64,000 nt of DNA, taken from the NCBI GenBank assembly GCA_039804105.1, contig JBDRZU010000001.1, positions 640,001 through 704,000 on the forward strand. The letters are read 5' to 3'. Position 1 is the first letter of the stretch. Every line of letters begins with the position of its first letter. Shown here one piece after another: positions 1 through 64,000 of the stretch. This DNA is from a candidate division WOR-3 bacterium (lineage in GTDB: Bacteria > Hydrothermota > 32-111). The notes below the pieces were generated by a model that did not search any database, was not told the origin of the DNA, and saw only the letters and a list, made by a program, of their open reading frames with translations. The translations under genes were made by a program, and so were the position numbers.

Positions 1-1749
1 CACCTGTTCTTCCTTCCTTAATATAAAATTACCAATTATTAAAACATCTATATCGGTTTCGATGAAAGTTTTAAAAGCATCTTCAGGATTTTCAACAATC
101 GGTTGACCTCTTACATTGAAGGATGTATTTATAACCATAGGGCATCCCGTTCTTTTATAAAAATTATATATGAGCGAATAAAACAGAGGATTACTCTTTT
201 TACTTACAAGTTGGACTCTTGATGTAAAATCTGAATGGACTACAGAGGGAAACTGGGTAATACTTTTTCTAAGAATTTTAAAATCGTGTGGAATAAACTC
301 TTCAGTATTTTTAAAATCATCTCTAATTTCTGAAACTGTTAACATATAGTAAGTAGGGTAACCTTTTTTAAAAATCAGTTCATATTTATCTTCAAGAACT
401 GCCGGGGCAAGTGGTCTGAAAGATTCTCTGAACTTAATCTTCAGGTTCATTATTTTTTGCATTTCTGGATCTGTTGGATCACCTAAAATACTTCTATTTC
501 CTAAAGCTCTTGGTCCATACTCCATTCTTCCCTGAAACCATCCAACAACTTTTTTCTTGAGTATCTCTTCACAACCAACAAGATCAGGATTAACTATTTT
601 TTTATAAATCCCATTCAATTTTTCTAAACTTTCCTCTATCTCCTCATCGGAATATTCTGTTCCAAGAAAAGAATAATTCTGACAATCTCTTATGTTCAAG
701 TTATAATATCTGTTTGCAACATACAAAGCTGCTCCAAGAGAACCACCAGCATCACCTGATGCAGGCTGAATAAAAAAATTTTCAGGCTGATAAGATTCCA
801 AAACTTTGGTATTCGCAACACAGTTTAAACCAACCCCTCCTCCAATTATCAAATTTCTTTCGTTCGTTTCACTTTTCAACTTTAAAGCCATCTTTATGAG
901 AATCTCCTCTAAAATTTTCTGAACTGAAGCAGCGATGTCAGCATACTCTTCGTTTAAAGGTTCTTCTTCTTTTCTAATTTTTATTCCAAAAAGTTTTTCC
1001 ATTCGTTTCCCACACATCCGTAAACCATTCTGAAAATCAAAAAATTTCAAATTCAATCTATAAGATCCATCATCTTTGATATCTATCAAATTCTCCTTTA
1101 TCAAAGAAACATATCGAGGAACACCATAAGGAGCAAGTCCCATCAATTTATATTCACCTGAGTTAACTTTAAATCCAGTAAAATATGTAAACGTTGAATA
1201 GAACATTCCAAGTGAATGTGGATAATCTATCGAATAAAGAATTTTTATATTTTTATCATCAACAACTCCAAGAGTCGTTGTTTCCCATTCTCCGACACCA
1301 TCATTTATTATAAATGCTGCTCTTTCAAGATCGGATGGATAAAATGAGGAAGATATGTGTGAAACATGATGCGGAACATAGAATATTTTATAACTACCCT
1401 TTATCAATTTTCTTAATTTCGATTCAGTATAAAGTTTATCTTTAATCCACAATGGTAAAGAGGTGAAAGCAAACTCAAAATTTTTCGGTGTTGAATATAT
1501 CAAATTTTCAATTATTCTCTCAAATTTTAAAATTGGTTTATCATAAAAAACAAGTGCCTTAAGTCTCACCGGATCAAAATCAAACTTTTTTTTAAGGATC
1601 TCTATTGATAATTCTGGTAACCTTTCATCAAATTTTATTTTCGAAAATCTTTCTTCCTGAAGAGCAGCAACAACTTTATCGTTTTTTATATAAGTTACGG
1701 ATGAATCATGGAACAGTGCTGAAATTCCTAAAATTTCTATTTCACTCAT
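1..1749 (-). CDS. NodU/CmcH-family carbamoyltransferase (3' end runs off the window; missing from the ORF track)
   Basis: Manual translation from ATG 1749 (MSEIEILGISALFHDSS). Motifs: HHVSH, DGVGEW, PHSLGMFYSTFT..GFKVNSGEYKLMGLAPYG, GGVGLNCVAN, QPASGDAGGSLGAA, GRMEYGPRALGNRSIL, KFRESFRPLAP, NTSFNVRGQPIV. Overlaps the stop of the upstream gene. Confidence 0.92.
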   Translation of the reverse strand, partial: MSEIEILGISALFHDSSVTYIKNDKVVAALQEERFSKIKFDERLPELSIEILKKKFDFDPVRLKALVFYDKPILKFERIIENLIYSTPKNFEFAFTSLPLWIKDKLYTESKLRKLIKGSYKIFYVPHHVSHISSSFYPSDLERAAFIINDGVGEWETTTLGVVDDKNIKILYSIDYPHSLGMFYSTFTYFTGFKVNSGEYKLMGLAPYGVPRYVSLIKENLIDIKDDGSYRLNLKFFDFQNGLRMCGKRMEKLFGIKIRKEEEPLNEEYADIAASVQKILEEILIKMALKLKSETNERNLIIGGGVGLNCVANTKVLESYQPENFFIQPASGDAGGSLGAALYVANRYYNLNIRDCQNYSFLGTEYSDEEIEESLEKLNGIYKKIVNPDLVGCEEILKKKVVGWFQGRMEYGPRALGNRSILGDPTDPEMQKIMNLKIKFRESFRPLAPAVLEDKYELIFKKGYPTYYMLTVSEIRDDFKNTEEFIPHDFKILRKSITQFPSVVHSDFTSRVQLVSKKSNPLFYSLIYNFYKRTGCPMVINTSFNVRGQPIVENPEDAFKTFIETDIDVLIIGNFILRKEEQV

Positions 1750-3604
1750 ACCTAAAATCTTTAATATAAGATTTTAAAATTTGACGAACATTCCCATCAG
1801 AATTTTTAAAATCCTCAACCATTCTTTCTATTTTGTTATTCTCAATCTTTTCTACAAAAAGAATTTTAAATATCTTATCAAACCTTGTTCTTTCTGTCTG
1901 TTCATCTTCTCTGTGTAGTTCCTCATGAAGTTTTTCACCTTTTCTCATTCCAGTGTAAACTATCTTTATATCCTTATTAGGGACATACCCATACATTCTG
2001 ATAATATTTTCAGCTACATCATTTATCTTTACCGGTTTTCCCATATCGAGCATAAACATTTCGCCACCTTCTCCAATGCCTGTTGCTTCAAGGCAGAGTG
2101 TTACCGCCTCTGAAATCGTCATAAAATATCTTGTCATATTTTTATCTGTTACTGTTACAGGTCCCCCATTTTTTATCTGCTCTTCAAAAATCGGAATCAC
2201 ACTTCCCCTTGACCCAAGAACATTTCCAAATCTTACAGCAAAAAACTTGGTAAAAGGATCTTCCTGAGAAACAACAAGCATTTCTCCTATCCTTTTTGTC
2301 GCACCCATAATTGACGAAGGTTTAACAGCTTTATCAGTTGATATATAAAGAAATCTTTTAACCTTTCCTTTCGATGCTTTAATTAGATTAAAAGTTCCTA
2401 AAATATTTGTTTTCACTGCCTCATAAGGGAATTCTTCACATATCGGAACATGTTTTAAAGCAGCAGCATGAAAAACTACAGATATTTTTTCTTTTTCAAT
2501 CAATTGGGTAATACTTGCATAATCTCTTATATCAGCAAGAACTATTTTTATATCTTTTGAATATCTCTGTTTCATTCTTTCCTTAAGATAAAAAAGTTCA
2601 GTTTCGTTTATATCAAGTGCAAAAACATTTGAAGCATTAAATTTAATAACCTGATTTACAATTTCACTACCTATTGACCCAGCAGCACCAGTAACAAGTA
2701 CATTCTCTCCTTCAAGATAACTCCCTATCAATCCAAGATCATAGGAAACTTTCTCTCTTCCCAAAAGATCTGTAATATCTATATTTCTAACATCCTTTGA
2801 AGATACCTTTCCATCAACAATACTATCAACCGATGGAAGAACCTTTATTTCCTTACAACCACTTTTTTCCAATTTTATATATATTTTCTGTAAATTTTCT
2901 CTATCCAAAGATGGAATCGCTATAAGCACAGTATAACAATCGTTCTCTTTCATAACATTTTTTAAGATGTCACTTCCACCAACAACTTTCAATCCATGGA
3001 TCCTATTTCCTTTTTTCTTTGGATCATCATCAATAAATAGGATAGGATTATAATCACTTTTTCTTGAAAGCATATCTCTCGCGATCTGTTCACCAGCATC
3101 ACCAGCACCATAGATTATAATCTTTTTCCTCTTTTCGATTTCCTTTCGACCTTCAAAAGATAGTAAAAACCTTTTTAAACTCCTCAAAGTCAAGAGAAAC
3201 CAGAGTGAAAAAAAATAGTCAAGAAAAAAAACTGATCTTGGTAAGAACGAAAGAATTTGATTTTTTAGAAAGAATAAAGATACATAAAATGAAATGAATT
3301 GTGAAAAAGTCAGTGAAATGCCAAGTTTTACAGCATCGTTAAAAGAAAAATATCTCCAATTAAAAGAATATATATCAAAAATAAACAGTAAAAAAAGTTT
3401 TGAAAAAATAAAAATAGGAAGAAAGTTCTTATATAGATTAAAATTCAAAAAAACTTCAGTTATACTGAATCTAATACTGAATGAGAGAAAATATGAAAAA
3501 ATGAAAAGAAGCAGGTCAAACAAAATAAAAAAAATTATTCTTTTCAGATAACTAGGTTTAAACAGATCTTCTTTCAAAAAATTCTTTAATCTTTTCATAA
3601 ACAT
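1742..3604 (-). CDS. CapD/PglF/WbpM-type membrane-bound nucleotide-sugar 4,6-dehydratase
   Basis: N-terminal TM helices, GAGDAG, TGAAGSIGSE, FHAAALKHVP, STDKAV, VRFGNVLGSRGSVIP, GEKLHEEL. Start moved from 3658 to ATG 3604, which has GGAG 7 nt upstream. Confidence 0.92.
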   Translation of the reverse strand: MFMKRLKNFLKEDLFKPSYLKRIIFFILFDLLLFIFSYFLSFSIRFSITEVFLNFNLYKNFLPIFIFSKLFLLFIFDIYSFNWRYFSFNDAVKLGISLTFSQFISFYVSLFFLKNQILSFLPRSVFFLDYFFSLWFLLTLRSLKRFLLSFEGRKEIEKRKKIIIYGAGDAGEQIARDMLSRKSDYNPILFIDDDPKKKGNRIHGLKVVGGSDILKNVMKENDCYTVLIAIPSLDRENLQKIYIKLEKSGCKEIKVLPSVDSIVDGKVSSKDVRNIDITDLLGREKVSYDLGLIGSYLEGENVLVTGAAGSIGSEIVNQVIKFNASNVFALDINETELFYLKERMKQRYSKDIKIVLADIRDYASITQLIEKEKISVVFHAAALKHVPICEEFPYEAVKTNILGTFNLIKASKGKVKRFLYISTDKAVKPSSIMGATKRIGEMLVVSQEDPFTKFFAVRFGNVLGSRGSVIPIFEEQIKNGGPVTVTDKNMTRYFMTISEAVTLCLEATGIGEGGEMFMLDMGKPVKINDVAENIIRMYGYVPNKDIKIVYTGMRKGEKLHEELHREDEQTERTRFDKIFKILFVEKIENNKIERMVEDFKNSDGNVRQILKSYIKDFRYE

Positions 3605-4718
3605 ATTTCTGCTCCATAATAGTAAGACCCGTAAAAAATGGGATAGCAACAAGTTCATCAGATATTTTTTCAGTTATAGGGAAATCTCCCTTTTTATAGC
3701 CAAAAATTTTTTTATAGAAAGGTTGAAGATGTATTGGATAAAAGTACCTTTTCGAAGATATTCCATTTTTATTTAAAAATTCTATCAACTCATTTCTATA
3801 ATTTTTATCAACAAATATATAAAATAAGAACCATGAACTCTTCTGCCCTTCAATTATCGAAGGCAATCTTATCTCTTTTATTCGTTTCAATAACTTCATA
3901 TATCTTTTTGCAACATTTTCTCTTTTCTTTAAGATATTTTCCAAATTTTCCATCTGTGCCAATCCAAGAGCTGAATTTATATCACTAACCCTGAAATTGT
4001 ATCCAAGATACCTATGTATATAATTGGGGTCACCTTCGACCCTCCCTTGATTTCTTAAAGCTTTAAGATAAAAATAAAGTTTTTTGTCATCAGTTAAAAT
4101 CATTCCACCTTCACCTGTGGTTATCTGTTTGTTCGGATAGAAAGCAAAAACCGATCCTATCCCAAAAATACCAGATTTTTTACCTTTAAATTCACTCCCA
4201 AGAGATTCTGAAGAATCTTCAAACAATAAAAGATTATAATCATCACATAACTCTTTTATCTTTTCATAATCACACAGATTTCCAAGAATATCCACAGAAA
4301 GGATACCTTTTAAAACTTTTCCGTTTTTTTTGTTCACAAAATTTTTGCCGTTTTTTTTATAATCACTTTTTATCTTTTTCTCGATCAGATCAGGAGAAAT
4401 ACATAAACTCTTTTCATCGATATCGACAAAAACTGGAGTTGCATTACAATACAAAATCGCGTTTGAAGATGCTATAAATGAAAAAGGTGTTGTAATTATT
4501 TCATTGTCACTTTGAGTCCCCGCTGCTTTTAAAAGCAAGAACAATCCAGCAGTTCCAGATGATACCATAACGGAATATTTTCTACCAATATAATCTTTGA
4601 ATCTGTTTTCAAACTTCTCTGTATATTCCCCCATGCTGAGTTTTTCAGATCTCAATAAATAATCCACATATTTTTTTTCGTTACCTTTAAAATAAATACC
4701 GGATAATGGAATCCTCAT
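3558..4718 (-). CDS. DegT/DnrJ/EryC1/StrS sugar aminotransferase
   Basis: SSGTAGL, TPFSFIAS, FYPNKQITTGEGG (PLP lysine), GYNFR, YFYPIHLQP. Confidence 0.93.
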   Translation of the reverse strand: MRIPLSGIYFKGNEKKYVDYLLRSEKLSMGEYTEKFENRFKDYIGRKYSVMVSSGTAGLFLLLKAAGTQSDNEIITTPFSFIASSNAILYCNATPVFVDIDEKSLCISPDLIEKKIKSDYKKNGKNFVNKKNGKVLKGILSVDILGNLCDYEKIKELCDDYNLLLFEDSSESLGSEFKGKKSGIFGIGSVFAFYPNKQITTGEGGMILTDDKKLYFYLKALRNQGRVEGDPNYIHRYLGYNFRVSDINSALGLAQMENLENILKKRENVAKRYMKLLKRIKEIRLPSIIEGQKSSWFLFYIFVDKNYRNELIEFLNKNGISSKRYFYPIHLQPFYKKIFGYKKGDFPITEKISDELVAIPFFTGLTIMEQKYVYEKIKEFFERRSV

Positions 4719-4719
4719 A

Positions 4720-5745
4720 TTATTTCTTTTTTAAAAAGATTTTTTTCCCCTTCTTTGATGCTTCATATACAGCCATAATAAGTTCAAGGGATTTCCTTCC
4801 TTCTAAACCATCAGTCAAAGGCAAACTATCCTTTTCTAGTGAATTTAAAACATTTTCATAATACGCAAAATGTCCTTCACCATAAATATTTTTTGGAACA
4901 TAGTTAACCTTTTCAATCAGAGCATCATCGTCATCATATTTTTCGAATTCCCATTTTTCGATTTTGTTCAAAGCTGTTCCACTGATTTTGACTGTTCCTT
5001 TTTCACCAATAACCGTTATTGATCCCTCATAGTTCCTTGGATAGGTAAGCATTGTTACCTGTATAACTCCCAAAGCCCCATTTTTATATCTTAAAACAGC
5101 TCCTCCTGTATCCTCTGCCTCTATCTTCCTTGCGAGTCGTGAAGTTATTGCGACAACTTCTTTTACTTCTCCACCAAGCCAGACCATAAGATCAACATAA
5201 TGTGATGCTTGATTTAAAAAAGCACCTCCATCATATTTCCATGTTCCTCTCCATTTCGCTTGATCATAATATTCTTGTGGCCTATTCCAGAATACGGTTG
5301 TATTTATGAAATATATCTTTTCAAATCTATTTTTTTCGATTGCTTTCTTTAAAAGTTGAACAGTAGGATTTAATCTATTCTGCTTAACAACAAAAAGTTT
5401 GACTTTATTTTTTTTACATTCATTTATAAGCTTATCAGCATCCTTGAGATTTACAGCCATGGGTTTTTCAGTTAGAACATTTATTTTTTTTCTCGCTGCC
5501 ATTATACCATGGATTGGATGCAATCCTGAAGGAGTACAGATAGATAAAAGGTCAATATCCTCATTTGAAAGCATATCTTCAAGATTTTTGTAATATGGAA
5601 CATCAAATCTTTCACCCGATCTCTTGGCTTTTTCTAACACTATATCACACACAGCAACAAGTTTTATTCTTTCATTGAATTTTTCATACACCTCAAAATG
5701 CTTTTCAGATATCCTACCACATCCAACTAGTCCAACTCTTATCAT
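4720..5745 (-). CDS. Gfo/Idh/MocA oxidoreductase, WbpB/WlbA-like UDP-GlcNAcA 3-dehydrogenase
   Basis: GCGRIS, TPSGLH, EKPMA, VKQNRLN, WRGTWKYDGGAFLNQASHYVD. Confidence 0.85.
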   Translation of the reverse strand: MIRVGLVGCGRISEKHFEVYEKFNERIKLVAVCDIVLEKAKRSGERFDVPYYKNLEDMLSNEDIDLLSICTPSGLHPIHGIMAARKKINVLTEKPMAVNLKDADKLINECKKNKVKLFVVKQNRLNPTVQLLKKAIEKNRFEKIYFINTTVFWNRPQEYYDQAKWRGTWKYDGGAFLNQASHYVDLMVWLGGEVKEVVAITSRLARKIEAEDTGGAVLRYKNGALGVIQVTMLTYPRNYEGSITVIGEKGTVKISGTALNKIEKWEFEKYDDDDALIEKVNYVPKNIYGEGHFAYYENVLNSLEKDSLPLTDGLEGRKSLELIMAVYEASKKGKKIFLKKK

Positions 5746-6686
5746 ATAACACCTCTAAAATATTGAATCGTCCTGGATAGTCCTACCTCAATAGGTACTC
5801 TGTTTTTATATTTTAAAACTTTTCTTGCAAGTGTCAGATCAGGTTTTCTCTTAACAGGATCATCAGTAGGTAGATCTCTAAAAACTATCTTTGATCTTGA
5901 TTTAGTTAATTTTATAATCATTTGTGCTAAATCGATGATCTTGATCTCTTCATCTGAACCAAGGTTTACTGGGCCTGTAAAATTAAGTTCACTATCACTT
6001 AACTTTACAATACCATCAATAAGATCATCTATATAGCAAAAAGATCTTGTTTGTGTTCCATCACCATAAACAGTTATATCACTATTTCCCAGGGCCTGAA
6101 CGATAAAATTTGAAACAACCCTACCATCATCTTTTGACATATACTCCCCATAGGTATTGAATATCCTACAAACTTTTACTTTAACATTAAAATTTCTATA
6201 ATATTCAAAGGTTAAAGTTTCAGCTACCCTTTTGCCTTCATCATAACAAGCCCTCAGACCTATAGGATTTACATTTCCCCAATAATTTTCATTCTGTGGA
6301 TGCACTAAAGGATCCCCATATATTTCGGAAGTTGAACTTAATACAAACTTTGAACCACTTCTTTTCGCAATCTCGAGTATATTCATTGTTCCTATAAAAT
6401 TTGTTTTCAAAGTTTCCAGAGGATATTTTTGATAAAATTTTGGGGAAGCCATTGAAGCAAGATGAAAAATTTTTTTTATGTCTGTGTATTCGATCCGTAT
6501 TTTTTTAGAAACATCTTTTTTCAAAAATTCAAAATTTTTAAATTTTTTTAAAATTTTCAAATTTTCAATAGAACCAGATGAAAGGTTATCAATTCCTAAA
6601 ACTTTCTCTCCTTTTTTCAAAAGGTATAATGAGAGATTTGTCCCAATAAATCCAGCACAACCAGTTATCAGGTTTATTTTCACCAT
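5742..6686 (-). CDS. UDP-glucuronate decarboxylase (UDP-xylose synthase) family SDR
   Basis: TGCAGFIG, HLASMASP, STSEIYGDP, GNVNPIG.RACYDEGKR, RIFNTYG, DGRVVSNFI, DDP..RKPD. Confidence 0.9.
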   Translation of the reverse strand: MVKINLITGCAGFIGTNLSLYLLKKGEKVLGIDNLSSGSIENLKILKKFKNFEFLKKDVSKKIRIEYTDIKKIFHLASMASPKFYQKYPLETLKTNFIGTMNILEIAKRSGSKFVLSSTSEIYGDPLVHPQNENYWGNVNPIGLRACYDEGKRVAETLTFEYYRNFNVKVKVCRIFNTYGEYMSKDDGRVVSNFIVQALGNSDITVYGDGTQTRSFCYIDDLIDGIVKLSDSELNFTGPVNLGSDEEIKIIDLAQMIIKLTKSRSKIVFRDLPTDDPVKRKPDLTLARKVLKYKNRVPIEVGLSRTIQYFRGVI

Positions 6687-8002
6687 CCAATACCTTTATA
6701 ATTTCTCGAACTTTTCTTTTCAGGAAAGATGTTCACAAGATCAACAATTATTAGTTCTTTTTTGGTATAAGAATTTAATAATTCTCTGTAAGAGTTGTCT
6801 CTGTTTGCAACAACAACAAGTTCTATGTTGTCCAAAAACTTTTCTGGATCATCTACAAGAATATCTGAAATATGCTTTATCTCTCTTTCAATATATTCTT
6901 TATTTGAACCAACAAGTTTTGATAGTTTTACATTTTCATCATAGATTAAAACACTTTTACCTTTGCCTAAAAGTTTTTCGACAAGAACAACGGATGGAGA
7001 TTCTCTCAAATCATCAGTTCCACTTTTAAATGTTATTCCCATAACTCCAATTCTGTTCACCTTTTCTTTTAAAATTAAATCAAAAGCCCAATCGATATGA
7101 AGATTGTTTGAATCCATTATGTTTTCGATTATAGGTAATGATAATCCGTTTCTTTTTGATTCATAGGATAAAGCCCTCACATCCTTTGGCAAACATGACC
7201 CACCAAAAGCAAATCCTGGTTTTAAATAATATTCAGAAATATTAAGTTTTCTGTCCATAAGGAAAAGTTCCATAACCTCTCTGCTGTCAATCCCTTTCTT
7301 TTTACATATTCTCGCGATTTCATTAGCAAAACCAACCTTTAACCCATGAAAAGTGTTGTTTACATATTTAAGCATTTCAGCAGTTTTTATCGATGTTACA
7401 ATAAATGGTGCTTCAAGGAAAGAATACATTTGTCTTATTATTCTTTCGCTCGTTTCACACTCACAACCTATAAGCGTATATGGTGGGTTATAAAAATCGT
7501 TTACAGCATTACCTTCCCTTAAAAATTCGGGATTTGACAGAACATCAAAATCTTTTTTCCTTTTCTTTCCACTTATACTCTGGACTATCTCAGCATACTT
7601 ATCCACGGTTCCCGGCATCGATGTTGACCTTATGAGTATAAGATATTCTCTTTCAAAATTTTCTTTTCCCCTTAAAGCATCACCAATCTGTTGGGCAGTT
7701 TTAAAAATGTATGAAAGATCAACCTCTCCTGTTTCAGAAGATGGAGTCCCTACACAGATCAATGCGATATTAGTGTTTTTCACAGCATACTCAAAATCAT
7801 CGGTTGCTTCAAGATTACCAGATCTTACAACTTTTGATACTATCTCATTGATATAGGGCTCAACTATAGGAGATCTCCCACTGTTAACTTCCGAGATCTT
7901 TACATCATTTATCTCAACCCCTATAACTTTATATCCCTGCTCTGCCAAACACGCAGCGGATATTATACCCACATACCCTAAACCAAAAACAGCGATCTTC
8001 AT
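6680..8002 (-). CDS. GDP-mannose/UDP-glucose 6-dehydrogenase (AlgD-like)
   Basis: GLGYVG, CVGTPS, NPEFLREG, KLNISEYYLKPGFAFGGSCLPKD, FKSGTDDLRESP. Confidence 0.88.
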   Translation of the reverse strand: MKIAVFGLGYVGIISAACLAEQGYKVIGVEINDVKISEVNSGRSPIVEPYINEIVSKVVRSGNLEATDDFEYAVKNTNIALICVGTPSSETGEVDLSYIFKTAQQIGDALRGKENFEREYLILIRSTSMPGTVDKYAEIVQSISGKKRKKDFDVLSNPEFLREGNAVNDFYNPPYTLIGCECETSERIIRQMYSFLEAPFIVTSIKTAEMLKYVNNTFHGLKVGFANEIARICKKKGIDSREVMELFLMDRKLNISEYYLKPGFAFGGSCLPKDVRALSYESKRNGLSLPIIENIMDSNNLHIDWAFDLILKEKVNRIGVMGITFKSGTDDLRESPSVVLVEKLLGKGKSVLIYDENVKLSKLVGSNKEYIEREIKHISDILVDDPEKFLDNIELVVVANRDNSYRELLNSYTKKELIIVDLVNIFPEKKSSRNYKGIGW

Positions 8003-10167
8003 TTTTCACCTTCTTTTGTGTGATAATGATAATAATAATGATAATAATAATATTTACCATAGAAACTTTCAGTGTTAATGTTATTGAAAACAAAACCAAC
8101 CAAAGGAATATTAAGATTTTTCAACAATTTTTTCGTATAATGCAGTTCTCTTTTTTTTGCTTTTTTGAACTGAACGACCCAAAGCAAACCATCGGATAAT
8201 CTTGAAATTATTGTTGGGTCTGCAACCGAAAGTATTGGAGAAGAATCAACTATGATAAAATCAAACATATTTCTTAATTGTTCAAAAATTTTCCTTGTCA
8301 ATTTTCCTTCAAGTAGTTCAGTTGAATGAGTTGTTCTTTCTCCATAAGGTATTATCCAAAGATTTTCGATTCCACTTGGATATATAACCTTTTCAACACT
8401 TGTTTCTCCTTTAAGAATATTTGTAAAACCTTTATCAAAACTTAAATTAAACAGTTTATCTATCACAGGTCTTCTCAAATCGCCATCTATCAAAAGAACT
8501 TTTTTGTCCAGTTGCGCTAAAACGATGCTAAGGTTTGATGCGGTAGTTGATTTCCCTTCACCTTTTGTGGCCGAAGATACAACAATTATTTTAGGAGTTT
8601 GTGTTCCTTCTGAAAGATATAAAAGATTTGTACGAAGAATTTTATAGGATTCAACTATAGGCGAATTTTCAGGAACTTCAGTTAAAAGTTTTCCTCTTTC
8701 GCTAATCATCGATTTCCCATTTTTTAGTTTAATCAAAGGAATATTTCCAATTATATTCACTTTTAACTCTCTTTCAATTTCATCTATGTCCTTTACAGAA
8801 TCATCTATATATTCTTTGAGAAAAACAGAGCCTATTCCAAGTATTATGGCAAGAAAGAATCCAAAAAGATAGTTTCTATTCTTTTTCGGTAAAACTGGAT
8901 TTCTGTTCAACACAGGTTTATCGATTATCTTTACAGACCCTAATTTACCAGCTTCTGCCACTTTCGCCTCTTCGAATTTTCCTTTCAACATAAGATAAAG
9001 TTCCTCTGAAACTTTTTTATTCCTTTCAAGTCGCGCAAGCATAAGTTCCTGATATGGAATCATTTTCATCTTCTCTTCAAAAATTTTTATCACATTGTTT
9101 AAAGCTTCAATCATCGATTCTTTTACTTTTATTTCAAGTTGAACCGATACGATTTCATCCATAAGATTTTTTGAATAATCCAAAGGATTCGTTGTAAAAT
9201 ATTTTTCAGTTATTGACTTTTTACTGTTAACCACTATATTGCTTTTCAAATTTTCAACTCTTATTTTTATCTCCCTCATCTTAGGATGAGATGTATCATA
9301 TCCAAGTGAGAGAAAATACGCGTAAGAGGATTGTAAAGAATCGAGTTCTTTCATAGATCTTTCAAGAAAAGGATCAAGTTCGTTTAAAAAACCTTCAGCT
9401 ATCATTTTGTTCGACTGGGAAAGATTTTCTTTTAGATAATTCAATTTCGCTAAAAGCATCTCCCTTTCAACATAGTTCTGTTTTTTTTGTCCCTCAAAAT
9501 TTGATATCATATCAACAAGTTTTGATGTTTCCTCAGTAAGTTCGATGATAGAGTTACTCTCTTTAAATTTTTTTAAACCTTCTTCGTTAGTTTGAAGATC
9601 ATTTTCTATTTTTGTTAACTGCTCTTCAAGAAATTTCCTCACCTCACTCAATTCTCCCCTTGTCATTTCAAGGTTTATATTGTAATACTGTTCAACTATG
9701 ATTTTTGTTATATAGAAAGCATCCTGTGGGCTTTTATCGTTATAGATAATTTTCAAAATATCAGTATCCTTAACAGGGATCACGGTGAGATTTTTTTTGA
9801 GATATGAAATCCTAGCTTCTTTTTCTTTAAATTTACCTATATAAAGAGAATCGAGATAACCACTGTTTGCTATAACATTTTCAACTCTTTCAAAAAGAGT
9901 TCTTGATTGAACCATTTCTATATGGTTATTGATGACAGTTTGTCTTGGATTGAGATCCCTTATAGGTAAAAAAGAAAGTCCTTTATCGCTAGTTTCAATA
10001 AGTATCAGTGAAGTAGATTGATAGGTTGGTTTTGTAATTTTCGTTATCAAAAAAACAAGAGCAATCACAATAAAAAAGGTTGTTAAAAACAAAACTTTAT
10101 TTTCAAGCAAAAGAAAAAAATATGTCTTTAACTCTTTTCCTTCCTCTTCTATAACCCTCTCCGGCAT
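7999..10167 (-). CDS. wzc: Wzc-type polysaccharide co-polymerase / BY tyrosine kinase
   Basis: Two TMs flanking a periplasmic coiled coil, ESYKILRTN, Walker A GEGKST, IDGDLRRP, IVDSSP, C-terminal Tyr cluster YGKYYYYHYYYHYH. Confidence 0.9.
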   Translation of the reverse strand: MPERVIEEEGKELKTYFFLLLENKVLFLTTFFIVIALVFLITKITKPTYQSTSLILIETSDKGLSFLPIRDLNPRQTVINNHIEMVQSRTLFERVENVIANSGYLDSLYIGKFKEKEARISYLKKNLTVIPVKDTDILKIIYNDKSPQDAFYITKIIVEQYYNINLEMTRGELSEVRKFLEEQLTKIENDLQTNEEGLKKFKESNSIIELTEETSKLVDMISNFEGQKKQNYVEREMLLAKLNYLKENLSQSNKMIAEGFLNELDPFLERSMKELDSLQSSYAYFLSLGYDTSHPKMREIKIRVENLKSNIVVNSKKSITEKYFTTNPLDYSKNLMDEIVSVQLEIKVKESMIEALNNVIKIFEEKMKMIPYQELMLARLERNKKVSEELYLMLKGKFEEAKVAEAGKLGSVKIIDKPVLNRNPVLPKKNRNYLFGFFLAIILGIGSVFLKEYIDDSVKDIDEIERELKVNIIGNIPLIKLKNGKSMISERGKLLTEVPENSPIVESYKILRTNLLYLSEGTQTPKIIVVSSATKGEGKSTTASNLSIVLAQLDKKVLLIDGDLRRPVIDKLFNLSFDKGFTNILKGETSVEKVIYPSGIENLWIIPYGERTTHSTELLEGKLTRKIFEQLRNMFDFIIVDSSPILSVADPTIISRLSDGLLWVVQFKKAKKRELHYTKKLLKNLNIPLVGFVFNNINTESFYGKYYYYHYYYHYHTKEGEK

Positions 10168-10176
10168 AAAAACTCC

Positions 10177-11484
10177 TTAAAGTTTAATAATATTTTTACT
10201 CTTAACCTTTTTAAAACCATTTCTCGTATCAAATATAATCTTTGCATTTTTGGCAACCATTTCATAATCAAAAGAAGAGTGATCCGTTAGAAGAATAACA
10301 CAATCAAATTTTCTTATTTCATTTTCTTTAATACTTTTTAATACTTTGACCTTCTTGTGTTCCCCTTTCTCATCTATGAAACTGTTAACCATCGGGTCAT
10401 AAACTGTTATCAAAGCCCCCATTTCTTTCAAAAGATGATAGACTTCAAGAGCTGGCGATTCTCTTAGATCATCAATGTCTTTTTTATAAGTTATACCCAT
10501 TAATAAAACTTTTGAACCGTTTAATGTTTTTTTGTATCTGTTTAAAATCTCTGTGACCTTATTCAAAACAAATCTTGGCATATTCGAATTGACATCAGAA
10601 GCAAGTTCAATAAATCTGTTGTAATAATCATACATTTTGGCTTTCCATGATAAGTACATCGGATCAAGAGGTATACAATGGCCACCGATCCCAGGTCCTG
10701 GATAAAATGGCATAAAACCAAAAGGTTTCGAAGATGCTGCATCTATTACATTCCATATATCTATCCCCATCCTATGACACATAATCGCAAGTTCATTTAC
10801 GAGTCCAATATTCACTGCCCTGAATGTATTTTCAAGAAGTTTTACCATCTCAGCTTCCTCAGGGGAATTAACAGTTATTACCTTCTCTATAACCTGTTCA
10901 TACAACATTTTGGTAATCAATGTATCTTTACCAGTTATTCCTCCAACAACTTTTGGAGTATTTTTTGTATTGTATTTCGGATTACCTGGGTCAACCCTTT
11001 CGGGAGAAAATGCAACAAAAAAATCTTGTCCAACCTTATAACCAAACTTTGAAACTCTATCTGCTATAAGTTCTCTTGTAGTTCCAGGGTAGGTAGTAGA
11101 TTCCAGTACTATAAGCATATCCTTATGAAGATATTTAACTATGTGATCCATTGCACCGGTGATATACGATACATCAGGATCTTTACTTTTTTGAAGTGGA
11201 GTTGGAACAGCAATCAAAACACAATCAGATTTTTTCACAACAGAATAATCCGTTGTAGGAAAAAATCTTTTATTAACAACATCTTTAACATCTTTTTTAT
11301 CAACATCAAGAATATAAGATTCACCTTTTTTTAAAAGTTCAACTTTTTCACTCAACAGATCTATTCCATAAACAGAAAAACCTGCTTTTGCAAATTCAAC
11401 AGCGAGTGGTAATCCAACATAACCAAGACCAATAACTGAGATCACAGATTTTTTATCTTTAACCTTTTGAAGTAGAATGCTCAT
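10177..11484 (-). CDS. UDP-N-acetylhexosamine 6-dehydrogenase (WbpA/WecC/TviB family)
   Basis: GLGYVGLPLA, LESTTYPGTT, SPERVDPGN, KLLENTFRAVNI, GPGIGGHCIPLDP; SD AAAGGAGG. Confidence 0.9.
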   Translation of the reverse strand: MSILLQKVKDKKSVISVIGLGYVGLPLAVEFAKAGFSVYGIDLLSEKVELLKKGESYILDVDKKDVKDVVNKRFFPTTDYSVVKKSDCVLIAVPTPLQKSKDPDVSYITGAMDHIVKYLHKDMLIVLESTTYPGTTRELIADRVSKFGYKVGQDFFVAFSPERVDPGNPKYNTKNTPKVVGGITGKDTLITKMLYEQVIEKVITVNSPEEAEMVKLLENTFRAVNIGLVNELAIMCHRMGIDIWNVIDAASSKPFGFMPFYPGPGIGGHCIPLDPMYLSWKAKMYDYYNRFIELASDVNSNMPRFVLNKVTEILNRYKKTLNGSKVLLMGITYKKDIDDLRESPALEVYHLLKEMGALITVYDPMVNSFIDEKGEHKKVKVLKSIKENEIRKFDCVILLTDHSSFDYEMVAKNAKIIFDTRNGFKKVKSKNIIKL

Positions 11485-11500
11485 CAAAATCCTCCTTTAA

Positions 11501-12115
11501 TTATATTAAAAGTAAAGATATTATATAATCCAAATACTCATCTATGTCAATAGAATTAACTCTTTCCATTGGATAAGGTTGAAAATCAACTGGAATCTTT
11601 TTATTCTTTAAAAAATCTTTTACATTAAAAATGTAAAAGGAACCGTTCTGTTTATATATCTCAAGATATGGAAGAGAAATTAAACCATTTTTCGTTGAAA
11701 TGAACATATGTTCTTTATTTTTAATCTTTTCCACAGAGATTACTGTTTTTTTTCTTTTAAAAAACATAAACAGGGCTTTTTTTAAATCATTTTTGCTTCT
11801 CAAAGGTGATGTTGGTTGAAGCAAAATTATAACATCATCACTTCTCATTTTAAATTTTTTAATCACATATAAAATTAGTCGATCCATACTTGTCGATGCT
11901 TTTGCAAGTTGTTTAGGTCTTAAATCAAAAATGATTTTGGAAAGTAAAGGACAATCAATATTTTTATCTGAAGAAACAATCACTTTATCAAAAATTTCAG
12001 AATCAATAGCGAAATCTAAGGTTATTTCAAATAGAGTTTTTCCTGAAATCCTCACAAAATTTTTATTTTTAACCCTTCTGCTTTCACTTTTAGCAGGTAT
12101 TAAAGCGTAAATCAT
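11501..12115 (-). CDS. Acylneuraminate (nonulosonate) cytidylyltransferase, NeuA-like
   Basis: IPAKSESRRVKNKN, LLQPTSPLR, NGSFY, SIDID. Confidence 0.85.
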   Translation of the reverse strand: MIYALIPAKSESRRVKNKNFVRISGKTLFEITLDFAIDSEIFDKVIVSSDKNIDCPLLSKIIFDLRPKQLAKASTSMDRLILYVIKKFKMRSDDVIILLQPTSPLRSKNDLKKALFMFFKRKKTVISVEKIKNKEHMFISTKNGLISLPYLEIYKQNGSFYIFNVKDFLKNKKIPVDFQPYPMERVNSIDIDEYLDYIISLLLI

Positions 12116-12117
12116 TT

Positions 12118-15100
12118 TTATCCAAAGAATATATCTCCAAAAGTTTCCCTTTCGATTTTTTCATCTTTTTTCTCTAACTCTTGATTTTTCTCTTCAAACC
12201 ACTTTTCGAGAGATACCTTTTCCATTCTCTCTTTTTCCGGTTCCATATTTTCTTTTTTAGAAACCTCAGGTATTTTAAATTCTTCAACTTTTCTTTCACC
12301 GGCAATTTCATGTTGTATTTTTTCCCGTAAAGTTATCTTCATCCTGTCCTTCTCCTCATTCAATTTTTTAATCTCCTCTTCAAGATTTTTGATCATATTA
12401 TCTTTTTGTTCAAAACCAACTTTCTTTGAAGAAACTTCCTGTTTCAATCTATTGTTTTCTTTGATGAGATTCTCAATCTTTAACCTTAAATCATTTATAA
12501 TTTCGTCCTTTTTATTAATCTCGAGCGTAAGATCCTTCTGGTATAAAGATTCATTTGCTTTTTCAAGTTCGATTTTTTCCTGTAAATTCTCCAATTGCTG
12601 TTTCTTTTCTTCAATCTCTTTCAAAGTTTTTTCCTTTTCAAAATCATACTTCTCTTTTTCACTTTTTACGATTTCAAATTCTTTCTTTATCTGTTCATAC
12701 ATACCCTTCATCTTTTCTATTTCATTTTTTATCTGTTCGTACTGTTTTTGCATCTGTTTTTCTATTCCTGCAATTTTGATCATCTTTTGAGTTGTTTCTG
12801 TAAATTCTTTTTTTAGATTCTCAGTTTTTACCTGCAGATCGATGTACTCTTGTTGAAGAGATTGTCTACTTTCAGTTATCTTAGCAATTTCTGTTTTTCT
12901 ACCGTTTATTTCCTCATTTATGGTAAAAAGTTCCTTTCTCATATTCAAAAGAAGTTTTTCTTTTTCAGACAATTCCATCTCAATGTTCTTTTTGATGTTT
13001 TCAATTTTTTCAAGACCCAAAACAGCAGCCAGTTTTCTTTCCTGATTTTTTCTCAAGATTATTATTTCGTCCAACTTATTCTTTATCTTTAAAAGTTGAT
13101 TCAAACTCATCTTGGTTTCTATTATTTGCGGTGAATCTCCTTCAACTGGTTTGAATTCTCTGATGTTTGGGAAATCTGTTTCAATCTTTTGAATCTTTTC
13201 CTCGAGTTCTCCCAGATCGATTCTCTTTTCATTTAGCGTTGTATTCAACCTTATTTCTTCTTTTTTTAGTGATTCTATTTCATTTTCAAGTGATTCTTTT
13301 TGTAACTGAAGGTCTTCAATATCCATCATTGACATTTTTAGTGTATTCTTTATCTCTTCAAGTTTCTCGTTTTCCTGTTTTATCCTGTTTCCTACTTCTT
13401 TTGATTCTTTTTCCTTTTCAAGCAACCATCTTGTTATCTCATCCTTATCATTTTTTAAAGATACAAGTTCGTTGTTAAGTTCAATGATCTCTTCATTGAT
13501 TCTATTCTTCTCTTTTTCAAGATCCTCTATAACAGTTGATGTTTCTTTGATTCTTTTTTGAAAATTATTTTCAAATTCATTGATTTCTCTCTTCTTTTCT
13601 TCTATAATCTTTTCAAGATTCTCCTTTTCTTTTAAAACCTCCTCAGTTTCTTTTTTTGAAAGTTGAAGTTTGTGTTCATTTTCATCGATCAATTTTTTTA
13701 ATTCTTTTTCTTTTATCTGATATTCATTTTCCTTTTGACTTAACCTTTGTTCAAAATCCAACAATAACTTTTTTAATTCTTCGATTTTCAAATTTTTTGC
13801 TTCAATTTCTTTATCGAGTTCATTTTTTTGATTATTTATTTTTTCAAGTTCGAGTAATAGTTGTTTTCTCTCCTGTTCCTTTCCGTTGAAATTTTCAAGT
13901 ATCATTTCAGCATTTACTTTTAACTGCTCAAGTTCCTGTTTATCCTCTTCTATCTGTGAACTTAATTTTTCTTTCTCTTTTCTCAATTTTAATACTTCAT
14001 CGAAAATATTTTCCTTTTCTCTTTTTAACTCATCTATTTCTCCTGCAAGTCCTTTTTTATGTTTTTCAAACTCGTTCATCTCGTTCCTTATTTCAGTGTA
14101 TCTGTCTGAAAAACCCGAATATTCTCTCATCAATTCATCCAGCTTTTTCTCTTCCTTCTTGATAGAATTCATAAGTTGGAGAAGTTCTCCATTTTTTGCC
14201 TTTATTTCCTTTTCAATGGTATCTTTTCGTTTTTCATCATTCTTTATTATTCCTGACAGTTCATTGAAGTATGATTCTTTAGTTTTTATTTCTTTTTCCT
14301 TTTCACTAAGTTTTTCAGCCAAAATGTTATATTCCAAATCTAATTTTTTGAGTGTCTGGCTTTTTTCATCAATTTCATCTTCTATTTTTTTAATACTGTT
14401 TTTTAATCGTTCTTCAGTTTTTTCAAGTTCATCTATAACCTTTCTTATTTTTTGATTCTCTTCTTTTAAATCATCTCTCTCTTTTTCATACTGTTTTATA
14501 GTTCTTTTTAAATCGTTAATCTTTTCAGTCAATTCGAGTTCATCACCTAGAGATACACCCATTCCAGATTCGATCTTTTCAAGATATTTTTTCTTGTCAT
14601 TAATCTTTTGCTCTAAAAGATTTAAACTGCTTTCATCCTCTTCAAACTTTCTCTTTAAACTCAAATATTTTTTTTCAAGGTTTTTTAATTGTTCAGTTTT
14701 CTCCTTTTCATCTTCTTTCAAAGATTCAAGATTTTTGCTTATCTTTTCAAAAGCAATTTTATTCTCTTCAAGTTCTCGTTTTAAAATCTCCTTTTTCCTT
14801 ACTTCCTCTTCGTTTTCTTTTCTCAGTTCAGAAAGTTTTTTCTCCTCTAAATCATATTTTGCTTTTAACTCTTCAAAATCCTGTAATATGCTGTTTTTTT
14901 CTTTTTTAATATTTTCGAGTTCTTTTACTATTCTTTCCTTTTCTTTTTTTCTTTCTTTAACATCCTCTTCAAGGTTTGTTATCTCTTTTTCAATTGATTC
15001 TCTTTTTTGATTCAGATCGCCAACTATTTTCTCATTTTCCTTCGTTATTTTTTCAATCTCTTTTTTTAATTCTTCTAACCTTTTTTCCCTATCGTTGACC

Positions 15101-16050
15101 TCTTTTGTGAAATTTTTTAAAAGTGTTGTTTGTTCATCTATTTTCTTTCTAAGTTCTTTTTCTTCTATAGATTTTTTCATGAGATTGGAAACTATTTTGT
15201 TTAACTCTTCATTTTTCTGAAAAATTTCTTTTTCCAACCTTTCAAAATCAATTTTTTCATGAGAATCTTGTACATTTATATTATCAATAGTTTCTGCGGT
15301 TTCTCTTGTTTGCTCCAGATTTTCTTCTTTTATTTCTTCTTTCAGTTTATCTTCCACAAAGTTTTTTTCTGCGATATTTTCTTCTTTTATCTCTTCCTTC
15401 TCTATTTTTTCCTCTTTTTCATTACTCTCGATTTCAAGATTTTTAATATCCATTTCCTGAAGTTCTTCAACAAGATCCTTTGCGACATTCTCTTCTGTTA
15501 CACTGTCAAGATCTATTTCATTAATATATTCAGCTTTATATCCTGTGTCTTCCGACGATAATTCCTCTTTTAAGTTATCTATAGGGATGGTTTCTTTTTC
15601 TTGCTCTTTTGAAATTATATTTTCTTTCGTTTCTGGTTCTTCAAGTTTTTCAACAATTTCTTCACTCTTTAAGAAAGAACCATCTTCATCTGTTTCATTT
15701 TTTTCTTCCACTGTTTCAATTTTTTCAAAAACATCAAGAAGATCGACTATGTTCTCCTCATGGGAAGTTTCAGGAGTGATCTCTTCTCTGGGTGAATCAA
15801 TCTTTTGTTCAGCAACAACAGTTTCAGAATCAAAAGCATCAAGAATATCAGAAAGATCAGAAACTATATCTTCCGTTATGCTTTTATCATTATCAACAGA
15901 TTCTTCTTTATTTTCTTCTCTCTTACCAATTTCTTTTGATGCTACTTTTATACCTTTTTTCTTTTTTAAAACTATCTTCTTTTGTTCTTCATTCTTTTTT
16001 ATTTCATTTTCATCTCTTTCGGATTCATCCTTTTTTCTAAAAAACATCAT
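12118..16050 (-). CDS. 1310-aa Glu/Lys-rich coiled-coil protein with acidic disordered N-terminal region; function unknown
   Basis: Long ORF with AAGGGGGG SD. About 250-aa acidic region, then about 1000 aa of heptad-like sequence. No Walker motifs, TM or signal peptide seen. Confidence 0.8.
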   Translation of the reverse strand: MMFFRKKDESERDENEIKKNEEQKKIVLKKKKGIKVASKEIGKREENKEESVDNDKSITEDIVSDLSDILDAFDSETVVAEQKIDSPREEITPETSHEENIVDLLDVFEKIETVEEKNETDEDGSFLKSEEIVEKLEEPETKENIISKEQEKETIPIDNLKEELSSEDTGYKAEYINEIDLDSVTEENVAKDLVEELQEMDIKNLEIESNEKEEKIEKEEIKEENIAEKNFVEDKLKEEIKEENLEQTRETAETIDNINVQDSHEKIDFERLEKEIFQKNEELNKIVSNLMKKSIEEKELRKKIDEQTTLLKNFTKEVNDREKRLEELKKEIEKITKENEKIVGDLNQKRESIEKEITNLEEDVKERKKEKERIVKELENIKKEKNSILQDFEELKAKYDLEEKKLSELRKENEEEVRKKEILKRELEENKIAFEKISKNLESLKEDEKEKTEQLKNLEKKYLSLKRKFEEDESSLNLLEQKINDKKKYLEKIESGMGVSLGDELELTEKINDLKRTIKQYEKERDDLKEENQKIRKVIDELEKTEERLKNSIKKIEDEIDEKSQTLKKLDLEYNILAEKLSEKEKEIKTKESYFNELSGIIKNDEKRKDTIEKEIKAKNGELLQLMNSIKKEEKKLDELMREYSGFSDRYTEIRNEMNEFEKHKKGLAGEIDELKREKENIFDEVLKLRKEKEKLSSQIEEDKQELEQLKVNAEMILENFNGKEQERKQLLLELEKINNQKNELDKEIEAKNLKIEELKKLLLDFEQRLSQKENEYQIKEKELKKLIDENEHKLQLSKKETEEVLKEKENLEKIIEEKKREINEFENNFQKRIKETSTVIEDLEKEKNRINEEIIELNNELVSLKNDKDEITRWLLEKEKESKEVGNRIKQENEKLEEIKNTLKMSMMDIEDLQLQKESLENEIESLKKEEIRLNTTLNEKRIDLGELEEKIQKIETDFPNIREFKPVEGDSPQIIETKMSLNQLLKIKNKLDEIIILRKNQERKLAAVLGLEKIENIKKNIEMELSEKEKLLLNMRKELFTINEEINGRKTEIAKITESRQSLQQEYIDLQVKTENLKKEFTETTQKMIKIAGIEKQMQKQYEQIKNEIEKMKGMYEQIKKEFEIVKSEKEKYDFEKEKTLKEIEEKKQQLENLQEKIELEKANESLYQKDLTLEINKKDEIINDLRLKIENLIKENNRLKQEVSSKKVGFEQKDNMIKNLEEEIKKLNEEKDRMKITLREKIQHEIAGERKVEEFKIPEVSKKENMEPEKERMEKVSLEKWFEEKNQELEKKDEKIERETFGDIFFG

Positions 16051-16058
16051 CCCCCCTT

Positions 16059-16952
16059 TTAACTTCTTGGATGGAATCTATCGTAAATTTTTGTTAGCTG
16101 TTTTTTGTTCACGTGTGTGTATATTTCGGTCGTCATAATACTCGAGTGACCAAGCATCTCCTGCACACTTCTTAGATCAGCCCCTCCCTCTATAAGATGT
16201 GTTGCAAAAGAGTGTCTAAGAAGATGCGGATGTAACCTCTTTTGAATCCCCACAAGTTTTACTCTTTTTTTCAAAATGTTCCATATATCCATTCTGGTTA
16301 GTTTTTTACCAGTACGACTTAAAAATAAATATTCACTTTTATATTTCTCAAAAAAACTTCTATAATCTCTCAAATACTCTTGAATGCTGTTTAAAGCTGT
16401 TTTATTTAAAGGAACAATTCTTTCTTTCATCCTTTTTCCTAAAACTTTTATAAAACCTTCTTCATAAAAAACCGATTCAATTTTTAAATTTATAATTTCA
16501 GAAACTCTCAATCCTGCACCATACATAGTTTCTAAAATCGCTTTGTCCCTTTTATCAAAAGGACTATTACCTTTTATAGAATTTAAAAGCAAAGTTACTT
16601 CTTCTAAAGTCAGATAGTCAGGTAAATTTTTAGAAATTTTCGGTGGGGACACATTTTCTGTTGGATCTTTATCTATCATTTTTTCTCTGTATAAATAATT
16701 ATAGAAATTTTTCAAAGAGGTCAATTTTCTTGAAAGTGTTCTTCCATTCAATCCTAACATAGACATTTCCTTTAGAAAAAATTCAACAATGCTTTCATCA
16801 GCATCAAACAAATTTTTTTTAAAATTTTCACAAAAACTTATATACTGATTTATATCATTCAGATAAGCATCTACAGTTAGATCAGAGCATCCTTTTTCAG
16901 AGATAAGAAAATTTTTAAAATCCAATAAAACATCGCTTTTAGAAAATATCAA
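16059..16952 (-). CDS. xerD: Site-specific tyrosine recombinase XerD
   Basis: RDKAILETMYGAGLRVSE, K.RIVP, HPHLLRHSFATHLIEGGADLRSVQEMLGHSSIMTTEIYTHV, HPRS C-terminus; TTG start with AAAGGAGA SD. Confidence 0.88.
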   Translation of the reverse strand: MIFSKSDVLLDFKNFLISEKGCSDLTVDAYLNDINQYISFCENFKKNLFDADESIVEFFLKEMSMLGLNGRTLSRKLTSLKNFYNYLYREKMIDKDPTENVSPPKISKNLPDYLTLEEVTLLLNSIKGNSPFDKRDKAILETMYGAGLRVSEIINLKIESVFYEEGFIKVLGKRMKERIVPLNKTALNSIQEYLRDYRSFFEKYKSEYLFLSRTGKKLTRMDIWNILKKRVKLVGIQKRLHPHLLRHSFATHLIEGGADLRSVQEMLGHSSIMTTEIYTHVNKKQLTKIYDRFHPRS

Positions 16953-18312
16953 AAGAATCTCCTTTAAATGGGATTATAACATTTTCATATCCATATTCCT
17001 TCAAAGCATCTTTTAAAGAGTTGATCTGTTTTTCTTCTCCATGAACCAGATATATTTCTCTTTTTGGATTTAGACTTTTAACATAGTTTATAAGATCATT
17101 TCTATCAGCATGTGCAGAATATTCATTCATGATGACAACCTCCGCTTTTAATCTATACTCTTCACCGAAAATTTTTACTTTTTCTTCTTTTTCAACTATT
17201 TTCCTTCCAAGTGTATTTGATGCCATAAACCCTGTAATCAAAATTGTGTTTGAAGGATTTTCAATATTGTTTTTAAGATGATGTAAAATTCTGCCAGCTT
17301 CACACATACCACTTGCAGAAATTATTATCTTTGATTCTTTCATACTATTTAACTTTTTTGATTCCTCTGCATCCTGAATGTAATATAGTCCCTCAAAATT
17401 GAACGGATCCTTATTATAATTGAAGAGATTCATCATATCTCTATCATAACATTCGGGATGTTCCCTGAACACTTTTGTTATATTAACAGTCAGAGGAGAA
17501 TCAACAAAAATGTTCATACCTAAATCGTAACCTTCTTCCTTTAACATAAAAAGATCATACAAAAGTTCCTGGGTTCTTCCAACTGAAAATGCTGGGACGA
17601 TAAGATTTCCTTTTTTTCTTTTAACACCTTCAATAACTTTCTTCAGATTTTCTCTACTCTCTCTTATATCCGGATGAATTCTATCTCCATATGTTGATTC
17701 CATAATCAAAATATCTATATCTTTTATTATATCAGGATTTCTTATGATCGGAAGATGCTTTCTCCCAAGATCACCTGTAAAAAGCATTCTTTTTCCATTT
17801 CTTTCAAAGAGAATCTGAGATGAACCCAAAATGTGACCAGCATCTAAAAATGTAACTTTTAGATCTTTTTCGATTTCCAGTTCAGAGTAATAATTAATCC
17901 CCTTAAAATATTTAAAAGAAAGTTCGGCATCTCTGACTGTATAGATAGGTTGTTTATTTTCAGGATTTTTGTTTTTTTTGTTTAAAAATTCTATATCTTT
18001 TTCATGAATATGCGCACTATCAATAAGCATCGGTTTTAAAAGATCAACGGTTGCATAAGTTGATACGATTTCCGAATCAAATCCTTGTTTAACAAGATTT
18101 GGAATGTTACCGGAATGATCAATATGTGCATGGGACAATAAAACCATATTCAAAGATTTTGGATCAAAGGGAAAATTTAAATTTGCGATTTCACTTTCCT
18201 TTCTTTTACCCTGAAAGAGACCACACTCTACAAGTACTCGCTTTTGCCCGGTTTCAAGAAGAAACTTGGAACCTGTAACTTCTTTTGCTGCACCAAAAAA
18301 TGTAATCTTCAT
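16939..18312 (-). CDS. MBL-fold beta-CASP ribonuclease (YSH1/CPSF73-like bacterial family)
   Basis: GAAKEVTGS, SHAHIDHSG, AGHILGS, MESTYG, PAFSVGRTQE, ASGMCEAGRILHHL, SAHAD, LVHGE. Confidence 0.92.
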   Translation of the reverse strand: MKITFFGAAKEVTGSKFLLETGQKRVLVECGLFQGKRKESEIANLNFPFDPKSLNMVLLSHAHIDHSGNIPNLVKQGFDSEIVSTYATVDLLKPMLIDSAHIHEKDIEFLNKKNKNPENKQPIYTVRDAELSFKYFKGINYYSELEIEKDLKVTFLDAGHILGSSQILFERNGKRMLFTGDLGRKHLPIIRNPDIIKDIDILIMESTYGDRIHPDIRESRENLKKVIEGVKRKKGNLIVPAFSVGRTQELLYDLFMLKEEGYDLGMNIFVDSPLTVNITKVFREHPECYDRDMMNLFNYNKDPFNFEGLYYIQDAEESKKLNSMKESKIIISASGMCEAGRILHHLKNNIENPSNTILITGFMASNTLGRKIVEKEEKVKIFGEEYRLKAEVVIMNEYSAHADRNDLINYVKSLNPKREIYLVHGEEKQINSLKDALKEYGYENVIIPFKGDSFDIF

Positions 18313-18313
18313 T

Positions 18314-18949
18314 TTAAATCCTGATATTAAATTCTTTCAATATTTCACTAAATTGTTCTGCTTCACCAAAAAAACCATGACCTGGGAAGATTTTTGTTTC
18401 ATAGTTTATATTTGAAAATATTTTTTTTATCGACTCGATTATACTTTTATAATCACCTCCAAAAAGATCAGTTCTTCCAACTCCTTCTTTAAAAATGAGA
18501 TCCCCTGAAATTATATTGTTTCCTATTTTTAAAGTTATTGACCCTGGGGTATGTCCTGGTGTCGAAAGTATCATTATTTTTTCTTCACCAAAATAAAGAA
18601 AGTAACCTTCATCTAAAAGCACTTCGGGTTGTGGTGAGATGTAGTTATCACCTATATAATAGGACATATTTAACTCAGGATCCATCAAGAAATCGTAATC
18701 TTTAACTCCAACACATATTGGAATGTCAAAATAGTTTTTTAAATAAAGATTGCCAGAAATATGATCATAATGACCATGAGTGTTAACTATTTTTTCAGGG
18801 ATCAAACCATTACCTTTTAGGTAATCAAGAACCATTTTTCCATCAGCAGGATCAACTATAATAGCCTTTTTATCTTTCGATATAAGAAAATAGGTGTTCG
18901 TTTCAAGTTCACCATTGATAAGACAATCTATTTTTAAATTTGATTCCAT
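18314..18949 (-). CDS. MBL-fold hydrolase (glyoxalase II GloC/YcbL-like)
   Basis: THGHYDHI, TPGHTPGS, SGDLIF..GVGRTDL, PGHG. Confidence 0.88.
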   Translation of the reverse strand: MESNLKIDCLINGELETNTYFLISKDKKAIIVDPADGKMVLDYLKGNGLIPEKIVNTHGHYDHISGNLYLKNYFDIPICVGVKDYDFLMDPELNMSYYIGDNYISPQPEVLLDEGYFLYFGEEKIMILSTPGHTPGSITLKIGNNIISGDLIFKEGVGRTDLFGGDYKSIIESIKKIFSNINYETKIFPGHGFFGEAEQFSEILKEFNIRI

Positions 18950-18957
18950 AATTTATA

Positions 18958-18985
18958 AGTTTAGCAAAAATTCTCGATAAATCAA
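18958..18985 (-). promoter_or_regulatory. Predicted promoter TTGATT-16-TAAACT, 8 nt before the ATG at 18949 (near-leaderless)
   Basis: Read directly. TG extended -10 (TGcTAAACT); no SD before the ATG. Confidence 0.6.
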
Positions 18986-18996
18986 TATAATATATA

Positions 18997-19024
18997 TTTA
19001 CTTTTCAAAATTTATTGATAATAT
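18997..19024 (+). promoter_or_regulatory. Predicted promoter TTTACT-16-TAATAT, 6 nt before the ATG at 19031 (leaderless)
   Basis: Read directly. TG extended -10; no SD. Confidence 0.55.
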
Positions 19025-19030
19025 TACACT

Positions 19031-20266
19031 ATGCTTAACTTAAAGAAAAGTGTTGATTATTATAAATCTATAATAAAAAAATTAGAGAAAAATGCATATT
19101 TATATCTATTGGGAAATTTACTTTCAGGTTTTGGGTTTTCTGCTTTTTCACTTCTTTTTAACATCTATTTAAAAAGTTTAAATATAGGGGAATCGAGGAT
19201 CGGGAATCTTTTATCGATTGGAACATTCACAACAGCGATACTCATTTTACCAGCAGCGTATATCGTTAAAAGGACCGATATAAAGAAATTTTTAATTCTA
19301 TCACCACTTATAACTGCAATCGGTTATTTGATAGCTATTCAAAGTTCGACATTCACTGCCAGAATTCTGGGATTCATTCTTGCAGGTGTAGCAGGTGCTT
19401 TCACATCAGTTATCGGTGGTCCTTTTATTATGTCCGTTTCAGATGAACAAACGAGAACCTTTTTGTTTTCACTGAGTCAAGCAACAATGTTGACAGCAGG
19501 AATAAGTGGAAACCTGATATCAGGTTTTTTACCAAACATTATCAAAAGATTCAACTTTTCAGAAATTCAATCTTTAAAATATGCAATATTTTTCCATCTA
19601 TTCTTTGTTTTTTTATCATTATATTTTTTTTCAAAGATAAAAACAAAAAGGCTTTATACTTCAACTTTCAAAGATAAAGTCAAGTTTAACACAAATCTAA
19701 AAATTATCTTTTATTTAATTCTTCCACCTCTAATAATAGGTCTTGGTGCGGGAATGACTATCCCTTTTTTAAATATCTATTTTAAATCGATATTTCACCT
19801 TTCGTCATCTCAAATAGGAATAATCTTTTCGATAGCCCAGATGTTGACAATTTTAGGTTCTTTGATTTCACCTTTGATAGCCAAAAAATTGGGACTCATT
19901 AACACAATAATCATCACACAACTCGTTTCCATCCCCTTTCTTTTTTTCCTGGGATTCTCGTCTTACTTTCCGATTGTTCTATTATCATTCTTTTTAAGAA
20001 ACGCTTTAATGAATATGGCTTCACCACTTTCCTCAAATTTCTCTTTAGAAATAGTTGATAAAGAGGACAGGCCATTCATCAGTGGATTGCTTTCATTGGC
20101 ATGGCTTGCTTCGTGGGGACTCACGGCAAACTTTGGGGGTTATTTTATAGAAAAAAGTGGTTATAGAATTCCTTTTACTTTCACCATCTTATGTTACCTC
20201 ACATCTTCAATTCTTTACCTAATACTCTTAAAACCACTTGAAAAAAATTTTAAAATCTCAAAATAA
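19031..20266 (+). CDS. MFS transporter
   Basis: About 12 hydrophobic segments in two 6-TM halves; motif-A-like SPLIAKKLG. Confidence 0.85.
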   Translation: MLNLKKSVDYYKSIIKKLEKNAYLYLLGNLLSGFGFSAFSLLFNIYLKSLNIGESRIGNLLSIGTFTTAILILPAAYIVKRTDIKKFLILSPLITAIGYLIAIQSSTFTARILGFILAGVAGAFTSVIGGPFIMSVSDEQTRTFLFSLSQATMLTAGISGNLISGFLPNIIKRFNFSEIQSLKYAIFFHLFFVFLSLYFFSKIKTKRLYTSTFKDKVKFNTNLKIIFYLILPPLIIGLGAGMTIPFLNIYFKSIFHLSSSQIGIIFSIAQMLTILGSLISPLIAKKLGLINTIIITQLVSIPFLFFLGFSSYFPIVLLSFFLRNALMNMASPLSSNFSLEIVDKEDRPFISGLLSLAWLASWGLTANFGGYFIEKSGYRIPFTFTILCYLTSSILYLILLKPLEKNFKISK

Positions 20267-23200
20267 ATTTGATACCACTGTTGAAATTACCCTGTTCATC
20301 CCTTTCAGTAATAAAACTTGAATTTTTCCCAAATCTATATTCGATTTTGAACTGATCTTTAGAAAATGAAAATATATCATGTGTATATGAAAGGTATAAA
20401 TTCTTACCTATATATTTACCTACAGAAAGTTTTGCACTTTTTTCTTTTTCCAAAAGAGTTGTATTGAAATCAAGCTGATCAACACCTATTGATGATGATA
20501 TAAGATTCAAATATCTGTTTCTAAGATATATTTGTAGAGCTTTTTCTGGAAGAGTTCTTGTAAAATCACTAAAATTTGTAATATTGTTTAAGGTTGTGTT
20601 AAAACTCAAAACACTCAAAATATTTTCTATTGACATAGGTGGATCCGAACTCACTATTACTTGAGGATTTGAAGCGCTTCCTTTCACATTTATATTTATT
20701 TTAGCTTCTTTTCGTTCATCACCTTCACTGAACAACAAATCTGTACTCGCAAGAATATCCAAGAACGGATCAATGTCTTTTGAACTCTGTCTCAATGTAA
20801 AAATACCTCTTTCTATTAAAAACCTTTTTTCAAGATAAAAATATGTCCCTCTTATGACTTCAGCATTTCCTGTTATATTGTACTTTAAGTTTTCTTTTTT
20901 AAGATTAACTTCACCTTTCAGTTCAACATCAACAAAATTGTTCTTAAGCCATAAATTCCCTTCAGAAACGAATACAAGATCAAGGTTTGTTCTGTATTCT
21001 GATGGAGATGTTCCATTTCCCTGAGATCTTATAAAAAATGGGAAATTGGAAATACCTTCATTGATAAAAATTCTTCCTGTTGTGGTTACCTGTGTTTGAT
21101 CGCCAAATATTTTCAACGAACATTTGGCAAAAACATCAACATAATCTATACCATTTGAATGAACTCCATCAGCCAAAATATCAAAAGAGTAGCTATCCAG
21201 AGCCCAGTTTTTCTTTTTTACTTTTCCAGTAAGGTTTATCTTACCCTTTTCCGTGATTCCATTCAATTCTATGTCTTTTAGATAATTTCCATCACAAATA
21301 CCTTGTCCCGTAACATTTTTTACTTCTGTTCCAAGTTTTACTATATAGATATCTGAAGAGTCGACAAAGACCTTTCCATAGATCTGGGGATCAGATAAAG
21401 TCCCAGAAATTTTACCATCAAGTTGTAATCCTTTTTTTGTTTCAACTGTGAATATGTTTTTTAATGGAATAAAATATTTCCCATCAATATTATTCAATTT
21501 CACATTTAAATTCAATTCGGAATCAAAAATTTTTGAAAAATCTTTGATCAAAACTTCTCCAAACATATAGGAAACATTTTCATCGTTATACAAGTTGAAA
21601 TGGTTTAATCTTAAGAATTTGTTTTCAATTTCACAATTGAAATCAAGAGAATCAATTTTGAGTTCATAGTAATTAACATTTTTAATTTTTCCGTAAAAAT
21701 CAACACTTTTCTTGTTATCAGAAACAAGACCTTTTCCATATATTAAAGCGTCACCATATATTTCAAAACCAGTAAAATATTTTGTAAGTAAAAGATTTTT
21801 ATCCATAACTTCAAAGTTAAAAGTAACATTATTATTTGATTTCGTTAGATCAAGATGAACATATCCCTCTTTACCTTCAAGGGAAACACCTTTTATGATT
21901 AAATTATTTTTGGATATTTTTACATCAATCGGTTCCCTCAACTTTAAAAAATCAACATCAGTTTTGAGTTCAAGTTTATCGATATTACCAGAAAATTCAT
22001 CTTTGTTTTCTTTAAACTCACCGTTAAGTCCTAAACTAAGGGTTATTATCTCTGAAACAGCATCCAGGTCAAGGTAAACTTTCTCATTTTCCTTTTTTAC
22101 TTCAGCATATAGGATATCCAGATTTTTTTTAAAAATTTTTCCATTCAAAGCATAAAAACTACCAACAAGATTTTTCAAAGAATTATCGCCATAAACAAAT
22201 TTTGTATTTAAAGATAAAAAACTAATAAAATTATTATTAAAGTTAAAATCTTTTATCACAAATGAATTTTCACAAGAAAAATAATTCTTCTTACCTTCTA
22301 AATCTATATATCCATCTGCGAGTCCGCTTAGGGATATATCTTTATCAATCTCTGAAATAAAACTAACTGGGAATTTATCGAAGGTAACGGTTAACTTTTC
22401 TTTTTGTTTCCCCCATTTACCATCAACGGACATAACCCCTTCACTTAAATATAAATTAAGATTTTTTGCAATTATTTGATCTTTTTTTAAAGTTATAATT
22501 CCATTCAAAAGTAAACCATCAAACTCTCCATAAGAGCCTTTTATCGAATCGAAGTTTAAAGTCATATATGTTAAAAAATCTGTTTTCAAATTGATATTTC
22601 CATAAAATCTATTTTTTTTCAAATTCACATTACTTATAAAACTTTCAAGTGATAAAGAATCAAATTTTAATAAAAATTCCCCATTTAATTCTTCCTCAAA
22701 ATTAATGAAACCTTTTGCACTTAAACATAGATTTTTATCATTACATTCAAATTTTTTAAAGTTCAAAGTATCAAAACTGAAAAATACCTCACCCTTTAAA
22801 TCTTTAAATGAAAATTTATTGTAACCAATACGCTTTATATCAAAACTCATACTTGCATTATCAAGAGAAGGAGAGAAAAGACAACTTGCTAAAATTTCGC
22901 CATCAAAAGTGAATTTTTTTTTCTCAAATTCAAATTCCCCATTAAAAATTTTTGTTTCAAAATCTTTAACAAACAAAAAAGTGTCCTTTAGTATCAAACT
23001 GAATTTAGATTTGATGTTGTCTAAAATGACAGAATTATTGATAATTATAGAATCTTTTAAAAAATATGATATTTCTCCTTCAATTTCTTTAAGTTTAAAT
23101 GTATCAAAACTAAAATCAAAAAATTTATAATAAGCAAAAATCAGTTCCTTTTTCACACTTATTGAAGATAAAAGCTTTGAATTCGTAAAAGTGTTATCAT

Positions 23201-23675
23201 TATAAACAATTTTAAAATTCAAAATTTCAACATTGTTTATATCAATTGTTAAATTATTTTCAAAATGTGGTAACAAAAAGTTAAACTTAAAATTTTTAAT
23301 GTTCAATTTTTCTCTATTCTCAAACTTATAATTCTGTTGTCTATCATTTACTCTAACTGTAACATCTTCAACAAAAAATTTATTAACTATTAACCTTTTA
23401 AACAAAAAAGAGGATAAACTTAAAGATATGTTAATTTTTTTTATGGAAATTTTTACTTTTTCATTTTCGAATGTTAGATTTTTAAACTGAAATCTGTTGA
23501 GATTACCTCTTACATTAGAAATTTCACATTTTCCATTAAAAGATCTTGATACAAAACTTTCAATACCTGATTTTATCCAGCTGTTGAACACACCAAAATT
23601 TAAAAGAAGAATATATGTTATATAAAATAGGAGAAGAACAAAAAGCAAAACTAAAAGCCCTTTTCTTTTTTTCAT
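20250..23675 (-). CDS. tamB: TamB/AsmA-like translocation-assembly module protein (DUF490 C-terminus)
   Basis: N-terminal TM anchor, beta-rich body, C-terminal GSASNPQV.VSSDPP..ENILSVL and VGKYI.KNLY.SY; directly downstream of an Omp85 gene. Confidence 0.8.
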   Translation of the reverse strand: MKKRKGLLVLLFVLLLFYITYILLLNFGVFNSWIKSGIESFVSRSFNGKCEISNVRGNLNRFQFKNLTFENEKVKISIKKINISLSLSSFLFKRLIVNKFFVEDVTVRVNDRQQNYKFENREKLNIKNFKFNFLLPHFENNLTIDINNVEILNFKIVYNDNTFTNSKLLSSISVKKELIFAYYKFFDFSFDTFKLKEIEGEISYFLKDSIIINNSVILDNIKSKFSLILKDTFLFVKDFETKIFNGEFEFEKKKFTFDGEILASCLFSPSLDNASMSFDIKRIGYNKFSFKDLKGEVFFSFDTLNFKKFECNDKNLCLSAKGFINFEEELNGEFLLKFDSLSLESFISNVNLKKNRFYGNINLKTDFLTYMTLNFDSIKGSYGEFDGLLLNGIITLKKDQIIAKNLNLYLSEGVMSVDGKWGKQKEKLTVTFDKFPVSFISEIDKDISLSGLADGYIDLEGKKNYFSCENSFVIKDFNFNNNFISFLSLNTKFVYGDNSLKNLVGSFYALNGKIFKKNLDILYAEVKKENEKVYLDLDAVSEIITLSLGLNGEFKENKDEFSGNIDKLELKTDVDFLKLREPIDVKISKNNLIIKGVSLEGKEGYVHLDLTKSNNNVTFNFEVMDKNLLLTKYFTGFEIYGDALIYGKGLVSDNKKSVDFYGKIKNVNYYELKIDSLDFNCEIENKFLRLNHFNLYNDENVSYMFGEVLIKDFSKIFDSELNLNVKLNNIDGKYFIPLKNIFTVETKKGLQLDGKISGTLSDPQIYGKVFVDSSDIYIVKLGTEVKNVTGQGICDGNYLKDIELNGITEKGKINLTGKVKKKNWALDSYSFDILADGVHSNGIDYVDVFAKCSLKIFGDQTQVTTTGRIFINEGISNFPFFIRSQGNGTSPSEYRTNLDLVFVSEGNLWLKNNFVDVELKGEVNLKKENLKYNITGNAEVIRGTYFYLEKRFLIERGIFTLRQSSKDIDPFLDILASTDLLFSEGDERKEAKININVKGSASNPQVIVSSDPPMSIENILSVLSFNTTLNNITNFSDFTRTLPEKALQIYLRNRYLNLISSSIGVDQLDFNTTLLEKEKSAKLSVGKYIGKNLYLSYTHDIFSFSKDQFKIEYRFGKNSSFITERDEQGNFNSGIKFILRF

Positions 23676-25441
23676 TAGAATGGATTCCCTAAACTGAAAT
23701 AATATTTCATATCTTCTGCTACATTGAAAGGTTTTGCAACATCGAACCTCAATGTACCAAATACTGTATTATAAAAAATTCCTATTCCACCCGATAATAC
23801 AAAATCTTTTATGTTAAAATTAAAGTCAAAATATTTTTTTAACACCCCTGTGTCAAAAAAATAAATTATACCAAAGGATTTGTATGCTTTAACTCTTAAC
23901 TCATAATTAAGATTTATCAAAAAATTACCTGATCTCGTGCCAAGATCATTTAAAGGTCCTATAGAGTCCTGCTGGACACCTCGAACACTTGTAAGCCCAC
24001 CAAGAGTGAATTGTTCGTTTATAGATATACCTCTGTCATACGAAATCCCATAAGGGAGAATTACTCCTGTTCTTATTCTAAACATATTTACAAATTGTTC
24101 TTTATAGCCATAATAATTTGAATTTTCGTAAACAAATCTATAAAAATTGTTGTAACCTTTTAATAAACCTCCTGCGAGCTCAAACTTAACCATAGAATAA
24201 ACACCTCTTGTTGGGAATATAAATTCATCTCTTGAATCAAAATAAAAAATTATGTTAGTTGAATTTGTAGTTACTTTTTCATATCTATAACTTCTATCTT
24301 CAGAAAATGTATCGATGGTGCTGATCCTGTAAGACCAGTTGTTAGAAAATGAATATTGACCAAAAATTCTGCTTATACCAGTGTTAAAGACAAAATCCTT
24401 TTTAAGATAGAATGGGTTACTTTCAATGTTGAAACCTATCTGAGAATTGAAAGAATAAAAAGTACTGAAAAGATATGGGACTTTGTATCTTAATATTGAA
24501 TAAAACCATTTATCATACATCATAAATGGATCATTAACAAAAGAGGATGCAGCTGAACTTTCAAGTGAGAGTTTTTCAGAGTTGTTGAAAAGGTTGTCAT
24601 TCCCTATGCCCGTCGAAATTTTAAACTTGTTTGGAAATTGATATAGCATAGCTGATGAAATCCAATTTTTCTTTTTTTCTTCACCATAAAAAAAAACTTT
24701 GAGCGATTCTTTTTTCTCCTCAATCCCTTCTATCTTAAAGTTTAATGAATTGAAGAGATTTGAAGAATAAATCTTTCTCTGGAGATAATACATCTCTTCA
24801 GGGATATACTCTTTCCTTTTATAATGTTGAGTTTCCATTTCAAAAATTTTTTTTGTTGTTCTAAAACTTGATGAATCAAAATAAATATCCTTTATATAAG
24901 TTTTTTCTCCCTCCTCTACATTAACATACAAAGCAACTCTGTATCTATTTTCCTGTGGAACGAGTTCGTAATCAACTGATGCATAGATAAACCCTAATGA
25001 AGCGTACCTATCTATTATGCTTATCTGTTTCTGATAAATCTTACCTATATCGAGTGGAGAATTTTTTTTCAAATCAAGGATCGAAAGTATTTCAGAACTT
25101 TCAAGAACTTTGTTACCATACACTTTTACATCGGTTATCAAAGTTAAAAAACCTTCATTGAGTTTTATATATATATCAGCTTTATCAGAAACAACAACCA
25201 TTTCATATTTCTCAATATCAACATCGAGAAATCCATTAGATCTATAGAATGATATCAAAAGATTTTTTCTTTCATTGAAGGTAATTTTATCTATATTCCC
25301 ACCAACTTTTAATTTCATGACCTTCTTAATTTTTTCTTCAGAAAAATACAGGTTCCCTTCTATTTTTATGTTCTTTATTTTTTCTGAGAATATACTGATA
25401 AAAAAAGTTGATAAAAAAATTATCAGTACAACTTTTTTAAT
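23675..25441 (-). CDS. tamA: Omp85-family outer membrane protein TamA/BamA (POTRA domains plus beta-barrel); probable ATT start
   Basis: POTRA repeats (I.IEGN, Y.SNGF, VEEG), DSRDEFIFPTRG, FTLGG.TSVRG, G.LRFDVA, C-terminal F. The signal peptide begins at ATT 25441 (the ORF track starts at GTG 25522). Confidence 0.82.
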   Translation of the reverse strand: MKKVVLIIFLSTFFISIFSEKIKNIKIEGNLYFSEEKIKKVMKLKVGGNIDKITFNERKNLLISFYRSNGFLDVDIEKYEMVVVSDKADIYIKLNEGFLTLITDVKVYGNKVLESSEILSILDLKKNSPLDIGKIYQKQISIIDRYASLGFIYASVDYELVPQENRYRVALYVNVEEGEKTYIKDIYFDSSSFRTTKKIFEMETQHYKRKEYIPEEMYYLQRKIYSSNLFNSLNFKIEGIEEKKESLKVFFYGEEKKKNWISSAMLYQFPNKFKISTGIGNDNLFNNSEKLSLESSAASSFVNDPFMMYDKWFYSILRYKVPYLFSTFYSFNSQIGFNIESNPFYLKKDFVFNTGISRIFGQYSFSNNWSYRISTIDTFSEDRSYRYEKVTTNSTNIIFYFDSRDEFIFPTRGVYSMVKFELAGGLLKGYNNFYRFVYENSNYYGYKEQFVNMFRIRTGVILPYGISYDRGISINEQFTLGGLTSVRGVQQDSIGPLNDLGTRSGNFLINLNYELRVKAYKSFGIIYFFDTGVLKKYFDFNFNIKDFVLSGGIGIFYNTVFGTLRFDVAKPFNVAEDMKYYFSLGNPF

Positions 25442-26655
25442 TCTATCCCCCTGTAATAATGTTTTAAAATTTCCCTGTAATTCTTCCCCTGATTGGCCAT
25501 CTCCATAGCTCCATATTGACACATACCAACTCCATGGCCATAACCTTTTCCATAAATAAATATTTTATCATTCTTTTCTTCAAAATCAAACATTCTACTT
25601 TTTAAAAACCCACCTTGATATTCATCAAATGTAATGAGTTTTCTGATGCTCAAACCTTTTACAGCATATCTCTCTCCATAAATATCTAAAAGTTCAACTT
25701 CAACAACCCTTTTATGTTTATCATACTTTTTTATAGAAAATTTTGTAATCTGTAGATCCTTTTTAAAGATAGAAGAAGCATTTTTCGAAACCATTCTGTA
25801 AAAATAATCCTTTTCAAATTGATAACCCCAATTAGAATGCTTCGATTTATAACAATATGGTTTTCCATAACCGAATAAACAACTTTTTTGTGCATCTACA
25901 ACAGATCTTAAATAAGGAGAAGGTGTTCCCCCCCATTCGTCTTCATTGTTACTGGTAAAACCTCCGCATGTTGAATGATATTTTGCATCTATAGGAAAAC
26001 CTTTATACACAGCAACAATACCTCTTGTCATCTCAATTGCTAAATTCACCAAACTATCTTCAACAAGAACACCTCTATAAACCTGATCCTGAACACTTGA
26101 TTCAAGATCATAACCCATATCATAATTTTTATTCAACTTTCCAAAAGCATAAGTTCTTGCAGCAACCGCTTGTGCTTTCAATGCTTCAATCCTTTTTTTA
26201 TCAAGTTTTCCAATTTCTGCTGGCACAACACCCTTTAAATAATCTTCCATGTATAACCTATTGATCGGCAAAATAAAATTATCTACATCTTTGATCAAAA
26301 AAATTTCTCCTCTATATACCATTCCTTTATAAATAAGAAAACCATTTTTTTCGGTTGAAACAAATTTTAAAGGATAATATTTCAAAACGATTCTTTTTTT
26401 TCTGTTTATGTAAACCAGTGGATATTCATATCCAGAGTAAATAAAACATGTATCGTTTGGGTTAAGTTCTAAATCACCTTCCTGAGTGATCAGTTTGAAA
26501 TTTGATTTTGAAGTTATAAACGCTTCTTTAACTTTGTGTTCAAGAGCAATCCTTACAACTATCTCTTTATCATGGTCTATTAAAGCTTTTTTTGAACATC
26601 CAGTTAAAACAGTTAACAGGAAGAGAAAAAAAAATAGATTTCTTTTAAAACTCAT
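25423..26655 (-). CDS. SpoIID/LytB-domain lipoprotein (lytic transglycosylase-like)
   Basis: Lipobox LTGC, EDYLKGVVPAE, EALKAQAVAARTYA, DQVY, YHSTCGG, GYGHGVGMCQYGA, ILKHYY. Confidence 0.9.
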   Translation of the reverse strand: MSFKRNLFFFLFLLTVLTGCSKKALIDHDKEIVVRIALEHKVKEAFITSKSNFKLITQEGDLELNPNDTCFIYSGYEYPLVYINRKKRIVLKYYPLKFVSTEKNGFLIYKGMVYRGEIFLIKDVDNFILPINRLYMEDYLKGVVPAEIGKLDKKRIEALKAQAVAARTYAFGKLNKNYDMGYDLESSVQDQVYRGVLVEDSLVNLAIEMTRGIVAVYKGFPIDAKYHSTCGGFTSNNEDEWGGTPSPYLRSVVDAQKSCLFGYGKPYCYKSKHSNWGYQFEKDYFYRMVSKNASSIFKKDLQITKFSIKKYDKHKRVVEVELLDIYGERYAVKGLSIRKLITFDEYQGGFLKSRMFDFEEKNDKIFIYGKGYGHGVGMCQYGAMEMANQGKNYREILKHYYRGIELKKLY

Positions 26656-27914
26656 AAACTCTTAAATATTTCTCTACCAAATTTTATATAGTCCTTCAAA
26701 ATCGGTGGAAAATCAAAATCATTATCATTTTGATACTTTTCTATTATCGCTATAACCGTTCGTGGTGTTGCAAGACCTGACCCATTTAATGTATGAACAA
26801 AAATATTTTTTCCTTCTTTATTTTTAAATCTTATCCTTCCTCTCCTTGCTTGAAAATCAAGAAAATTACTAACAGAGGAAACTTCCAAAAATTCTTTTGA
26901 ACCTTCTGCCCAAACTTCAATATCGTAAGTTTTTGATGAAGCAAAAGATGTGTCAAAATCAGGTAGAAGTATCACTCTGTAAGAAAGACCGAGAAGCACA
27001 AGAACCTTTTCAGCTTCTTCAAGCATTTCAAGGTGAGCGATTTTAGAATCCTCTGGTTTTGTAAATCTAACAAGTTCAACTTTATTGAATTGGTGCAACC
27101 TTTTCAGACCTTTTGTATCTTTCCCATAAGAACCTGCTTCCCTTCGAAAGCACGCTGAATATGCAACAAATTTTTTCGGAAGATCATTTTCATTTAAAAT
27201 TTCATCTTTAAAAATGTTTGTTACAGGGACTTCGGCTGTTGGTATCAAAAAAAGTTCATCATCTTTTAATCTGTACATATCCTCTTCAAGTTTTGGCAAC
27301 TGACCAGTAGAAAAGAGTGTATCATAATTAACAAGAAAAGGAGGGAAAATTTCCTTATATTTATGTTTGACTGTATGTAGATCCAACATGAAATTAATTA
27401 GGACTCTTTCAAGGTATGCCGCTTTTCCAAAATAAAGTGGGAAATGGGAAGCTGAAATTTTCGCTCCCCTTTTAAAATCTATTCCTTCATCTGATTGAAC
27501 GATATCAAGATATGATAATTTTTTTTCTTCAAAATTCCCAAATTCTTTTACAACTTTAAAAGTCGCCTTTTCACCTGCGGGGACCTCTTCATCAACTATA
27601 TTTGGGATCCATTTTAAAAGGTTAAATTCTTCTTCTTCAGTTTTTTTCAATTCCTCTTCAAATTCTTTTATCTTTAAAGATATCTCTTTTCCTTTTTCAA
27701 GGAGGGGATTTATATCCCCTCCTTCCTTTCTTATAGAAGAAACTTTCAAACTGTTTTTATTTTTTTCCTCTCTTAAGAGGTTCAGGGAGTTTATTAGATC
27801 CTTTCTTTTATTTATAACTTTAAAAAGGTAGTCAAAGTCAACTTTACATTTTTTTGCTGCAGAACATTTTTCAACAAATTCTCTGTTCGATAATATAAAC
27901 TCCCTGTCAAGCAT
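26652..27914 (-). CDS. serS: Seryl-tRNA synthetase
   Basis: TGQLPK, LIPTAEVP, FRREAGSYG, RLHQFNKVE, DFQARR, HTLNGSGLA. Confidence 0.97.
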   Translation of the reverse strand: MLDREFILSNREFVEKCSAAKKCKVDFDYLFKVINKRKDLINSLNLLREEKNKNSLKVSSIRKEGGDINPLLEKGKEISLKIKEFEEELKKTEEEEFNLLKWIPNIVDEEVPAGEKATFKVVKEFGNFEEKKLSYLDIVQSDEGIDFKRGAKISASHFPLYFGKAAYLERVLINFMLDLHTVKHKYKEIFPPFLVNYDTLFSTGQLPKLEEDMYRLKDDELFLIPTAEVPVTNIFKDEILNENDLPKKFVAYSACFRREAGSYGKDTKGLKRLHQFNKVELVRFTKPEDSKIAHLEMLEEAEKVLVLLGLSYRVILLPDFDTSFASSKTYDIEVWAEGSKEFLEVSSVSNFLDFQARRGRIRFKNKEGKNIFVHTLNGSGLATPRTVIAIIEKYQNDNDFDFPPILKDYIKFGREIFKSL

Positions 27915-27923
27915 TCATACTCC

Positions 27924-30581
27924 TTATTTTTTCTTTAATTCACTCTGTGCAGCAGCAAGTCGTGCAATTGGAACTCTAAAAGGTGAACATGAAACATAAT
28001 CAAACCCATTTTTATTGAAGAAATCTATTGATGCTGGATCTCCCCCATGTTCTCCACAAACACCTATTTCAATATCAGAATTAACTTTTTTAGCGTCCTC
28101 AATTGCAATTTTTATCAACCTACCGACACCAACCTGATCAAGTGTCTGGAACGGATCATCTTTTAAAATCTTTTTATCTTCAATATAGGTCTTTAGAATT
28201 GGACCAACATCATCTCTTGAAAACCCTAATGTGGTTTGTGTTAAATCATTCGTTCCAAAGGAGAAGAAATCTGCTTCAGTTGCAATTTCAAAAGCAGTTA
28301 AAGCAGCTCTCGGTAACTCTATCATGGTTCCTATTAGAACTTTTAACTCCATTCCATATTCTTCAAAAACTTTTTTCATCGTGTTAACCACGACCTCTTT
28401 CTGTAACTGAAGTTCTTTAACATTACCAACAAGTGGAATCATTATTTCAGGTATTACCTTTTTTCCTTCCTTTGTTACTATACATGCTGCCTCAATGATA
28501 GCTCTTGTTTGCATTTCGGTTATTTCAGGGTATGTTATTCCCAGTCTGCAACCTCTATGTCCAAGCATTGGGTTCGCTTCTTTTAAACTTTCAATTTTCT
28601 GCTCAAGGACATCAACTGAAATTCCCATCTTTGAAGCTAAAATTTTTATCTGAGTTTCTTCTTTTGGTAAAAACTCATGCAATGGTGGATCAAGAGTTCT
28701 AATAACAACAGGGTACCCATCCATAGCCCTGAATATTCCTATAAAATCTTCCCTCTGCATTGGAAGTATTTTGTCAAGAGCCTTTTTCCTTTCCTCAGAT
28801 GTTGAGGAAAGTATCATCTGTCTCATCGCCTCTATTCTATCCTCACCAAAAAACATATGTTCGGTTCTGCAGAGTCCAATACCTTTTGCTCCAAAATTTC
28901 TTGCAGTTAAAGCATCCGATGGGGTATCAGCGTTTGCTCTTATCTCCAACCTTTTGAATTCATCCGTCAATTTCATTAAAGTTTCAAATTCATTTTTAAG
29001 TTCAGGTTTTACCTTGTTAACATTTCCTTCGATCACACGACCAGTTGACCCATCGATTGTGATAAAATCACCATCCTTCAAAACTTTATCCTTTATCTTC
29101 ATTATTCTTTTATCAAGATCAATTTCTATATCAGAACAACCTACAACGCATGGTTTTCCAAGGCCCCTTGCTACTACTGCCGCATGAGATGTCATTCCTC
29201 CCCTTGCAGTTAAAATACCATTACAGATATTCATTCCTACAATATCCTCAGGAGATGTCTCTTCTCTCACAAGGATAAGATCGTTTTCATTCTTTTTTCT
29301 TTCGACAGCTTCTTTTGCTGAAAAAACGATTCTTCCACTTGCAGCACCAGGAGATGCGGGCAAACCTTTTCCTAAAATATTAAGTTTTGCTTTCGGGTCT
29401 ATCATTGGGTGTAACATACCATCAACATCTTTTGGTGTAACCCTTAAAACAGCAGTCTTTTTATCAATTATTCCTTCTTCATAAAGGTTTATCGCTATCT
29501 TTATCGCTGCCTGTGGAGTTCTTTTCCCATTCCTTGTCTGAAGCATCCATAGTTTACCTTTTTCTATTGTAAACTCCATATCCTGCATATCTTTGTAATG
29601 TTTTTCAAGAAGGTTTCTATAACTTTCAAGTTCTTTATAAAGTTCTGGCATCAACTCTTCAAGTGTTTTTTGAGAATCATCAGTTTTCGAATTTTTGTTT
29701 ATTGGTTGTGGAGTTCTGATCCCAGCAACAACATCCTCACCCTGTGCATTTACGAGATACTCTCCATAAAAATAGTTTTCACCTGTTGAAGGGTTTCTTG
29801 TAAAAGCAACACCAGTTGCTGAATCATTACCCATATTTCCAAAAACCATCGACTGAACATTTACAGCTGTTCCCCAATCTTCAGGAATCTTTTCTATCTT
29901 TCTATATTCAATCGCTCTTTCATTGTTCCAAGATTTAAATACAGCTTCTATTGCACCCCACAATTGAACATTTACATCTTCAGGGAAATCTTTTCCTGTT
30001 TCCTTTTTAACAAGTTCTTTGTATAGTTTTACTATCTTTTTAAGGTCATCAACATCAAGTTCAACATCCTGAGTAACTCTCTTTTCTTTTTTCACCTTGT
30101 TCAATATCTCTTCAAAATGTTTATGTTCAACATGCAAAACAACATCACCATACATTTGAATAAATCTTCTGTAAGCATCATATGCAAACCTCTCGTTATT
30201 TGTGGATTTTGCAAGTCCTAAAACAGTTGTTTCGTTTAACCCTAAATTCAAAATTGTATCCATCATTCCAGGCATCGATGCGGGTGCACCTGATCTTACA
30301 GAAACAAGTAAAGGATTATTTTGATCTCCAAACTTTTTACCTAAAATTTCCTCCAACTTTTTCATATTTTTTTCAACATCTTTTTCAAGTCCATCTGGAT
30401 ATTTACCCCCAGTCTTTGTGAAATATGCACAAACTTCTGTTGTGATAGTAAAACCTGGAGGAACAGGTAATCCTAAAGATGCCATCTCTGCAAGGTTGGC
30501 TCCTTTCCCTCCCAGAAGCATTTTCATAGAAGCGTTGCCTTCTGTGACTCCTTTTCCAAAGAAGTAAATCATTTTTTCCAT
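27924..30581 (-). CDS. ppdK: Pyruvate, phosphate dikinase
   Basis: LGGKGANLAEM, SVRSGA..SMPGMMDT, GGMTSHAAVVARG, GIGLCRTEHMF, FGTNDLTQ, CGEHGG; AGGAGG SD. Confidence 0.98.
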   Translation of the reverse strand: MEKMIYFFGKGVTEGNASMKMLLGGKGANLAEMASLGLPVPPGFTITTEVCAYFTKTGGKYPDGLEKDVEKNMKKLEEILGKKFGDQNNPLLVSVRSGAPASMPGMMDTILNLGLNETTVLGLAKSTNNERFAYDAYRRFIQMYGDVVLHVEHKHFEEILNKVKKEKRVTQDVELDVDDLKKIVKLYKELVKKETGKDFPEDVNVQLWGAIEAVFKSWNNERAIEYRKIEKIPEDWGTAVNVQSMVFGNMGNDSATGVAFTRNPSTGENYFYGEYLVNAQGEDVVAGIRTPQPINKNSKTDDSQKTLEELMPELYKELESYRNLLEKHYKDMQDMEFTIEKGKLWMLQTRNGKRTPQAAIKIAINLYEEGIIDKKTAVLRVTPKDVDGMLHPMIDPKAKLNILGKGLPASPGAASGRIVFSAKEAVERKKNENDLILVREETSPEDIVGMNICNGILTARGGMTSHAAVVARGLGKPCVVGCSDIEIDLDKRIMKIKDKVLKDGDFITIDGSTGRVIEGNVNKVKPELKNEFETLMKLTDEFKRLEIRANADTPSDALTARNFGAKGIGLCRTEHMFFGEDRIEAMRQMILSSTSEERKKALDKILPMQREDFIGIFRAMDGYPVVIRTLDPPLHEFLPKEETQIKILASKMGISVDVLEQKIESLKEANPMLGHRGCRLGITYPEITEMQTRAIIEAACIVTKEGKKVIPEIMIPLVGNVKELQLQKEVVVNTMKKVFEEYGMELKVLIGTMIELPRAALTAFEIATEADFFSFGTNDLTQTTLGFSRDDVGPILKTYIEDKKILKDDPFQTLDQVGVGRLIKIAIEDAKKVNSDIEIGVCGEHGGDPASIDFFNKNGFDYVSCSPFRVPIARLAAAQSELKKK

Positions 30582-30622
30582 CTTATTAACCTCCTGATTT
30601 TTTGAAAATTTTTAAGAATTGT

Positions 30623-30665
30623 ATTTTATTATAAATAAAGATAAAAATCAAGTATTTTATTTCAA
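30623..30665 (-). promoter_or_regulatory. Predicted ppdK promoter; two readings: TTGATT-17-TAAAAT or TTGAAA-16-TATCTT
   Basis: Read directly in the divergent ppdK/sufS intergenic region; ambiguous. Confidence 0.45.
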
Positions 30666-30671
30666 TAAATG

Positions 30672-30699
30672 TTGACAAAATAGCAAAAAAAGATACTAT
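30672..30699 (+). promoter_or_regulatory. Predicted promoter TTGACA-16-TACTAT, 6 nt before the ATG at 30706 (leaderless)
   Basis: Perfect -35; no SD before the ATG. Confidence 0.7.
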
Positions 30700-30705
30700 T
30701 CTTTT

Positions 30706-31971
30706 ATGAAAAACTATAAAAAATATTTTCCTTTTTTTAAACACAATCCTGAAAAAGTTTATCTTGATAGTGCATGTATGGGGTTAAAGCCCTACTCGAT
30801 GTTAAAAAGTATAAATGAATATTATCTTAAATATTCGATCTGTGCAGGAAGATCTTCTTATAAACTATCAAAAGATCTTGAAGAGAATCTTGATATATCA
30901 AGAGAAAAAATTGCAAAACTCATCAACGCAAAAAGCAAAAGAGAGATTGTCTGGACTAAAAACACCACAGAATCTATAAACCTTTTAGCAAAATCTTTCA
31001 AATTTAAAAATGATAAAAAAAGAGTTATCATAACAGAAAAAGAGCATAATTCAAACCATTGTATCTGGAAAGAGTTGAATAAAAGGGGTATTATAGAACT
31101 TACAATAATAGATGTTAACAAAGATAATACATTCAATCTCGAGATGCTTGAAGAAGAATTGAAAAAAGGCAATGTCGCTTTAGTATCAACGGTTCACATT
31201 TCAAATCTCGATGGGATCGAAAACCCTATAAAAAAAATCTCAGAGTTGACACATAAATACGGAGCTTACCTTTTGATCGATGCAGCACAATCCGTTCCAC
31301 ATACAAAGGTTGATGTTTCAAACAATTTAATAGATTTTCTCGCGTTTTCAATACATAAACTATATGGACCAACAGGGCTTGGAGTATTGTATGTGAAAAG
31401 TGAATTGTTCGATAAACTCGACCTTTACAATGTTGGCGGAGACACCATCAGAAATACTTTTATCGATAAGGACCCAGAGTATAGAACATACCCTTATAAA
31501 TATGAAGCAGGACTTGCTGATTTTTCTGGGATATACAGTGTTTCATCAGTTGTTGATTTCATAAACAATATTGGTTATGAAAATATAGAAGAAAGAATAA
31601 ATATCTTGAACAACAGATTCAGAAAATTTTTAAAACAGTTTGATGAAATTAAGATAATTGGTGATATCGAACCAGAAAATAAAGTAAAAGGTATCACAAC
31701 ATTTTTTATAAAAAAGTTTACAAGATTTTCTGAAAATGAACCAACAATAGGAGAAAAACTTGATAAGAAATATAACATACTCTTAAGAACAGGATTTTTC
31801 TGTGTTAATCCATATTTTGATAACAGGGAAAAAAAAGGTGAAATTAATCCCTTATATTACCCTGCAATAAGAGTATCTTTTGGTTTTTACAACGATGAAG
31901 AGGATCTCGAAAAACTTGAAAAAAGTATAAAATGTATTTTAAAATCTCTTAAAGGTTGGCCAACATTATGA
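30706..31971 (+). CDS. Class V aminotransferase / SufS-like (group II) cysteine desulfurase
   Basis: YLDSAC..LKP, NTTESIN, EHNSN, DAAQS, FSIHKLYGPTG (PLP Lys), YEAG, RTGFFC (catalytic Cys loop), RVSFGFYN. Confidence 0.85.
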   Translation: MKNYKKYFPFFKHNPEKVYLDSACMGLKPYSMLKSINEYYLKYSICAGRSSYKLSKDLEENLDISREKIAKLINAKSKREIVWTKNTTESINLLAKSFKFKNDKKRVIITEKEHNSNHCIWKELNKRGIIELTIIDVNKDNTFNLEMLEEELKKGNVALVSTVHISNLDGIENPIKKISELTHKYGAYLLIDAAQSVPHTKVDVSNNLIDFLAFSIHKLYGPTGLGVLYVKSELFDKLDLYNVGGDTIRNTFIDKDPEYRTYPYKYEAGLADFSGIYSVSSVVDFINNIGYENIEERINILNNRFRKFLKQFDEIKIIGDIEPENKVKGITTFFIKKFTRFSENEPTIGEKLDKKYNILLRTGFFCVNPYFDNREKKGEINPLYYPAIRVSFGFYNDEEDLEKLEKSIKCILKSLKGWPTL

Positions 31972-32357
31972 AAAAGAATCAACTGAAAAAATATCTTATA
32001 CAGATCCAAAAAGAAAATAAAGAACCTATAAAAAATTTCAACATTTCAATAGAAGGGTCAGTTTGCGATACGAACTCTAAATTTAAAGATGTTGTTTCTT
32101 TCTATATTTTAAACGAAAATGGTTTAATAAAGGAAATTTCAGTAAAATGTGGACCTTGTGATCCTTACGCTTACATAGTATCCAATATACTTTCTAAAAT
32201 CTTAAAGGGATTAAAAATCGAACAGATAAGAATAACCAACGATATGATATACCAAGAATTTTTAAAATACCTAGATTATAAGATAGATGAAGATATGAGA
32301 TTCCATTTTGAAACTCTTCTAAAAATCTTGGAAGATAAATTAAACAACAAAGTTTAA
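31968..32357 (+). CDS. Divergent SufU/IscU (NifU-N)-like protein
   Basis: ATGA overlap with the desulfurase stop. The pattern GSVC...KDVVSFYI.NENGLIKEISVKCGPC....VSNILSKILKG resembles NifU-N strands and helix. Confidence 0.5.
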   Translation: MKKNQLKKYLIQIQKENKEPIKNFNISIEGSVCDTNSKFKDVVSFYILNENGLIKEISVKCGPCDPYAYIVSNILSKILKGLKIEQIRITNDMIYQEFLKYLDYKIDEDMRFHFETLLKILEDKLNNKV

Positions 32358-32366
32358 ACTTTTTTT

Positions 32367-34757
32367 ATGTTAAAACAAAAATTTTTAACTGTATCAATTT
32401 TTGTTTTTCTATGTTTTAAAATAATTTATGGAGAATATTTCCATACGGTGTTGTTAACAACAAAAAACCATAAAATATCTGATATAAATTTTATCTTCCT
32501 ATGTAAATATTATGGACTCAAAGTTAAGGAGATTAAACTCGAAACCACACAACCATTAGATGATTCAATGTTCAAAAATGAAAATGGAGAATATATTAAA
32601 TCTATCTGCATAAGTTTCAAAAATCTTGAAGATTCATCACTCATAAATACAGAAGAAATCTCTCTTTTAAAATCCACAGTTCTTAAAGGAACCAATATTT
32701 TGATAAATGATATTTCTGACTCTTTTAACTTTACAAATATAAAAATTCTAACTGATTTTAAATTTTTCAAAACAGAGTATTTTAAAAACTATAAAGCATG
32801 GTTATTTAATGAAGATAGTTGTAAAATTTCTGATGTTTTCTCAAAAAAAGTTATTCCATGTGAATATTTTTTTGAAGATGGTTTTACCATTACTGGAGAT
32901 GGGAAAACAGATTTAATAACCGATAGTGAAAATAACAATTCAATCTTTTCTTATTTTAACTTCGGAAAAGGAAAAATATTTTTGAATGGCTGTATAATTA
33001 ATAAAAGTTTGTTAACAAATAAACTTGTTAATCTTTATTATGGATCAGAAAATAAACCAAAATCAATAAATAATATTTTACCGATTATGATATTCTTAAA
33101 ATTTTCAAATGGAGCAATGTGCTGGCATAATCACAAAAAATACGCTAATCTGACGATAGATGATCCCAATTTGATCGAACAGTTTGGGGCATTAAATTAT
33201 AAAGAACTATTAAAGCAGATGGAAACACACACATTTCACACAACGATAGCGTTCATACCCAGAAATTTTGAAACTAACTTTGATACATCAGTGTTGAACT
33301 TATTCAAAAATTATCCTGATAAATTTTCTATAACTATACATGGAAACAACCATGATGGATATGAATTCATATGCTTTACTCAGGAACAGTTAGATTCCTT
33401 AAATAAACTATATAATAATCGTTGGATAACACAAATCCCACGGCCTTTTAAAGATCAAGAGTGTGATATAGTTGAATCTTTAACTAGAATGGAACTTTTT
33501 AAATTGAAAATGGGAATCGATTACTCTATAGATATGGTTTTTCCATGGGGGATACCACTTTCACCAACACTTGGAATTTTAAAAAAATATAATTTTAATT
33601 CAACCATAAATGCTCAAACACAACCATTTTTATTTTTAGAAAATGATTATGATACAAATTATGATTTCAACATGAGACCTGTGAATCTAAATTTCTCTAA
33701 CTTTGCTGTAATCGGAAGAAATCCACCCTATTTTTCAGATGATTCTGTTTGTTTAAAATTTCTTTTAGATCTGTTTATAGATAAACCTCTTCTTTTATAT
33801 TGTCATGAAAACTTTTTTTCAAAAGGGATGGATTCGTTCAACCCTTTTGCATATTTTGTTAACTCTTTATTTTACAAAATTGAATGGAAATCTCTTGGTT
33901 ATATAACGAAAAGGACTTATCTAGAAAAAGAGAATTTTGATGGAAGTGTCGATGTTCAATTTTATGGTAACAGTTTAATAATATCGAACAATTCCAACAC
34001 TCAAAAAACATATAACCTGAAAAAATGTGAAAAATTCACTTCTTCATTTTTAACCGTTCTTGTTGATGGGATGAATTTCCCATATAATATAGAAAATGAT
34101 ACACTTTATATCAATCTTGTAATACCACCAAATAAAGAAAAAGAAATAAACATAAAATATCGAAATCCCATAGATTTTAGTTTTACAGAAAAAATCGATT
34201 TTAATGTTAACAAAGATAGTTTATCATTGTCCTGCCAAATAGTGAATCTAACTTCGGATAGTGGTGCGTGTCCGATTTTCTTTTATGAGTCGAACAAGAG
34301 TAATCTCCAGTATGTTTCAACAATCTTTTTTAATCCTTTTGATACACAAACAATCTACTTATCATTAGACAAAAATTTTGATTTTGAAAGGGATAGTTTT
34401 TCTGTCATGATTGATCCTTATAATTTAGTATACGAAATGGAAAAGGCAAACAATAAACTAAATTTTAACAAGAAAATCAAAAATTTATCTATCAATTCTT
34501 TTTCAAAAAATAATGTGTATTTAATCAATCAAAATAAAAATGAATTAACTTTTGTTTTTGATACTCCAACCGATTTGAAAGAAATATCAGTTTATATCTA
34601 TGATACAACTGGTAGATGTATTTTAGAGGAAATATTTAAAAATGATAAAAGGATTTTCACTTTAAACATATCTAAATTACCAACAGGTATGTTCTTTGTA
34701 AAATTTAAAACCGGAACTTTTTACACGAAAATATTAAAATTTTTAAAATTAGAATAA
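32367..34757 (+). CDS. Secreted protein: polysaccharide-deacetylase-like domain, CARDB-like repeat and T9SS-type C-terminal domain
   Basis: Signal peptide; TIDDP, HGNNH, VFPWG (NodB-like motifs); IDPYNLVYEMEKANN (CARDB-like); IYDTTGR..LNISKLPTGMFFVK (Por secretion tail). Confidence 0.65.
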   Translation: MLKQKFLTVSIFVFLCFKIIYGEYFHTVLLTTKNHKISDINFIFLCKYYGLKVKEIKLETTQPLDDSMFKNENGEYIKSICISFKNLEDSSLINTEEISLLKSTVLKGTNILINDISDSFNFTNIKILTDFKFFKTEYFKNYKAWLFNEDSCKISDVFSKKVIPCEYFFEDGFTITGDGKTDLITDSENNNSIFSYFNFGKGKIFLNGCIINKSLLTNKLVNLYYGSENKPKSINNILPIMIFLKFSNGAMCWHNHKKYANLTIDDPNLIEQFGALNYKELLKQMETHTFHTTIAFIPRNFETNFDTSVLNLFKNYPDKFSITIHGNNHDGYEFICFTQEQLDSLNKLYNNRWITQIPRPFKDQECDIVESLTRMELFKLKMGIDYSIDMVFPWGIPLSPTLGILKKYNFNSTINAQTQPFLFLENDYDTNYDFNMRPVNLNFSNFAVIGRNPPYFSDDSVCLKFLLDLFIDKPLLLYCHENFFSKGMDSFNPFAYFVNSLFYKIEWKSLGYITKRTYLEKENFDGSVDVQFYGNSLIISNNSNTQKTYNLKKCEKFTSSFLTVLVDGMNFPYNIENDTLYINLVIPPNKEKEINIKYRNPIDFSFTEKIDFNVNKDSLSLSCQIVNLTSDSGACPIFFYESNKSNLQYVSTIFFNPFDTQTIYLSLDKNFDFERDSFSVMIDPYNLVYEMEKANNKLNFNKKIKNLSINSFSKNNVYLINQNKNELTFVFDTPTDLKEISVYIYDTTGRCILEEIFKNDKRIFTLNISKLPTGMFFVKFKTGTFYTKILKFLKLE

Positions 34758-34760
34758 TTT

Positions 34761-35912
34761 TTATTTCATAAAATCGACTATCTTGGTAATATAATCATAA
34801 TCAATCTTTAAATTTCTTGTTGGAGCACATTCGATTACATTCTTTTTTATATCCTCATATTCATTTATCCCGTAAAATGACAATCGCGTTGGGGATTTTA
34901 TATCTTCAAAAAAATTTTCAATTTTTTCAATAGATTTTTCAATAACATACTCTTTTGAACCATTCAATCCAAAAACATTTTTTCCAAAAATAAAAAATTT
35001 CTCAGAGTATTTATTTTTGTTTACCTTCATCCATGCTGGAATTACTATCGAAAGTCCAGCACCATGTGGAACATCAAACAATGCACTTAAAGCATGTTCA
35101 ATAAGATGGTTTTCAAATTTGTATTTACCTATACCTGCTGTTGTTATACCTGAGAGTCCAAGCGCCGCAGCCCACATAATATTGGCTCTTTCGTTAAGAT
35201 TTTCCGGATCTTTGAGGACTTTATAAGTTGAATCAATAACTGTTTTAACTATCGTCTCTGTAAAACCATCCTGAATAGGGGTATTTTTTTCTTCTGCTGT
35301 AAAATATCCTTCAAGAACATGAGATATTATATCAACCGAAGCGTATGCGGTATAATCTTTCGGAAGAGTAACAGTTAATTTCGGGTCAAGAATTGAAAAT
35401 TTTGGGAAAAGATTTTCGCTCTGTATTCTTATTTTATGCTTTAAATTATCATTTTGAATTACAGAAATCGGATTGAATTCACTCCCGGTTGCAGAAACTG
35501 TTAAAATAACCATAAGCGGAAGCGCTTTGTCTATTTTAATATCCTTTGAGAAAAGATCCCATGGATCATTCTCATAAAAATAGCCAGCCGCAATCGCTTT
35601 TCCAGTATCGATAACACTTCCCCCACCGAGTGTGACTATGGAATCTATTTTTTCCTTTCGTGCAATTTCAATTCCCTCTTTTACTTTTTCAATAACAGGA
35701 TTAGGTTTCACCCCCTCAAGAATAAAATATTCGGATCCATTTTCCTCTATCATTTTGACAAGTTTTTCTAAAAGACCATATTTTTTTACAGATCCTTTGC
35801 CAATTATAACTAAATGTTTTTTCCCTAAAATTTTTAAATACTCCTTTGATGAATAGAATTTATCGACACCAAAAATGATCTTTACTGGATTGTAGAAAGT
35901 GAAACTGTTCAT
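34761..35912 (-). CDS. Iron-containing alcohol dehydrogenase (BdhA/YqhD-like butanol dehydrogenase)
   Basis: NPVKIIFG, GGGSVID.GK, SATGSE, DIISHVLE, HLIEHALS..PHGAGL. Start at ATG 35912 after AAGGAG; the ORF-track ATG 35936 lies inside the -10 box. Confidence 0.92.
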   Translation of the reverse strand: MNSFTFYNPVKIIFGVDKFYSSKEYLKILGKKHLVIIGKGSVKKYGLLEKLVKMIEENGSEYFILEGVKPNPVIEKVKEGIEIARKEKIDSIVTLGGGSVIDTGKAIAAGYFYENDPWDLFSKDIKIDKALPLMVILTVSATGSEFNPISVIQNDNLKHKIRIQSENLFPKFSILDPKLTVTLPKDYTAYASVDIISHVLEGYFTAEEKNTPIQDGFTETIVKTVIDSTYKVLKDPENLNERANIMWAAALGLSGITTAGIGKYKFENHLIEHALSALFDVPHGAGLSIVIPAWMKVNKNKYSEKFFIFGKNVFGLNGSKEYVIEKSIEKIENFFEDIKSPTRLSFYGINEYEDIKKNVIECAPTRNLKIDYDYITKIVDFMK

Positions 35913-35934
35913 ACTTTCTCCTTTTTTACAAATC

Positions 35935-35962
35935 ATTATAAATTTTTATCATCAAATTTCAA
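35935..35962 (-). promoter_or_regulatory. Predicted promoter TTGAAA-16-TATAAT for the alcohol dehydrogenase
   Basis: Perfect -10, short leader with SD. Confidence 0.7.
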
Positions 35963-36015
35963 TATTCATTAAGAAAATTTAAAAAAAATTGTCAAAAGCT
36001 ATTTCTTTGATACTG

Positions 36016-36043
36016 TTGACATAGTAAAATCATTCTATATAAT
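36016..36043 (+). promoter_or_regulatory. Predicted promoter TTGACA-16-TATAAT for the lipoprotein gene
   Basis: Both hexamers are perfect consensus; followed by AAGGAGGT SD. Confidence 0.8.
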
Positions 36044-36076
36044 TCCAAAAAATTTATTTAAAGGAGGTATTATAAA

Positions 36077-36757
36077 ATGAAGAAACTGTTTGTTTATTTG
36101 CTTGTCATTTTAACAATCATTGCAATTTCCTGTTCAAAACAGAAAGTAAAAATTGAAGGTATTTACAAATACTCAGTTGCATTCACAAAAAAGGTTAATT
36201 TCAAAGACATCAATAATGTAACTCTTGGAGACACTTCTTACACTTTTGGTGAAATTAACCTCTACTGGGATTTAAAAGAGGAACCAAAAGGAACAAACAT
36301 TATTATTGAAAAAGCAGAAAACACTGATTCTGTTTATCAGGAACCGATAGGATATCAACTTAAAAAAACAGACTTTTTTACAGACAAAATTTCATCATCA
36401 GGGAAATATTACTATAAAATTTCAATAGATAAAAATCTTATAAATAAATATTCTATTGATATCCCAGAGTTAATAATATATTCACCAACAACAAAAGATA
36501 CAGCAGTAGCAAGCAAAAATTTAACAATCTATTTTAACAAAATCGATGGAGCACAGAAGTACAATATTATTCTTATCGATTACAAAAATAACCCTGTATG
36601 GACACTCGAAAGTGCAGACACACAGATTACATATACAGGTGATCCACTTCAGCAAGGTTATGTTTACAATCTTATAGTTTCTACAGAAATTTTAGTTGAT
36701 TCAATAAATAAAATAAATATTTCTTCAGAATCACAATTTTTGGTAAACAAAAAGTAA
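36077..36757 (+). CDS. Hypothetical lipoprotein (beta-sandwich/FN3-like), probably highly expressed
   Basis: Lipobox AISC; perfect promoter, perfect SD and its own terminator. Confidence 0.8.
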   Translation: MKKLFVYLLVILTIIAISCSKQKVKIEGIYKYSVAFTKKVNFKDINNVTLGDTSYTFGEINLYWDLKEEPKGTNIIIEKAENTDSVYQEPIGYQLKKTDFFTDKISSSGKYYYKISIDKNLINKYSIDIPELIIYSPTTKDTAVASKNLTIYFNKIDGAQKYNIILIDYKNNPVWTLESADTQITYTGDPLQQGYVYNLIVSTEILVDSINKINISSESQFLVNKK

Positions 36758-36781
36758 AAGATTCAAATCAAGGATAAAACT

Positions 36782-36812
36782 AAAAAAGGGGAGTTCAACA
36801 CTCCCCTTTTTT
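36782..36812. terminator. Bidirectional intrinsic terminator between the convergent lipoprotein and CDF genes
   Basis: AAAAAA-GGGGAGT-tcaac-ACTCCCC-TTTTTT perfect hairpin with A and T tracts on both sides. Confidence 0.9.
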
Positions 36813-37701
36813 AATTGCTCGGTTCTATATGGATATTTATATAGAAATTTTTCCCATATTTTTCTGTTAATTTATCTTCTACAACTTCAGTTATTTTATG
36901 CGCTTTTTCAACAGTTATCGATTTGTCAACCTCTATATGAATATCTATAGCGATATAATTTCCAATTCTTCTCGTCTGGATACTGTGAGGATTCAAAACT
37001 CCGTCAACACTGTTTATTATTTTCAATATATCATCCTCCTCTTTTGAAGTCAACGATTTTTCTGTTAATTCATCATAAGCGTCTTTCACAATATCGAAAC
37101 CAACCTTAATGATGAAAAAAGTAACTATTATTGCTGAAATTGGATCAAAAATAATCAAACTCTTATTAAAAACTGCAAGTCCAATTCCTACACTTGTTGC
37201 TATCGAGGAAAATGCATCAGATCTATGATGCCAAGCATTTGCTTTTATCGATTGGCTTTTTATTTTATCTGCAATAAAAATGGTATATCTATATAAACCC
37301 TCTTTTATAATTATGGATAAGAAGGCAAAAATAAATGTTATCCTGGTTGGTTGTATAACATGATATCCTTTAAAAATTGAAAAAATTGTTTTTACAGAAG
37401 AATAAAAAATAAAAACACCAACAAAGATCAAAAAAATTCCAACAACGAATGTTGCGAAAGTTTCAATCTTACCATGTCCATAGTCGTGTGATTCATCAAC
37501 AGGTTTTGAGGAAAATTTTAAGCCAAAGATTACAACAATATCTGTGATAAAATCAGACAATGAATGAAAACCATCAGCTATAAGTGCTTTACTTCTACCA
37601 ACTATCCCCAAAAAAATTTTTAACAAAGTTAAAATAATATTTACAAAAAGTCCAATCAAAGTAACTTTGATACCTTCATGTTTTCTTTTTTCATTCTCCA
37701 T
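36811..37701 (-). CDS. Cation diffusion facilitator (FieF/MamM-like) transporter
   Basis: ADGFHSLSD, HDYGHGKIE, NAWHHRSD, C-terminal HIEP. Confidence 0.93.
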   Translation of the reverse strand: MENEKRKHEGIKVTLIGLFVNIILTLLKIFLGIVGRSKALIADGFHSLSDFITDIVVIFGLKFSSKPVDESHDYGHGKIETFATFVVGIFLIFVGVFIFYSSVKTIFSIFKGYHVIQPTRITFIFAFLSIIIKEGLYRYTIFIADKIKSQSIKANAWHHRSDAFSSIATSVGIGLAVFNKSLIIFDPISAIIVTFFIIKVGFDIVKDAYDELTEKSLTSKEEDDILKIINSVDGVLNPHSIQTRRIGNYIAIDIHIEVDKSITVEKAHKITEVVEDKLTEKYGKNFYINIHIEPSN

Positions 37702-37707
37702 GGTTTA

Positions 37708-37735
37708 ATTATAAAATGTAAATATAGTTAGTCAA
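37708..37735 (-). promoter_or_regulatory. Predicted promoter TTGACT-16-TATAAT, 6 nt before the CDF ATG (leaderless)
   Basis: Read directly; no SD. Confidence 0.75.
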
Positions 37736-37737
37736 TA

Positions 37738-37765
37738 TTGACTTTAAAACTAATCAATATAAAAT
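37738..37765 (+). promoter_or_regulatory. Predicted degP promoter TTGACT-16-TAAAAT
   Basis: Its -35 is back-to-back with the CDF -35 in the palindrome AGTCAATATTGACT (37730-37743). Confidence 0.7.
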
Positions 37766-37794
37766 TATTAATTCAGAAAACTCGGAGGTATCAT

Positions 37795-39255
37795 ATGAAA
37801 AGAAACCTAATGGTATTTTTCATAGTTTTATCAGTTTTTGTTCTAGGGATAATTTCTGCAAAAATAGTTGATATAGTTGAAGCGCAATCAACACTTGGTG
37901 AAGTGAAAACAATTTCTTCAGATTATACAATTTCGGGTTATCCAAATTTCAGAGAATTGGCAAAAAAAGTTATTCCAGCCGTTGTACATATTTCTAGTGA
38001 ATCTGTTGTAAAGGTTTCTCCCTTTTTTCCATTCGATGACCCATTCTTTAGAGAATTTTTCAAAGATTTTCCTCAACTTGAGAATAAAAACAGATCTCTT
38101 GGGACCGGATTTTTAATTTCTGCTGACGGTTATATAGTAACAAACTATCATGTTATAAAAGGTGCGCAAAAAATTTCTATCAAACTCCTCGATGGAAGAG
38201 AGTTCAAAGAAAAGGAAATAGAGGTTGTAGGTAAAGATGACAGAACTGACATAGCACTTTTAAAATTAAAAAATGTAAAAAATATGCCATATTTAAATTT
38301 CGGAGATTCTGATAATATAGAGGTTGGAGATTGGGTAATGGCTGCTGGTAATCCATTCGGTTTTGATGGAACAATAACTGTTGGAGTTATATCAGCAAAA
38401 AACAGAACCAACATAAACCTTTCAGAAGGACCAGTATATCAAGATTTCATTCAAACGGATGCATCCATAAATCCAGGGAACTCAGGGGGGCCACTTGTTG
38501 ATGTATATGGAAATGTCATAGGTGTTAACACCGCAATCGCATCACCATCAGGTGGAAATGTTGGTATAGGTTTTGCAATTCCTTCAAATATGGTTGTTAT
38601 GGTCATAAACCAACTTAAAGATAAAGGTCTTGTTTCAAGGGGTTACCTTGGAATATATCCTCAGGAGTTAACAACTGATCTAAAAAAGAAATTTAAGATG
38701 AAAGATGAAGAGACAGGAATACTTGTATCACAGGTTGAAGAAAATTCCCCAGCATATAAAGCAGGCATAAAAGAGGGAGATATAATTTTAGAATTTGATG
38801 GAAAAAAAGTTGAAAATGTAAGTAAATTCAGAATTCTTGTAGCACAGACTAAAGTTGGAAAAAATGTAAAGATTTTAATTTTAAGGGAAGGGAATAAAAT
38901 CACTCTTGAAGCAAAGATAGGTGAACTTAAAGAAAATGTTGCTCAAAAAGAAGAAGAAAAACAAATCGAAAGTAAATGGCTTGGAATAGTTGTTGATGAT
39001 ATAAAAAGTGAATATAAAGATAAGTTCAATATAACTGTCGACAAAGGTGTTGTGATTACAAATATAGACAACAATTCTCCAGTATTAGAAGCAGGACTAA
39101 GAGTCGGTGATGTTATCGTAAAAATTGAAGATACGAAGATAACCAATATTGCAGATTACAAAAATGCAGAAAAAAAGTATAGTAAAAATGAAGATGTTCT
39201 TTTAACTCTTAAAAGAGGAAATCTTAATATCTGGGTTGTTGTGAAAACAAAATAA
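37795..39255 (+). CDS. degP: DegP/DegQ (Do) periplasmic serine protease with two PDZ domains
   Basis: TNYHV, DIALLK, QTDASINPGNSGGPL, RGYLGI, second PDZ WLGI. Start at ATG 37795 after GGAGG. Confidence 0.92.
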   Translation: MKRNLMVFFIVLSVFVLGIISAKIVDIVEAQSTLGEVKTISSDYTISGYPNFRELAKKVIPAVVHISSESVVKVSPFFPFDDPFFREFFKDFPQLENKNRSLGTGFLISADGYIVTNYHVIKGAQKISIKLLDGREFKEKEIEVVGKDDRTDIALLKLKNVKNMPYLNFGDSDNIEVGDWVMAAGNPFGFDGTITVGVISAKNRTNINLSEGPVYQDFIQTDASINPGNSGGPLVDVYGNVIGVNTAIASPSGGNVGIGFAIPSNMVVMVINQLKDKGLVSRGYLGIYPQELTTDLKKKFKMKDEETGILVSQVEENSPAYKAGIKEGDIILEFDGKKVENVSKFRILVAQTKVGKNVKILILREGNKITLEAKIGELKENVAQKEEEKQIESKWLGIVVDDIKSEYKDKFNITVDKGVVITNIDNNSPVLEAGLRVGDVIVKIEDTKITNIADYKNAEKKYSKNEDVLLTLKRGNLNIWVVVKTK

Positions 39256-39273
39256 AACTCAAGGAAGGTAAAG

Positions 39274-40107
39274 ATAAAAGAGATAAACGATGTTTCACTT
39301 GAGATGTATCTTAAAGAGATAAAGAAATATCCTTTACTCTCTGAAAGGGAAGAAAAAGAACTTGCAAAAAAAATAAGAGAAGGAGACAAAAAAGCACTTG
39401 AAAAGTTGATTTTGGGAAACCTTCGTTTTGTGGTTAATGTTGCGAAAGAGTATCAAGGCAAAGGACTAACACTAGCTGAACTCATCAATGAAGGAAATTA
39501 TGGTTTAATAAAAGCAGCTCAAAAATTTGATGAAACAAAAAATGTTAAATTTATATCCTATGCTGTATGGTGGATAAGACAATCGATTATGAAAGCAATT
39601 CTTGAAAATAACAGTAATATAAGAATTCCTTTATCCCAGATAACAAAAATAAACGCAGTTAATAGAGCACAACAGGAAATACTCGACCAAGAAAACAGGG
39701 CCCCAACCTTCAAAGAGATAGCAGATAAAATTGGGATCTCTGAAAATGAAGTTAAAAATATTCTGAATCTCAACAAAGTCGAACTATCACTTTCAGATCC
39801 AATAGGAGATGATGAAAACCTATATCTTGGTGACACGATAATAGAAGAAAATGAGTTATCACCAGAAGAAACATTACTGAGAAAAAGATACAAAGAAACT
39901 TTAAAAAATCAACTCGAAAAACTTTCGGAAAGGGAAGCCTTGGTATTGAAAAAATATTTTGGACTTGAGGATTATAGGCCGCATACACTTGAAGAAATAG
40001 GAAAGGAATTGAATATTTCAAGAGAAAGAGTCAGGCAGATCAAAGATAGAGCGATAAACAAATTAAAAGAGATGACCAAAAATGTTCTGGAGCCATACGA
40101 TGGATAA
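39274..40107 (+). CDS. RpoD/SigA-family sigma70 factor lacking region 1.1 (probable ATA start at 39274; first ATG is 39304)
   Basis: Region 1.2 SLEMYLKEI, 2.1 NLRFVVNVAK, 2.3-2.4 KFISYAVWWIRQSI, 4.2 TLEEIGKELNISRERVRQI. Confidence 0.9.
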   Translation: MKEINDVSLEMYLKEIKKYPLLSEREEKELAKKIREGDKKALEKLILGNLRFVVNVAKEYQGKGLTLAELINEGNYGLIKAAQKFDETKNVKFISYAVWWIRQSIMKAILENNSNIRIPLSQITKINAVNRAQQEILDQENRAPTFKEIADKIGISENEVKNILNLNKVELSLSDPIGDDENLYLGDTIIEENELSPEETLLRKRYKETLKNQLEKLSEREALVLKKYFGLEDYRPHTLEEIGKELNISRERVRQIKDRAINKLKEMTKNVLEPYDG

Positions 40108-40981
40108 ATTTTTCAGAAAAAGAAAGATCAACATCTCAATAATACCCAGTGACTCTTCAGAGACAAAAGGTTTTAAAATGCTATTCATCATATTACCTGT
40201 GTTTTTGATACTTCTAATATCTATAACAATCTTCTTAACTTTTTCAACTGTTCAAAATTTAAGAAATATAAATAAATACTCATCAGTTAGAAAAACAAAA
40301 GAAGAAATTAAACTTTTATCAAAGAAAGATCAAGAGATTAAAAAAAGTATAGTTCAAATAGAAAAAGAAATCGTAGATCTAAAAAAAGAGATTAAGGAGT
40401 TGGAACCATTATTTGATTTTTTCTCAGGTCACATAGGTTCACAAAAAGTAAATACCGAATTACCATCAAATATTGATACTTTACTTTTCATAACAGAATA
40501 TCTAAATGGATTATCTGATACTATAATCACATTTTTGAAAAATAATAATGAAAGAACTCCTTCAATAGTTCCAATTAATGGATGGGTTTTAAGAAAATAT
40601 GGAAAGGTAAAAGATCCTTTTACAGAAACTGAAAAATTTTCAAATGGGATACTTTTTGTCTCCGAACTCAACAGTGATGTTTTTTCTTCGATATCGGGAA
40701 GGGTCTTATTTGCAGGTATTAAAAACTCAAAAAATGGTAATGTTGTAATAATAGACAATGGACTCTTTACAGTTGAATATTCACATCTTTCCTTTATAAC
40801 TGTTAAAACTGGGGATCATGTGAAAAAGGGACAGAAGATTGGAACAGCTGGTAAGAGTGGAAAAACTTTAACATCATCCGTTTTTTATAAAATCATAAGG
40901 GGTACAGAATTGATTGATCCTGAACTATCATTTTTAATACCAACATTTTTTCTTTATGATACTCTTAATACGAATTTATAA
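40100..40981 (+). CDS. M23/LytM-domain membrane protein with coiled coil; zinc ligands degenerate
   Basis: TM, coiled coil, PSIVPING, DPFT, GNVVII, YSHL, V.KGQ.IG..G.SG. ATG 40100 after GGAG. Confidence 0.78.
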   Translation: MDKFFRKRKINISIIPSDSSETKGFKMLFIILPVFLILLISITIFLTFSTVQNLRNINKYSSVRKTKEEIKLLSKKDQEIKKSIVQIEKEIVDLKKEIKELEPLFDFFSGHIGSQKVNTELPSNIDTLLFITEYLNGLSDTIITFLKNNNERTPSIVPINGWVLRKYGKVKDPFTETEKFSNGILFVSELNSDVFSSISGRVLFAGIKNSKNGNVVIIDNGLFTVEYSHLSFITVKTGDHVKKGQKIGTAGKSGKTLTSSVFYKIIRGTELIDPELSFLIPTFFLYDTLNTNL

Positions 40982-42630
40982 AAATAGTATGTTCTTAAAA
41001 CTCTTTTCACATAATTCTTCGTTTCTATAAACGGTACTCCATCTATAAAAAGTTCCCAATCAGCATATTTTCTCTTCCACTTTTTTACATTTCCAACACC
41101 CGCATTGTAAGCCATTATAGCTTCTGATGGAGAATCCGGAAAACGATTTAGATAATCTTTTAAATGTTTTGCTCCAACTCTTATATTCTTTTCTAGATTG
41201 AAATAGTCCCTATCTTTATAGTAGGAATCATATACAAAATCCATCAACTGCATTATGCCCTTTGCATTCGAAGTCGATAAAGCATTTGTATTGAAATTGG
41301 ATTCTTCTCTTGCGATTGAAAGTAGAAGTGATAAATCAACATTTTCTTCACTTGAGATTTTTTTAAAGGTTGCAAGATAGGGTGTTGGAAATAAATAATT
41401 TATATATTTTCTGTAATCATTGCCATCCTTTATCCTTTTTTCTGAATAGTATGTTGAAAAATTATAAAACTCAAATTTATTTAGAAGATATATAATATAA
41501 TCTTTGTCTGAATTTTCATTTCTGTATTTTGAAATGAGAAAATCTTTAAAATTTTCTCTAAACCCATTACCTTCAAAAATATTATACAATTTTAAAATTA
41601 AACTGTCACATTGAAATTCCTCTTCTTTTATCTCAAGCCTCTTTTTCAAATGTATAAAAGCTCTAACAGAATAGAGTGTGAGAGGGAAATCAAGAGCAAC
41701 CAAATTCAACAAAGAATCACCTTTTTTTTTATCCCCAATCATGTAAAAATATTTTGCCTGATGGTATAAAAAGTTTTTATCATTACCTTTGTAGTTTTTC
41801 ATTATCGAATCATAGAAGTTCAAATCATTTTCATTTCTTGCATTTGAAACGATCCTAAGCAAAGCTTCATCATCATTTATCTTATAATAAATTAAAGCGG
41901 CTTTCTTATAATCTTTCTGATTCTCATAATATTTCCCAAGAAAATATACAAGATTTCCTTTTAACTTATCTTCTTCAACGAATCTGACATATTCAGATTT
42001 AATTTTTTTATCTTCAACTTTGGAGAAAATATCTGTATAAATGTTAATGTAATTTTTGATTTTTAAAGTATCATTTTCTTTTAAACTCAATAAAAATAGA
42101 ATCCAATCTGAACTGTTTTTTCTATCGATAAGTTTATCAAAATTTTTGTTAGAAAAGTTTTTTAAAAAAATAAAAACTGAATCATCATGATCAAAGATTT
42201 TTGGATTGGTTTTAAAAAAATTTATTGAATTTGAATCTTGAGGGAATTCTCTGACAAAATTAATCAAAAATCCCTTATCATGAAAAGATCTTTTAAGCAT
42301 TGTTGTATAATTTTTTATTTCTAAGCCATTTTTTGCAAAAAAATCTAACCTATTCGTATCAGTTTCATTTTTTAAAAGTTGATTCAAAACTTTTTCTTTC
42401 CTGTTATATTTTAATTTAATAATTTTATCAAGTTCATTTTTTTTAAGATAATCCATTATCAAAATCTTATATAAAATATCCTGTAAATCTTTATCTTGCA
42501 GTGAATCTATAAATTCAGTTTCATTTTCCGAAAAAAATTTTTCAACCCATAAAACATCTTTTCTTTCAACAAGGATGTTCGAAAAAATTAAAATTGGGAA
42601 AAGAAAAATCAGAACAAAGCAATTTTTCAT
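40954..42630 (-). CDS. slt: Soluble lytic transglycosylase (Slt70-like)
   Basis: Signal peptide, helical repeats, REESNFN, GIMQLM, AYNAG, ETKNYV. Confidence 0.85.
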   Translation of the reverse strand: MKNCFVLIFLFPILIFSNILVERKDVLWVEKFFSENETEFIDSLQDKDLQDILYKILIMDYLKKNELDKIIKLKYNRKEKVLNQLLKNETDTNRLDFFAKNGLEIKNYTTMLKRSFHDKGFLINFVREFPQDSNSINFFKTNPKIFDHDDSVFIFLKNFSNKNFDKLIDRKNSSDWILFLLSLKENDTLKIKNYINIYTDIFSKVEDKKIKSEYVRFVEEDKLKGNLVYFLGKYYENQKDYKKAALIYYKINDDEALLRIVSNARNENDLNFYDSIMKNYKGNDKNFLYHQAKYFYMIGDKKKGDSLLNLVALDFPLTLYSVRAFIHLKKRLEIKEEEFQCDSLILKLYNIFEGNGFRENFKDFLISKYRNENSDKDYIIYLLNKFEFYNFSTYYSEKRIKDGNDYRKYINYLFPTPYLATFKKISSEENVDLSLLLSIAREESNFNTNALSTSNAKGIMQLMDFVYDSYYKDRDYFNLEKNIRVGAKHLKDYLNRFPDSPSEAIMAYNAGVGNVKKWKRKYADWELFIDGVPFIETKNYVKRVLRTYYFYKFVLRVS

Positions 42631-43430
42631 AAAAGATTATAACCAATAAATATGGGTGTAACCTTTCCTTCAAGAAAAACTTTTGAATAGTTCTCATCAA
42701 AATAGATTGTCAAGAATTCTCCAGATCTTGCAAGAATTTTTACAGGTGAAGAGATATTGTATCTTAAAGACATTATTATCGCTGATGCAACAGAACCTGT
42801 TCCACATGAAAGAGTTTCATCCTCGACTCCCCTTTCATAGGTTCGTATTTTTATAAATTTTTTTTCTCTTTTGACGAAGTTGACATTTGTTCCCTCTTTT
42901 TTGAAAACCTTTGAAAATCTTATCTCTCTTCCAATATTTCTTACATCTATACTTTCTATATCATCAACCTCGATAACAAAATGAGGAACTCCTGTATTGA
43001 TAAACGATCCAGTAAAAATACCATAACGTGTTTCAACCTTTATGTTCTGTTTTAGAGAGTGTGGAGGAGACAATTCTAACTTTACTATGTTGCCTTTCTT
43101 TATTTGGGCTTGATGCACACCATTTTTTGAACAGAAAAGAACTTTTCTTTTTTTAATTATCCTCATCAGATAAGCAAATAGTACTATCGATCTCCCACCA
43201 TTTCCACACATCTCAGCTTCTTTGCCATCATTGTTGAAATAAACCATTTTAAAGTCACAATTTTTAATTCCCTTTTCAAGTAGTATCAAACCATCAGCAC
43301 CTATACCTGTCTTTGGTGAACACAATTTTTTTATGTAAAAAGGGGATGGTCTTTTCTGACCATCCCTATTATCGACAATTATAAAATCGTTTCCACTTCC
43401 GGAAACTTTCATAAAAAAATCAACTTTCAT
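42627..43430 (-). CDS. dapF: Diaminopimelate epimerase
   Basis: GSGNDF, GIGADG, EMCGNG, NTGVPH, TNVNF, RTYERGVEDETLSCGTG. Confidence 0.95.
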   Translation of the reverse strand: MKVDFFMKVSGSGNDFIIVDNRDGQKRPSPFYIKKLCSPKTGIGADGLILLEKGIKNCDFKMVYFNNDGKEAEMCGNGGRSIVLFAYLMRIIKKRKVLFCSKNGVHQAQIKKGNIVKLELSPPHSLKQNIKVETRYGIFTGSFINTGVPHFVIEVDDIESIDVRNIGREIRFSKVFKKEGTNVNFVKREKKFIKIRTYERGVEDETLSCGTGSVASAIIMSLRYNISSPVKILARSGEFLTIYFDENYSKVFLEGKVTPIFIGYNLL

Positions 43431-43800
43431 AAAACGCGACAGCTTCCATTTCGATAGGACTATTTTTTGGAAGATTAGAGACCTCAACTACCGCTCGTGC
43501 AGGTAGATGATCTTTAAAATATTTTTCGTAAACAGAGTTGATTCTTGAAAAATCTAATATATTTTTGATGTAGATGTTGACTTTTACAAGATTATCAAAA
43601 GAGAGTTTTTCACCTTCAAGAATTATTTTAATGTTTTCAAGTGTTCTTTCAGTTAAAGTCTCTATATCTCCCTCAACAATGTTTCCCGTTAAAGGATCGA
43701 TTGGGAGTGTGCCGGATATAAACAAAAAATCACCGGCTCTTATTGCCTGACTGTATGGACCTACAGGTTTTGGTGCTTTTTCATTAAAAATTTTCTTCAT
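43420..43800 (-). CDS. ridA: RidA/YjgF enamine-imine deaminase
   Basis: PVGPYSQA, PARAVVEV..LPK, IEMEAVA. Confidence 0.92.
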   Translation of the reverse strand: MKKIFNEKAPKPVGPYSQAIRAGDFLFISGTLPIDPLTGNIVEGDIETLTERTLENIKIILEGEKLSFDNLVKVNIYIKNILDFSRINSVYEKYFKDHLPARAVVEVSNLPKNSPIEMEAVAFYES

Positions 43801-44726
43801 TCGTTAACTCCAAGAAGTTTTAACATAACCGCTTTCTGTGCATGTAATCTGTTTTCCGCTTCATCGAAAACAACCGAGTTTGGAGAATCGATAACATCAT
43901 CTGTCACTTCTTCACCCCTATGTGCTGGTAGACAATGCATAAATATCGCATCGCTTTTTGCATTTTTAAACAGTTTCATATTAACCTGATAATCTTTGAA
44001 CGCTTTTGCTCTTTCTTCTTTCTCTGCCTCTTCTCCCATCGATGCCCAGACATCTGTGTAAACAACATCAGCATCTTTTACAGCTTCAACAGGGTCATAA
44101 GTTATAATAACTTTTGAATTATTCTTTTTCGCCATCTCCTTTGCTTTTTCAACATACTCATTACCCGGTTCATATCCTTTTGCACAGGCCATATAAAAAT
44201 CAGCACCAAGCATCGATGATATGAGCATCAAAGAATGACTCATGTTGTTACCTGCTCCAACAAAGGTAAATTTGATTCCACTTGTTTTACCTTTATGTTC
44301 TTCTATGGTCAAATAATCAGCAAGCACTTGACATGGGTGTTCTTTATCGGATAGCCCATTTATAACAGGGATCTTAGCATATTTTGCTAGATCTTCAACA
44401 GATTTGTGTGAAAAAACTCTTGCCATAATTATGTCAACCATTCTATCAAGATTCCTTGCTATGTCTGGGACACTTTCCCTTGAACCAAGTGATATATCCT
44501 TTGGGCCAAGATATATCGCATGTCCACCAAGTTGTGTGAAACCTGTTTCGAAACTAACTCTTGTTCTTAAAGATGGTTTTTCAAAAATCATAGCAAGTGT
44601 CATCTGGTTAAAACAGTTACGATATTTTTTCTCTTTTACTTCTTTTTTAACTTTTTTTGCGAGTTTGAAAATTTCTAAAATTTCTTCTTTTGTTAAATCA
44701 AGAATCGAGATAAGATCTTTTTTCAT
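43797..44726 (-). CDS. argF: Ornithine carbamoyltransferase
   Basis: KPSLRTR, HPCQ, DVWASMG, HCLP, AENRLH; ATG 44726 after GGAGG. Confidence 0.92.
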   Translation of the reverse strand: MKKDLISILDLTKEEILEIFKLAKKVKKEVKEKKYRNCFNQMTLAMIFEKPSLRTRVSFETGFTQLGGHAIYLGPKDISLGSRESVPDIARNLDRMVDIIMARVFSHKSVEDLAKYAKIPVINGLSDKEHPCQVLADYLTIEEHKGKTSGIKFTFVGAGNNMSHSLMLISSMLGADFYMACAKGYEPGNEYVEKAKEMAKKNNSKVIITYDPVEAVKDADVVYTDVWASMGEEAEKEERAKAFKDYQVNMKLFKNAKSDAIFMHCLPAHRGEEVTDDVIDSPNSVVFDEAENRLHAQKAVMLKLLGVNE

Positions 44727-44739
44727 TTTACCTCCATTT

Positions 44740-45216
44740 TTATTCAAAAATTTTTGCTTGAAATTCTTCAACCAATTTTGAAGTTAATTCCGTATGTTTT
44801 TTTGAAATGTTTTCAATTAATTTTTTTAACCTTTCAAAATCTATATCATCAATCGATTTTATTGAAAAAAGAATAGAAAAATTTTTTTCAACTCCAATTG
44901 AAAGATCTATCAACGTCAAATTCTCTTCAAGTAATTTTCTATAGTATGGAAGAATATTGTTTTTTGGAAGATATGTCAAGGGTGAAATCAATTTTACAAA
45001 AAATTTACCATCCTCTTTGATGAGATAAAGATAAATAGGTGTTATTCCGATCTTAAAAAACCAGCCAAACATATTTTTATCAGATAGTTCAAGTTTCGCA
45101 TCCTCATGCGTTGTTCCAACGGTTGTTAAAATTTCTTCAATTATTTTTAAGATATCTTCAATTTCATCATTTTTTTCAGTTCCAAAAATTTTTTTCACTA
45201 TATGTAATATATCCAT
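44740..45216 (-). CDS. YbjN/CesT (type III chaperone-fold)-like protein
   Basis: W.F.IG..PIY, SPLTYLP, YYRKLLEEN, C-terminal amphipathic helix ending LVEEF; coupled to the upstream protease gene. Confidence 0.55.
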   Translation of the reverse strand: MDILHIVKKIFGTEKNDEIEDILKIIEEILTTVGTTHEDAKLELSDKNMFGWFFKIGITPIYLYLIKEDGKFFVKLISPLTYLPKNNILPYYRKLLEENLTLIDLSIGVEKNFSILFSIKSIDDIDFERLKKLIENISKKHTELTSKLVEEFQAKIFE

Positions 45217-45218
45217 AG

Positions 45219-45992
45219 TCACTCCAGATCAAGGTTATGTCCACATTTTTTACACCATTTATTTTCTGGTGGATTCTTTTCACCGCATTCAGAACATTTT
45301 TTGTATTTGGTTTTTCCTTTCTCAGAACTTTCAACAAGTTTTGCTCCACAATTTTCACACCATAAGGAGTTTGTTGTGTTTCTATATCCACAAACATTGC
45401 AGTAAACACTATCAGGAGTCAGTTTATATTTTTTTATTGTTAAATTTATTAAAGGTAAAATATCAACTATTGGTATAGCAAATCCAATCCCGGATGCATC
45501 AGCTATTTTTAGTGTATTGATCCCTATCACTCTTCCCTTCTTATCAATAAGTGGTCCCCCTGAATTTCCAGGGTTAATTGGAACATCTGTTTGTATATAT
45601 TTTATACCACCGATTTCTCTATTAAGTGCAGAGATGATACCTTTTGTGACAGTATTTTCAAAACCCAAAGGATTACCGTAAGCGATAACTTCATCTCCGA
45701 CCTTATAATCTTTTTGTTTAGCGACCGTAGCTGTTTGAAAATTTTTGTTCGATATTATTTTTATAAAAGCGATATCCATGTCAAAATTTGATTCTATAAC
45801 TTTTGCCTTAAAAATCGAATTATCAAACATCTGTATTTCGCAATCTGTACTATCTTCAACTACATGAGCGTTTGTGATAACTATTCCTGTTTTATCAGCT
45901 ATAAAACCTGTTCCAATGTTCTTATCAGTTTTTACAACAACTATACTGTCTTTTAATTTTTCAATTATTTTAGATATAGAAAAGTTTTTCAT
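45219..45992 (-). CDS. Cytoplasmic S1C trypsin-like serine protease with C-terminal zinc ribbons
   Basis: TNAHVV, DIA, GNSGGP triad; no signal peptide or PDZ; four CxxCG units. Confidence 0.88.
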   Translation of the reverse strand: MKNFSISKIIEKLKDSIVVVKTDKNIGTGFIADKTGIVITNAHVVEDSTDCEIQMFDNSIFKAKVIESNFDMDIAFIKIISNKNFQTATVAKQKDYKVGDEVIAYGNPLGFENTVTKGIISALNREIGGIKYIQTDVPINPGNSGGPLIDKKGRVIGINTLKIADASGIGFAIPIVDILPLINLTIKKYKLTPDSVYCNVCGYRNTTNSLWCENCGAKLVESSEKGKTKYKKCSECGEKNPPENKWCKKCGHNLDLE

Positions 45993-47245
45993 TTCTTTTT
46001 CATTTCTTTCAAGATCTCTTGAGCAGCTTCATCGAGAACTTTTTTACTATCCTGATTACCTTTTATAGCATACTCAAGCGCGTTTCCAAGGTATTTTCTT
46101 CCGAGGTACCATAATCTATCCTGTGGCTCCATATAAGAATTTTCAAGTTGTAAATAGACGTCCTTCAGTCGAGGATACTCTTCAAATCTTTTTTTCAAAA
46201 GTTCTGAGTCCATTGCACTTTTTCTGACAGGTAAATAACCTGTTTTGTATGACCATAATGATTGTATTTCTGGAGAAGTAAAATATTTTATAAATTTAAC
46301 TGCTCCTTCTTTTTGTTTATAGGATGCTTTTTTAAACACGGCAACATTTGTTCCAGATATTACAACAGCTCTTTTATCTCCACCTGGTACAGGGGCAATT
46401 CCAAATTCAAACTCTGGTTTTGCTTCTTTGATGAATGATAAAGAAACTGTTGAACCATAAATGATAGCAACTTTTTTTGCAAGAAAATCATCCTGATGTT
46501 GGTACCCTGTTGTTATGTATCCACTTTTATCAAAGTTTATTATCCGCTTATCTATTTCTATCGCCTTTACACCGGCTGGAGAGTTAAATAATGGTTTCAT
46601 ATTCGAATCCACAAGTGCTCCATTGTATTGGAACAATCTGCATTCAAACATCCAGACATTAATATTGAAAGCTGTCCCATGTAAATCTACTTTACCATCT
46701 TTATCCAAATCGATCGTCAATTTTTTTGTAACAGCAATAAACTCTTCCCAATTTTCAGGAAACTTTTCGATAGAAAATTTTTTAAATATATCTTTGTTAT
46801 AAAAATATGCTGGAACAGATTTATTAAAAGGAAGGGATAAAAGTTTTCCATTGAAAGTGTTATCCTTGACAAAAATTTCAAAGAAATCATTTTGGATATC
46901 TTTTTTAAACTCTTCATCGATAAGTTCTTCGATCGGTTCAATAACCCCATTATTATAGAATTCACTTGTCCATGATTCATATACCTGAGATATTACAGGA
47001 GGATTTGACATTGATGCCATCAGTTTAGTTGATAATGCTTCATAAGTTCCAACGGAAATTGGAACTATTTTGTATTCTGGGTTCTTTATATTGAACGAAT
47101 CAACAATTTCCTTCAAAGCATCTCCAGCAGGCCCACCCATCACATGCCAGAAAGTAATCTCTGTAACATTCTTATCTTTTATATCGCATGAAAACAAAAA
47201 GAAAATTGTTAAGACAATCATTGTTGTGATTTTTATAAATTTCAT
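45989..47245 (-). CDS. ABC transporter sugar/G3P-binding lipoprotein (UgpB-like)
   Basis: Lipobox LFSC, ITFWH, LPFNKS...YNKD, TGYLP. Confidence 0.85.
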   Translation of the reverse strand: MKFIKITTMIVLTIFFLFSCDIKDKNVTEITFWHVMGGPAGDALKEIVDSFNIKNPEYKIVPISVGTYEALSTKLMASMSNPPVISQVYESWTSEFYNNGVIEPIEELIDEEFKKDIQNDFFEIFVKDNTFNGKLLSLPFNKSVPAYFYNKDIFKKFSIEKFPENWEEFIAVTKKLTIDLDKDGKVDLHGTAFNINVWMFECRLFQYNGALVDSNMKPLFNSPAGVKAIEIDKRIINFDKSGYITTGYQHQDDFLAKKVAIIYGSTVSLSFIKEAKPEFEFGIAPVPGGDKRAVVISGTNVAVFKKASYKQKEGAVKFIKYFTSPEIQSLWSYKTGYLPVRKSAMDSELLKKRFEEYPRLKDVYLQLENSYMEPQDRLWYLGRKYLGNALEYAIKGNQDSKKVLDEAAQEILKEMKKK

Positions 47246-47253
47246 AGATTCTC

Positions 47254-48315
47254 CTATTCATCAAGTGGTTTCAAAACGTATCCAAATTCAGTTTTCATAT
47301 AAAAAAATCTATCTACTATTTCTTCATCAATCCATTTAAGATCAACGAGTTCTCTTAAATTTTCAGGGTATTTTCGATACTGTAAAAAGAAAACAGTCAA
47401 AACGTTATCAATATTTTCCATCATATACCTATCTGTTGCTCTATACTTAACTACACGATAAGAAAAAACTTTTTTATAAAATCTTTTAGCAATAAAACCT
47501 GTTGATGTTAGAACCAAAATGAGAATCACTAGAATGATCCAGTTTACAACAACTTTTATATCGAATAGGGCTTTTTCTTTAACTTCTTTTGTCTCCTCTT
47601 CAACTTCTCTTTTTTTCGTCTTTTCTATAAGATTCATTTTTAAAAGGTTATAAACTGATTGGTATGTTAAAAATTTACCAAGCCCACTTATTTTTATTAG
47701 ATCACCAAGCGATTTTTCGGGTGAGATTAAATCAAGGACACTCTTTTCTTCTAAACCAATATTTTCAGGGATTTGAACATTATCAATTTTTTTAAAGTAA
47801 AGATCAGTTGTAGGCAAAACCGATTGAATATTTGGCCACTCATCCATTCTTCTCATACCTTCCATCATCAACGCTTGGGTATTGATACTGACTTTTACTA
47901 TCGAGTTTGGATACATTATCAAATCTTCAATAAATTCGTAAGTACCAGTATCCCAGGTAAAAAGTTCATCAAAAATTTCCTGGATTTTAAAATTTATTAT
48001 CTCCTTCAACTGCTCCTGATCTACATATTTTTCATCTATTAAAATCTTTTCGAGTGGAATCTTTGTTTCTCTATGCATTTCCAGAATTTTTTTATAATTT
48101 TCTAACGTTATCTTCCCGCTGTTCACAAGATATTCTTTTATCAATTCCTGAATCCCACCCCTCGTATAAACAGCACCATTAACATTCCCCTTGATAAAAC
48201 CTATTTCGATCTTGTCATTCTTTTTATTTAAAACCAAAACACCAGTTTTTTCAGTTTGAGCTATGAAACCTATAATATTAGGTAGATCATCTTTTGATCT
48301 TAATTCACCTTTCAT
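47254..48315 (-). CDS. DUF4388 (PatA-N-like) domain membrane protein
   Basis: MKGEL...LPNII..KTGVL, LFTWDTGTYEF, LMMEGMRRMDEW; C-terminal TM. Confidence 0.78.
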   Translation of the reverse strand: MKGELRSKDDLPNIIGFIAQTEKTGVLVLNKKNDKIEIGFIKGNVNGAVYTRGGIQELIKEYLVNSGKITLENYKKILEMHRETKIPLEKILIDEKYVDQEQLKEIINFKIQEIFDELFTWDTGTYEFIEDLIMYPNSIVKVSINTQALMMEGMRRMDEWPNIQSVLPTTDLYFKKIDNVQIPENIGLEEKSVLDLISPEKSLGDLIKISGLGKFLTYQSVYNLLKMNLIEKTKKREVEEETKEVKEKALFDIKVVVNWIILVILILVLTSTGFIAKRFYKKVFSYRVVKYRATDRYMMENIDNVLTVFFLQYRKYPENLRELVDLKWIDEEIVDRFFYMKTEFGYVLKPLDE

Positions 48316-50378
48316 TTTTCTTCCTTTATCGTTAAAAAGCTTATCAGATAAAATATTATGATCAAAAATACAAACAAAAATCTTATATCAAAAAATTTCA
48401 ATTCAAGAATTAAATCAGTATTTTTTCTTAGAAAAATATTTTGAGAAAATATAAAAATCAAAGAGATCAGGGAGAAAACCATTAAGATTCCACCTTTGAA
48501 ATAACGACCCTCATAAATCTTTCCAAACCCAGGGAATATTAAAGATAATATCTTTCTAACAAAATAATTCTTTTTCTTTTTTAATCTGACAAAAGATTCG
48601 AATTTTCTAATTTTCATTATATCAGATATTGTATCACTTATCGTTTTATAATCATCCAAACAAATATCTTTGTCATTATACTTTATTTTATCACCATTCG
48701 ATATAGGTGTATTACAAGTATAACATCTAAATATTCTAACCTTTTGGCTTGTTAAAAGGTTTAAAATTAAAGAAAGAACCAATGTAAAAAATGGGATTAT
48801 ATTAAAAAGATCGATCCTTAAACCCATCATAACCGGTGTATCCATAACATTTTTCTTTTTCAAAAATTCTTCATAGATAAATCTTTCAGGTATTTTGCAA
48901 TCTATTACAACCGTGTTGTAGAAATTTTCATCAGTATTCTCAAGAAATGTACTTATCAATTCATAGTTGAGTCTATTTGCCTTTTCAATATACTGGTTTG
49001 ATTCTTCAAGTCTTAAAAGTTTCAGATAAACCTGGCCAAGATTGAAATATGACTCTGCTATATCAGAATAAATTTGAATAGCTTTATTGTAATACTCGAT
49101 CGCTTTATTATAATAACCTTTTAAAAACATTATGTTTCCAAGGTTGTTATAGAGTTCAGGAAAACTCTCACCCTTTAAAAGTATTTTTGAATATTCACTT
49201 TCTGCTTCATCAAAAAAACCACCTTTTTTATAAAGTTTTCCCTTTGAGAACAGAAGAGCAGTATTATATGGTTGCTCTTCAAGTAATGAATTCAATTTGT
49301 TCAAAAGTTTGGTATTCCAATAAGAATTTTCAACTTTAAGAATTACACTTATGTTATCGTTAGGATTCAGGTGGCCAATTATATGTGATTCAATTCTGTA
49401 AATCAACGGTATAAAGAAAATCAAAAGTATAAGCACTGAAATGATGATCTTTTCTTTTTTCTCATAGAAAATAAAAACAAGGAATACAACATAGAAAAAC
49501 CATATAATTACATTTATCTGTAGTATTAAAGGTATCAAAAGTACAATCAAAGCAAGAAAAATTCTCTGTTTTGGCAACAATTTCCATTTAACATACCTCT
49601 TGTAAAAATAAAAGTATTTATCAAGATTTTTTATAGTAAAAATCAAAGTATAAAAAATAAAGATTAAAAGAATAAAATATCTTAAAAATTTCAAAATGTT
49701 AAAAAGAAAAACAAATTTTATAACATCATCCCTAAAATAATTCTTATATCTACTTAAAGCAAAACCAGTATACTCAAACCTTTTTTCTTTTAAACTCAAA
49801 TTCAAAATGTTATTAACTATCTGAAAATTGAATGGATCAAGTTTATTGGCGAGCAAAAGATTCGAAAACGCTTCATCAATATTTTTATTTCTATAATTTT
49901 CAATCGCCAAGATGTTCAAATACATTGAAATTTCTGGAAGTGAAGTAGCTCCCACCATATACTTGAGTTTTTCAAGTTGATCTAACTCATACTTTACATA
50001 GTTCTTCACAACATTCACCGAAAAAATTTGATACAATCTTAAATGTAGAAGATAATCAAGACCAGATTTTTCAGATGCTTTTTGAAAATAGAATGAAGCG
50101 GAGTCAATCTCTTTTTTATAATGGAATGTAAATCCATAAGCAAGGTATATGAAAGGATTTCTATCCCCATCCTGAAGGATTTCTCTATATTTCTCCCTCA
50201 TAAGATCAAAATCAATATCCGAAACAAGACCTTCTCCCCTTAACACTTTACCATAAGCGGGGAAAATATCAAAAGCTTCATTCTCAAGAATTATAACCTG
50301 TTTGAAAATATCATTAACTTCTTGAGAAAAGATTAAAATAGAAACCGATAGGAGAAAAATAAAAACTAACTTCTTCAT
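48312..50378 (-). CDS. Polytopic membrane protein with TPR repeats and a CxxC motif
   Basis: Signal peptide, TM clusters, YNNLGN..YYNKAI and YFNLGQVY TPRs, CYTC, LIFPGFGKIY.G. Confidence 0.75.
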   Translation of the reverse strand: MKKLVFIFLLSVSILIFSQEVNDIFKQVIILENEAFDIFPAYGKVLRGEGLVSDIDFDLMREKYREILQDGDRNPFIYLAYGFTFHYKKEIDSASFYFQKASEKSGLDYLLHLRLYQIFSVNVVKNYVKYELDQLEKLKYMVGATSLPEISMYLNILAIENYRNKNIDEAFSNLLLANKLDPFNFQIVNNILNLSLKEKRFEYTGFALSRYKNYFRDDVIKFVFLFNILKFLRYFILLIFIFYTLIFTIKNLDKYFYFYKRYVKWKLLPKQRIFLALIVLLIPLILQINVIIWFFYVVFLVFIFYEKKEKIIISVLILLIFFIPLIYRIESHIIGHLNPNDNISVILKVENSYWNTKLLNKLNSLLEEQPYNTALLFSKGKLYKKGGFFDEAESEYSKILLKGESFPELYNNLGNIMFLKGYYNKAIEYYNKAIQIYSDIAESYFNLGQVYLKLLRLEESNQYIEKANRLNYELISTFLENTDENFYNTVVIDCKIPERFIYEEFLKKKNVMDTPVMMGLRIDLFNIIPFFTLVLSLILNLLTSQKVRIFRCYTCNTPISNGDKIKYNDKDICLDDYKTISDTISDIMKIRKFESFVRLKKKKNYFVRKILSLIFPGFGKIYEGRYFKGGILMVFSLISLIFIFSQNIFLRKNTDLILELKFFDIRFLFVFLIIIFYLISFLTIKEEK

Positions 50379-50578
50379 TTTTTAAAAATTGCAAGAGGTA
50401 TTAAAATTATATATCCTATTGTTAAAAGAACTGGTGCAAACTTTAAATCACCTTTTGATAGAAGAAAATATCCTAAAAACATGGATATCAAAGATAAAAT
50501 GAAGATCAAGATACTCAGTTTTGAAAATTTAATTCCCTCGGTATCTTTTTTTACTACATCATTCTTCTCTTTCATCAA
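50375..50578 (-). CDS. Small 2-TM membrane protein, DUF3098-like
   Basis: LGYFLL...APVLLTIGY..IPLAI pattern; overlaps the genes on both sides. Confidence 0.6.
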   Translation of the reverse strand: MMKEKNDVVKKDTEGIKFSKLSILIFILSLISMFLGYFLLSKGDLKFAPVLLTIGYIILIPLAIFKK

Positions 50579-52227
50579 AACTCCTTTTTTACAAAATTTG
50601 AATTTTTTATATAGTACACATCAAAATTCAATCTATTCTTTTTGAAAGAAATTTTTCCAGAAACACCCTTATAATCTTGAACATTCTTCACATAATCGTT
50701 TATACCTTTTCGGTCCTTAACTCCACTTTTGAGTAAACCAGATAGAAACTTAAACAGATCATAAGAAAGTATAGCAAATCTATCTGGTTCTTCGTTGTAT
50801 TTATTGTAGTAATTAAGTTTGAAATTTTGAAGACCGGAGGAGAAATCATCAGCAACTCTTGGATAAATTATATAAGTTTTTTTTAAGTAATCTTTTGCAA
50901 GCCTTATAAGGTTATCATTGTACCATAGAGATGAACCATACAAATAACAGTTAATATCTTTAAAAGCTAACTGTGTGGTTAAAAGTATAGCATCCTCATA
51001 ATTCGTTGGAAGATATATAGCATCAAAATTCATTTTTTTTATCAAATCGATCTTTTCAATAAAGTCCTGTGTTCCAGGGCTATAAACTATATCAAAAACT
51101 ATATTGATTCCCAACTTTTTAGATTCTCTTTTAAAAGCACTACTCATACTTTTTCCAAAAGAATCATCAGGGTATATGATACCTACATTTTTAAGGGTTG
51201 AATCCTTTTTTATAATTTGAGCAGTAAAAATAGCTTCTTCAATGAGGGTTCTGTTTAAAAGGAATATATTATCTTCAAAATTCAGCAAATCTCCATCAGT
51301 TGCTGTTGGTGTAAAAACTGGCAGAATTTTTCCGTTGAAAAGATACGATCCCACAATAGCTGTTTCTTGACTCGTAAGCGGCCCTATCACGGCAACATAA
51401 CTCTTATCTTTGAATATTGAGTCAATCAAAAGAACAGTTTTAAAATTACTTCCCTCAGTATCGAAAACATTAATAACAATATTTTCATCTTCATTTGCTA
51501 TTGCACACCCTCTCAGTATCTGTTCTCCAAATCTTGCCATATCACCTGTTAACTGTAAAAGTAAGGCTATCTTTATTTTTGATTGTTTCGTTTCCTTTAT
51601 TCCGAACAACTCTTTTTTTGTTTCCTCAGATTCTGGATATTCCTTTATTAATTTTTGTTTGTAAACTTCAGATTTGTCAAGATCACCTTTTTCTTTATAG
51701 ATCTTATACAATGTTAACAGTACCAAAGGATTTATATAATCATCACTAAAATTATAGTAGATATATTCAAGTTCTGATTCATTTAAATAACTCTTTATAA
51801 GATTCTGTAGATTTTTCAAAGCATTATTTTTATTGGGAGAATTTTCGTTTGTGAATTTAAAAACTTCATAAATCCATTTGAAAGATTCAAAATAAAGTTT
51901 TTTGTTTATATAAGTGTTCGCCATCTCTACTCTGATATTGTTTGTTACAGAATCAAAAGGGAATCTTTCAGAAAGAAACTCAGCATAGGTTACTTTATTT
52001 GTAAAATATTGTGAATGGCTTTTTCTTATAAAACTAACCACTAAATCTTTCGTTCTTATATTTTCAGGATAGTTGGTTATAAAAAGATCGATTATCTTTA
52101 CACTATTTTCAAAATCATTGTTTTCAAGAAATTTTTTCCCATCAAGATAAAGTTTATCAATATCCTGTGAAAAGAGCATGAAAAAAAATAAAAAGAAAAA
52201 TAAAAGATTAACTATTTTTAATCTCAT
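50575..52227 (-). CDS. LpoA/LppC-like periplasmic protein (TPR N-domain plus type 1 periplasmic-binding fold)
   Basis: Signal peptide, TPR-like helices, IALLLQLTG, VIGPLTS, YD, YKGVSGKISF. Confidence 0.72.
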   Translation of the reverse strand: MRLKIVNLLFFFLFFFMLFSQDIDKLYLDGKKFLENNDFENSVKIIDLFITNYPENIRTKDLVVSFIRKSHSQYFTNKVTYAEFLSERFPFDSVTNNIRVEMANTYINKKLYFESFKWIYEVFKFTNENSPNKNNALKNLQNLIKSYLNESELEYIYYNFSDDYINPLVLLTLYKIYKEKGDLDKSEVYKQKLIKEYPESEETKKELFGIKETKQSKIKIALLLQLTGDMARFGEQILRGCAIANEDENIVINVFDTEGSNFKTVLLIDSIFKDKSYVAVIGPLTSQETAIVGSYLFNGKILPVFTPTATDGDLLNFEDNIFLLNRTLIEEAIFTAQIIKKDSTLKNVGIIYPDDSFGKSMSSAFKRESKKLGINIVFDIVYSPGTQDFIEKIDLIKKMNFDAIYLPTNYEDAILLTTQLAFKDINCYLYGSSLWYNDNLIRLAKDYLKKTYIIYPRVADDFSSGLQNFKLNYYNKYNEEPDRFAILSYDLFKFLSGLLKSGVKDRKGINDYVKNVQDYKGVSGKISFKKNRLNFDVYYIKNSNFVKKEF

Positions 52228-52627
52228 AGGTATAACTCACATCACAACTTTTTTTTAACATTGCAGAAACAGAACAGTACTTGTTAAAAGACAGTTCAAT
52301 AGCTCTCTCTACTTTGTCCTTTTCAAGATTCTCACCCTCAAAAAAATATTGTATATTGATTTTTGTGTAAACTTTTGGATGTTCGTCTGCTCTTTCCCCG
52401 GACACGGTTAATTTAAAATTTTTAACATTTTGTCTCATCTTTTTTAATATGGATATAACATCCATTCCCGTACATCCTGCAAGTGATACCAACACAAGTT
52501 CCATAGGAGAAAAAAAATTTTTCATCACCTCTTCATCTTCTGATGAATTCATTATTATCTCGCTGGTTCCTTTTTTCGATACAAATTTTAAATCCTCTTT
52601 CCATTCTATATTAACAGTTTTTTTCAT
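52208..52627 (-). CDS. OsmC/YhfA family protein
   Basis: SPMELVL..LAGCTGMDV, LS..KYCSVS. Confidence 0.9.
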   Translation of the reverse strand: MKKTVNIEWKEDLKFVSKKGTSEIIMNSSEDEEVMKNFFSPMELVLVSLAGCTGMDVISILKKMRQNVKNFKLTVSGERADEHPKVYTKINIQYFFEGENLEKDKVERAIELSFNKYCSVSAMLKKSCDVSYTYEIKNS

Positions 52628-53112
52628 TTTTTCTCCTTATTTTCAATTATTTTTATATTATAGTTAAATTTTTCTTCAGGTTCAAGATAATCTACTATTA
52701 AAATTCCATTGATATGGTCAACCTCATGCTGGATAGCTCTTGCATATATACCATCAAAAGTGTTTTCTTTTGGATTACCATTCTCATCAAAGTATTTAAC
52801 CTTTACAGATTTACTCCTTGAGATGTTTACATTTAGGTCAATAAAAGATAAACAACCTTCCATCATCTTTTCCTTTTCTTCTGAAAACCATGTTATTACA
52901 GGGTTAACCATTACATAAATTTCTTTTTCATCTCCAATGAGTATGATCCTTTTGGTTATACCTATCTGGTTTGCAGCAAGACCAATGCCTTCCTCCAAAA
53001 GCATTCCTTCCTTCATCGCATTGATTATATTTTTCAATGTCTTATCAAAAGTTTTTATCTCTTCAGATTTTATCCTCAATACAGGGTCAGGATATTTCCT
53101 TATTTTTTTCAT
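52624..53112 (-). CDS. def: Peptide deformylase
   Basis: GIGLAANQIG, EGCLS, QHEVDH. Confidence 0.96.
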   Translation of the reverse strand: MKKIRKYPDPVLRIKSEEIKTFDKTLKNIINAMKEGMLLEEGIGLAANQIGITKRIILIGDEKEIYVMVNPVITWFSEEKEKMMEGCLSFIDLNVNISRSKSVKVKYFDENGNPKENTFDGIYARAIQHEVDHINGILIVDYLEPEEKFNYNIKIIENKEKK

Positions 53113-54829
53113 CGTATACCACCTTTATTCCAACTTCTTTTAACTGTTTCTCAGAAACATAATCTGGAGTATTTTCCATCAATCCAATCCCATTCAATGT
53201 TTTAGGAAAAGCGATAACATCTCTTATATTTTCCTTTTTCAACAGAAGAGAAACTAACCTATCAATACCTGGTGCTATTCCTCCATGTGGAGGGGCTCCA
53301 TATTTAAACGCTTCAAGTAAAAATCCAAATTTTGATTCAAGTTCTTCCTCACTCATTCCGATTATTTTCATAATCTCTTTTTGAATGTTTCTATCATGAA
53401 TCCTGATACTCCCGGAAGCAAGTTCAACACCGTTACATACAAGGTCATAAGTATCAGCTCTCACTCTCAATGGATCTTTTGATAATAACTCAAGATGTTC
53501 CTTTTTGGGCATAGTGAACATATGATGACATGCGATATATCTTTTTTCTTCTTCATCATATTCAAAGAGAGGAAAATCAACAACCCACAAAAAGTTAAAC
53601 TCTTTCTCATCGAAGAGATTTTTTAAAGAAGCCAATTTTTTCCTTAACATTCCAAGATACTCAAGTGTTCTTTTCTTTTTTCCACTTATAAAGAGTATAG
53701 TCCCCTTTTGAATTCCAAAAAGATTCTGATTAAAATATTTTGATACGGACCCAGACATCGTCGAACCATCAATTTTTAAATATGCAATTCCATTTCCACC
53801 AGTCGATTTTATAAAATCGTTCAAAATGTCTATCTCTTTCCTTGTGATCTCATTTTCAAAAACTATTCCTCCAGTAAATTCGGAATCGGTGAAGACCTTA
53901 AAATCTGTTTTTTTAACTATGTCAGTATAATCTTTTATGGAAAGATCGAATCTCAGATCAGGTTTATCTGTTCCATATTTTTCAAAAACTTCATCATAGG
54001 TCAACCTTTTAAAAGGTATTGTAACCTCCATGTTGAAAATCTCTTTAAATATTTTATGTATCAATCTTTCTATCAATGAAAGTATATCATCCCTTTCGAT
54101 AAAAGACATTTCGATATCAAGTTGCGTAAATTCTGGCTGTCTATCTGCTCTTTGATCCTCATCTCTAAAACATCTTGCAATCTGAAAATATCTATCAAAT
54201 CCAGCAACCATTAAGAGTTGTTTATATATTTGAGGTGATTGAACGAGAGCATAAAATTTCCCCTTATGGATCCTCGATGGAACGAGAAAATCCCTTGCAC
54301 CTTCAGGTGTAGATTTTGACATTATAGGTGTTTCGATCTCCACAAAACCTTCCTCAAACAAAAAGTTTCTGATCGTTTTTATAATTTCAGATCGTTTTAT
54401 GATCGTTTCTTTCATGCAATTTCTTCTCAGATCAAGGTATCTATATTTCAACCTGAGTTCTTCTCCCGCTTTGACATCATCTTCTAAAACGAAAGGTAAA
54501 ACCTCAGATTTGTTGATCAATTTTAAATCCTTCAAATCAACCTCTATCTCTCCAGTTTTCATTTCTTTGTTTATCATATTATCAGGTCTTTTCTTTACAA
54601 CACCTGTTATCTGTATCACATCTTCGCTTCTCAACTCTTTCACTTTTAATATTAGATCCTTTTTATCCGTGAAGATTTGAACAACTCCACTTCTATCCCT
54701 GAGATCTATAAAAACTATGTTACCATGATCCCTTACTCTGTTGACCCAACCGATCAGTTTAATCTCTTTTTCTAAAAATTCTGAATTTACAAATCCACAC
54801 ATCGAGGTTCTTAATGAAGTATTAAACAT
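53087..54829 (-). CDS. aspS: Aspartyl-tRNA synthetase
   Basis: RYRYLDLR, STPEGARDF, QSPQ.YKQ, RDED.RADRQPEFTQLD, GAPPHGG. Confidence 0.97.
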   Translation of the reverse strand: MFNTSLRTSMCGFVNSEFLEKEIKLIGWVNRVRDHGNIVFIDLRDRSGVVQIFTDKKDLILKVKELRSEDVIQITGVVKKRPDNMINKEMKTGEIEVDLKDLKLINKSEVLPFVLEDDVKAGEELRLKYRYLDLRRNCMKETIIKRSEIIKTIRNFLFEEGFVEIETPIMSKSTPEGARDFLVPSRIHKGKFYALVQSPQIYKQLLMVAGFDRYFQIARCFRDEDQRADRQPEFTQLDIEMSFIERDDILSLIERLIHKIFKEIFNMEVTIPFKRLTYDEVFEKYGTDKPDLRFDLSIKDYTDIVKKTDFKVFTDSEFTGGIVFENEITRKEIDILNDFIKSTGGNGIAYLKIDGSTMSGSVSKYFNQNLFGIQKGTILFISGKKKRTLEYLGMLRKKLASLKNLFDEKEFNFLWVVDFPLFEYDEEEKRYIACHHMFTMPKKEHLELLSKDPLRVRADTYDLVCNGVELASGSIRIHDRNIQKEIMKIIGMSEEELESKFGFLLEAFKYGAPPHGGIAPGIDRLVSLLLKKENIRDVIAFPKTLNGIGLMENTPDYVSEKQLKEVGIKVVYDEKNKEIS

Positions 54830-56098
54830 TTATTCTCCATTTTTAATCTCATTTAATAGATCTTCCAAATTTAATGGGATCTCTTTCTGAACACCATTTT
54901 TCATGTTTTTTAAAGATACCTTTCCCCTTGACATCTCTTCCTCTCCAAAAATCAAAACATATTTTGCTTTCTTTTTTGAAGCCAGACCTATCAGTTTGCT
55001 TATTCTTCCCTCATTAAAAGATATTTCTGATCTTATACCTTTTTCTCTCAAATCTTTTAAAACATTCAATCCTTTTTCATAAGTATCTTTTCCAAAATGA
55101 ATTATAAAAACTTCTATTGAATTTTCTTCAATTATTTTTTCTTTTATTTCCTCTGAAATTGAGAGTAATAACCTTTCAACTCCACCTGCAAAACCAACAC
55201 CAACAATTTCCTTTTTAAATATTTCATCTTTTTTATATCTGTATCTTCCACCACCTATCAAGGTTGACTGGGAGCCCAATTTCCCACCTGTCTCAACAAA
55301 CTCGAATACATTTTTTTCGTAATAGTCAAGCCCTCTGACAATATTTGAATCAACCACAAATTCAATTCCATTTTTCGTGAGATAATTTTTCAGTTCTTCA
55401 AAATCCTTTTTACAATCTTCACATAAATTATCTATAATCTTAGGACCTCTTGATGTTACATTTTTACACTTTTCATTTTTACAATCGAAAACTCTTAAAG
55501 GATTCGTTTCGACTCTTCTTTTGCAATCTTCACAGAGATTATCTTTCTCATTTCTTAAAAAATTTTTTAGAATTTCAAGATAAGGTTTTCTGCATATTTC
55601 ACACCCAATGTTGTTCAGATGAAGAGAATATTCCACTTTAAAACTCATTAAAATATTTTTAGCTATTGTAATAACTTCTCCATCCATCTCACTTTTAAAA
55701 TCACCGATAGATTCACATCCATATTGATAAAATTCCCTTAACCTTCCCTTTTGAGGTCTTTCATGTCTGAAAATTTTTGTAAAATAGAAAAATTTTGTAA
55801 AAACCGATGAATCCAAAATGTTTTTTTCAGATAGCCCAGCGATAAGTGGTGCAGTTTCTTCAGCTTTCAAAACTATTTTCTGAGAAGTTGAAACAACTTC
55901 AAACATCTCTTTTTTGACTATATCACTTTCAACACCTATTGTTCTTTTAAATATCTCTTCAGGTTGAAGTATGGATGATTCAACGAATATATAACCAAAA
56001 GATTCAAATACTTTTTCAATGGTTTTTTTTAAACCATAGAAAAGTAAAGATTCTTCAGGTAGAACATCATAAGTTCCCTTAATCTTTTCAAATCCCAT
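54830..56098 (-). CDS. hisS: Histidyl-tRNA synthetase
   Basis: FRHERPQKGR.REFYQ, VRGLDYY, GGGRY, GFAGGVER. Confidence 0.96.
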   Translation of the reverse strand: MGFEKIKGTYDVLPEESLLFYGLKKTIEKVFESFGYIFVESSILQPEEIFKRTIGVESDIVKKEMFEVVSTSQKIVLKAEETAPLIAGLSEKNILDSSVFTKFFYFTKIFRHERPQKGRLREFYQYGCESIGDFKSEMDGEVITIAKNILMSFKVEYSLHLNNIGCEICRKPYLEILKNFLRNEKDNLCEDCKRRVETNPLRVFDCKNEKCKNVTSRGPKIIDNLCEDCKKDFEELKNYLTKNGIEFVVDSNIVRGLDYYEKNVFEFVETGGKLGSQSTLIGGGRYRYKKDEIFKKEIVGVGFAGGVERLLLSISEEIKEKIIEENSIEVFIIHFGKDTYEKGLNVLKDLREKGIRSEISFNEGRISKLIGLASKKKAKYVLIFGEEEMSRGKVSLKNMKNGVQKEIPLNLEDLLNEIKNGE

Positions 56099-56540
56099 CT
56101 GTCCTCAACTTTTTATCTTTTAGTATTACATATATCAAAATAACTCCCGAGATATTTGCAAAGAGATCGAACAGAGAGCAACCTCTGTTTTTCAAAAATA
56201 TCTGATGCAGTTCATCAAACATCCCTATCAAAAATACTACTAAAAAAGTTAACCTTATGTTGAAGTTAAAACCTTTGTTCAAATCTTTTTTGGCAGCCAA
56301 AAAAACTAAAACTGCCAAAATAAAATATTGAAGAAAATGATATATTTTGTCAAGATTTAATGCAAGTATTTTGTAAAAAACTCCTTCTTTTGCAATAAAA
56401 AATTTTCTCAAATTAAAAAATATTCTCTTTAAAAAATTTCCTTTATCATACTCATCATTAAAATTCATAGATCCCACAATAAATATAAAGATTGTCCATA
56501 AGGATGGAGGTAACCAGTGCAGAATTCTTTTAAGTTTCAA
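56088..56540 (-). CDS. VanZ-family membrane protein
   Basis: DKIYHFLQY..L, DELHQ.F...R, DLFAN..G. Confidence 0.85.
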   Translation of the reverse strand: MKLKRILHWLPPSLWTIFIFIVGSMNFNDEYDKGNFLKRIFFNLRKFFIAKEGVFYKILALNLDKIYHFLQYFILAVLVFLAAKKDLNKGFNFNIRLTFLVVFLIGMFDELHQIFLKNRGCSLFDLFANISGVILIYVILKDKKLRTDGI

Positions 56541-56982
56541 GATCGTTCAATTCCTTTTCAAAAATTTCTTTTATTTCAATTTCATCCTTTGCACCAAAAA
56601 TCTTTTGTTTAAAATTTTTTGATGATAACAATCTTTTTAAATATCCCAATAATTCAAGATATCTGGCTTTCAGATTCGAAGGGAATGAAATGATAAATAA
56701 AAACTTTACGTTATCATTTTCGTTTAAATTAATTCCTTTTTCAGAAAATCCTATAATAATTTTTATGTTCTCTATTTTTTCATCCTGATCTTTTAAAAAA
56801 AGTGTTTCATCGAACACAAAAGGGAATGAAAAAATCTGGTCATCAAAAATTTTTTTCTCTTTTTCATCTAAAATTTTATCATCAAAAAATTTCTTTAATA
56901 GAGTTTTCGGGAATTCTAATATATCTTCACTTTTAATTTTATTAACAACAATTTCAATCCAGTTGGTTCTATTTTCCATCAT
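56530..56982 (-). CDS. Degenerate PTS EIIA (Ntr/Fru-type)-fold protein with no histidine
   Basis: C-terminal half IIGFSEKGI...VKFLFII..P...YLELLGYLKRLL matches PTS_EIIA_2; the IAIPH phospho-site is absent. Confidence 0.6.
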   Translation of the reverse strand: MMENRTNWIEIVVNKIKSEDILEFPKTLLKKFFDDKILDEKEKKIFDDQIFSFPFVFDETLFLKDQDEKIENIKIIIGFSEKGINLNENDNVKFLFIISFPSNLKARYLELLGYLKRLLSSKNFKQKIFGAKDEIEIKEIFEKELNDLET

Positions 56983-58292
56983 AATATGTATTTTTTCCTA
57001 TCACCTGTTATGCTTACTTCTTTAACCTTGCTTTTAACGAAACTGGAATCGATTAAAATATTCTTAGGATTATAATCTTTTCCTTCAAACATTATATCTT
57101 CAAGAACTTTGTTAACTATTGTTCTTAAGCGTCTTGCTCCAATATCTTCAAGTTTTTGGTTGTACTCTTCTGCGATAGATGATATCAGTTCGATCGCATC
57201 ATCCGAAAACTCTATATCAATCCCATCAACTTTCAAAAGGTTCTTATACTGTTTCAAAATAGAGTTATCAGGTTCTTTAAGAATTCTAATAAAATCATTT
57301 TTCCCTAACCTATCAAGTTCAACTCGAACAGGGAATCTTCCTTGAAGTTCAGGCATAAGATCCGATACAGAACTGTTTGAAAATGCTCCCGCTGCAATGA
57401 AAAGGATATGGTCGGTTTTAACTGAACCAAATTTTGTCATAACAGTTGTTCCCTCAACTATTGGAAGTAAATCCCTCTGAACACCACTTCTTGAAACATC
57501 CACTCCAGCCCCTCTTTCAGGAGCGATGATTTTATCGATCTCATCGATAAAAACTATACCAAAATTTTCAACTCTGTCTTTTGCAACATCTATAACTTTA
57601 TCCTTATCTATTTTCTTGTTTATTTCCCTTTCTTTTATTATCTCTTTTGCGTTCTTTACTTTTACCTTTCTTTTTCTTGTTTTTTTGGGCGAAATATCCT
57701 TTATAAATTCCTGAAAAGATTCTAAAGATTCAAACCCTGGAACAGCAAAAATATCAAATATTGGTCTATCACTTTCCTGTACATTCAATTCTATTTCTCG
57801 ATCATCGAGTATTCCATCTCTATACATCTGTTGAAACTTTTTCCTTGAACTTTCTTCATAAGCCTCAATACCGGGGAACACGAGATCGAGTATTTCGTTT
57901 TCAACAGTTTTTGAAACTTCATTTTCAAGATCGTTGTACATCTCTTTGAATACCATATCATAACCTATATTCATCAGATCTCTTATGATCGACTCAACAT
58001 CTTTTCCTACATATCCTATTTCTGTGAATTTTGTTGCCTCAACTTTTATAAAAGGTGCTTTCAAAATCATCGATAATCTTCTTGCAATCTCTGTCTTTCC
58101 AACTCCTGTTGGACCAATCATGATAATGTTGCTCAAAAAAATGTCCTCTCTCAATTTTTCATCAACAAGTTTTCTTCTGATTCTGTTTCTAACAGCGATT
58201 GCGACCTGTTTCTTTGCCTCATCCTGTCCAACTATATATTTGTTCAACTCTTTTACAATCTCTTTTGGGTTTAATTCAGTATCCTTGATCAT
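56979..58292 (-). CDS. hslU: ATP-dependent protease ATPase subunit HslU
   Basis: GPTGVGKTEIARR, KFTEIGYVG, FIDEIDK, GVQRDLLP, ELQGRFP, IGARRL. Confidence 0.97.
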   Translation of the reverse strand: MIKDTELNPKEIVKELNKYIVGQDEAKKQVAIAVRNRIRRKLVDEKLREDIFLSNIIMIGPTGVGKTEIARRLSMILKAPFIKVEATKFTEIGYVGKDVESIIRDLMNIGYDMVFKEMYNDLENEVSKTVENEILDLVFPGIEAYEESSRKKFQQMYRDGILDDREIELNVQESDRPIFDIFAVPGFESLESFQEFIKDISPKKTRKRKVKVKNAKEIIKEREINKKIDKDKVIDVAKDRVENFGIVFIDEIDKIIAPERGAGVDVSRSGVQRDLLPIVEGTTVMTKFGSVKTDHILFIAAGAFSNSSVSDLMPELQGRFPVRVELDRLGKNDFIRILKEPDNSILKQYKNLLKVDGIDIEFSDDAIELISSIAEEYNQKLEDIGARRLRTIVNKVLEDIMFEGKDYNPKNILIDSSFVKSKVKEVSITGDRKKYIL

Positions 58293-58819
58293 TTCAAAAC
58301 CTCAACAGTTAAACTATCATTTGTATAAATACAGATTTCTGAAACTATTTTCAACGAGTTTACAACTATATCTTCAGCGGAAAGATTTGAATATCTTACA
58401 AGTGCTCTTGCTGCTGCATAAGCGTAAGCACTCCCTGAACCTATTGAAACTATACCATCATCAGGTTCAATTACATCTCCTTTTCCAGATATTATAAGGG
58501 AATGTTCTTTATCCATAACAACAAGCATCGCTTCAAGTTGTCTTAAAATTTTATCCTGCCTCCATTCCTTCGTTAGATCAGTCGCAGCTTTTATTATATC
58601 TCCTTTTGAGTTCATAAGGTACCTTTCAAATTTATCAAAAAGTGTTAACGCATCAGCAACCGAACCAGCAAACCCTGCAAGAACTTTACCTTCATAAAGT
58701 TTTTTTACTTTTCTTGCACTTTTTTTAACTATCGTTTCGCCAAGCGTAACCTGCCCATCTCCACCCATCACGGTAATTCCATCTTTTCTTAAACCAAGTA
58801 TTGTTGTTGATCTTATCAT
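58289..58819 (-). CDS. hslV: ATP-dependent protease subunit HslV
   Basis: STTIL, GDGQVT, GFAG..ADA, IGSG, ICIYTN. Confidence 0.97.
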   Translation of the reverse strand: MIRSTTILGLRKDGITVMGGDGQVTLGETIVKKSARKVKKLYEGKVLAGFAGSVADALTLFDKFERYLMNSKGDIIKAATDLTKEWRQDKILRQLEAMLVVMDKEHSLIISGKGDVIEPDDGIVSIGSGSAYAYAAARALVRYSNLSAEDIVVNSLKIVSEICIYTNDSLTVEVLK

Positions 58820-58822
58820 ATA

Positions 58823-61273
58823 TCACTCCAAATAATTGATTAAAGAATCTATCCTTGTTTGCAATTTTAAAAAAGTAAGATTCTCAAAAACTTTTTTCTT
58901 TAAAATCTCTTTCAGATCATTTCTTTCTTTATAAAAAATTAACAAAAAAATCAAAAGTTCAGTTTTTGTTAAAATATTTTTGCCAGGACTGATCGATGAT
59001 AATTTTTCGATAAATTTTCTTAAAACCTCTTCACCAAGTTCTTTTTTATACTTAACCACAAGATTTATAGTCAATTTTTCTAATTTGTTTATTATATCAT
59101 TTTTATTTAAATAATCAAGTTTCGTAGAAGGCCAAAAACCAGATAAAAGATCAAGTTTTACCTTATGAAATACTATATGATCAGGAATTTTTTCTTTTTC
59201 TGAAAATGTTTTTAGAAGTTCATTTAAATAATATACTGATTTTTCAAAATCAAAAAGATTGAAATAAAGATGCGATAAATTGTTGAGAATTCTTCTCTTC
59301 AAACCTATATTTGTTTGAACAAGTACTCCTGCCAAAAGTGAAGAAAAGATATCAAGAGATGTTGAAAAATCACCAATTTTCGAGTAAAGAACAGCAAGGT
59401 TAAGGTATAAACTCTGTAAAGCGTTATCCATATTTGAATATTTAAAAATCTCAAGCGCCCTATTATAATTTTCCAAAGAGAGTTCAAAATTTTCCATATC
59501 ATCATACAAAATTCCCAAACTCATAAAAACTTTTCCCAAATCTCCAATAAAATTGTTATCTCTACAGTTTTTCTTACATCTTTCAAGAAAGAATTCTGCT
59601 TTTCCATAATCCTCAATTATTATGTTAAAATTTCCAACAAGAAAATCGTACGTCATTTTCTGCCTGTTATCAAGATTTTCATACTGTATTTTGTTCATCA
59701 AATTTTTAAACTGTTTCAATTCAAGATTGTTGTAAAGAAAACTAAGATAAAGCAACTTTTGGGTGTTCGATTTACACATTTTTAAATTAAGTTTTTTCCC
59801 CTTTATTAGATCAAGCAATATTTTTATATTTGTTCTTTCCTCTTTATCCTTAATTTTTTGAGAAAAGATCTCTGCTCCATTTATATTCCCTTCTGAAATA
59901 AAAATTTTCGACATGATCACAAGTTTTTTTTCATTTTCACTTTTTATACGTTCAACCATCTTTTTCGAAAGAATATTGTCACCATAATAGTATAACCTTT
60001 CGGAAACTTTAATAAGGTTTTTATCATCTCCTTTCAAAAAACCAAATTTTAAATCCTCAAAGGTTTTTAAAGATTCAGGATATTTTAATTTTATTTTAAA
60101 TTTCTTGGCAAGATAAAAGTATAATGGAGGATACATATACCTGTAATAACCATTTATATTTTTTAAAACCAATCTGTTTGAAAGGTATTCTAAAATTTTA
60201 AAATCATTTTTACTTTTTATTTTACGAGTATCAATAACGAGTCCATATTTTAAAATGCTTTCAAATTTTGATTCTAAATCTTGACCCAACTCGAAATCAT
60301 CATTTAAAAATTCATAAAGATCAAAATCAAACAATTCTTTCTTTTCTCTTATAAATTTTGATACAAGGAACCTGTTTCCACTTGTAATATCAAATAAAAA
60401 ATTCAACAAAAAAATCGACTTCTCTTTTAAGAATAGTTCCAAATTTCTTGAAATTTCATCAAGATAGAGATTTTCTATTGTAAATTCTCTGTAATCTGTT
60501 TTTTTCACAATATTTAAAATTCTATTCAAATTTCCATCTTCCTCGATTGATAAAGGATTATAAAAAAAGCATATATTTTTATCAGATACATTATCAAAAT
60601 ATTTGTCAAAATCATAAAAACAAAAATTTTTATATTCTCTTTCTAAAACATTTTTTAAATATGTTTTTCCAGATCTGAAACCTCCTTTTATTATTACATT
60701 TTTACCTTCATTCAAACATTTTCTTATTTCCCTTTCACACCTAAATGGAATTTTTATTTCTCCAATCCTGTTTTTTTCAAATATTGTTATACAATTTTTC
60801 CCCTTTTCCTTTGATGAGTACAAAGCGTTATCAGCGTTTTCAAGTACACTTTCAATATTTTCAACATCACCTTCTGAAACTCCAAATGAAAGTGTTATTC
60901 TTATCATATTGTTGTTAAAAATTATAGGATTTTTTTCAATTCTTTCCTTAAAACTTTCCAGAACCCTTACAAAATCTTCCTTTGTTTTCAAAGAGGATAT
61001 CAGAATAAACTCATCACCTCCATATCTTATCGGGAAATCTCCTCGTGAGGAAAATTCTGTAAGAATTTCTGAAACTTTTTTGATAACAAAATCTCCAGTT
61101 TGATGTCCATAAATATCATTGATACTTTTAAAATCATCTATATCAAATATTGATAAAACTATTTTATCTGAAAGGAAATTTTTTAAATTGTTAAAAAACC
61201 TTTTATTGAAAATACCAGTAAGATCATCATAATATACAGGTTCCAATCCCTTTAACTTCTCTTCCACTCCCAT
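58823..61273 (-). CDS. Diguanylate cyclase (GGDEF) fused to a reduced STAND-like P-loop domain and TPR repeats
   Basis: DDLTGIFN, DIDDFKSIND.YGHQTGD, RYGGDEF, ADNALY.SK..GKN; Walker A GGFRSGKT; TSGN; TPRs (SLGILY...YNRALEIF, NLAVLY, NNLSHLY). Confidence 0.8.
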   Translation of the reverse strand: MGVEEKLKGLEPVYYDDLTGIFNKRFFNNLKNFLSDKIVLSIFDIDDFKSINDIYGHQTGDFVIKKVSEILTEFSSRGDFPIRYGGDEFILISSLKTKEDFVRVLESFKERIEKNPIIFNNNMIRITLSFGVSEGDVENIESVLENADNALYSSKEKGKNCITIFEKNRIGEIKIPFRCEREIRKCLNEGKNVIIKGGFRSGKTYLKNVLEREYKNFCFYDFDKYFDNVSDKNICFFYNPLSIEEDGNLNRILNIVKKTDYREFTIENLYLDEISRNLELFLKEKSIFLLNFLFDITSGNRFLVSKFIREKKELFDFDLYEFLNDDFELGQDLESKFESILKYGLVIDTRKIKSKNDFKILEYLSNRLVLKNINGYYRYMYPPLYFYLAKKFKIKLKYPESLKTFEDLKFGFLKGDDKNLIKVSERLYYYGDNILSKKMVERIKSENEKKLVIMSKIFISEGNINGAEIFSQKIKDKEERTNIKILLDLIKGKKLNLKMCKSNTQKLLYLSFLYNNLELKQFKNLMNKIQYENLDNRQKMTYDFLVGNFNIIIEDYGKAEFFLERCKKNCRDNNFIGDLGKVFMSLGILYDDMENFELSLENYNRALEIFKYSNMDNALQSLYLNLAVLYSKIGDFSTSLDIFSSLLAGVLVQTNIGLKRRILNNLSHLYFNLFDFEKSVYYLNELLKTFSEKEKIPDHIVFHKVKLDLLSGFWPSTKLDYLNKNDIINKLEKLTINLVVKYKKELGEEVLRKFIEKLSSISPGKNILTKTELLIFLLIFYKERNDLKEILKKKVFENLTFLKLQTRIDSLINYLE

Positions 61274-61280
61274 ATAAATT

Positions 61281-61308
61281 ATTATAAAATATTATGAAAA
61301 AAAGTCAA
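61281..61308 (-). promoter_or_regulatory. Predicted promoter TTGACT-16-TATAAT, 7 nt before the ATG at 61273 (leaderless)
   Basis: Fills the 37-bp gap after the polA stop; no SD. Confidence 0.75.
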
Positions 61309-61310
61309 TT

Positions 61311-63782
61311 TCAAATCTCTCCCCAATTTTTGCCTTTTTTTATATTAACACTGAGTATTCGATCAAAAGGTTCTATATCGACCATACACTTTTCACATAT
61401 CTGAGAATATTTTTCAAACATATTCTCCTTCATCTCAAATATTAGTTCATCGTGAACGGTGAGTATTAACATTATATCTTTTTTTTCTTTAATTTTCTGA
61501 AACACATTTTTAATCGCTATTTTCATAATATCGGCTGCTGTCCCCTGGATTGGAGTATTTATGGCCATCCTTTCCCCACTCATCCTTACAGTTTTATTCT
61601 GGGAAAGTATTTCTGGTATATACCTATATCTTCCAAAATATGTTTTTACATAACCATCTTTTGATGCTTCTTTTATGGTTTTTTCAATCCATTCTTTTAC
61701 CCCACTATACTCTTCAAAATACCTGTTGATAAAATTTTCGGCCTCTTTTTTCGAAATACCTAACTCCTGACTTAAACCGTATGAGGTTTTTCCATAGAGA
61801 ACAGAAAAATTAACAATTTTCGCTATACTCCTTTTTTTCTCGTCTATACTTTTATAATCAACATTAAAAATGTATTTTGCAGTTTCATTGTGTATATCCT
61901 TTCCCTCTTGAAAAGCTTTATTGAGATTTTTATCTTTTGAAAGAAATGCAAGAACTCTTAATTCAATCTGGGAATAGTCAAACGAAACTAATATGTTGTC
62001 CTTATCTCTAACAACAAAACCTTCTCTGATTTCTGGTGGAACATTTTGCAAATTTGGGTTTCTAGAAGAAAATCTTCCAGTTGCTGCATAGGATTGTTCA
62101 AAAGTTGTATGAACAATATCACTCTGTTCTGTCAAAGATATTATTGGTAAAATATAACCTTTAAGAAGTTTTGAAAGTTCTCGATGTCTGATCAATAGAT
62201 CGACAACAGGATGTATACCTTTAAGTTGAACAAGTGTTTCATAATTTGTTGAAAACCCTGTTTTACCTTTTTTAACTGGTTTTAGATTCAATTTTTCAAA
62301 GAGTACTTCTGATACCTGTTTCGATGAATTAACATTGAAACTGGTTCCAGTGACCTCAAAAATTTTTTTCTCAATTTTATATATCTCATTCTCTATCTTT
62401 TCATTTTCTTTTTTAAAAAAATTTACATCAACTTTTATTCCATTTTTCTCCATCTCAACTATTGCAGGGATAATTGGAATCTCTATATTTTTGTATACTT
62501 CAAAATTTATATCATTTTGTGAATCAGTAATAAATTTATGTTTTATCCTTACAAATTTAAACAATAGGTCCTTTTTCGAAATTTCTTCAAAATTTTTACC
62601 GTAGTACTCTTCAACAACTCTATTTATATTTGTACTCTTCATTTGTGTTTGCCTTATAGTGTTTATATCTATTATCTCATTGTCACCCTCAAAATTTAAA
62701 AACTCAGAGAAATTTTTCAAATTATCAAAAATCAGCACTTTGTTTGAAATTTTATGGAGTTCTTTAAAACCTTCCCTTTTGTCACATTCAAAGATCCCTT
62801 TATTTGATCCAAAAAGAATCTTCTCCTGATCTTCGAATATAACTATGGAATCGTCTTTTAAAACCTCATCGATAAAGAGTAATTCGTTTATTTTTATATC
62901 TTCTACTTCTACATTTTCATCAAATTTTTTTAAAAGAGAGAAAATTTCATACTCTTTTAAAATATTGTTTATCTTTTTTATATCTTTCTCTTTTATTTTT
63001 ACATCTTCCAATTCGACATCCAGAGCGATATCATCTTTCAACTTTATCAATTCTCTATACTTTTTTAGATTATCAATATTTTTTATTAGTTTTTCTTTAA
63101 GTTTATCGTTCTTTAAGATATCGGGATTTTTGAAAAACTCATCAAGAGAAACGATTTCCTGTAAAATCTTTTCAGCAGTTTTAGGGCCTATTCCCTCTAT
63201 TCCAGGAACATTATCTATGTTATCTCCAATAAGCGAAAAATAATCAATTATCTGTTCTTTTTTTATGTTCAGTTTCTCTTCAATACCTTTTTCATCGAGT
63301 ACAGGATATTTCCCATTCTCCTTCTTAGGATAGATAATTTTTACTTTATGATCAACAAGTTGTCCCATATCTTTATCGCTTGTAACAATAAAAATATTTT
63401 CAAAACTGTTGTAAAATTTTTTACACAAACTTGCTATCAGATCATCCGATTCAAAACCCTGTAATGAAAGGATATTTATTCCAAAATTTCTGACAATTTC
63501 ATATATAACCGGTATTTGAGAGATCAACTCATCAGGGGCTTTTTCCCTCTCTGCTTTATATTCAGCATACAGATTATGTCTGAATGTTGGTTCTTTCATG
63601 TCTACAGTACATACAATATATTCGATTCTATTTGACTCAAGAAGATCAAGTAAAAAACTTGTTGTTCCAAAAATCGCTGAAGTATTTAATCCCTTTGAGT
63701 TCCTCAAAGGGTTTTTCATAAAAGCGAAAAAATTTCTATAGATAATGTTTGTAAGATCAACAAGAAAAAGTTCTTTTTTCAC
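61311..63782 (-). CDS. polA: DNA polymerase I (5'-3' exonuclease, degenerate 3'-5' exonuclease, polymerase)
   Basis: FRHNLY.EYKA.R, ESDD, GD..DNVPGI.GIGPKTA, TGRFSS.NPNLQN, DYSQIELR, AK.VNF..LYG, VHDEL; GTG start. Confidence 0.96.
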   Translation of the reverse strand: MKKELFLVDLTNIIYRNFFAFMKNPLRNSKGLNTSAIFGTTSFLLDLLESNRIEYIVCTVDMKEPTFRHNLYAEYKAEREKAPDELISQIPVIYEIVRNFGINILSLQGFESDDLIASLCKKFYNSFENIFIVTSDKDMGQLVDHKVKIIYPKKENGKYPVLDEKGIEEKLNIKKEQIIDYFSLIGDNIDNVPGIEGIGPKTAEKILQEIVSLDEFFKNPDILKNDKLKEKLIKNIDNLKKYRELIKLKDDIALDVELEDVKIKEKDIKKINNILKEYEIFSLLKKFDENVEVEDIKINELLFIDEVLKDDSIVIFEDQEKILFGSNKGIFECDKREGFKELHKISNKVLIFDNLKNFSEFLNFEGDNEIIDINTIRQTQMKSTNINRVVEEYYGKNFEEISKKDLLFKFVRIKHKFITDSQNDINFEVYKNIEIPIIPAIVEMEKNGIKVDVNFFKKENEKIENEIYKIEKKIFEVTGTSFNVNSSKQVSEVLFEKLNLKPVKKGKTGFSTNYETLVQLKGIHPVVDLLIRHRELSKLLKGYILPIISLTEQSDIVHTTFEQSYAATGRFSSRNPNLQNVPPEIREGFVVRDKDNILVSFDYSQIELRVLAFLSKDKNLNKAFQEGKDIHNETAKYIFNVDYKSIDEKKRSIAKIVNFSVLYGKTSYGLSQELGISKKEAENFINRYFEEYSGVKEWIEKTIKEASKDGYVKTYFGRYRYIPEILSQNKTVRMSGERMAINTPIQGTAADIMKIAIKNVFQKIKEKKDIMLILTVHDELIFEMKENMFEKYSQICEKCMVDIEPFDRILSVNIKKGKNWGEI

Positions 63783-64000
63783 CTGTACAACCTTTCACTT
63801 ATTATTATCTTTACAACATTGTCAGGAACAAGACCGTTGACTCTAACACCTTTCTTTATAAGTTCTCTTATCATTGATGATGAAATCTCAATTACAGGGT
63901 TATCTGCAACAATCGCATTTTCAAAAAACTTTTTGTCGAAATCCGGTTTTTCACAATACCTTCTTGTGATGATAAAATTTGCATACCTTTTCAGTTCATC
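63779..64000 (-). CDS. nadD: Nicotinate-nucleotide adenylyltransferase, C-terminal part (5' end outside the window)
   Basis: Manual translation ...ANFIITRR...IEISSSMIRELIKKG..V.GLVPDNV..II.SERLYR*; GTGA overlap with polA. Confidence 0.85.
   Translation of the reverse strand, partial: DELKRYANFIITRRYCEKPDFDKKFFENAIVADNPVIEISSSMIRELIKKGVRVNGLVPDNVVKIIISERLYR

Follow-up and report, generated by a model that had tools for sequence, protein, structure and literature searches.

Predicted housekeeping promoters with a 16-nucleotide spacer mode in a candidate division WOR-3 bacterium

Predicted promoters and a sigma factor gene in the window

The window, the whole 64-kb stretch of DNA analysed here from a candidate division WOR-3 bacterium (genome G000), carries predicted promoters of the -35/-10 type and the gene of a short sigma factor. 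All eight hexamer pairs named in a preliminary description of this DNA were found where it had placed them, each with a 16-nt spacer. The ppdK promoter, for which 16 or 17 had been offered, fits best at 17, whereas the 16-nt register yields no usable -10 box. The features are as follows, with the spacers of orthologous promoters in genome G004 where compared.

18958..18985, minus strand: predicted promoter TTGATT-16-TAAACT of the MBL-fold hydrolase gene starting at 18949 (posterior 0.94); ATG 8 nt past the -10 box, likely leaderless
18997..19024, plus strand: predicted promoter TTTACT-16-TAATAT of the MFS transporter gene at 19031 (posterior 0.82); ATG 6 nt past the -10 box, likely leaderless
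30623..30651, minus strand: predicted ppdK promoter TTGATT-17-TAAAAT, boxes 30651-30646 and 30628-30623 (posterior 0.76); spacer 16 in G004 against 17 in G000
30672..30699, plus strand: predicted promoter TTGACA-16-TACTAT of the cysteine desulfurase-family gene at 30706 (posterior 0.97); ATG 6 nt past the -10 box, likely leaderless
35935..35962, minus strand: predicted promoter TTGAAA-16-TATAAT of the iron-containing alcohol dehydrogenase gene; also 16 in G004
36016..36043, plus strand: perfect consensus TTGACA-16-TATAAT, 5' of the gene at 36077 (226 aa); 17 in the G004 ortholog
37708..37735, minus strand: predicted promoter TTGACT-16-TATAAT of the CDF transporter gene; ATG 6 nt past the -10 box with identical geometry in G004, likely leaderless
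37738..37765, plus strand: predicted promoter TTGACT-16-TAAAAT of degP-sigma-M23, its -35 box 2 nt from that of the divergent promoter; also 16 in G004
39262..40107, plus strand: second group-1/2-like sigma factor with regions 1.2, 2, 3 and 4 and no region 1.1; open frame from 39256, first ATG at 39304
61281..61308, minus strand: predicted promoter TTGACT-16-TATAAT of the GGDEF gene at 61273; ATG 7 nt past the -10 box, likely leaderless; also 16 in G004

The statement that every sufficiently large gap holds a promoter was too broad, because no confident promoter was called in two of them: the 48-nt gap 5' of the sigma gene (posterior 0.12) and the 61 nt preceding the gene that starts at 56468 (posterior 0.28). 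A loose consensus scan of window positions 27000-41000 gave 94 matches versus 69 +/- 9 in shuffled sequences, the top three being 16-nt sites of the preliminary description. Weak matches by themselves are therefore of little significance.

Spacer lengths across the genome and in other lineages

An unbiased two-box model was fitted to 489 deduplicated operon leaders of the G000 genome, which is about 96% coding and 30% G+C. The model converged on TTGA(C)(A/T) and TA(T/A)AAT, the boxes of sigma70/sigmaA promoters, in about 69% of the leaders, with spacer weights of 0.738 for 16 nt, 0.238 for 17, 0.007 for 18 and 0.001 for 15. The 329 confident calls comprised 247 at 16, 77 at 17 and five at other lengths. 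The spacer mode has therefore moved to 16 across the genome (74% at 16 and 24% at 17), in place of the 17-bp mode of sigma70/sigmaA promoters. This is the outcome of the genome-wide histogram that had been proposed as the check, and the same methods gave a mode of 17 in Bacillota. The original wording, consistently 16, was too strong: 16 dominates, but only by about 3:1. The log-likelihood of the model was 1009 for real leaders, 22 for shuffled leaders and 381 for reversed leaders, the last with a flat spacer profile, and a start biased to 17 led to the same 74:24 outcome. Exact TTGACA/TATAAT pairs occurred 27 times at 16 nt (25 of them intergenic), four times at 17, never at 18 and 0-3 times at every other length from 10 to 24. 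The excess of 16 was present in all seven genome segments tallied, these being six 200-kb bins of C1, none containing the window, plus C2.

The boxes have the placement expected of sigma70/sigmaA promoters, as they face operon leaders, rRNA and tRNA genes from upstream. By the proxy of an in-frame ATG, 115 of 324 promoters have a start codon 6-9 nt past the -10 box, compared with four at 0-5 nt and 13 at 10-15 nt, and roughly one third of the promoters are thus predicted to be leaderless. The 16S promoter has a 16-nt spacer, as does the dnaG-rpoD leader in both G000 and G004. A box pair was found for 22 of the 42 tRNA/tmRNA genes, with spacers of 16 nt (16 genes), 17 nt (four), 18 nt (one) and 19 nt (one). 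Perfect-consensus and rRNA/tRNA promoters were at least as rich in 16 as the others (14:2 versus 233:75, P=0.38). Among 47 orthologous promoter pairs of G000 and G004 (proteins 51-97% identical), spacer length was kept in 38 (30 at 16/16, seven at 17/17 and one at 18/18; Fisher P=0.003); nine switched between 16 and 17 and none lay at 15. Judged from these sequence patterns, the boxes are probably promoters at transcription start sites; from the comparison between genomes, the conventional RpoD is probably the sigma factor that reads them. The 16- and 17-nt classes have identical box matrices and resemble each other in box score (P=0.27) and TG frequency (48/247 versus 13/77), which argues that one sigma reads both. 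Neither better boxes nor TG were found to compensate for the 16-nt spacer in this comparison of 247 with 77 promoters.

The preliminary description had called the geometry lineage-specific. The preference is indeed strong in the genus of G000 (16:17:18 = 136:26:2 over five genomes, which as kin are not independent), but the phylum is mixed, and another phylum likewise has 16 as its most frequent class, there within a broad spread (288:228:148). Genome G032 has 193 of 214 promoters at 16 (16:17 = 193:15), G036 has 128 of 131 at 17 (16:17 = 2:128), f8 has a mode of 17, and G038, G020 and G026 prefer 16. G018 is set at 15 (0.59) and 16 (0.30), with a TAwwTT box and no RpoD match. In 61 Bacillota genomes 16:17 was 192:941, with 17 exceeding 16 in 60. 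As the base of a tree of RpoC fragments (39 of 40 genomes, G018 missing) is open, we claim no order of events.

RNA polymerase and the origin of the shorter spacer

An altered sigma3-sigma4 linker or beta flap had been suggested as the cause, and neither was found. Residues 290-574 of RpoD align gap-free with 328-612 of E. coli sigma70, and the flap through the tip helix aligns gap-free with four solved RpoB chains. RpoD has no indel in regions 2-4 relative to E. coli; its -10 and -35 reading regions are intact, the motifs of regions 2.4 and 4.2 are unchanged, and so is the length of the linker. Linker length was rejected as the cause, since the two shortened linkers that were seen, in f8 RpoD (by one residue, 17 mode) and in the G018 sigma (by two residues, 15 mode), point in opposite directions. 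Five G000 RpoD columns (320, 335, 421, 427 and 492) looked discriminating but failed against G032, G036 or E. coli, and once these were considered no column separated 13 sequences of 16 mode from eight of 17 mode. The flap tip, in a comparison that took in 31 of the 40 genomes but not f8, and the beta-prime zipper/zinc site are conserved, with no change that tracks the spacer. CarD was also discarded: all matches above the cut-off lay in frames of 685-1098 aa, and no short CarD-sized gene was seen in the genomes searched (of 40). A scan of viral contigs with ppdK returned nothing useful.

We consider it reasonably likely that the TTGACW/TAWAAT pairs of G000 are housekeeping promoters read by an ordinary RpoD holoenzyme whose accepted spacing is shifted shorter. 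The polymerase itself would then have the shifted optimum, with an acceptance window of 16-17 that had moved about three quarters of a base from that of E. coli or Bacillota. Sigma region 4 on the beta flap would sit slightly nearer to region 2, or be rotated towards it, such that 16 would give the least strain, 17 would be tolerated, and 15 and 18 would be selected out. According to a review (PMC4496709), sigma4 rotates to fit spacers and the distance between sigma4.2 and sigma2.3 determines their length. With neither an indel nor any single residue following the shift, we propose that it arose through substitutions spread over sigma or core. That the spacer mode changes where sigma changes, as in G018, counts for an explanation based on RpoD, whereas the failure to find a structural cause in RpoD, flap tip or zipper counts against it. 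Moreover, the quarter of promoters at 17 carry no box-quality penalty, and hence 16 and 17 may be nearly equal. Spacers of 16 bp matched those of 17 in mean strength in a synthetic E. coli library (PMC8695583), and thus a standard enzyme may suffice.

This parity also speaks for an alternative that we consider unlikely, that an ordinary polymerase is nearly indifferent to 16 or 17 and that slippage in A/T runs together with deletion bias has left the shortest workable spacer. The compact genome, spacers that are 83% A+T with long runs, the equal box quality and the nine switching orthologous pairs fit such a process. However, G038 prefers 16 at 50% G+C with spacers of 41% G+C, G036 keeps 17 in a small genome with A+T-rich promoters, the Bacillota have their large excess of 17, and the perfect-consensus and rRNA/tRNA promoters of G000 are not less rich in 16.

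Spacer length and DNA twist are linked in principle. A chromosome with weaker negative supercoiling or a tighter twist, in which 16 bases rotate as 17 do in E. coli, would give a genome-wide effect with no change in sigma or flap, matching what was seen; we regard this as improbable. The genome encodes GyrA, which carries a GyrA-box-like motif, together with GyrB and a single TopA, and reverse gyrase, found in five of 40 genomes, occurs across modes of 15 (G018), 16 (G024 and G026) and 17 (G023 and G035) with no link to spacer mode. Predicted twist per step comes to 34.3 degrees for both spacer lengths, 16 and 17 nt, and neither spacer composition nor predicted twist separates the two classes.

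The short sigma of the window, which the preliminary description had put forward as a candidate cause, fares still worse. It has no sequence upstream of region 1.2 and is not the only group-1/2 sigma, and hence is not a primary (group 1) sigma; a full RpoD of 577 aa is encoded outside the window at G000:C2:110513-112246. One could suppose that the rule is set by the short sigma, by itself or jointly with RpoD: it would read 15-16 and RpoD 16-17, such that common promoters settle at 16. In G018 the syntenic ortholog of the short sigma, which shares 44% identity with it and lies in the same degP-sigma-M23 order, was the only group-1/2 sigma found, and the promoters of that genome are 15/16. We nevertheless think this very unlikely, as the 15-nt class is absent from G000 and TAnnTT boxes of the G018 type show no enrichment at 16, where 11% have T at position 5 compared with 13% at 17. 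Furthermore, G038, G020 and G026 (98-99% complete), in which no short-sigma match other than RpoD was found, still prefer 16, and a second sigma is also present in 17-mode f8, f16 and f4.

Finally, a spurious signal arising from A+T richness, from repeats or from the motif register, which the frequent loose consensus matches in this DNA might suggest, has next to no chance of being correct and is already refuted at sequence level by the near-empty off-spacer counts (0-3 versus 27), the deduplicated leaders, the flat shuffled and reversed controls, the 17 that the same code gives in G071 and G035, and the nearly all distinct G032 sites (among the 100 of 214 listed).

Comparison with known promoter systems

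Polymerase geometry is taken to fix the spacer at 17 bp. Of two recent cross-phylum surveys, one calls this length predominant in 49 species (PMC12641261), and the other, with a median of 17 in each of 49 genomes, describes it as valid throughout the bacterial domain (bioRxiv 10.64898/2026.09.23.753901). In G000, however, 16 exceeds 17 by 3:1 to 7:1, and two relatives have 16:17 ratios of 193:15 and 2:128, which indicates that the spacer is not fixed. We give roughly even chances to the broader idea that the distance between the -35 and -10 boxes is a ruler of the housekeeping holoenzyme that can evolve, set within one phylum at about 15 (G018, after RpoD loss), 16 (G000 and G032) or 17 (G036 and f8) with boxes unchanged. 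If so, enzyme comparison could locate the determinant of promoter geometry, and promoter classes partly orthogonal to those of E. coli would be at hand. The 16- and 17-mode relatives are matched enzyme pairs for finding what sets the spacing, and both prediction tools and expression parts designed around 17 (or allowing only 16-18) will misrank promoters in these lineages.

The Bacteroidota/Chlorobi-type primary sigma also lacks region 1.1, and the window sigma, likewise short, is presumably comparable to the Bacteroidota sigma; G000, however, retains a full RpoD. The promoter of that type is given as TTG-N17-23-TANNTTTG (bioRxiv 10.1101/172254). In the 160 G000 leaders lacking the main promoter, the TANNTTTG box with an upstream TTG gave only 0-1 matches per spacer and was not enriched.

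E. coli rrn P1 and other stringently controlled promoters have near-consensus boxes 16 bp apart, a spacing shared by the G000 16S promoter. G000 differs in using 16 generally (247 leaders of all kinds) rather than as a stable-RNA exception, and its discriminator is A+T-rich (15% G+C) rather than G+C-rich. With the canonical sigma70/sigmaA promoter of E. coli, Bacillota and Thermotoga maritima, G000 shares the boxes, the occasional TG, the position before operons and a conventional RpoD. In T. maritima spacers centre on 17 (PMC3636130), whereas in G000 the mode is 16, with 17 the minority and 18 nearly absent.

Spacer lengths in the window and in the genome

All eight hexamer pairs listed in the preliminary description were found in place in the window with 16 nt between the boxes, and the ppdK promoter, left there as 16 or 17, was best fitted by 17. 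The accompanying statement that every gap large enough for a promoter contains sigma70-type boxes was too strong, as two short gaps lacked a confident one. Three other features of the window were recorded.

25562-25589, minus strand: additional TTGATT-16-TAAAAT pair (score 0.99), a possible internal promoter, within a 410-aa ORF missed by the gene caller
32367-34757, plus strand: gene for a 796-aa protein with a C-terminal Por secretion (type IX-like) sorting domain
37708-37765: back-to-back predicted promoters, the -35 boxes 2 nt apart, with a short palindrome formed by these two boxes

The source genome (G000; 1.81 Mb, 30% G+C, two contigs, completeness 85% by markers), in which the window spans G000:C1:640001-704000, contained exact TTGACA-Nk-TATAAT pairs 27 times at k=16, four times at k=17 and 0-3 times at any other k from 10 to 24. 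When the sixth -35 base was left free, the counts were 60 at 16 versus 14 at 17. Our own gene caller gave 1617 genes and from these 510 operon leaders, 489 of which were left after repeat removal. A two-box model with a free spacer found a box pair in about 69% of the 489 leaders, and the genome-wide histogram that the preliminary description had proposed as a check gave its mode at 16 (weight 0.738) rather than 17 (0.238), with 0.007 at 18 and 0.001 at 15; the weighted mean over the 16-18 classes was about 16.25. The same weights were reached from a start biased to 17, and shuffled or reversed control leaders gave a flat profile. Two sites on contig C2 were also recorded.

G000:C2:312-340: 17-nt predicted promoter with its -35 box as one arm of an inverted repeat, likely an operator, conserved in G001, G002, G004, G008 and G012
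G000:C2:415388-419718: 1032-aa gene with a Cas9-like start, then cas1- and cas2-like genes, adjoining gyrA (read by eye)

The 16 and 17 sets of G000 are one class, not two. Box matrices were common to both, box scores did not separate them (P=0.27), and TG frequency, spacer G+C and predicted twist per step were alike; no compensation for 16 by better boxes was seen between the sets.

Sequence patterns give indirect support for the box pairs as predicted promoters. An in-frame ATG lay 6-9 nt past the -10 box in 115 of 324 confident 16/17 pairs; at 0-5 nt there were 4 such cases and at 10-15 nt 13. In the Bacillota sample no pair out of 36 had its ATG at 6-9 nt. The G000 pattern would be that of leaderless mRNAs starting on the A of ATG. 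With the -10 box unused, TTGACW peaked upstream of in-frame ATGs at a distance of 34-37 nt (18, 27, 14 and 16 cases). These patterns suggest that G000 may have many leaderless mRNAs, alongside genes with strong Shine-Dalgarno sites. About a third of its predicted promoters lie 6-9 nt before an ATG (18949, 19031, 30706, 37701 and 61273 in the window). The predicted 16S promoter has a 16-nt spacer, as do 16 of the 22 tRNA/tmRNA genes (out of 42) with a box pair. A 400-kb sample of G004, of the same genus, gave 86 leaders, 47 of which could be paired with G000: 30 were 16/16, seven 17/17 and one 18/18, nine had switched between 16 and 17, and none was 15. Spacer letters had mostly diverged while lengths were kept, which argues that spacer length is under selection within the 16-17 range.

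Spread among relatives and controls

The closest named RpoD record, 88% identical, is that of candidate division TA06 bacterium 32_111, which we take to belong to GTDB phylum WOR-3. Perfect (exact TTGACA/TATAAT) pairs in 40 genomes of the phylum numbered 1130 at 16, 752 at 17 and 118 at 18; 16 exceeded 17 in 27 genomes, 17 exceeded 16 in 11 and two were tied, kin among the 40 not being independent. The five genomes of the G000 genus gave 136:26:2 for 16:17:18. The extremes were G032, with 193 of 214 at 16, and G036, an assembly with some duplicated stretches, with 128 of 131 at 17. Family f8 is 17-mode, f4 tends to 17, and f2, f7, f12 and f15 are mixed. In an RpoC-fragment tree of 39 genomes the 16-leaning genomes fell in three well-supported clades; its base is unsettled and no order of events is implied.

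Several genomes had individual features. Perfect pairs are unusually numerous in G032 and G036, those of G036 mostly carry a TG extension, and its two rpoB copies are a likely assembly duplication. Those of G030 spread over 14-20 with 15 commonest (the two-box model gives 16). The 14 perfect pairs of G043 and the 12 of G044 include spacers of 16 and 18, but 17 is missing from both.

In 61 genomes from the phylum of a Peptoniphilaceae record, presumably Bacillota, 192 pairs were at 16 and 941 at 17, with 17 ahead in 60; the two-box model on 200 kb of one of these controls (G071) gave 0.49 for 17 and 0.03 for 16. In 61 genomes from the phylum of a Thermodesulfobacteriota-titled record the spread was broad (288:228:148 for 16:17:18, summed by hand), although the two-box model on 200 kb of one genome (G137) gave 0.56 for 17. 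Hence, 16 is not confined to the G000 lineage; what sets that lineage apart is a narrow 16-17 range in which 16 is the commoner length. The sigma70-type promoters predicted in G000 thus truly depart from the 17-bp rule, throughout the genome and in a lineage-bound way, and we infer a cause below.

Sigma factors and the probable cause of the shift

G000 has four sigma70-family genes. RpoD (577 aa, on C2 after dnaG) aligns to E. coli sigma70 region 1.1-1.2 and gap-free to regions 2-4. The preliminary description had suggested an altered sigma linker or beta flap. Neither was borne out: RpoD has no indel in regions 2-4, no RpoD column separates 16-mode from 17-mode sequences, and the flap tip is conserved in the 31 of 40 genomes in which it was read, f8 not among them. 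The beta-prime zipper is likewise conserved, and no short CarD gene was found in the 40 genomes searched.

We favor, as the probable explanation from sequence comparison, the geometry of the RpoD holoenzyme, in which region 4 would sit a little closer to region 2, or be turned towards it, making 16 the best fit and 17 an acceptable one. According to a review, the region 4-region 2 distance sets spacer length and region 4 rotates to accommodate other spacers (PMC4496709). A standard enzyme indifferent to 16 versus 17, combined with deletion bias, is the main, though unlikely, alternative; it draws on an E. coli library in which promoters with 16-bp spacers matched those with 17 in average strength (PMC8695583), and G038 (which prefers 16), G036 and Bacillota speak against it. 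Weaker than both are DNA topology and the short sigma. Topology seems quite improbable, given that gyrase subunits and TopA are present in G000 and that reverse gyrase, found in 5 of 40 genomes, is divided among 15, 16 and 17 modes. The window's short sigma (regions 1.2-4), which the preliminary description had named as a candidate, is a very doubtful cause and is not needed: G038, G020 and G026 (98-99% complete), where no match was found besides RpoD and one short fragment, prefer 16 (16:17 perfect pairs 29:12, 28:11 and 31:18; G038 by the two-box model 0.57:0.30), a second sigma is present in 17-mode genomes, and G000 lacks a 15-nt class by the two-box model and an excess of TAnnTT boxes at 16.

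39256, plus strand: frame of the short sigma, whose region 1.2 match starts upstream of the first ATG (39304)
39274, plus strand: ATA codon preceded by a Shine-Dalgarno-like stretch, a possible non-standard start

In G018 (99% complete, 130 contigs) RpoD was not found, and the sole group-1/2 sigma found is the syntenic ortholog of the short sigma (degP-sigma-M23, 44% identical), with a linker 2 residues shorter. Leaders in 200 kb had 26 pairs at 15, 14 at 16 and none at 17, with a TAwwTT -10 box. Thus, there is at least one example of the spacer mode changing together with the sigma. The predicted promoters of G018 have the form TTGAC-15/16-TAwwTT.

Comparison with known promoters

In published surveys, 17 predominates in 49 species by an E. 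coli-trained model (PMC12641261), the median is 17 in each of 49 genomes and the share of 17 exceeds one third in 60 of 67 phyla and falls below it in none, in a main text that does not name WOR-3 (bioRxiv 10.64898/2026.09.23.753901), and T. maritima spacers are centred on 17 (PMC3636130). The literature searched, mostly outside subscription journals, contained neither a description of 16 as a housekeeping mode nor a publication joining WOR-3, promoter and sigma factor. The 16-nt set of G000 has an A+T-rich discriminator and in this differs from the stringently controlled 16-bp promoters of E. coli.
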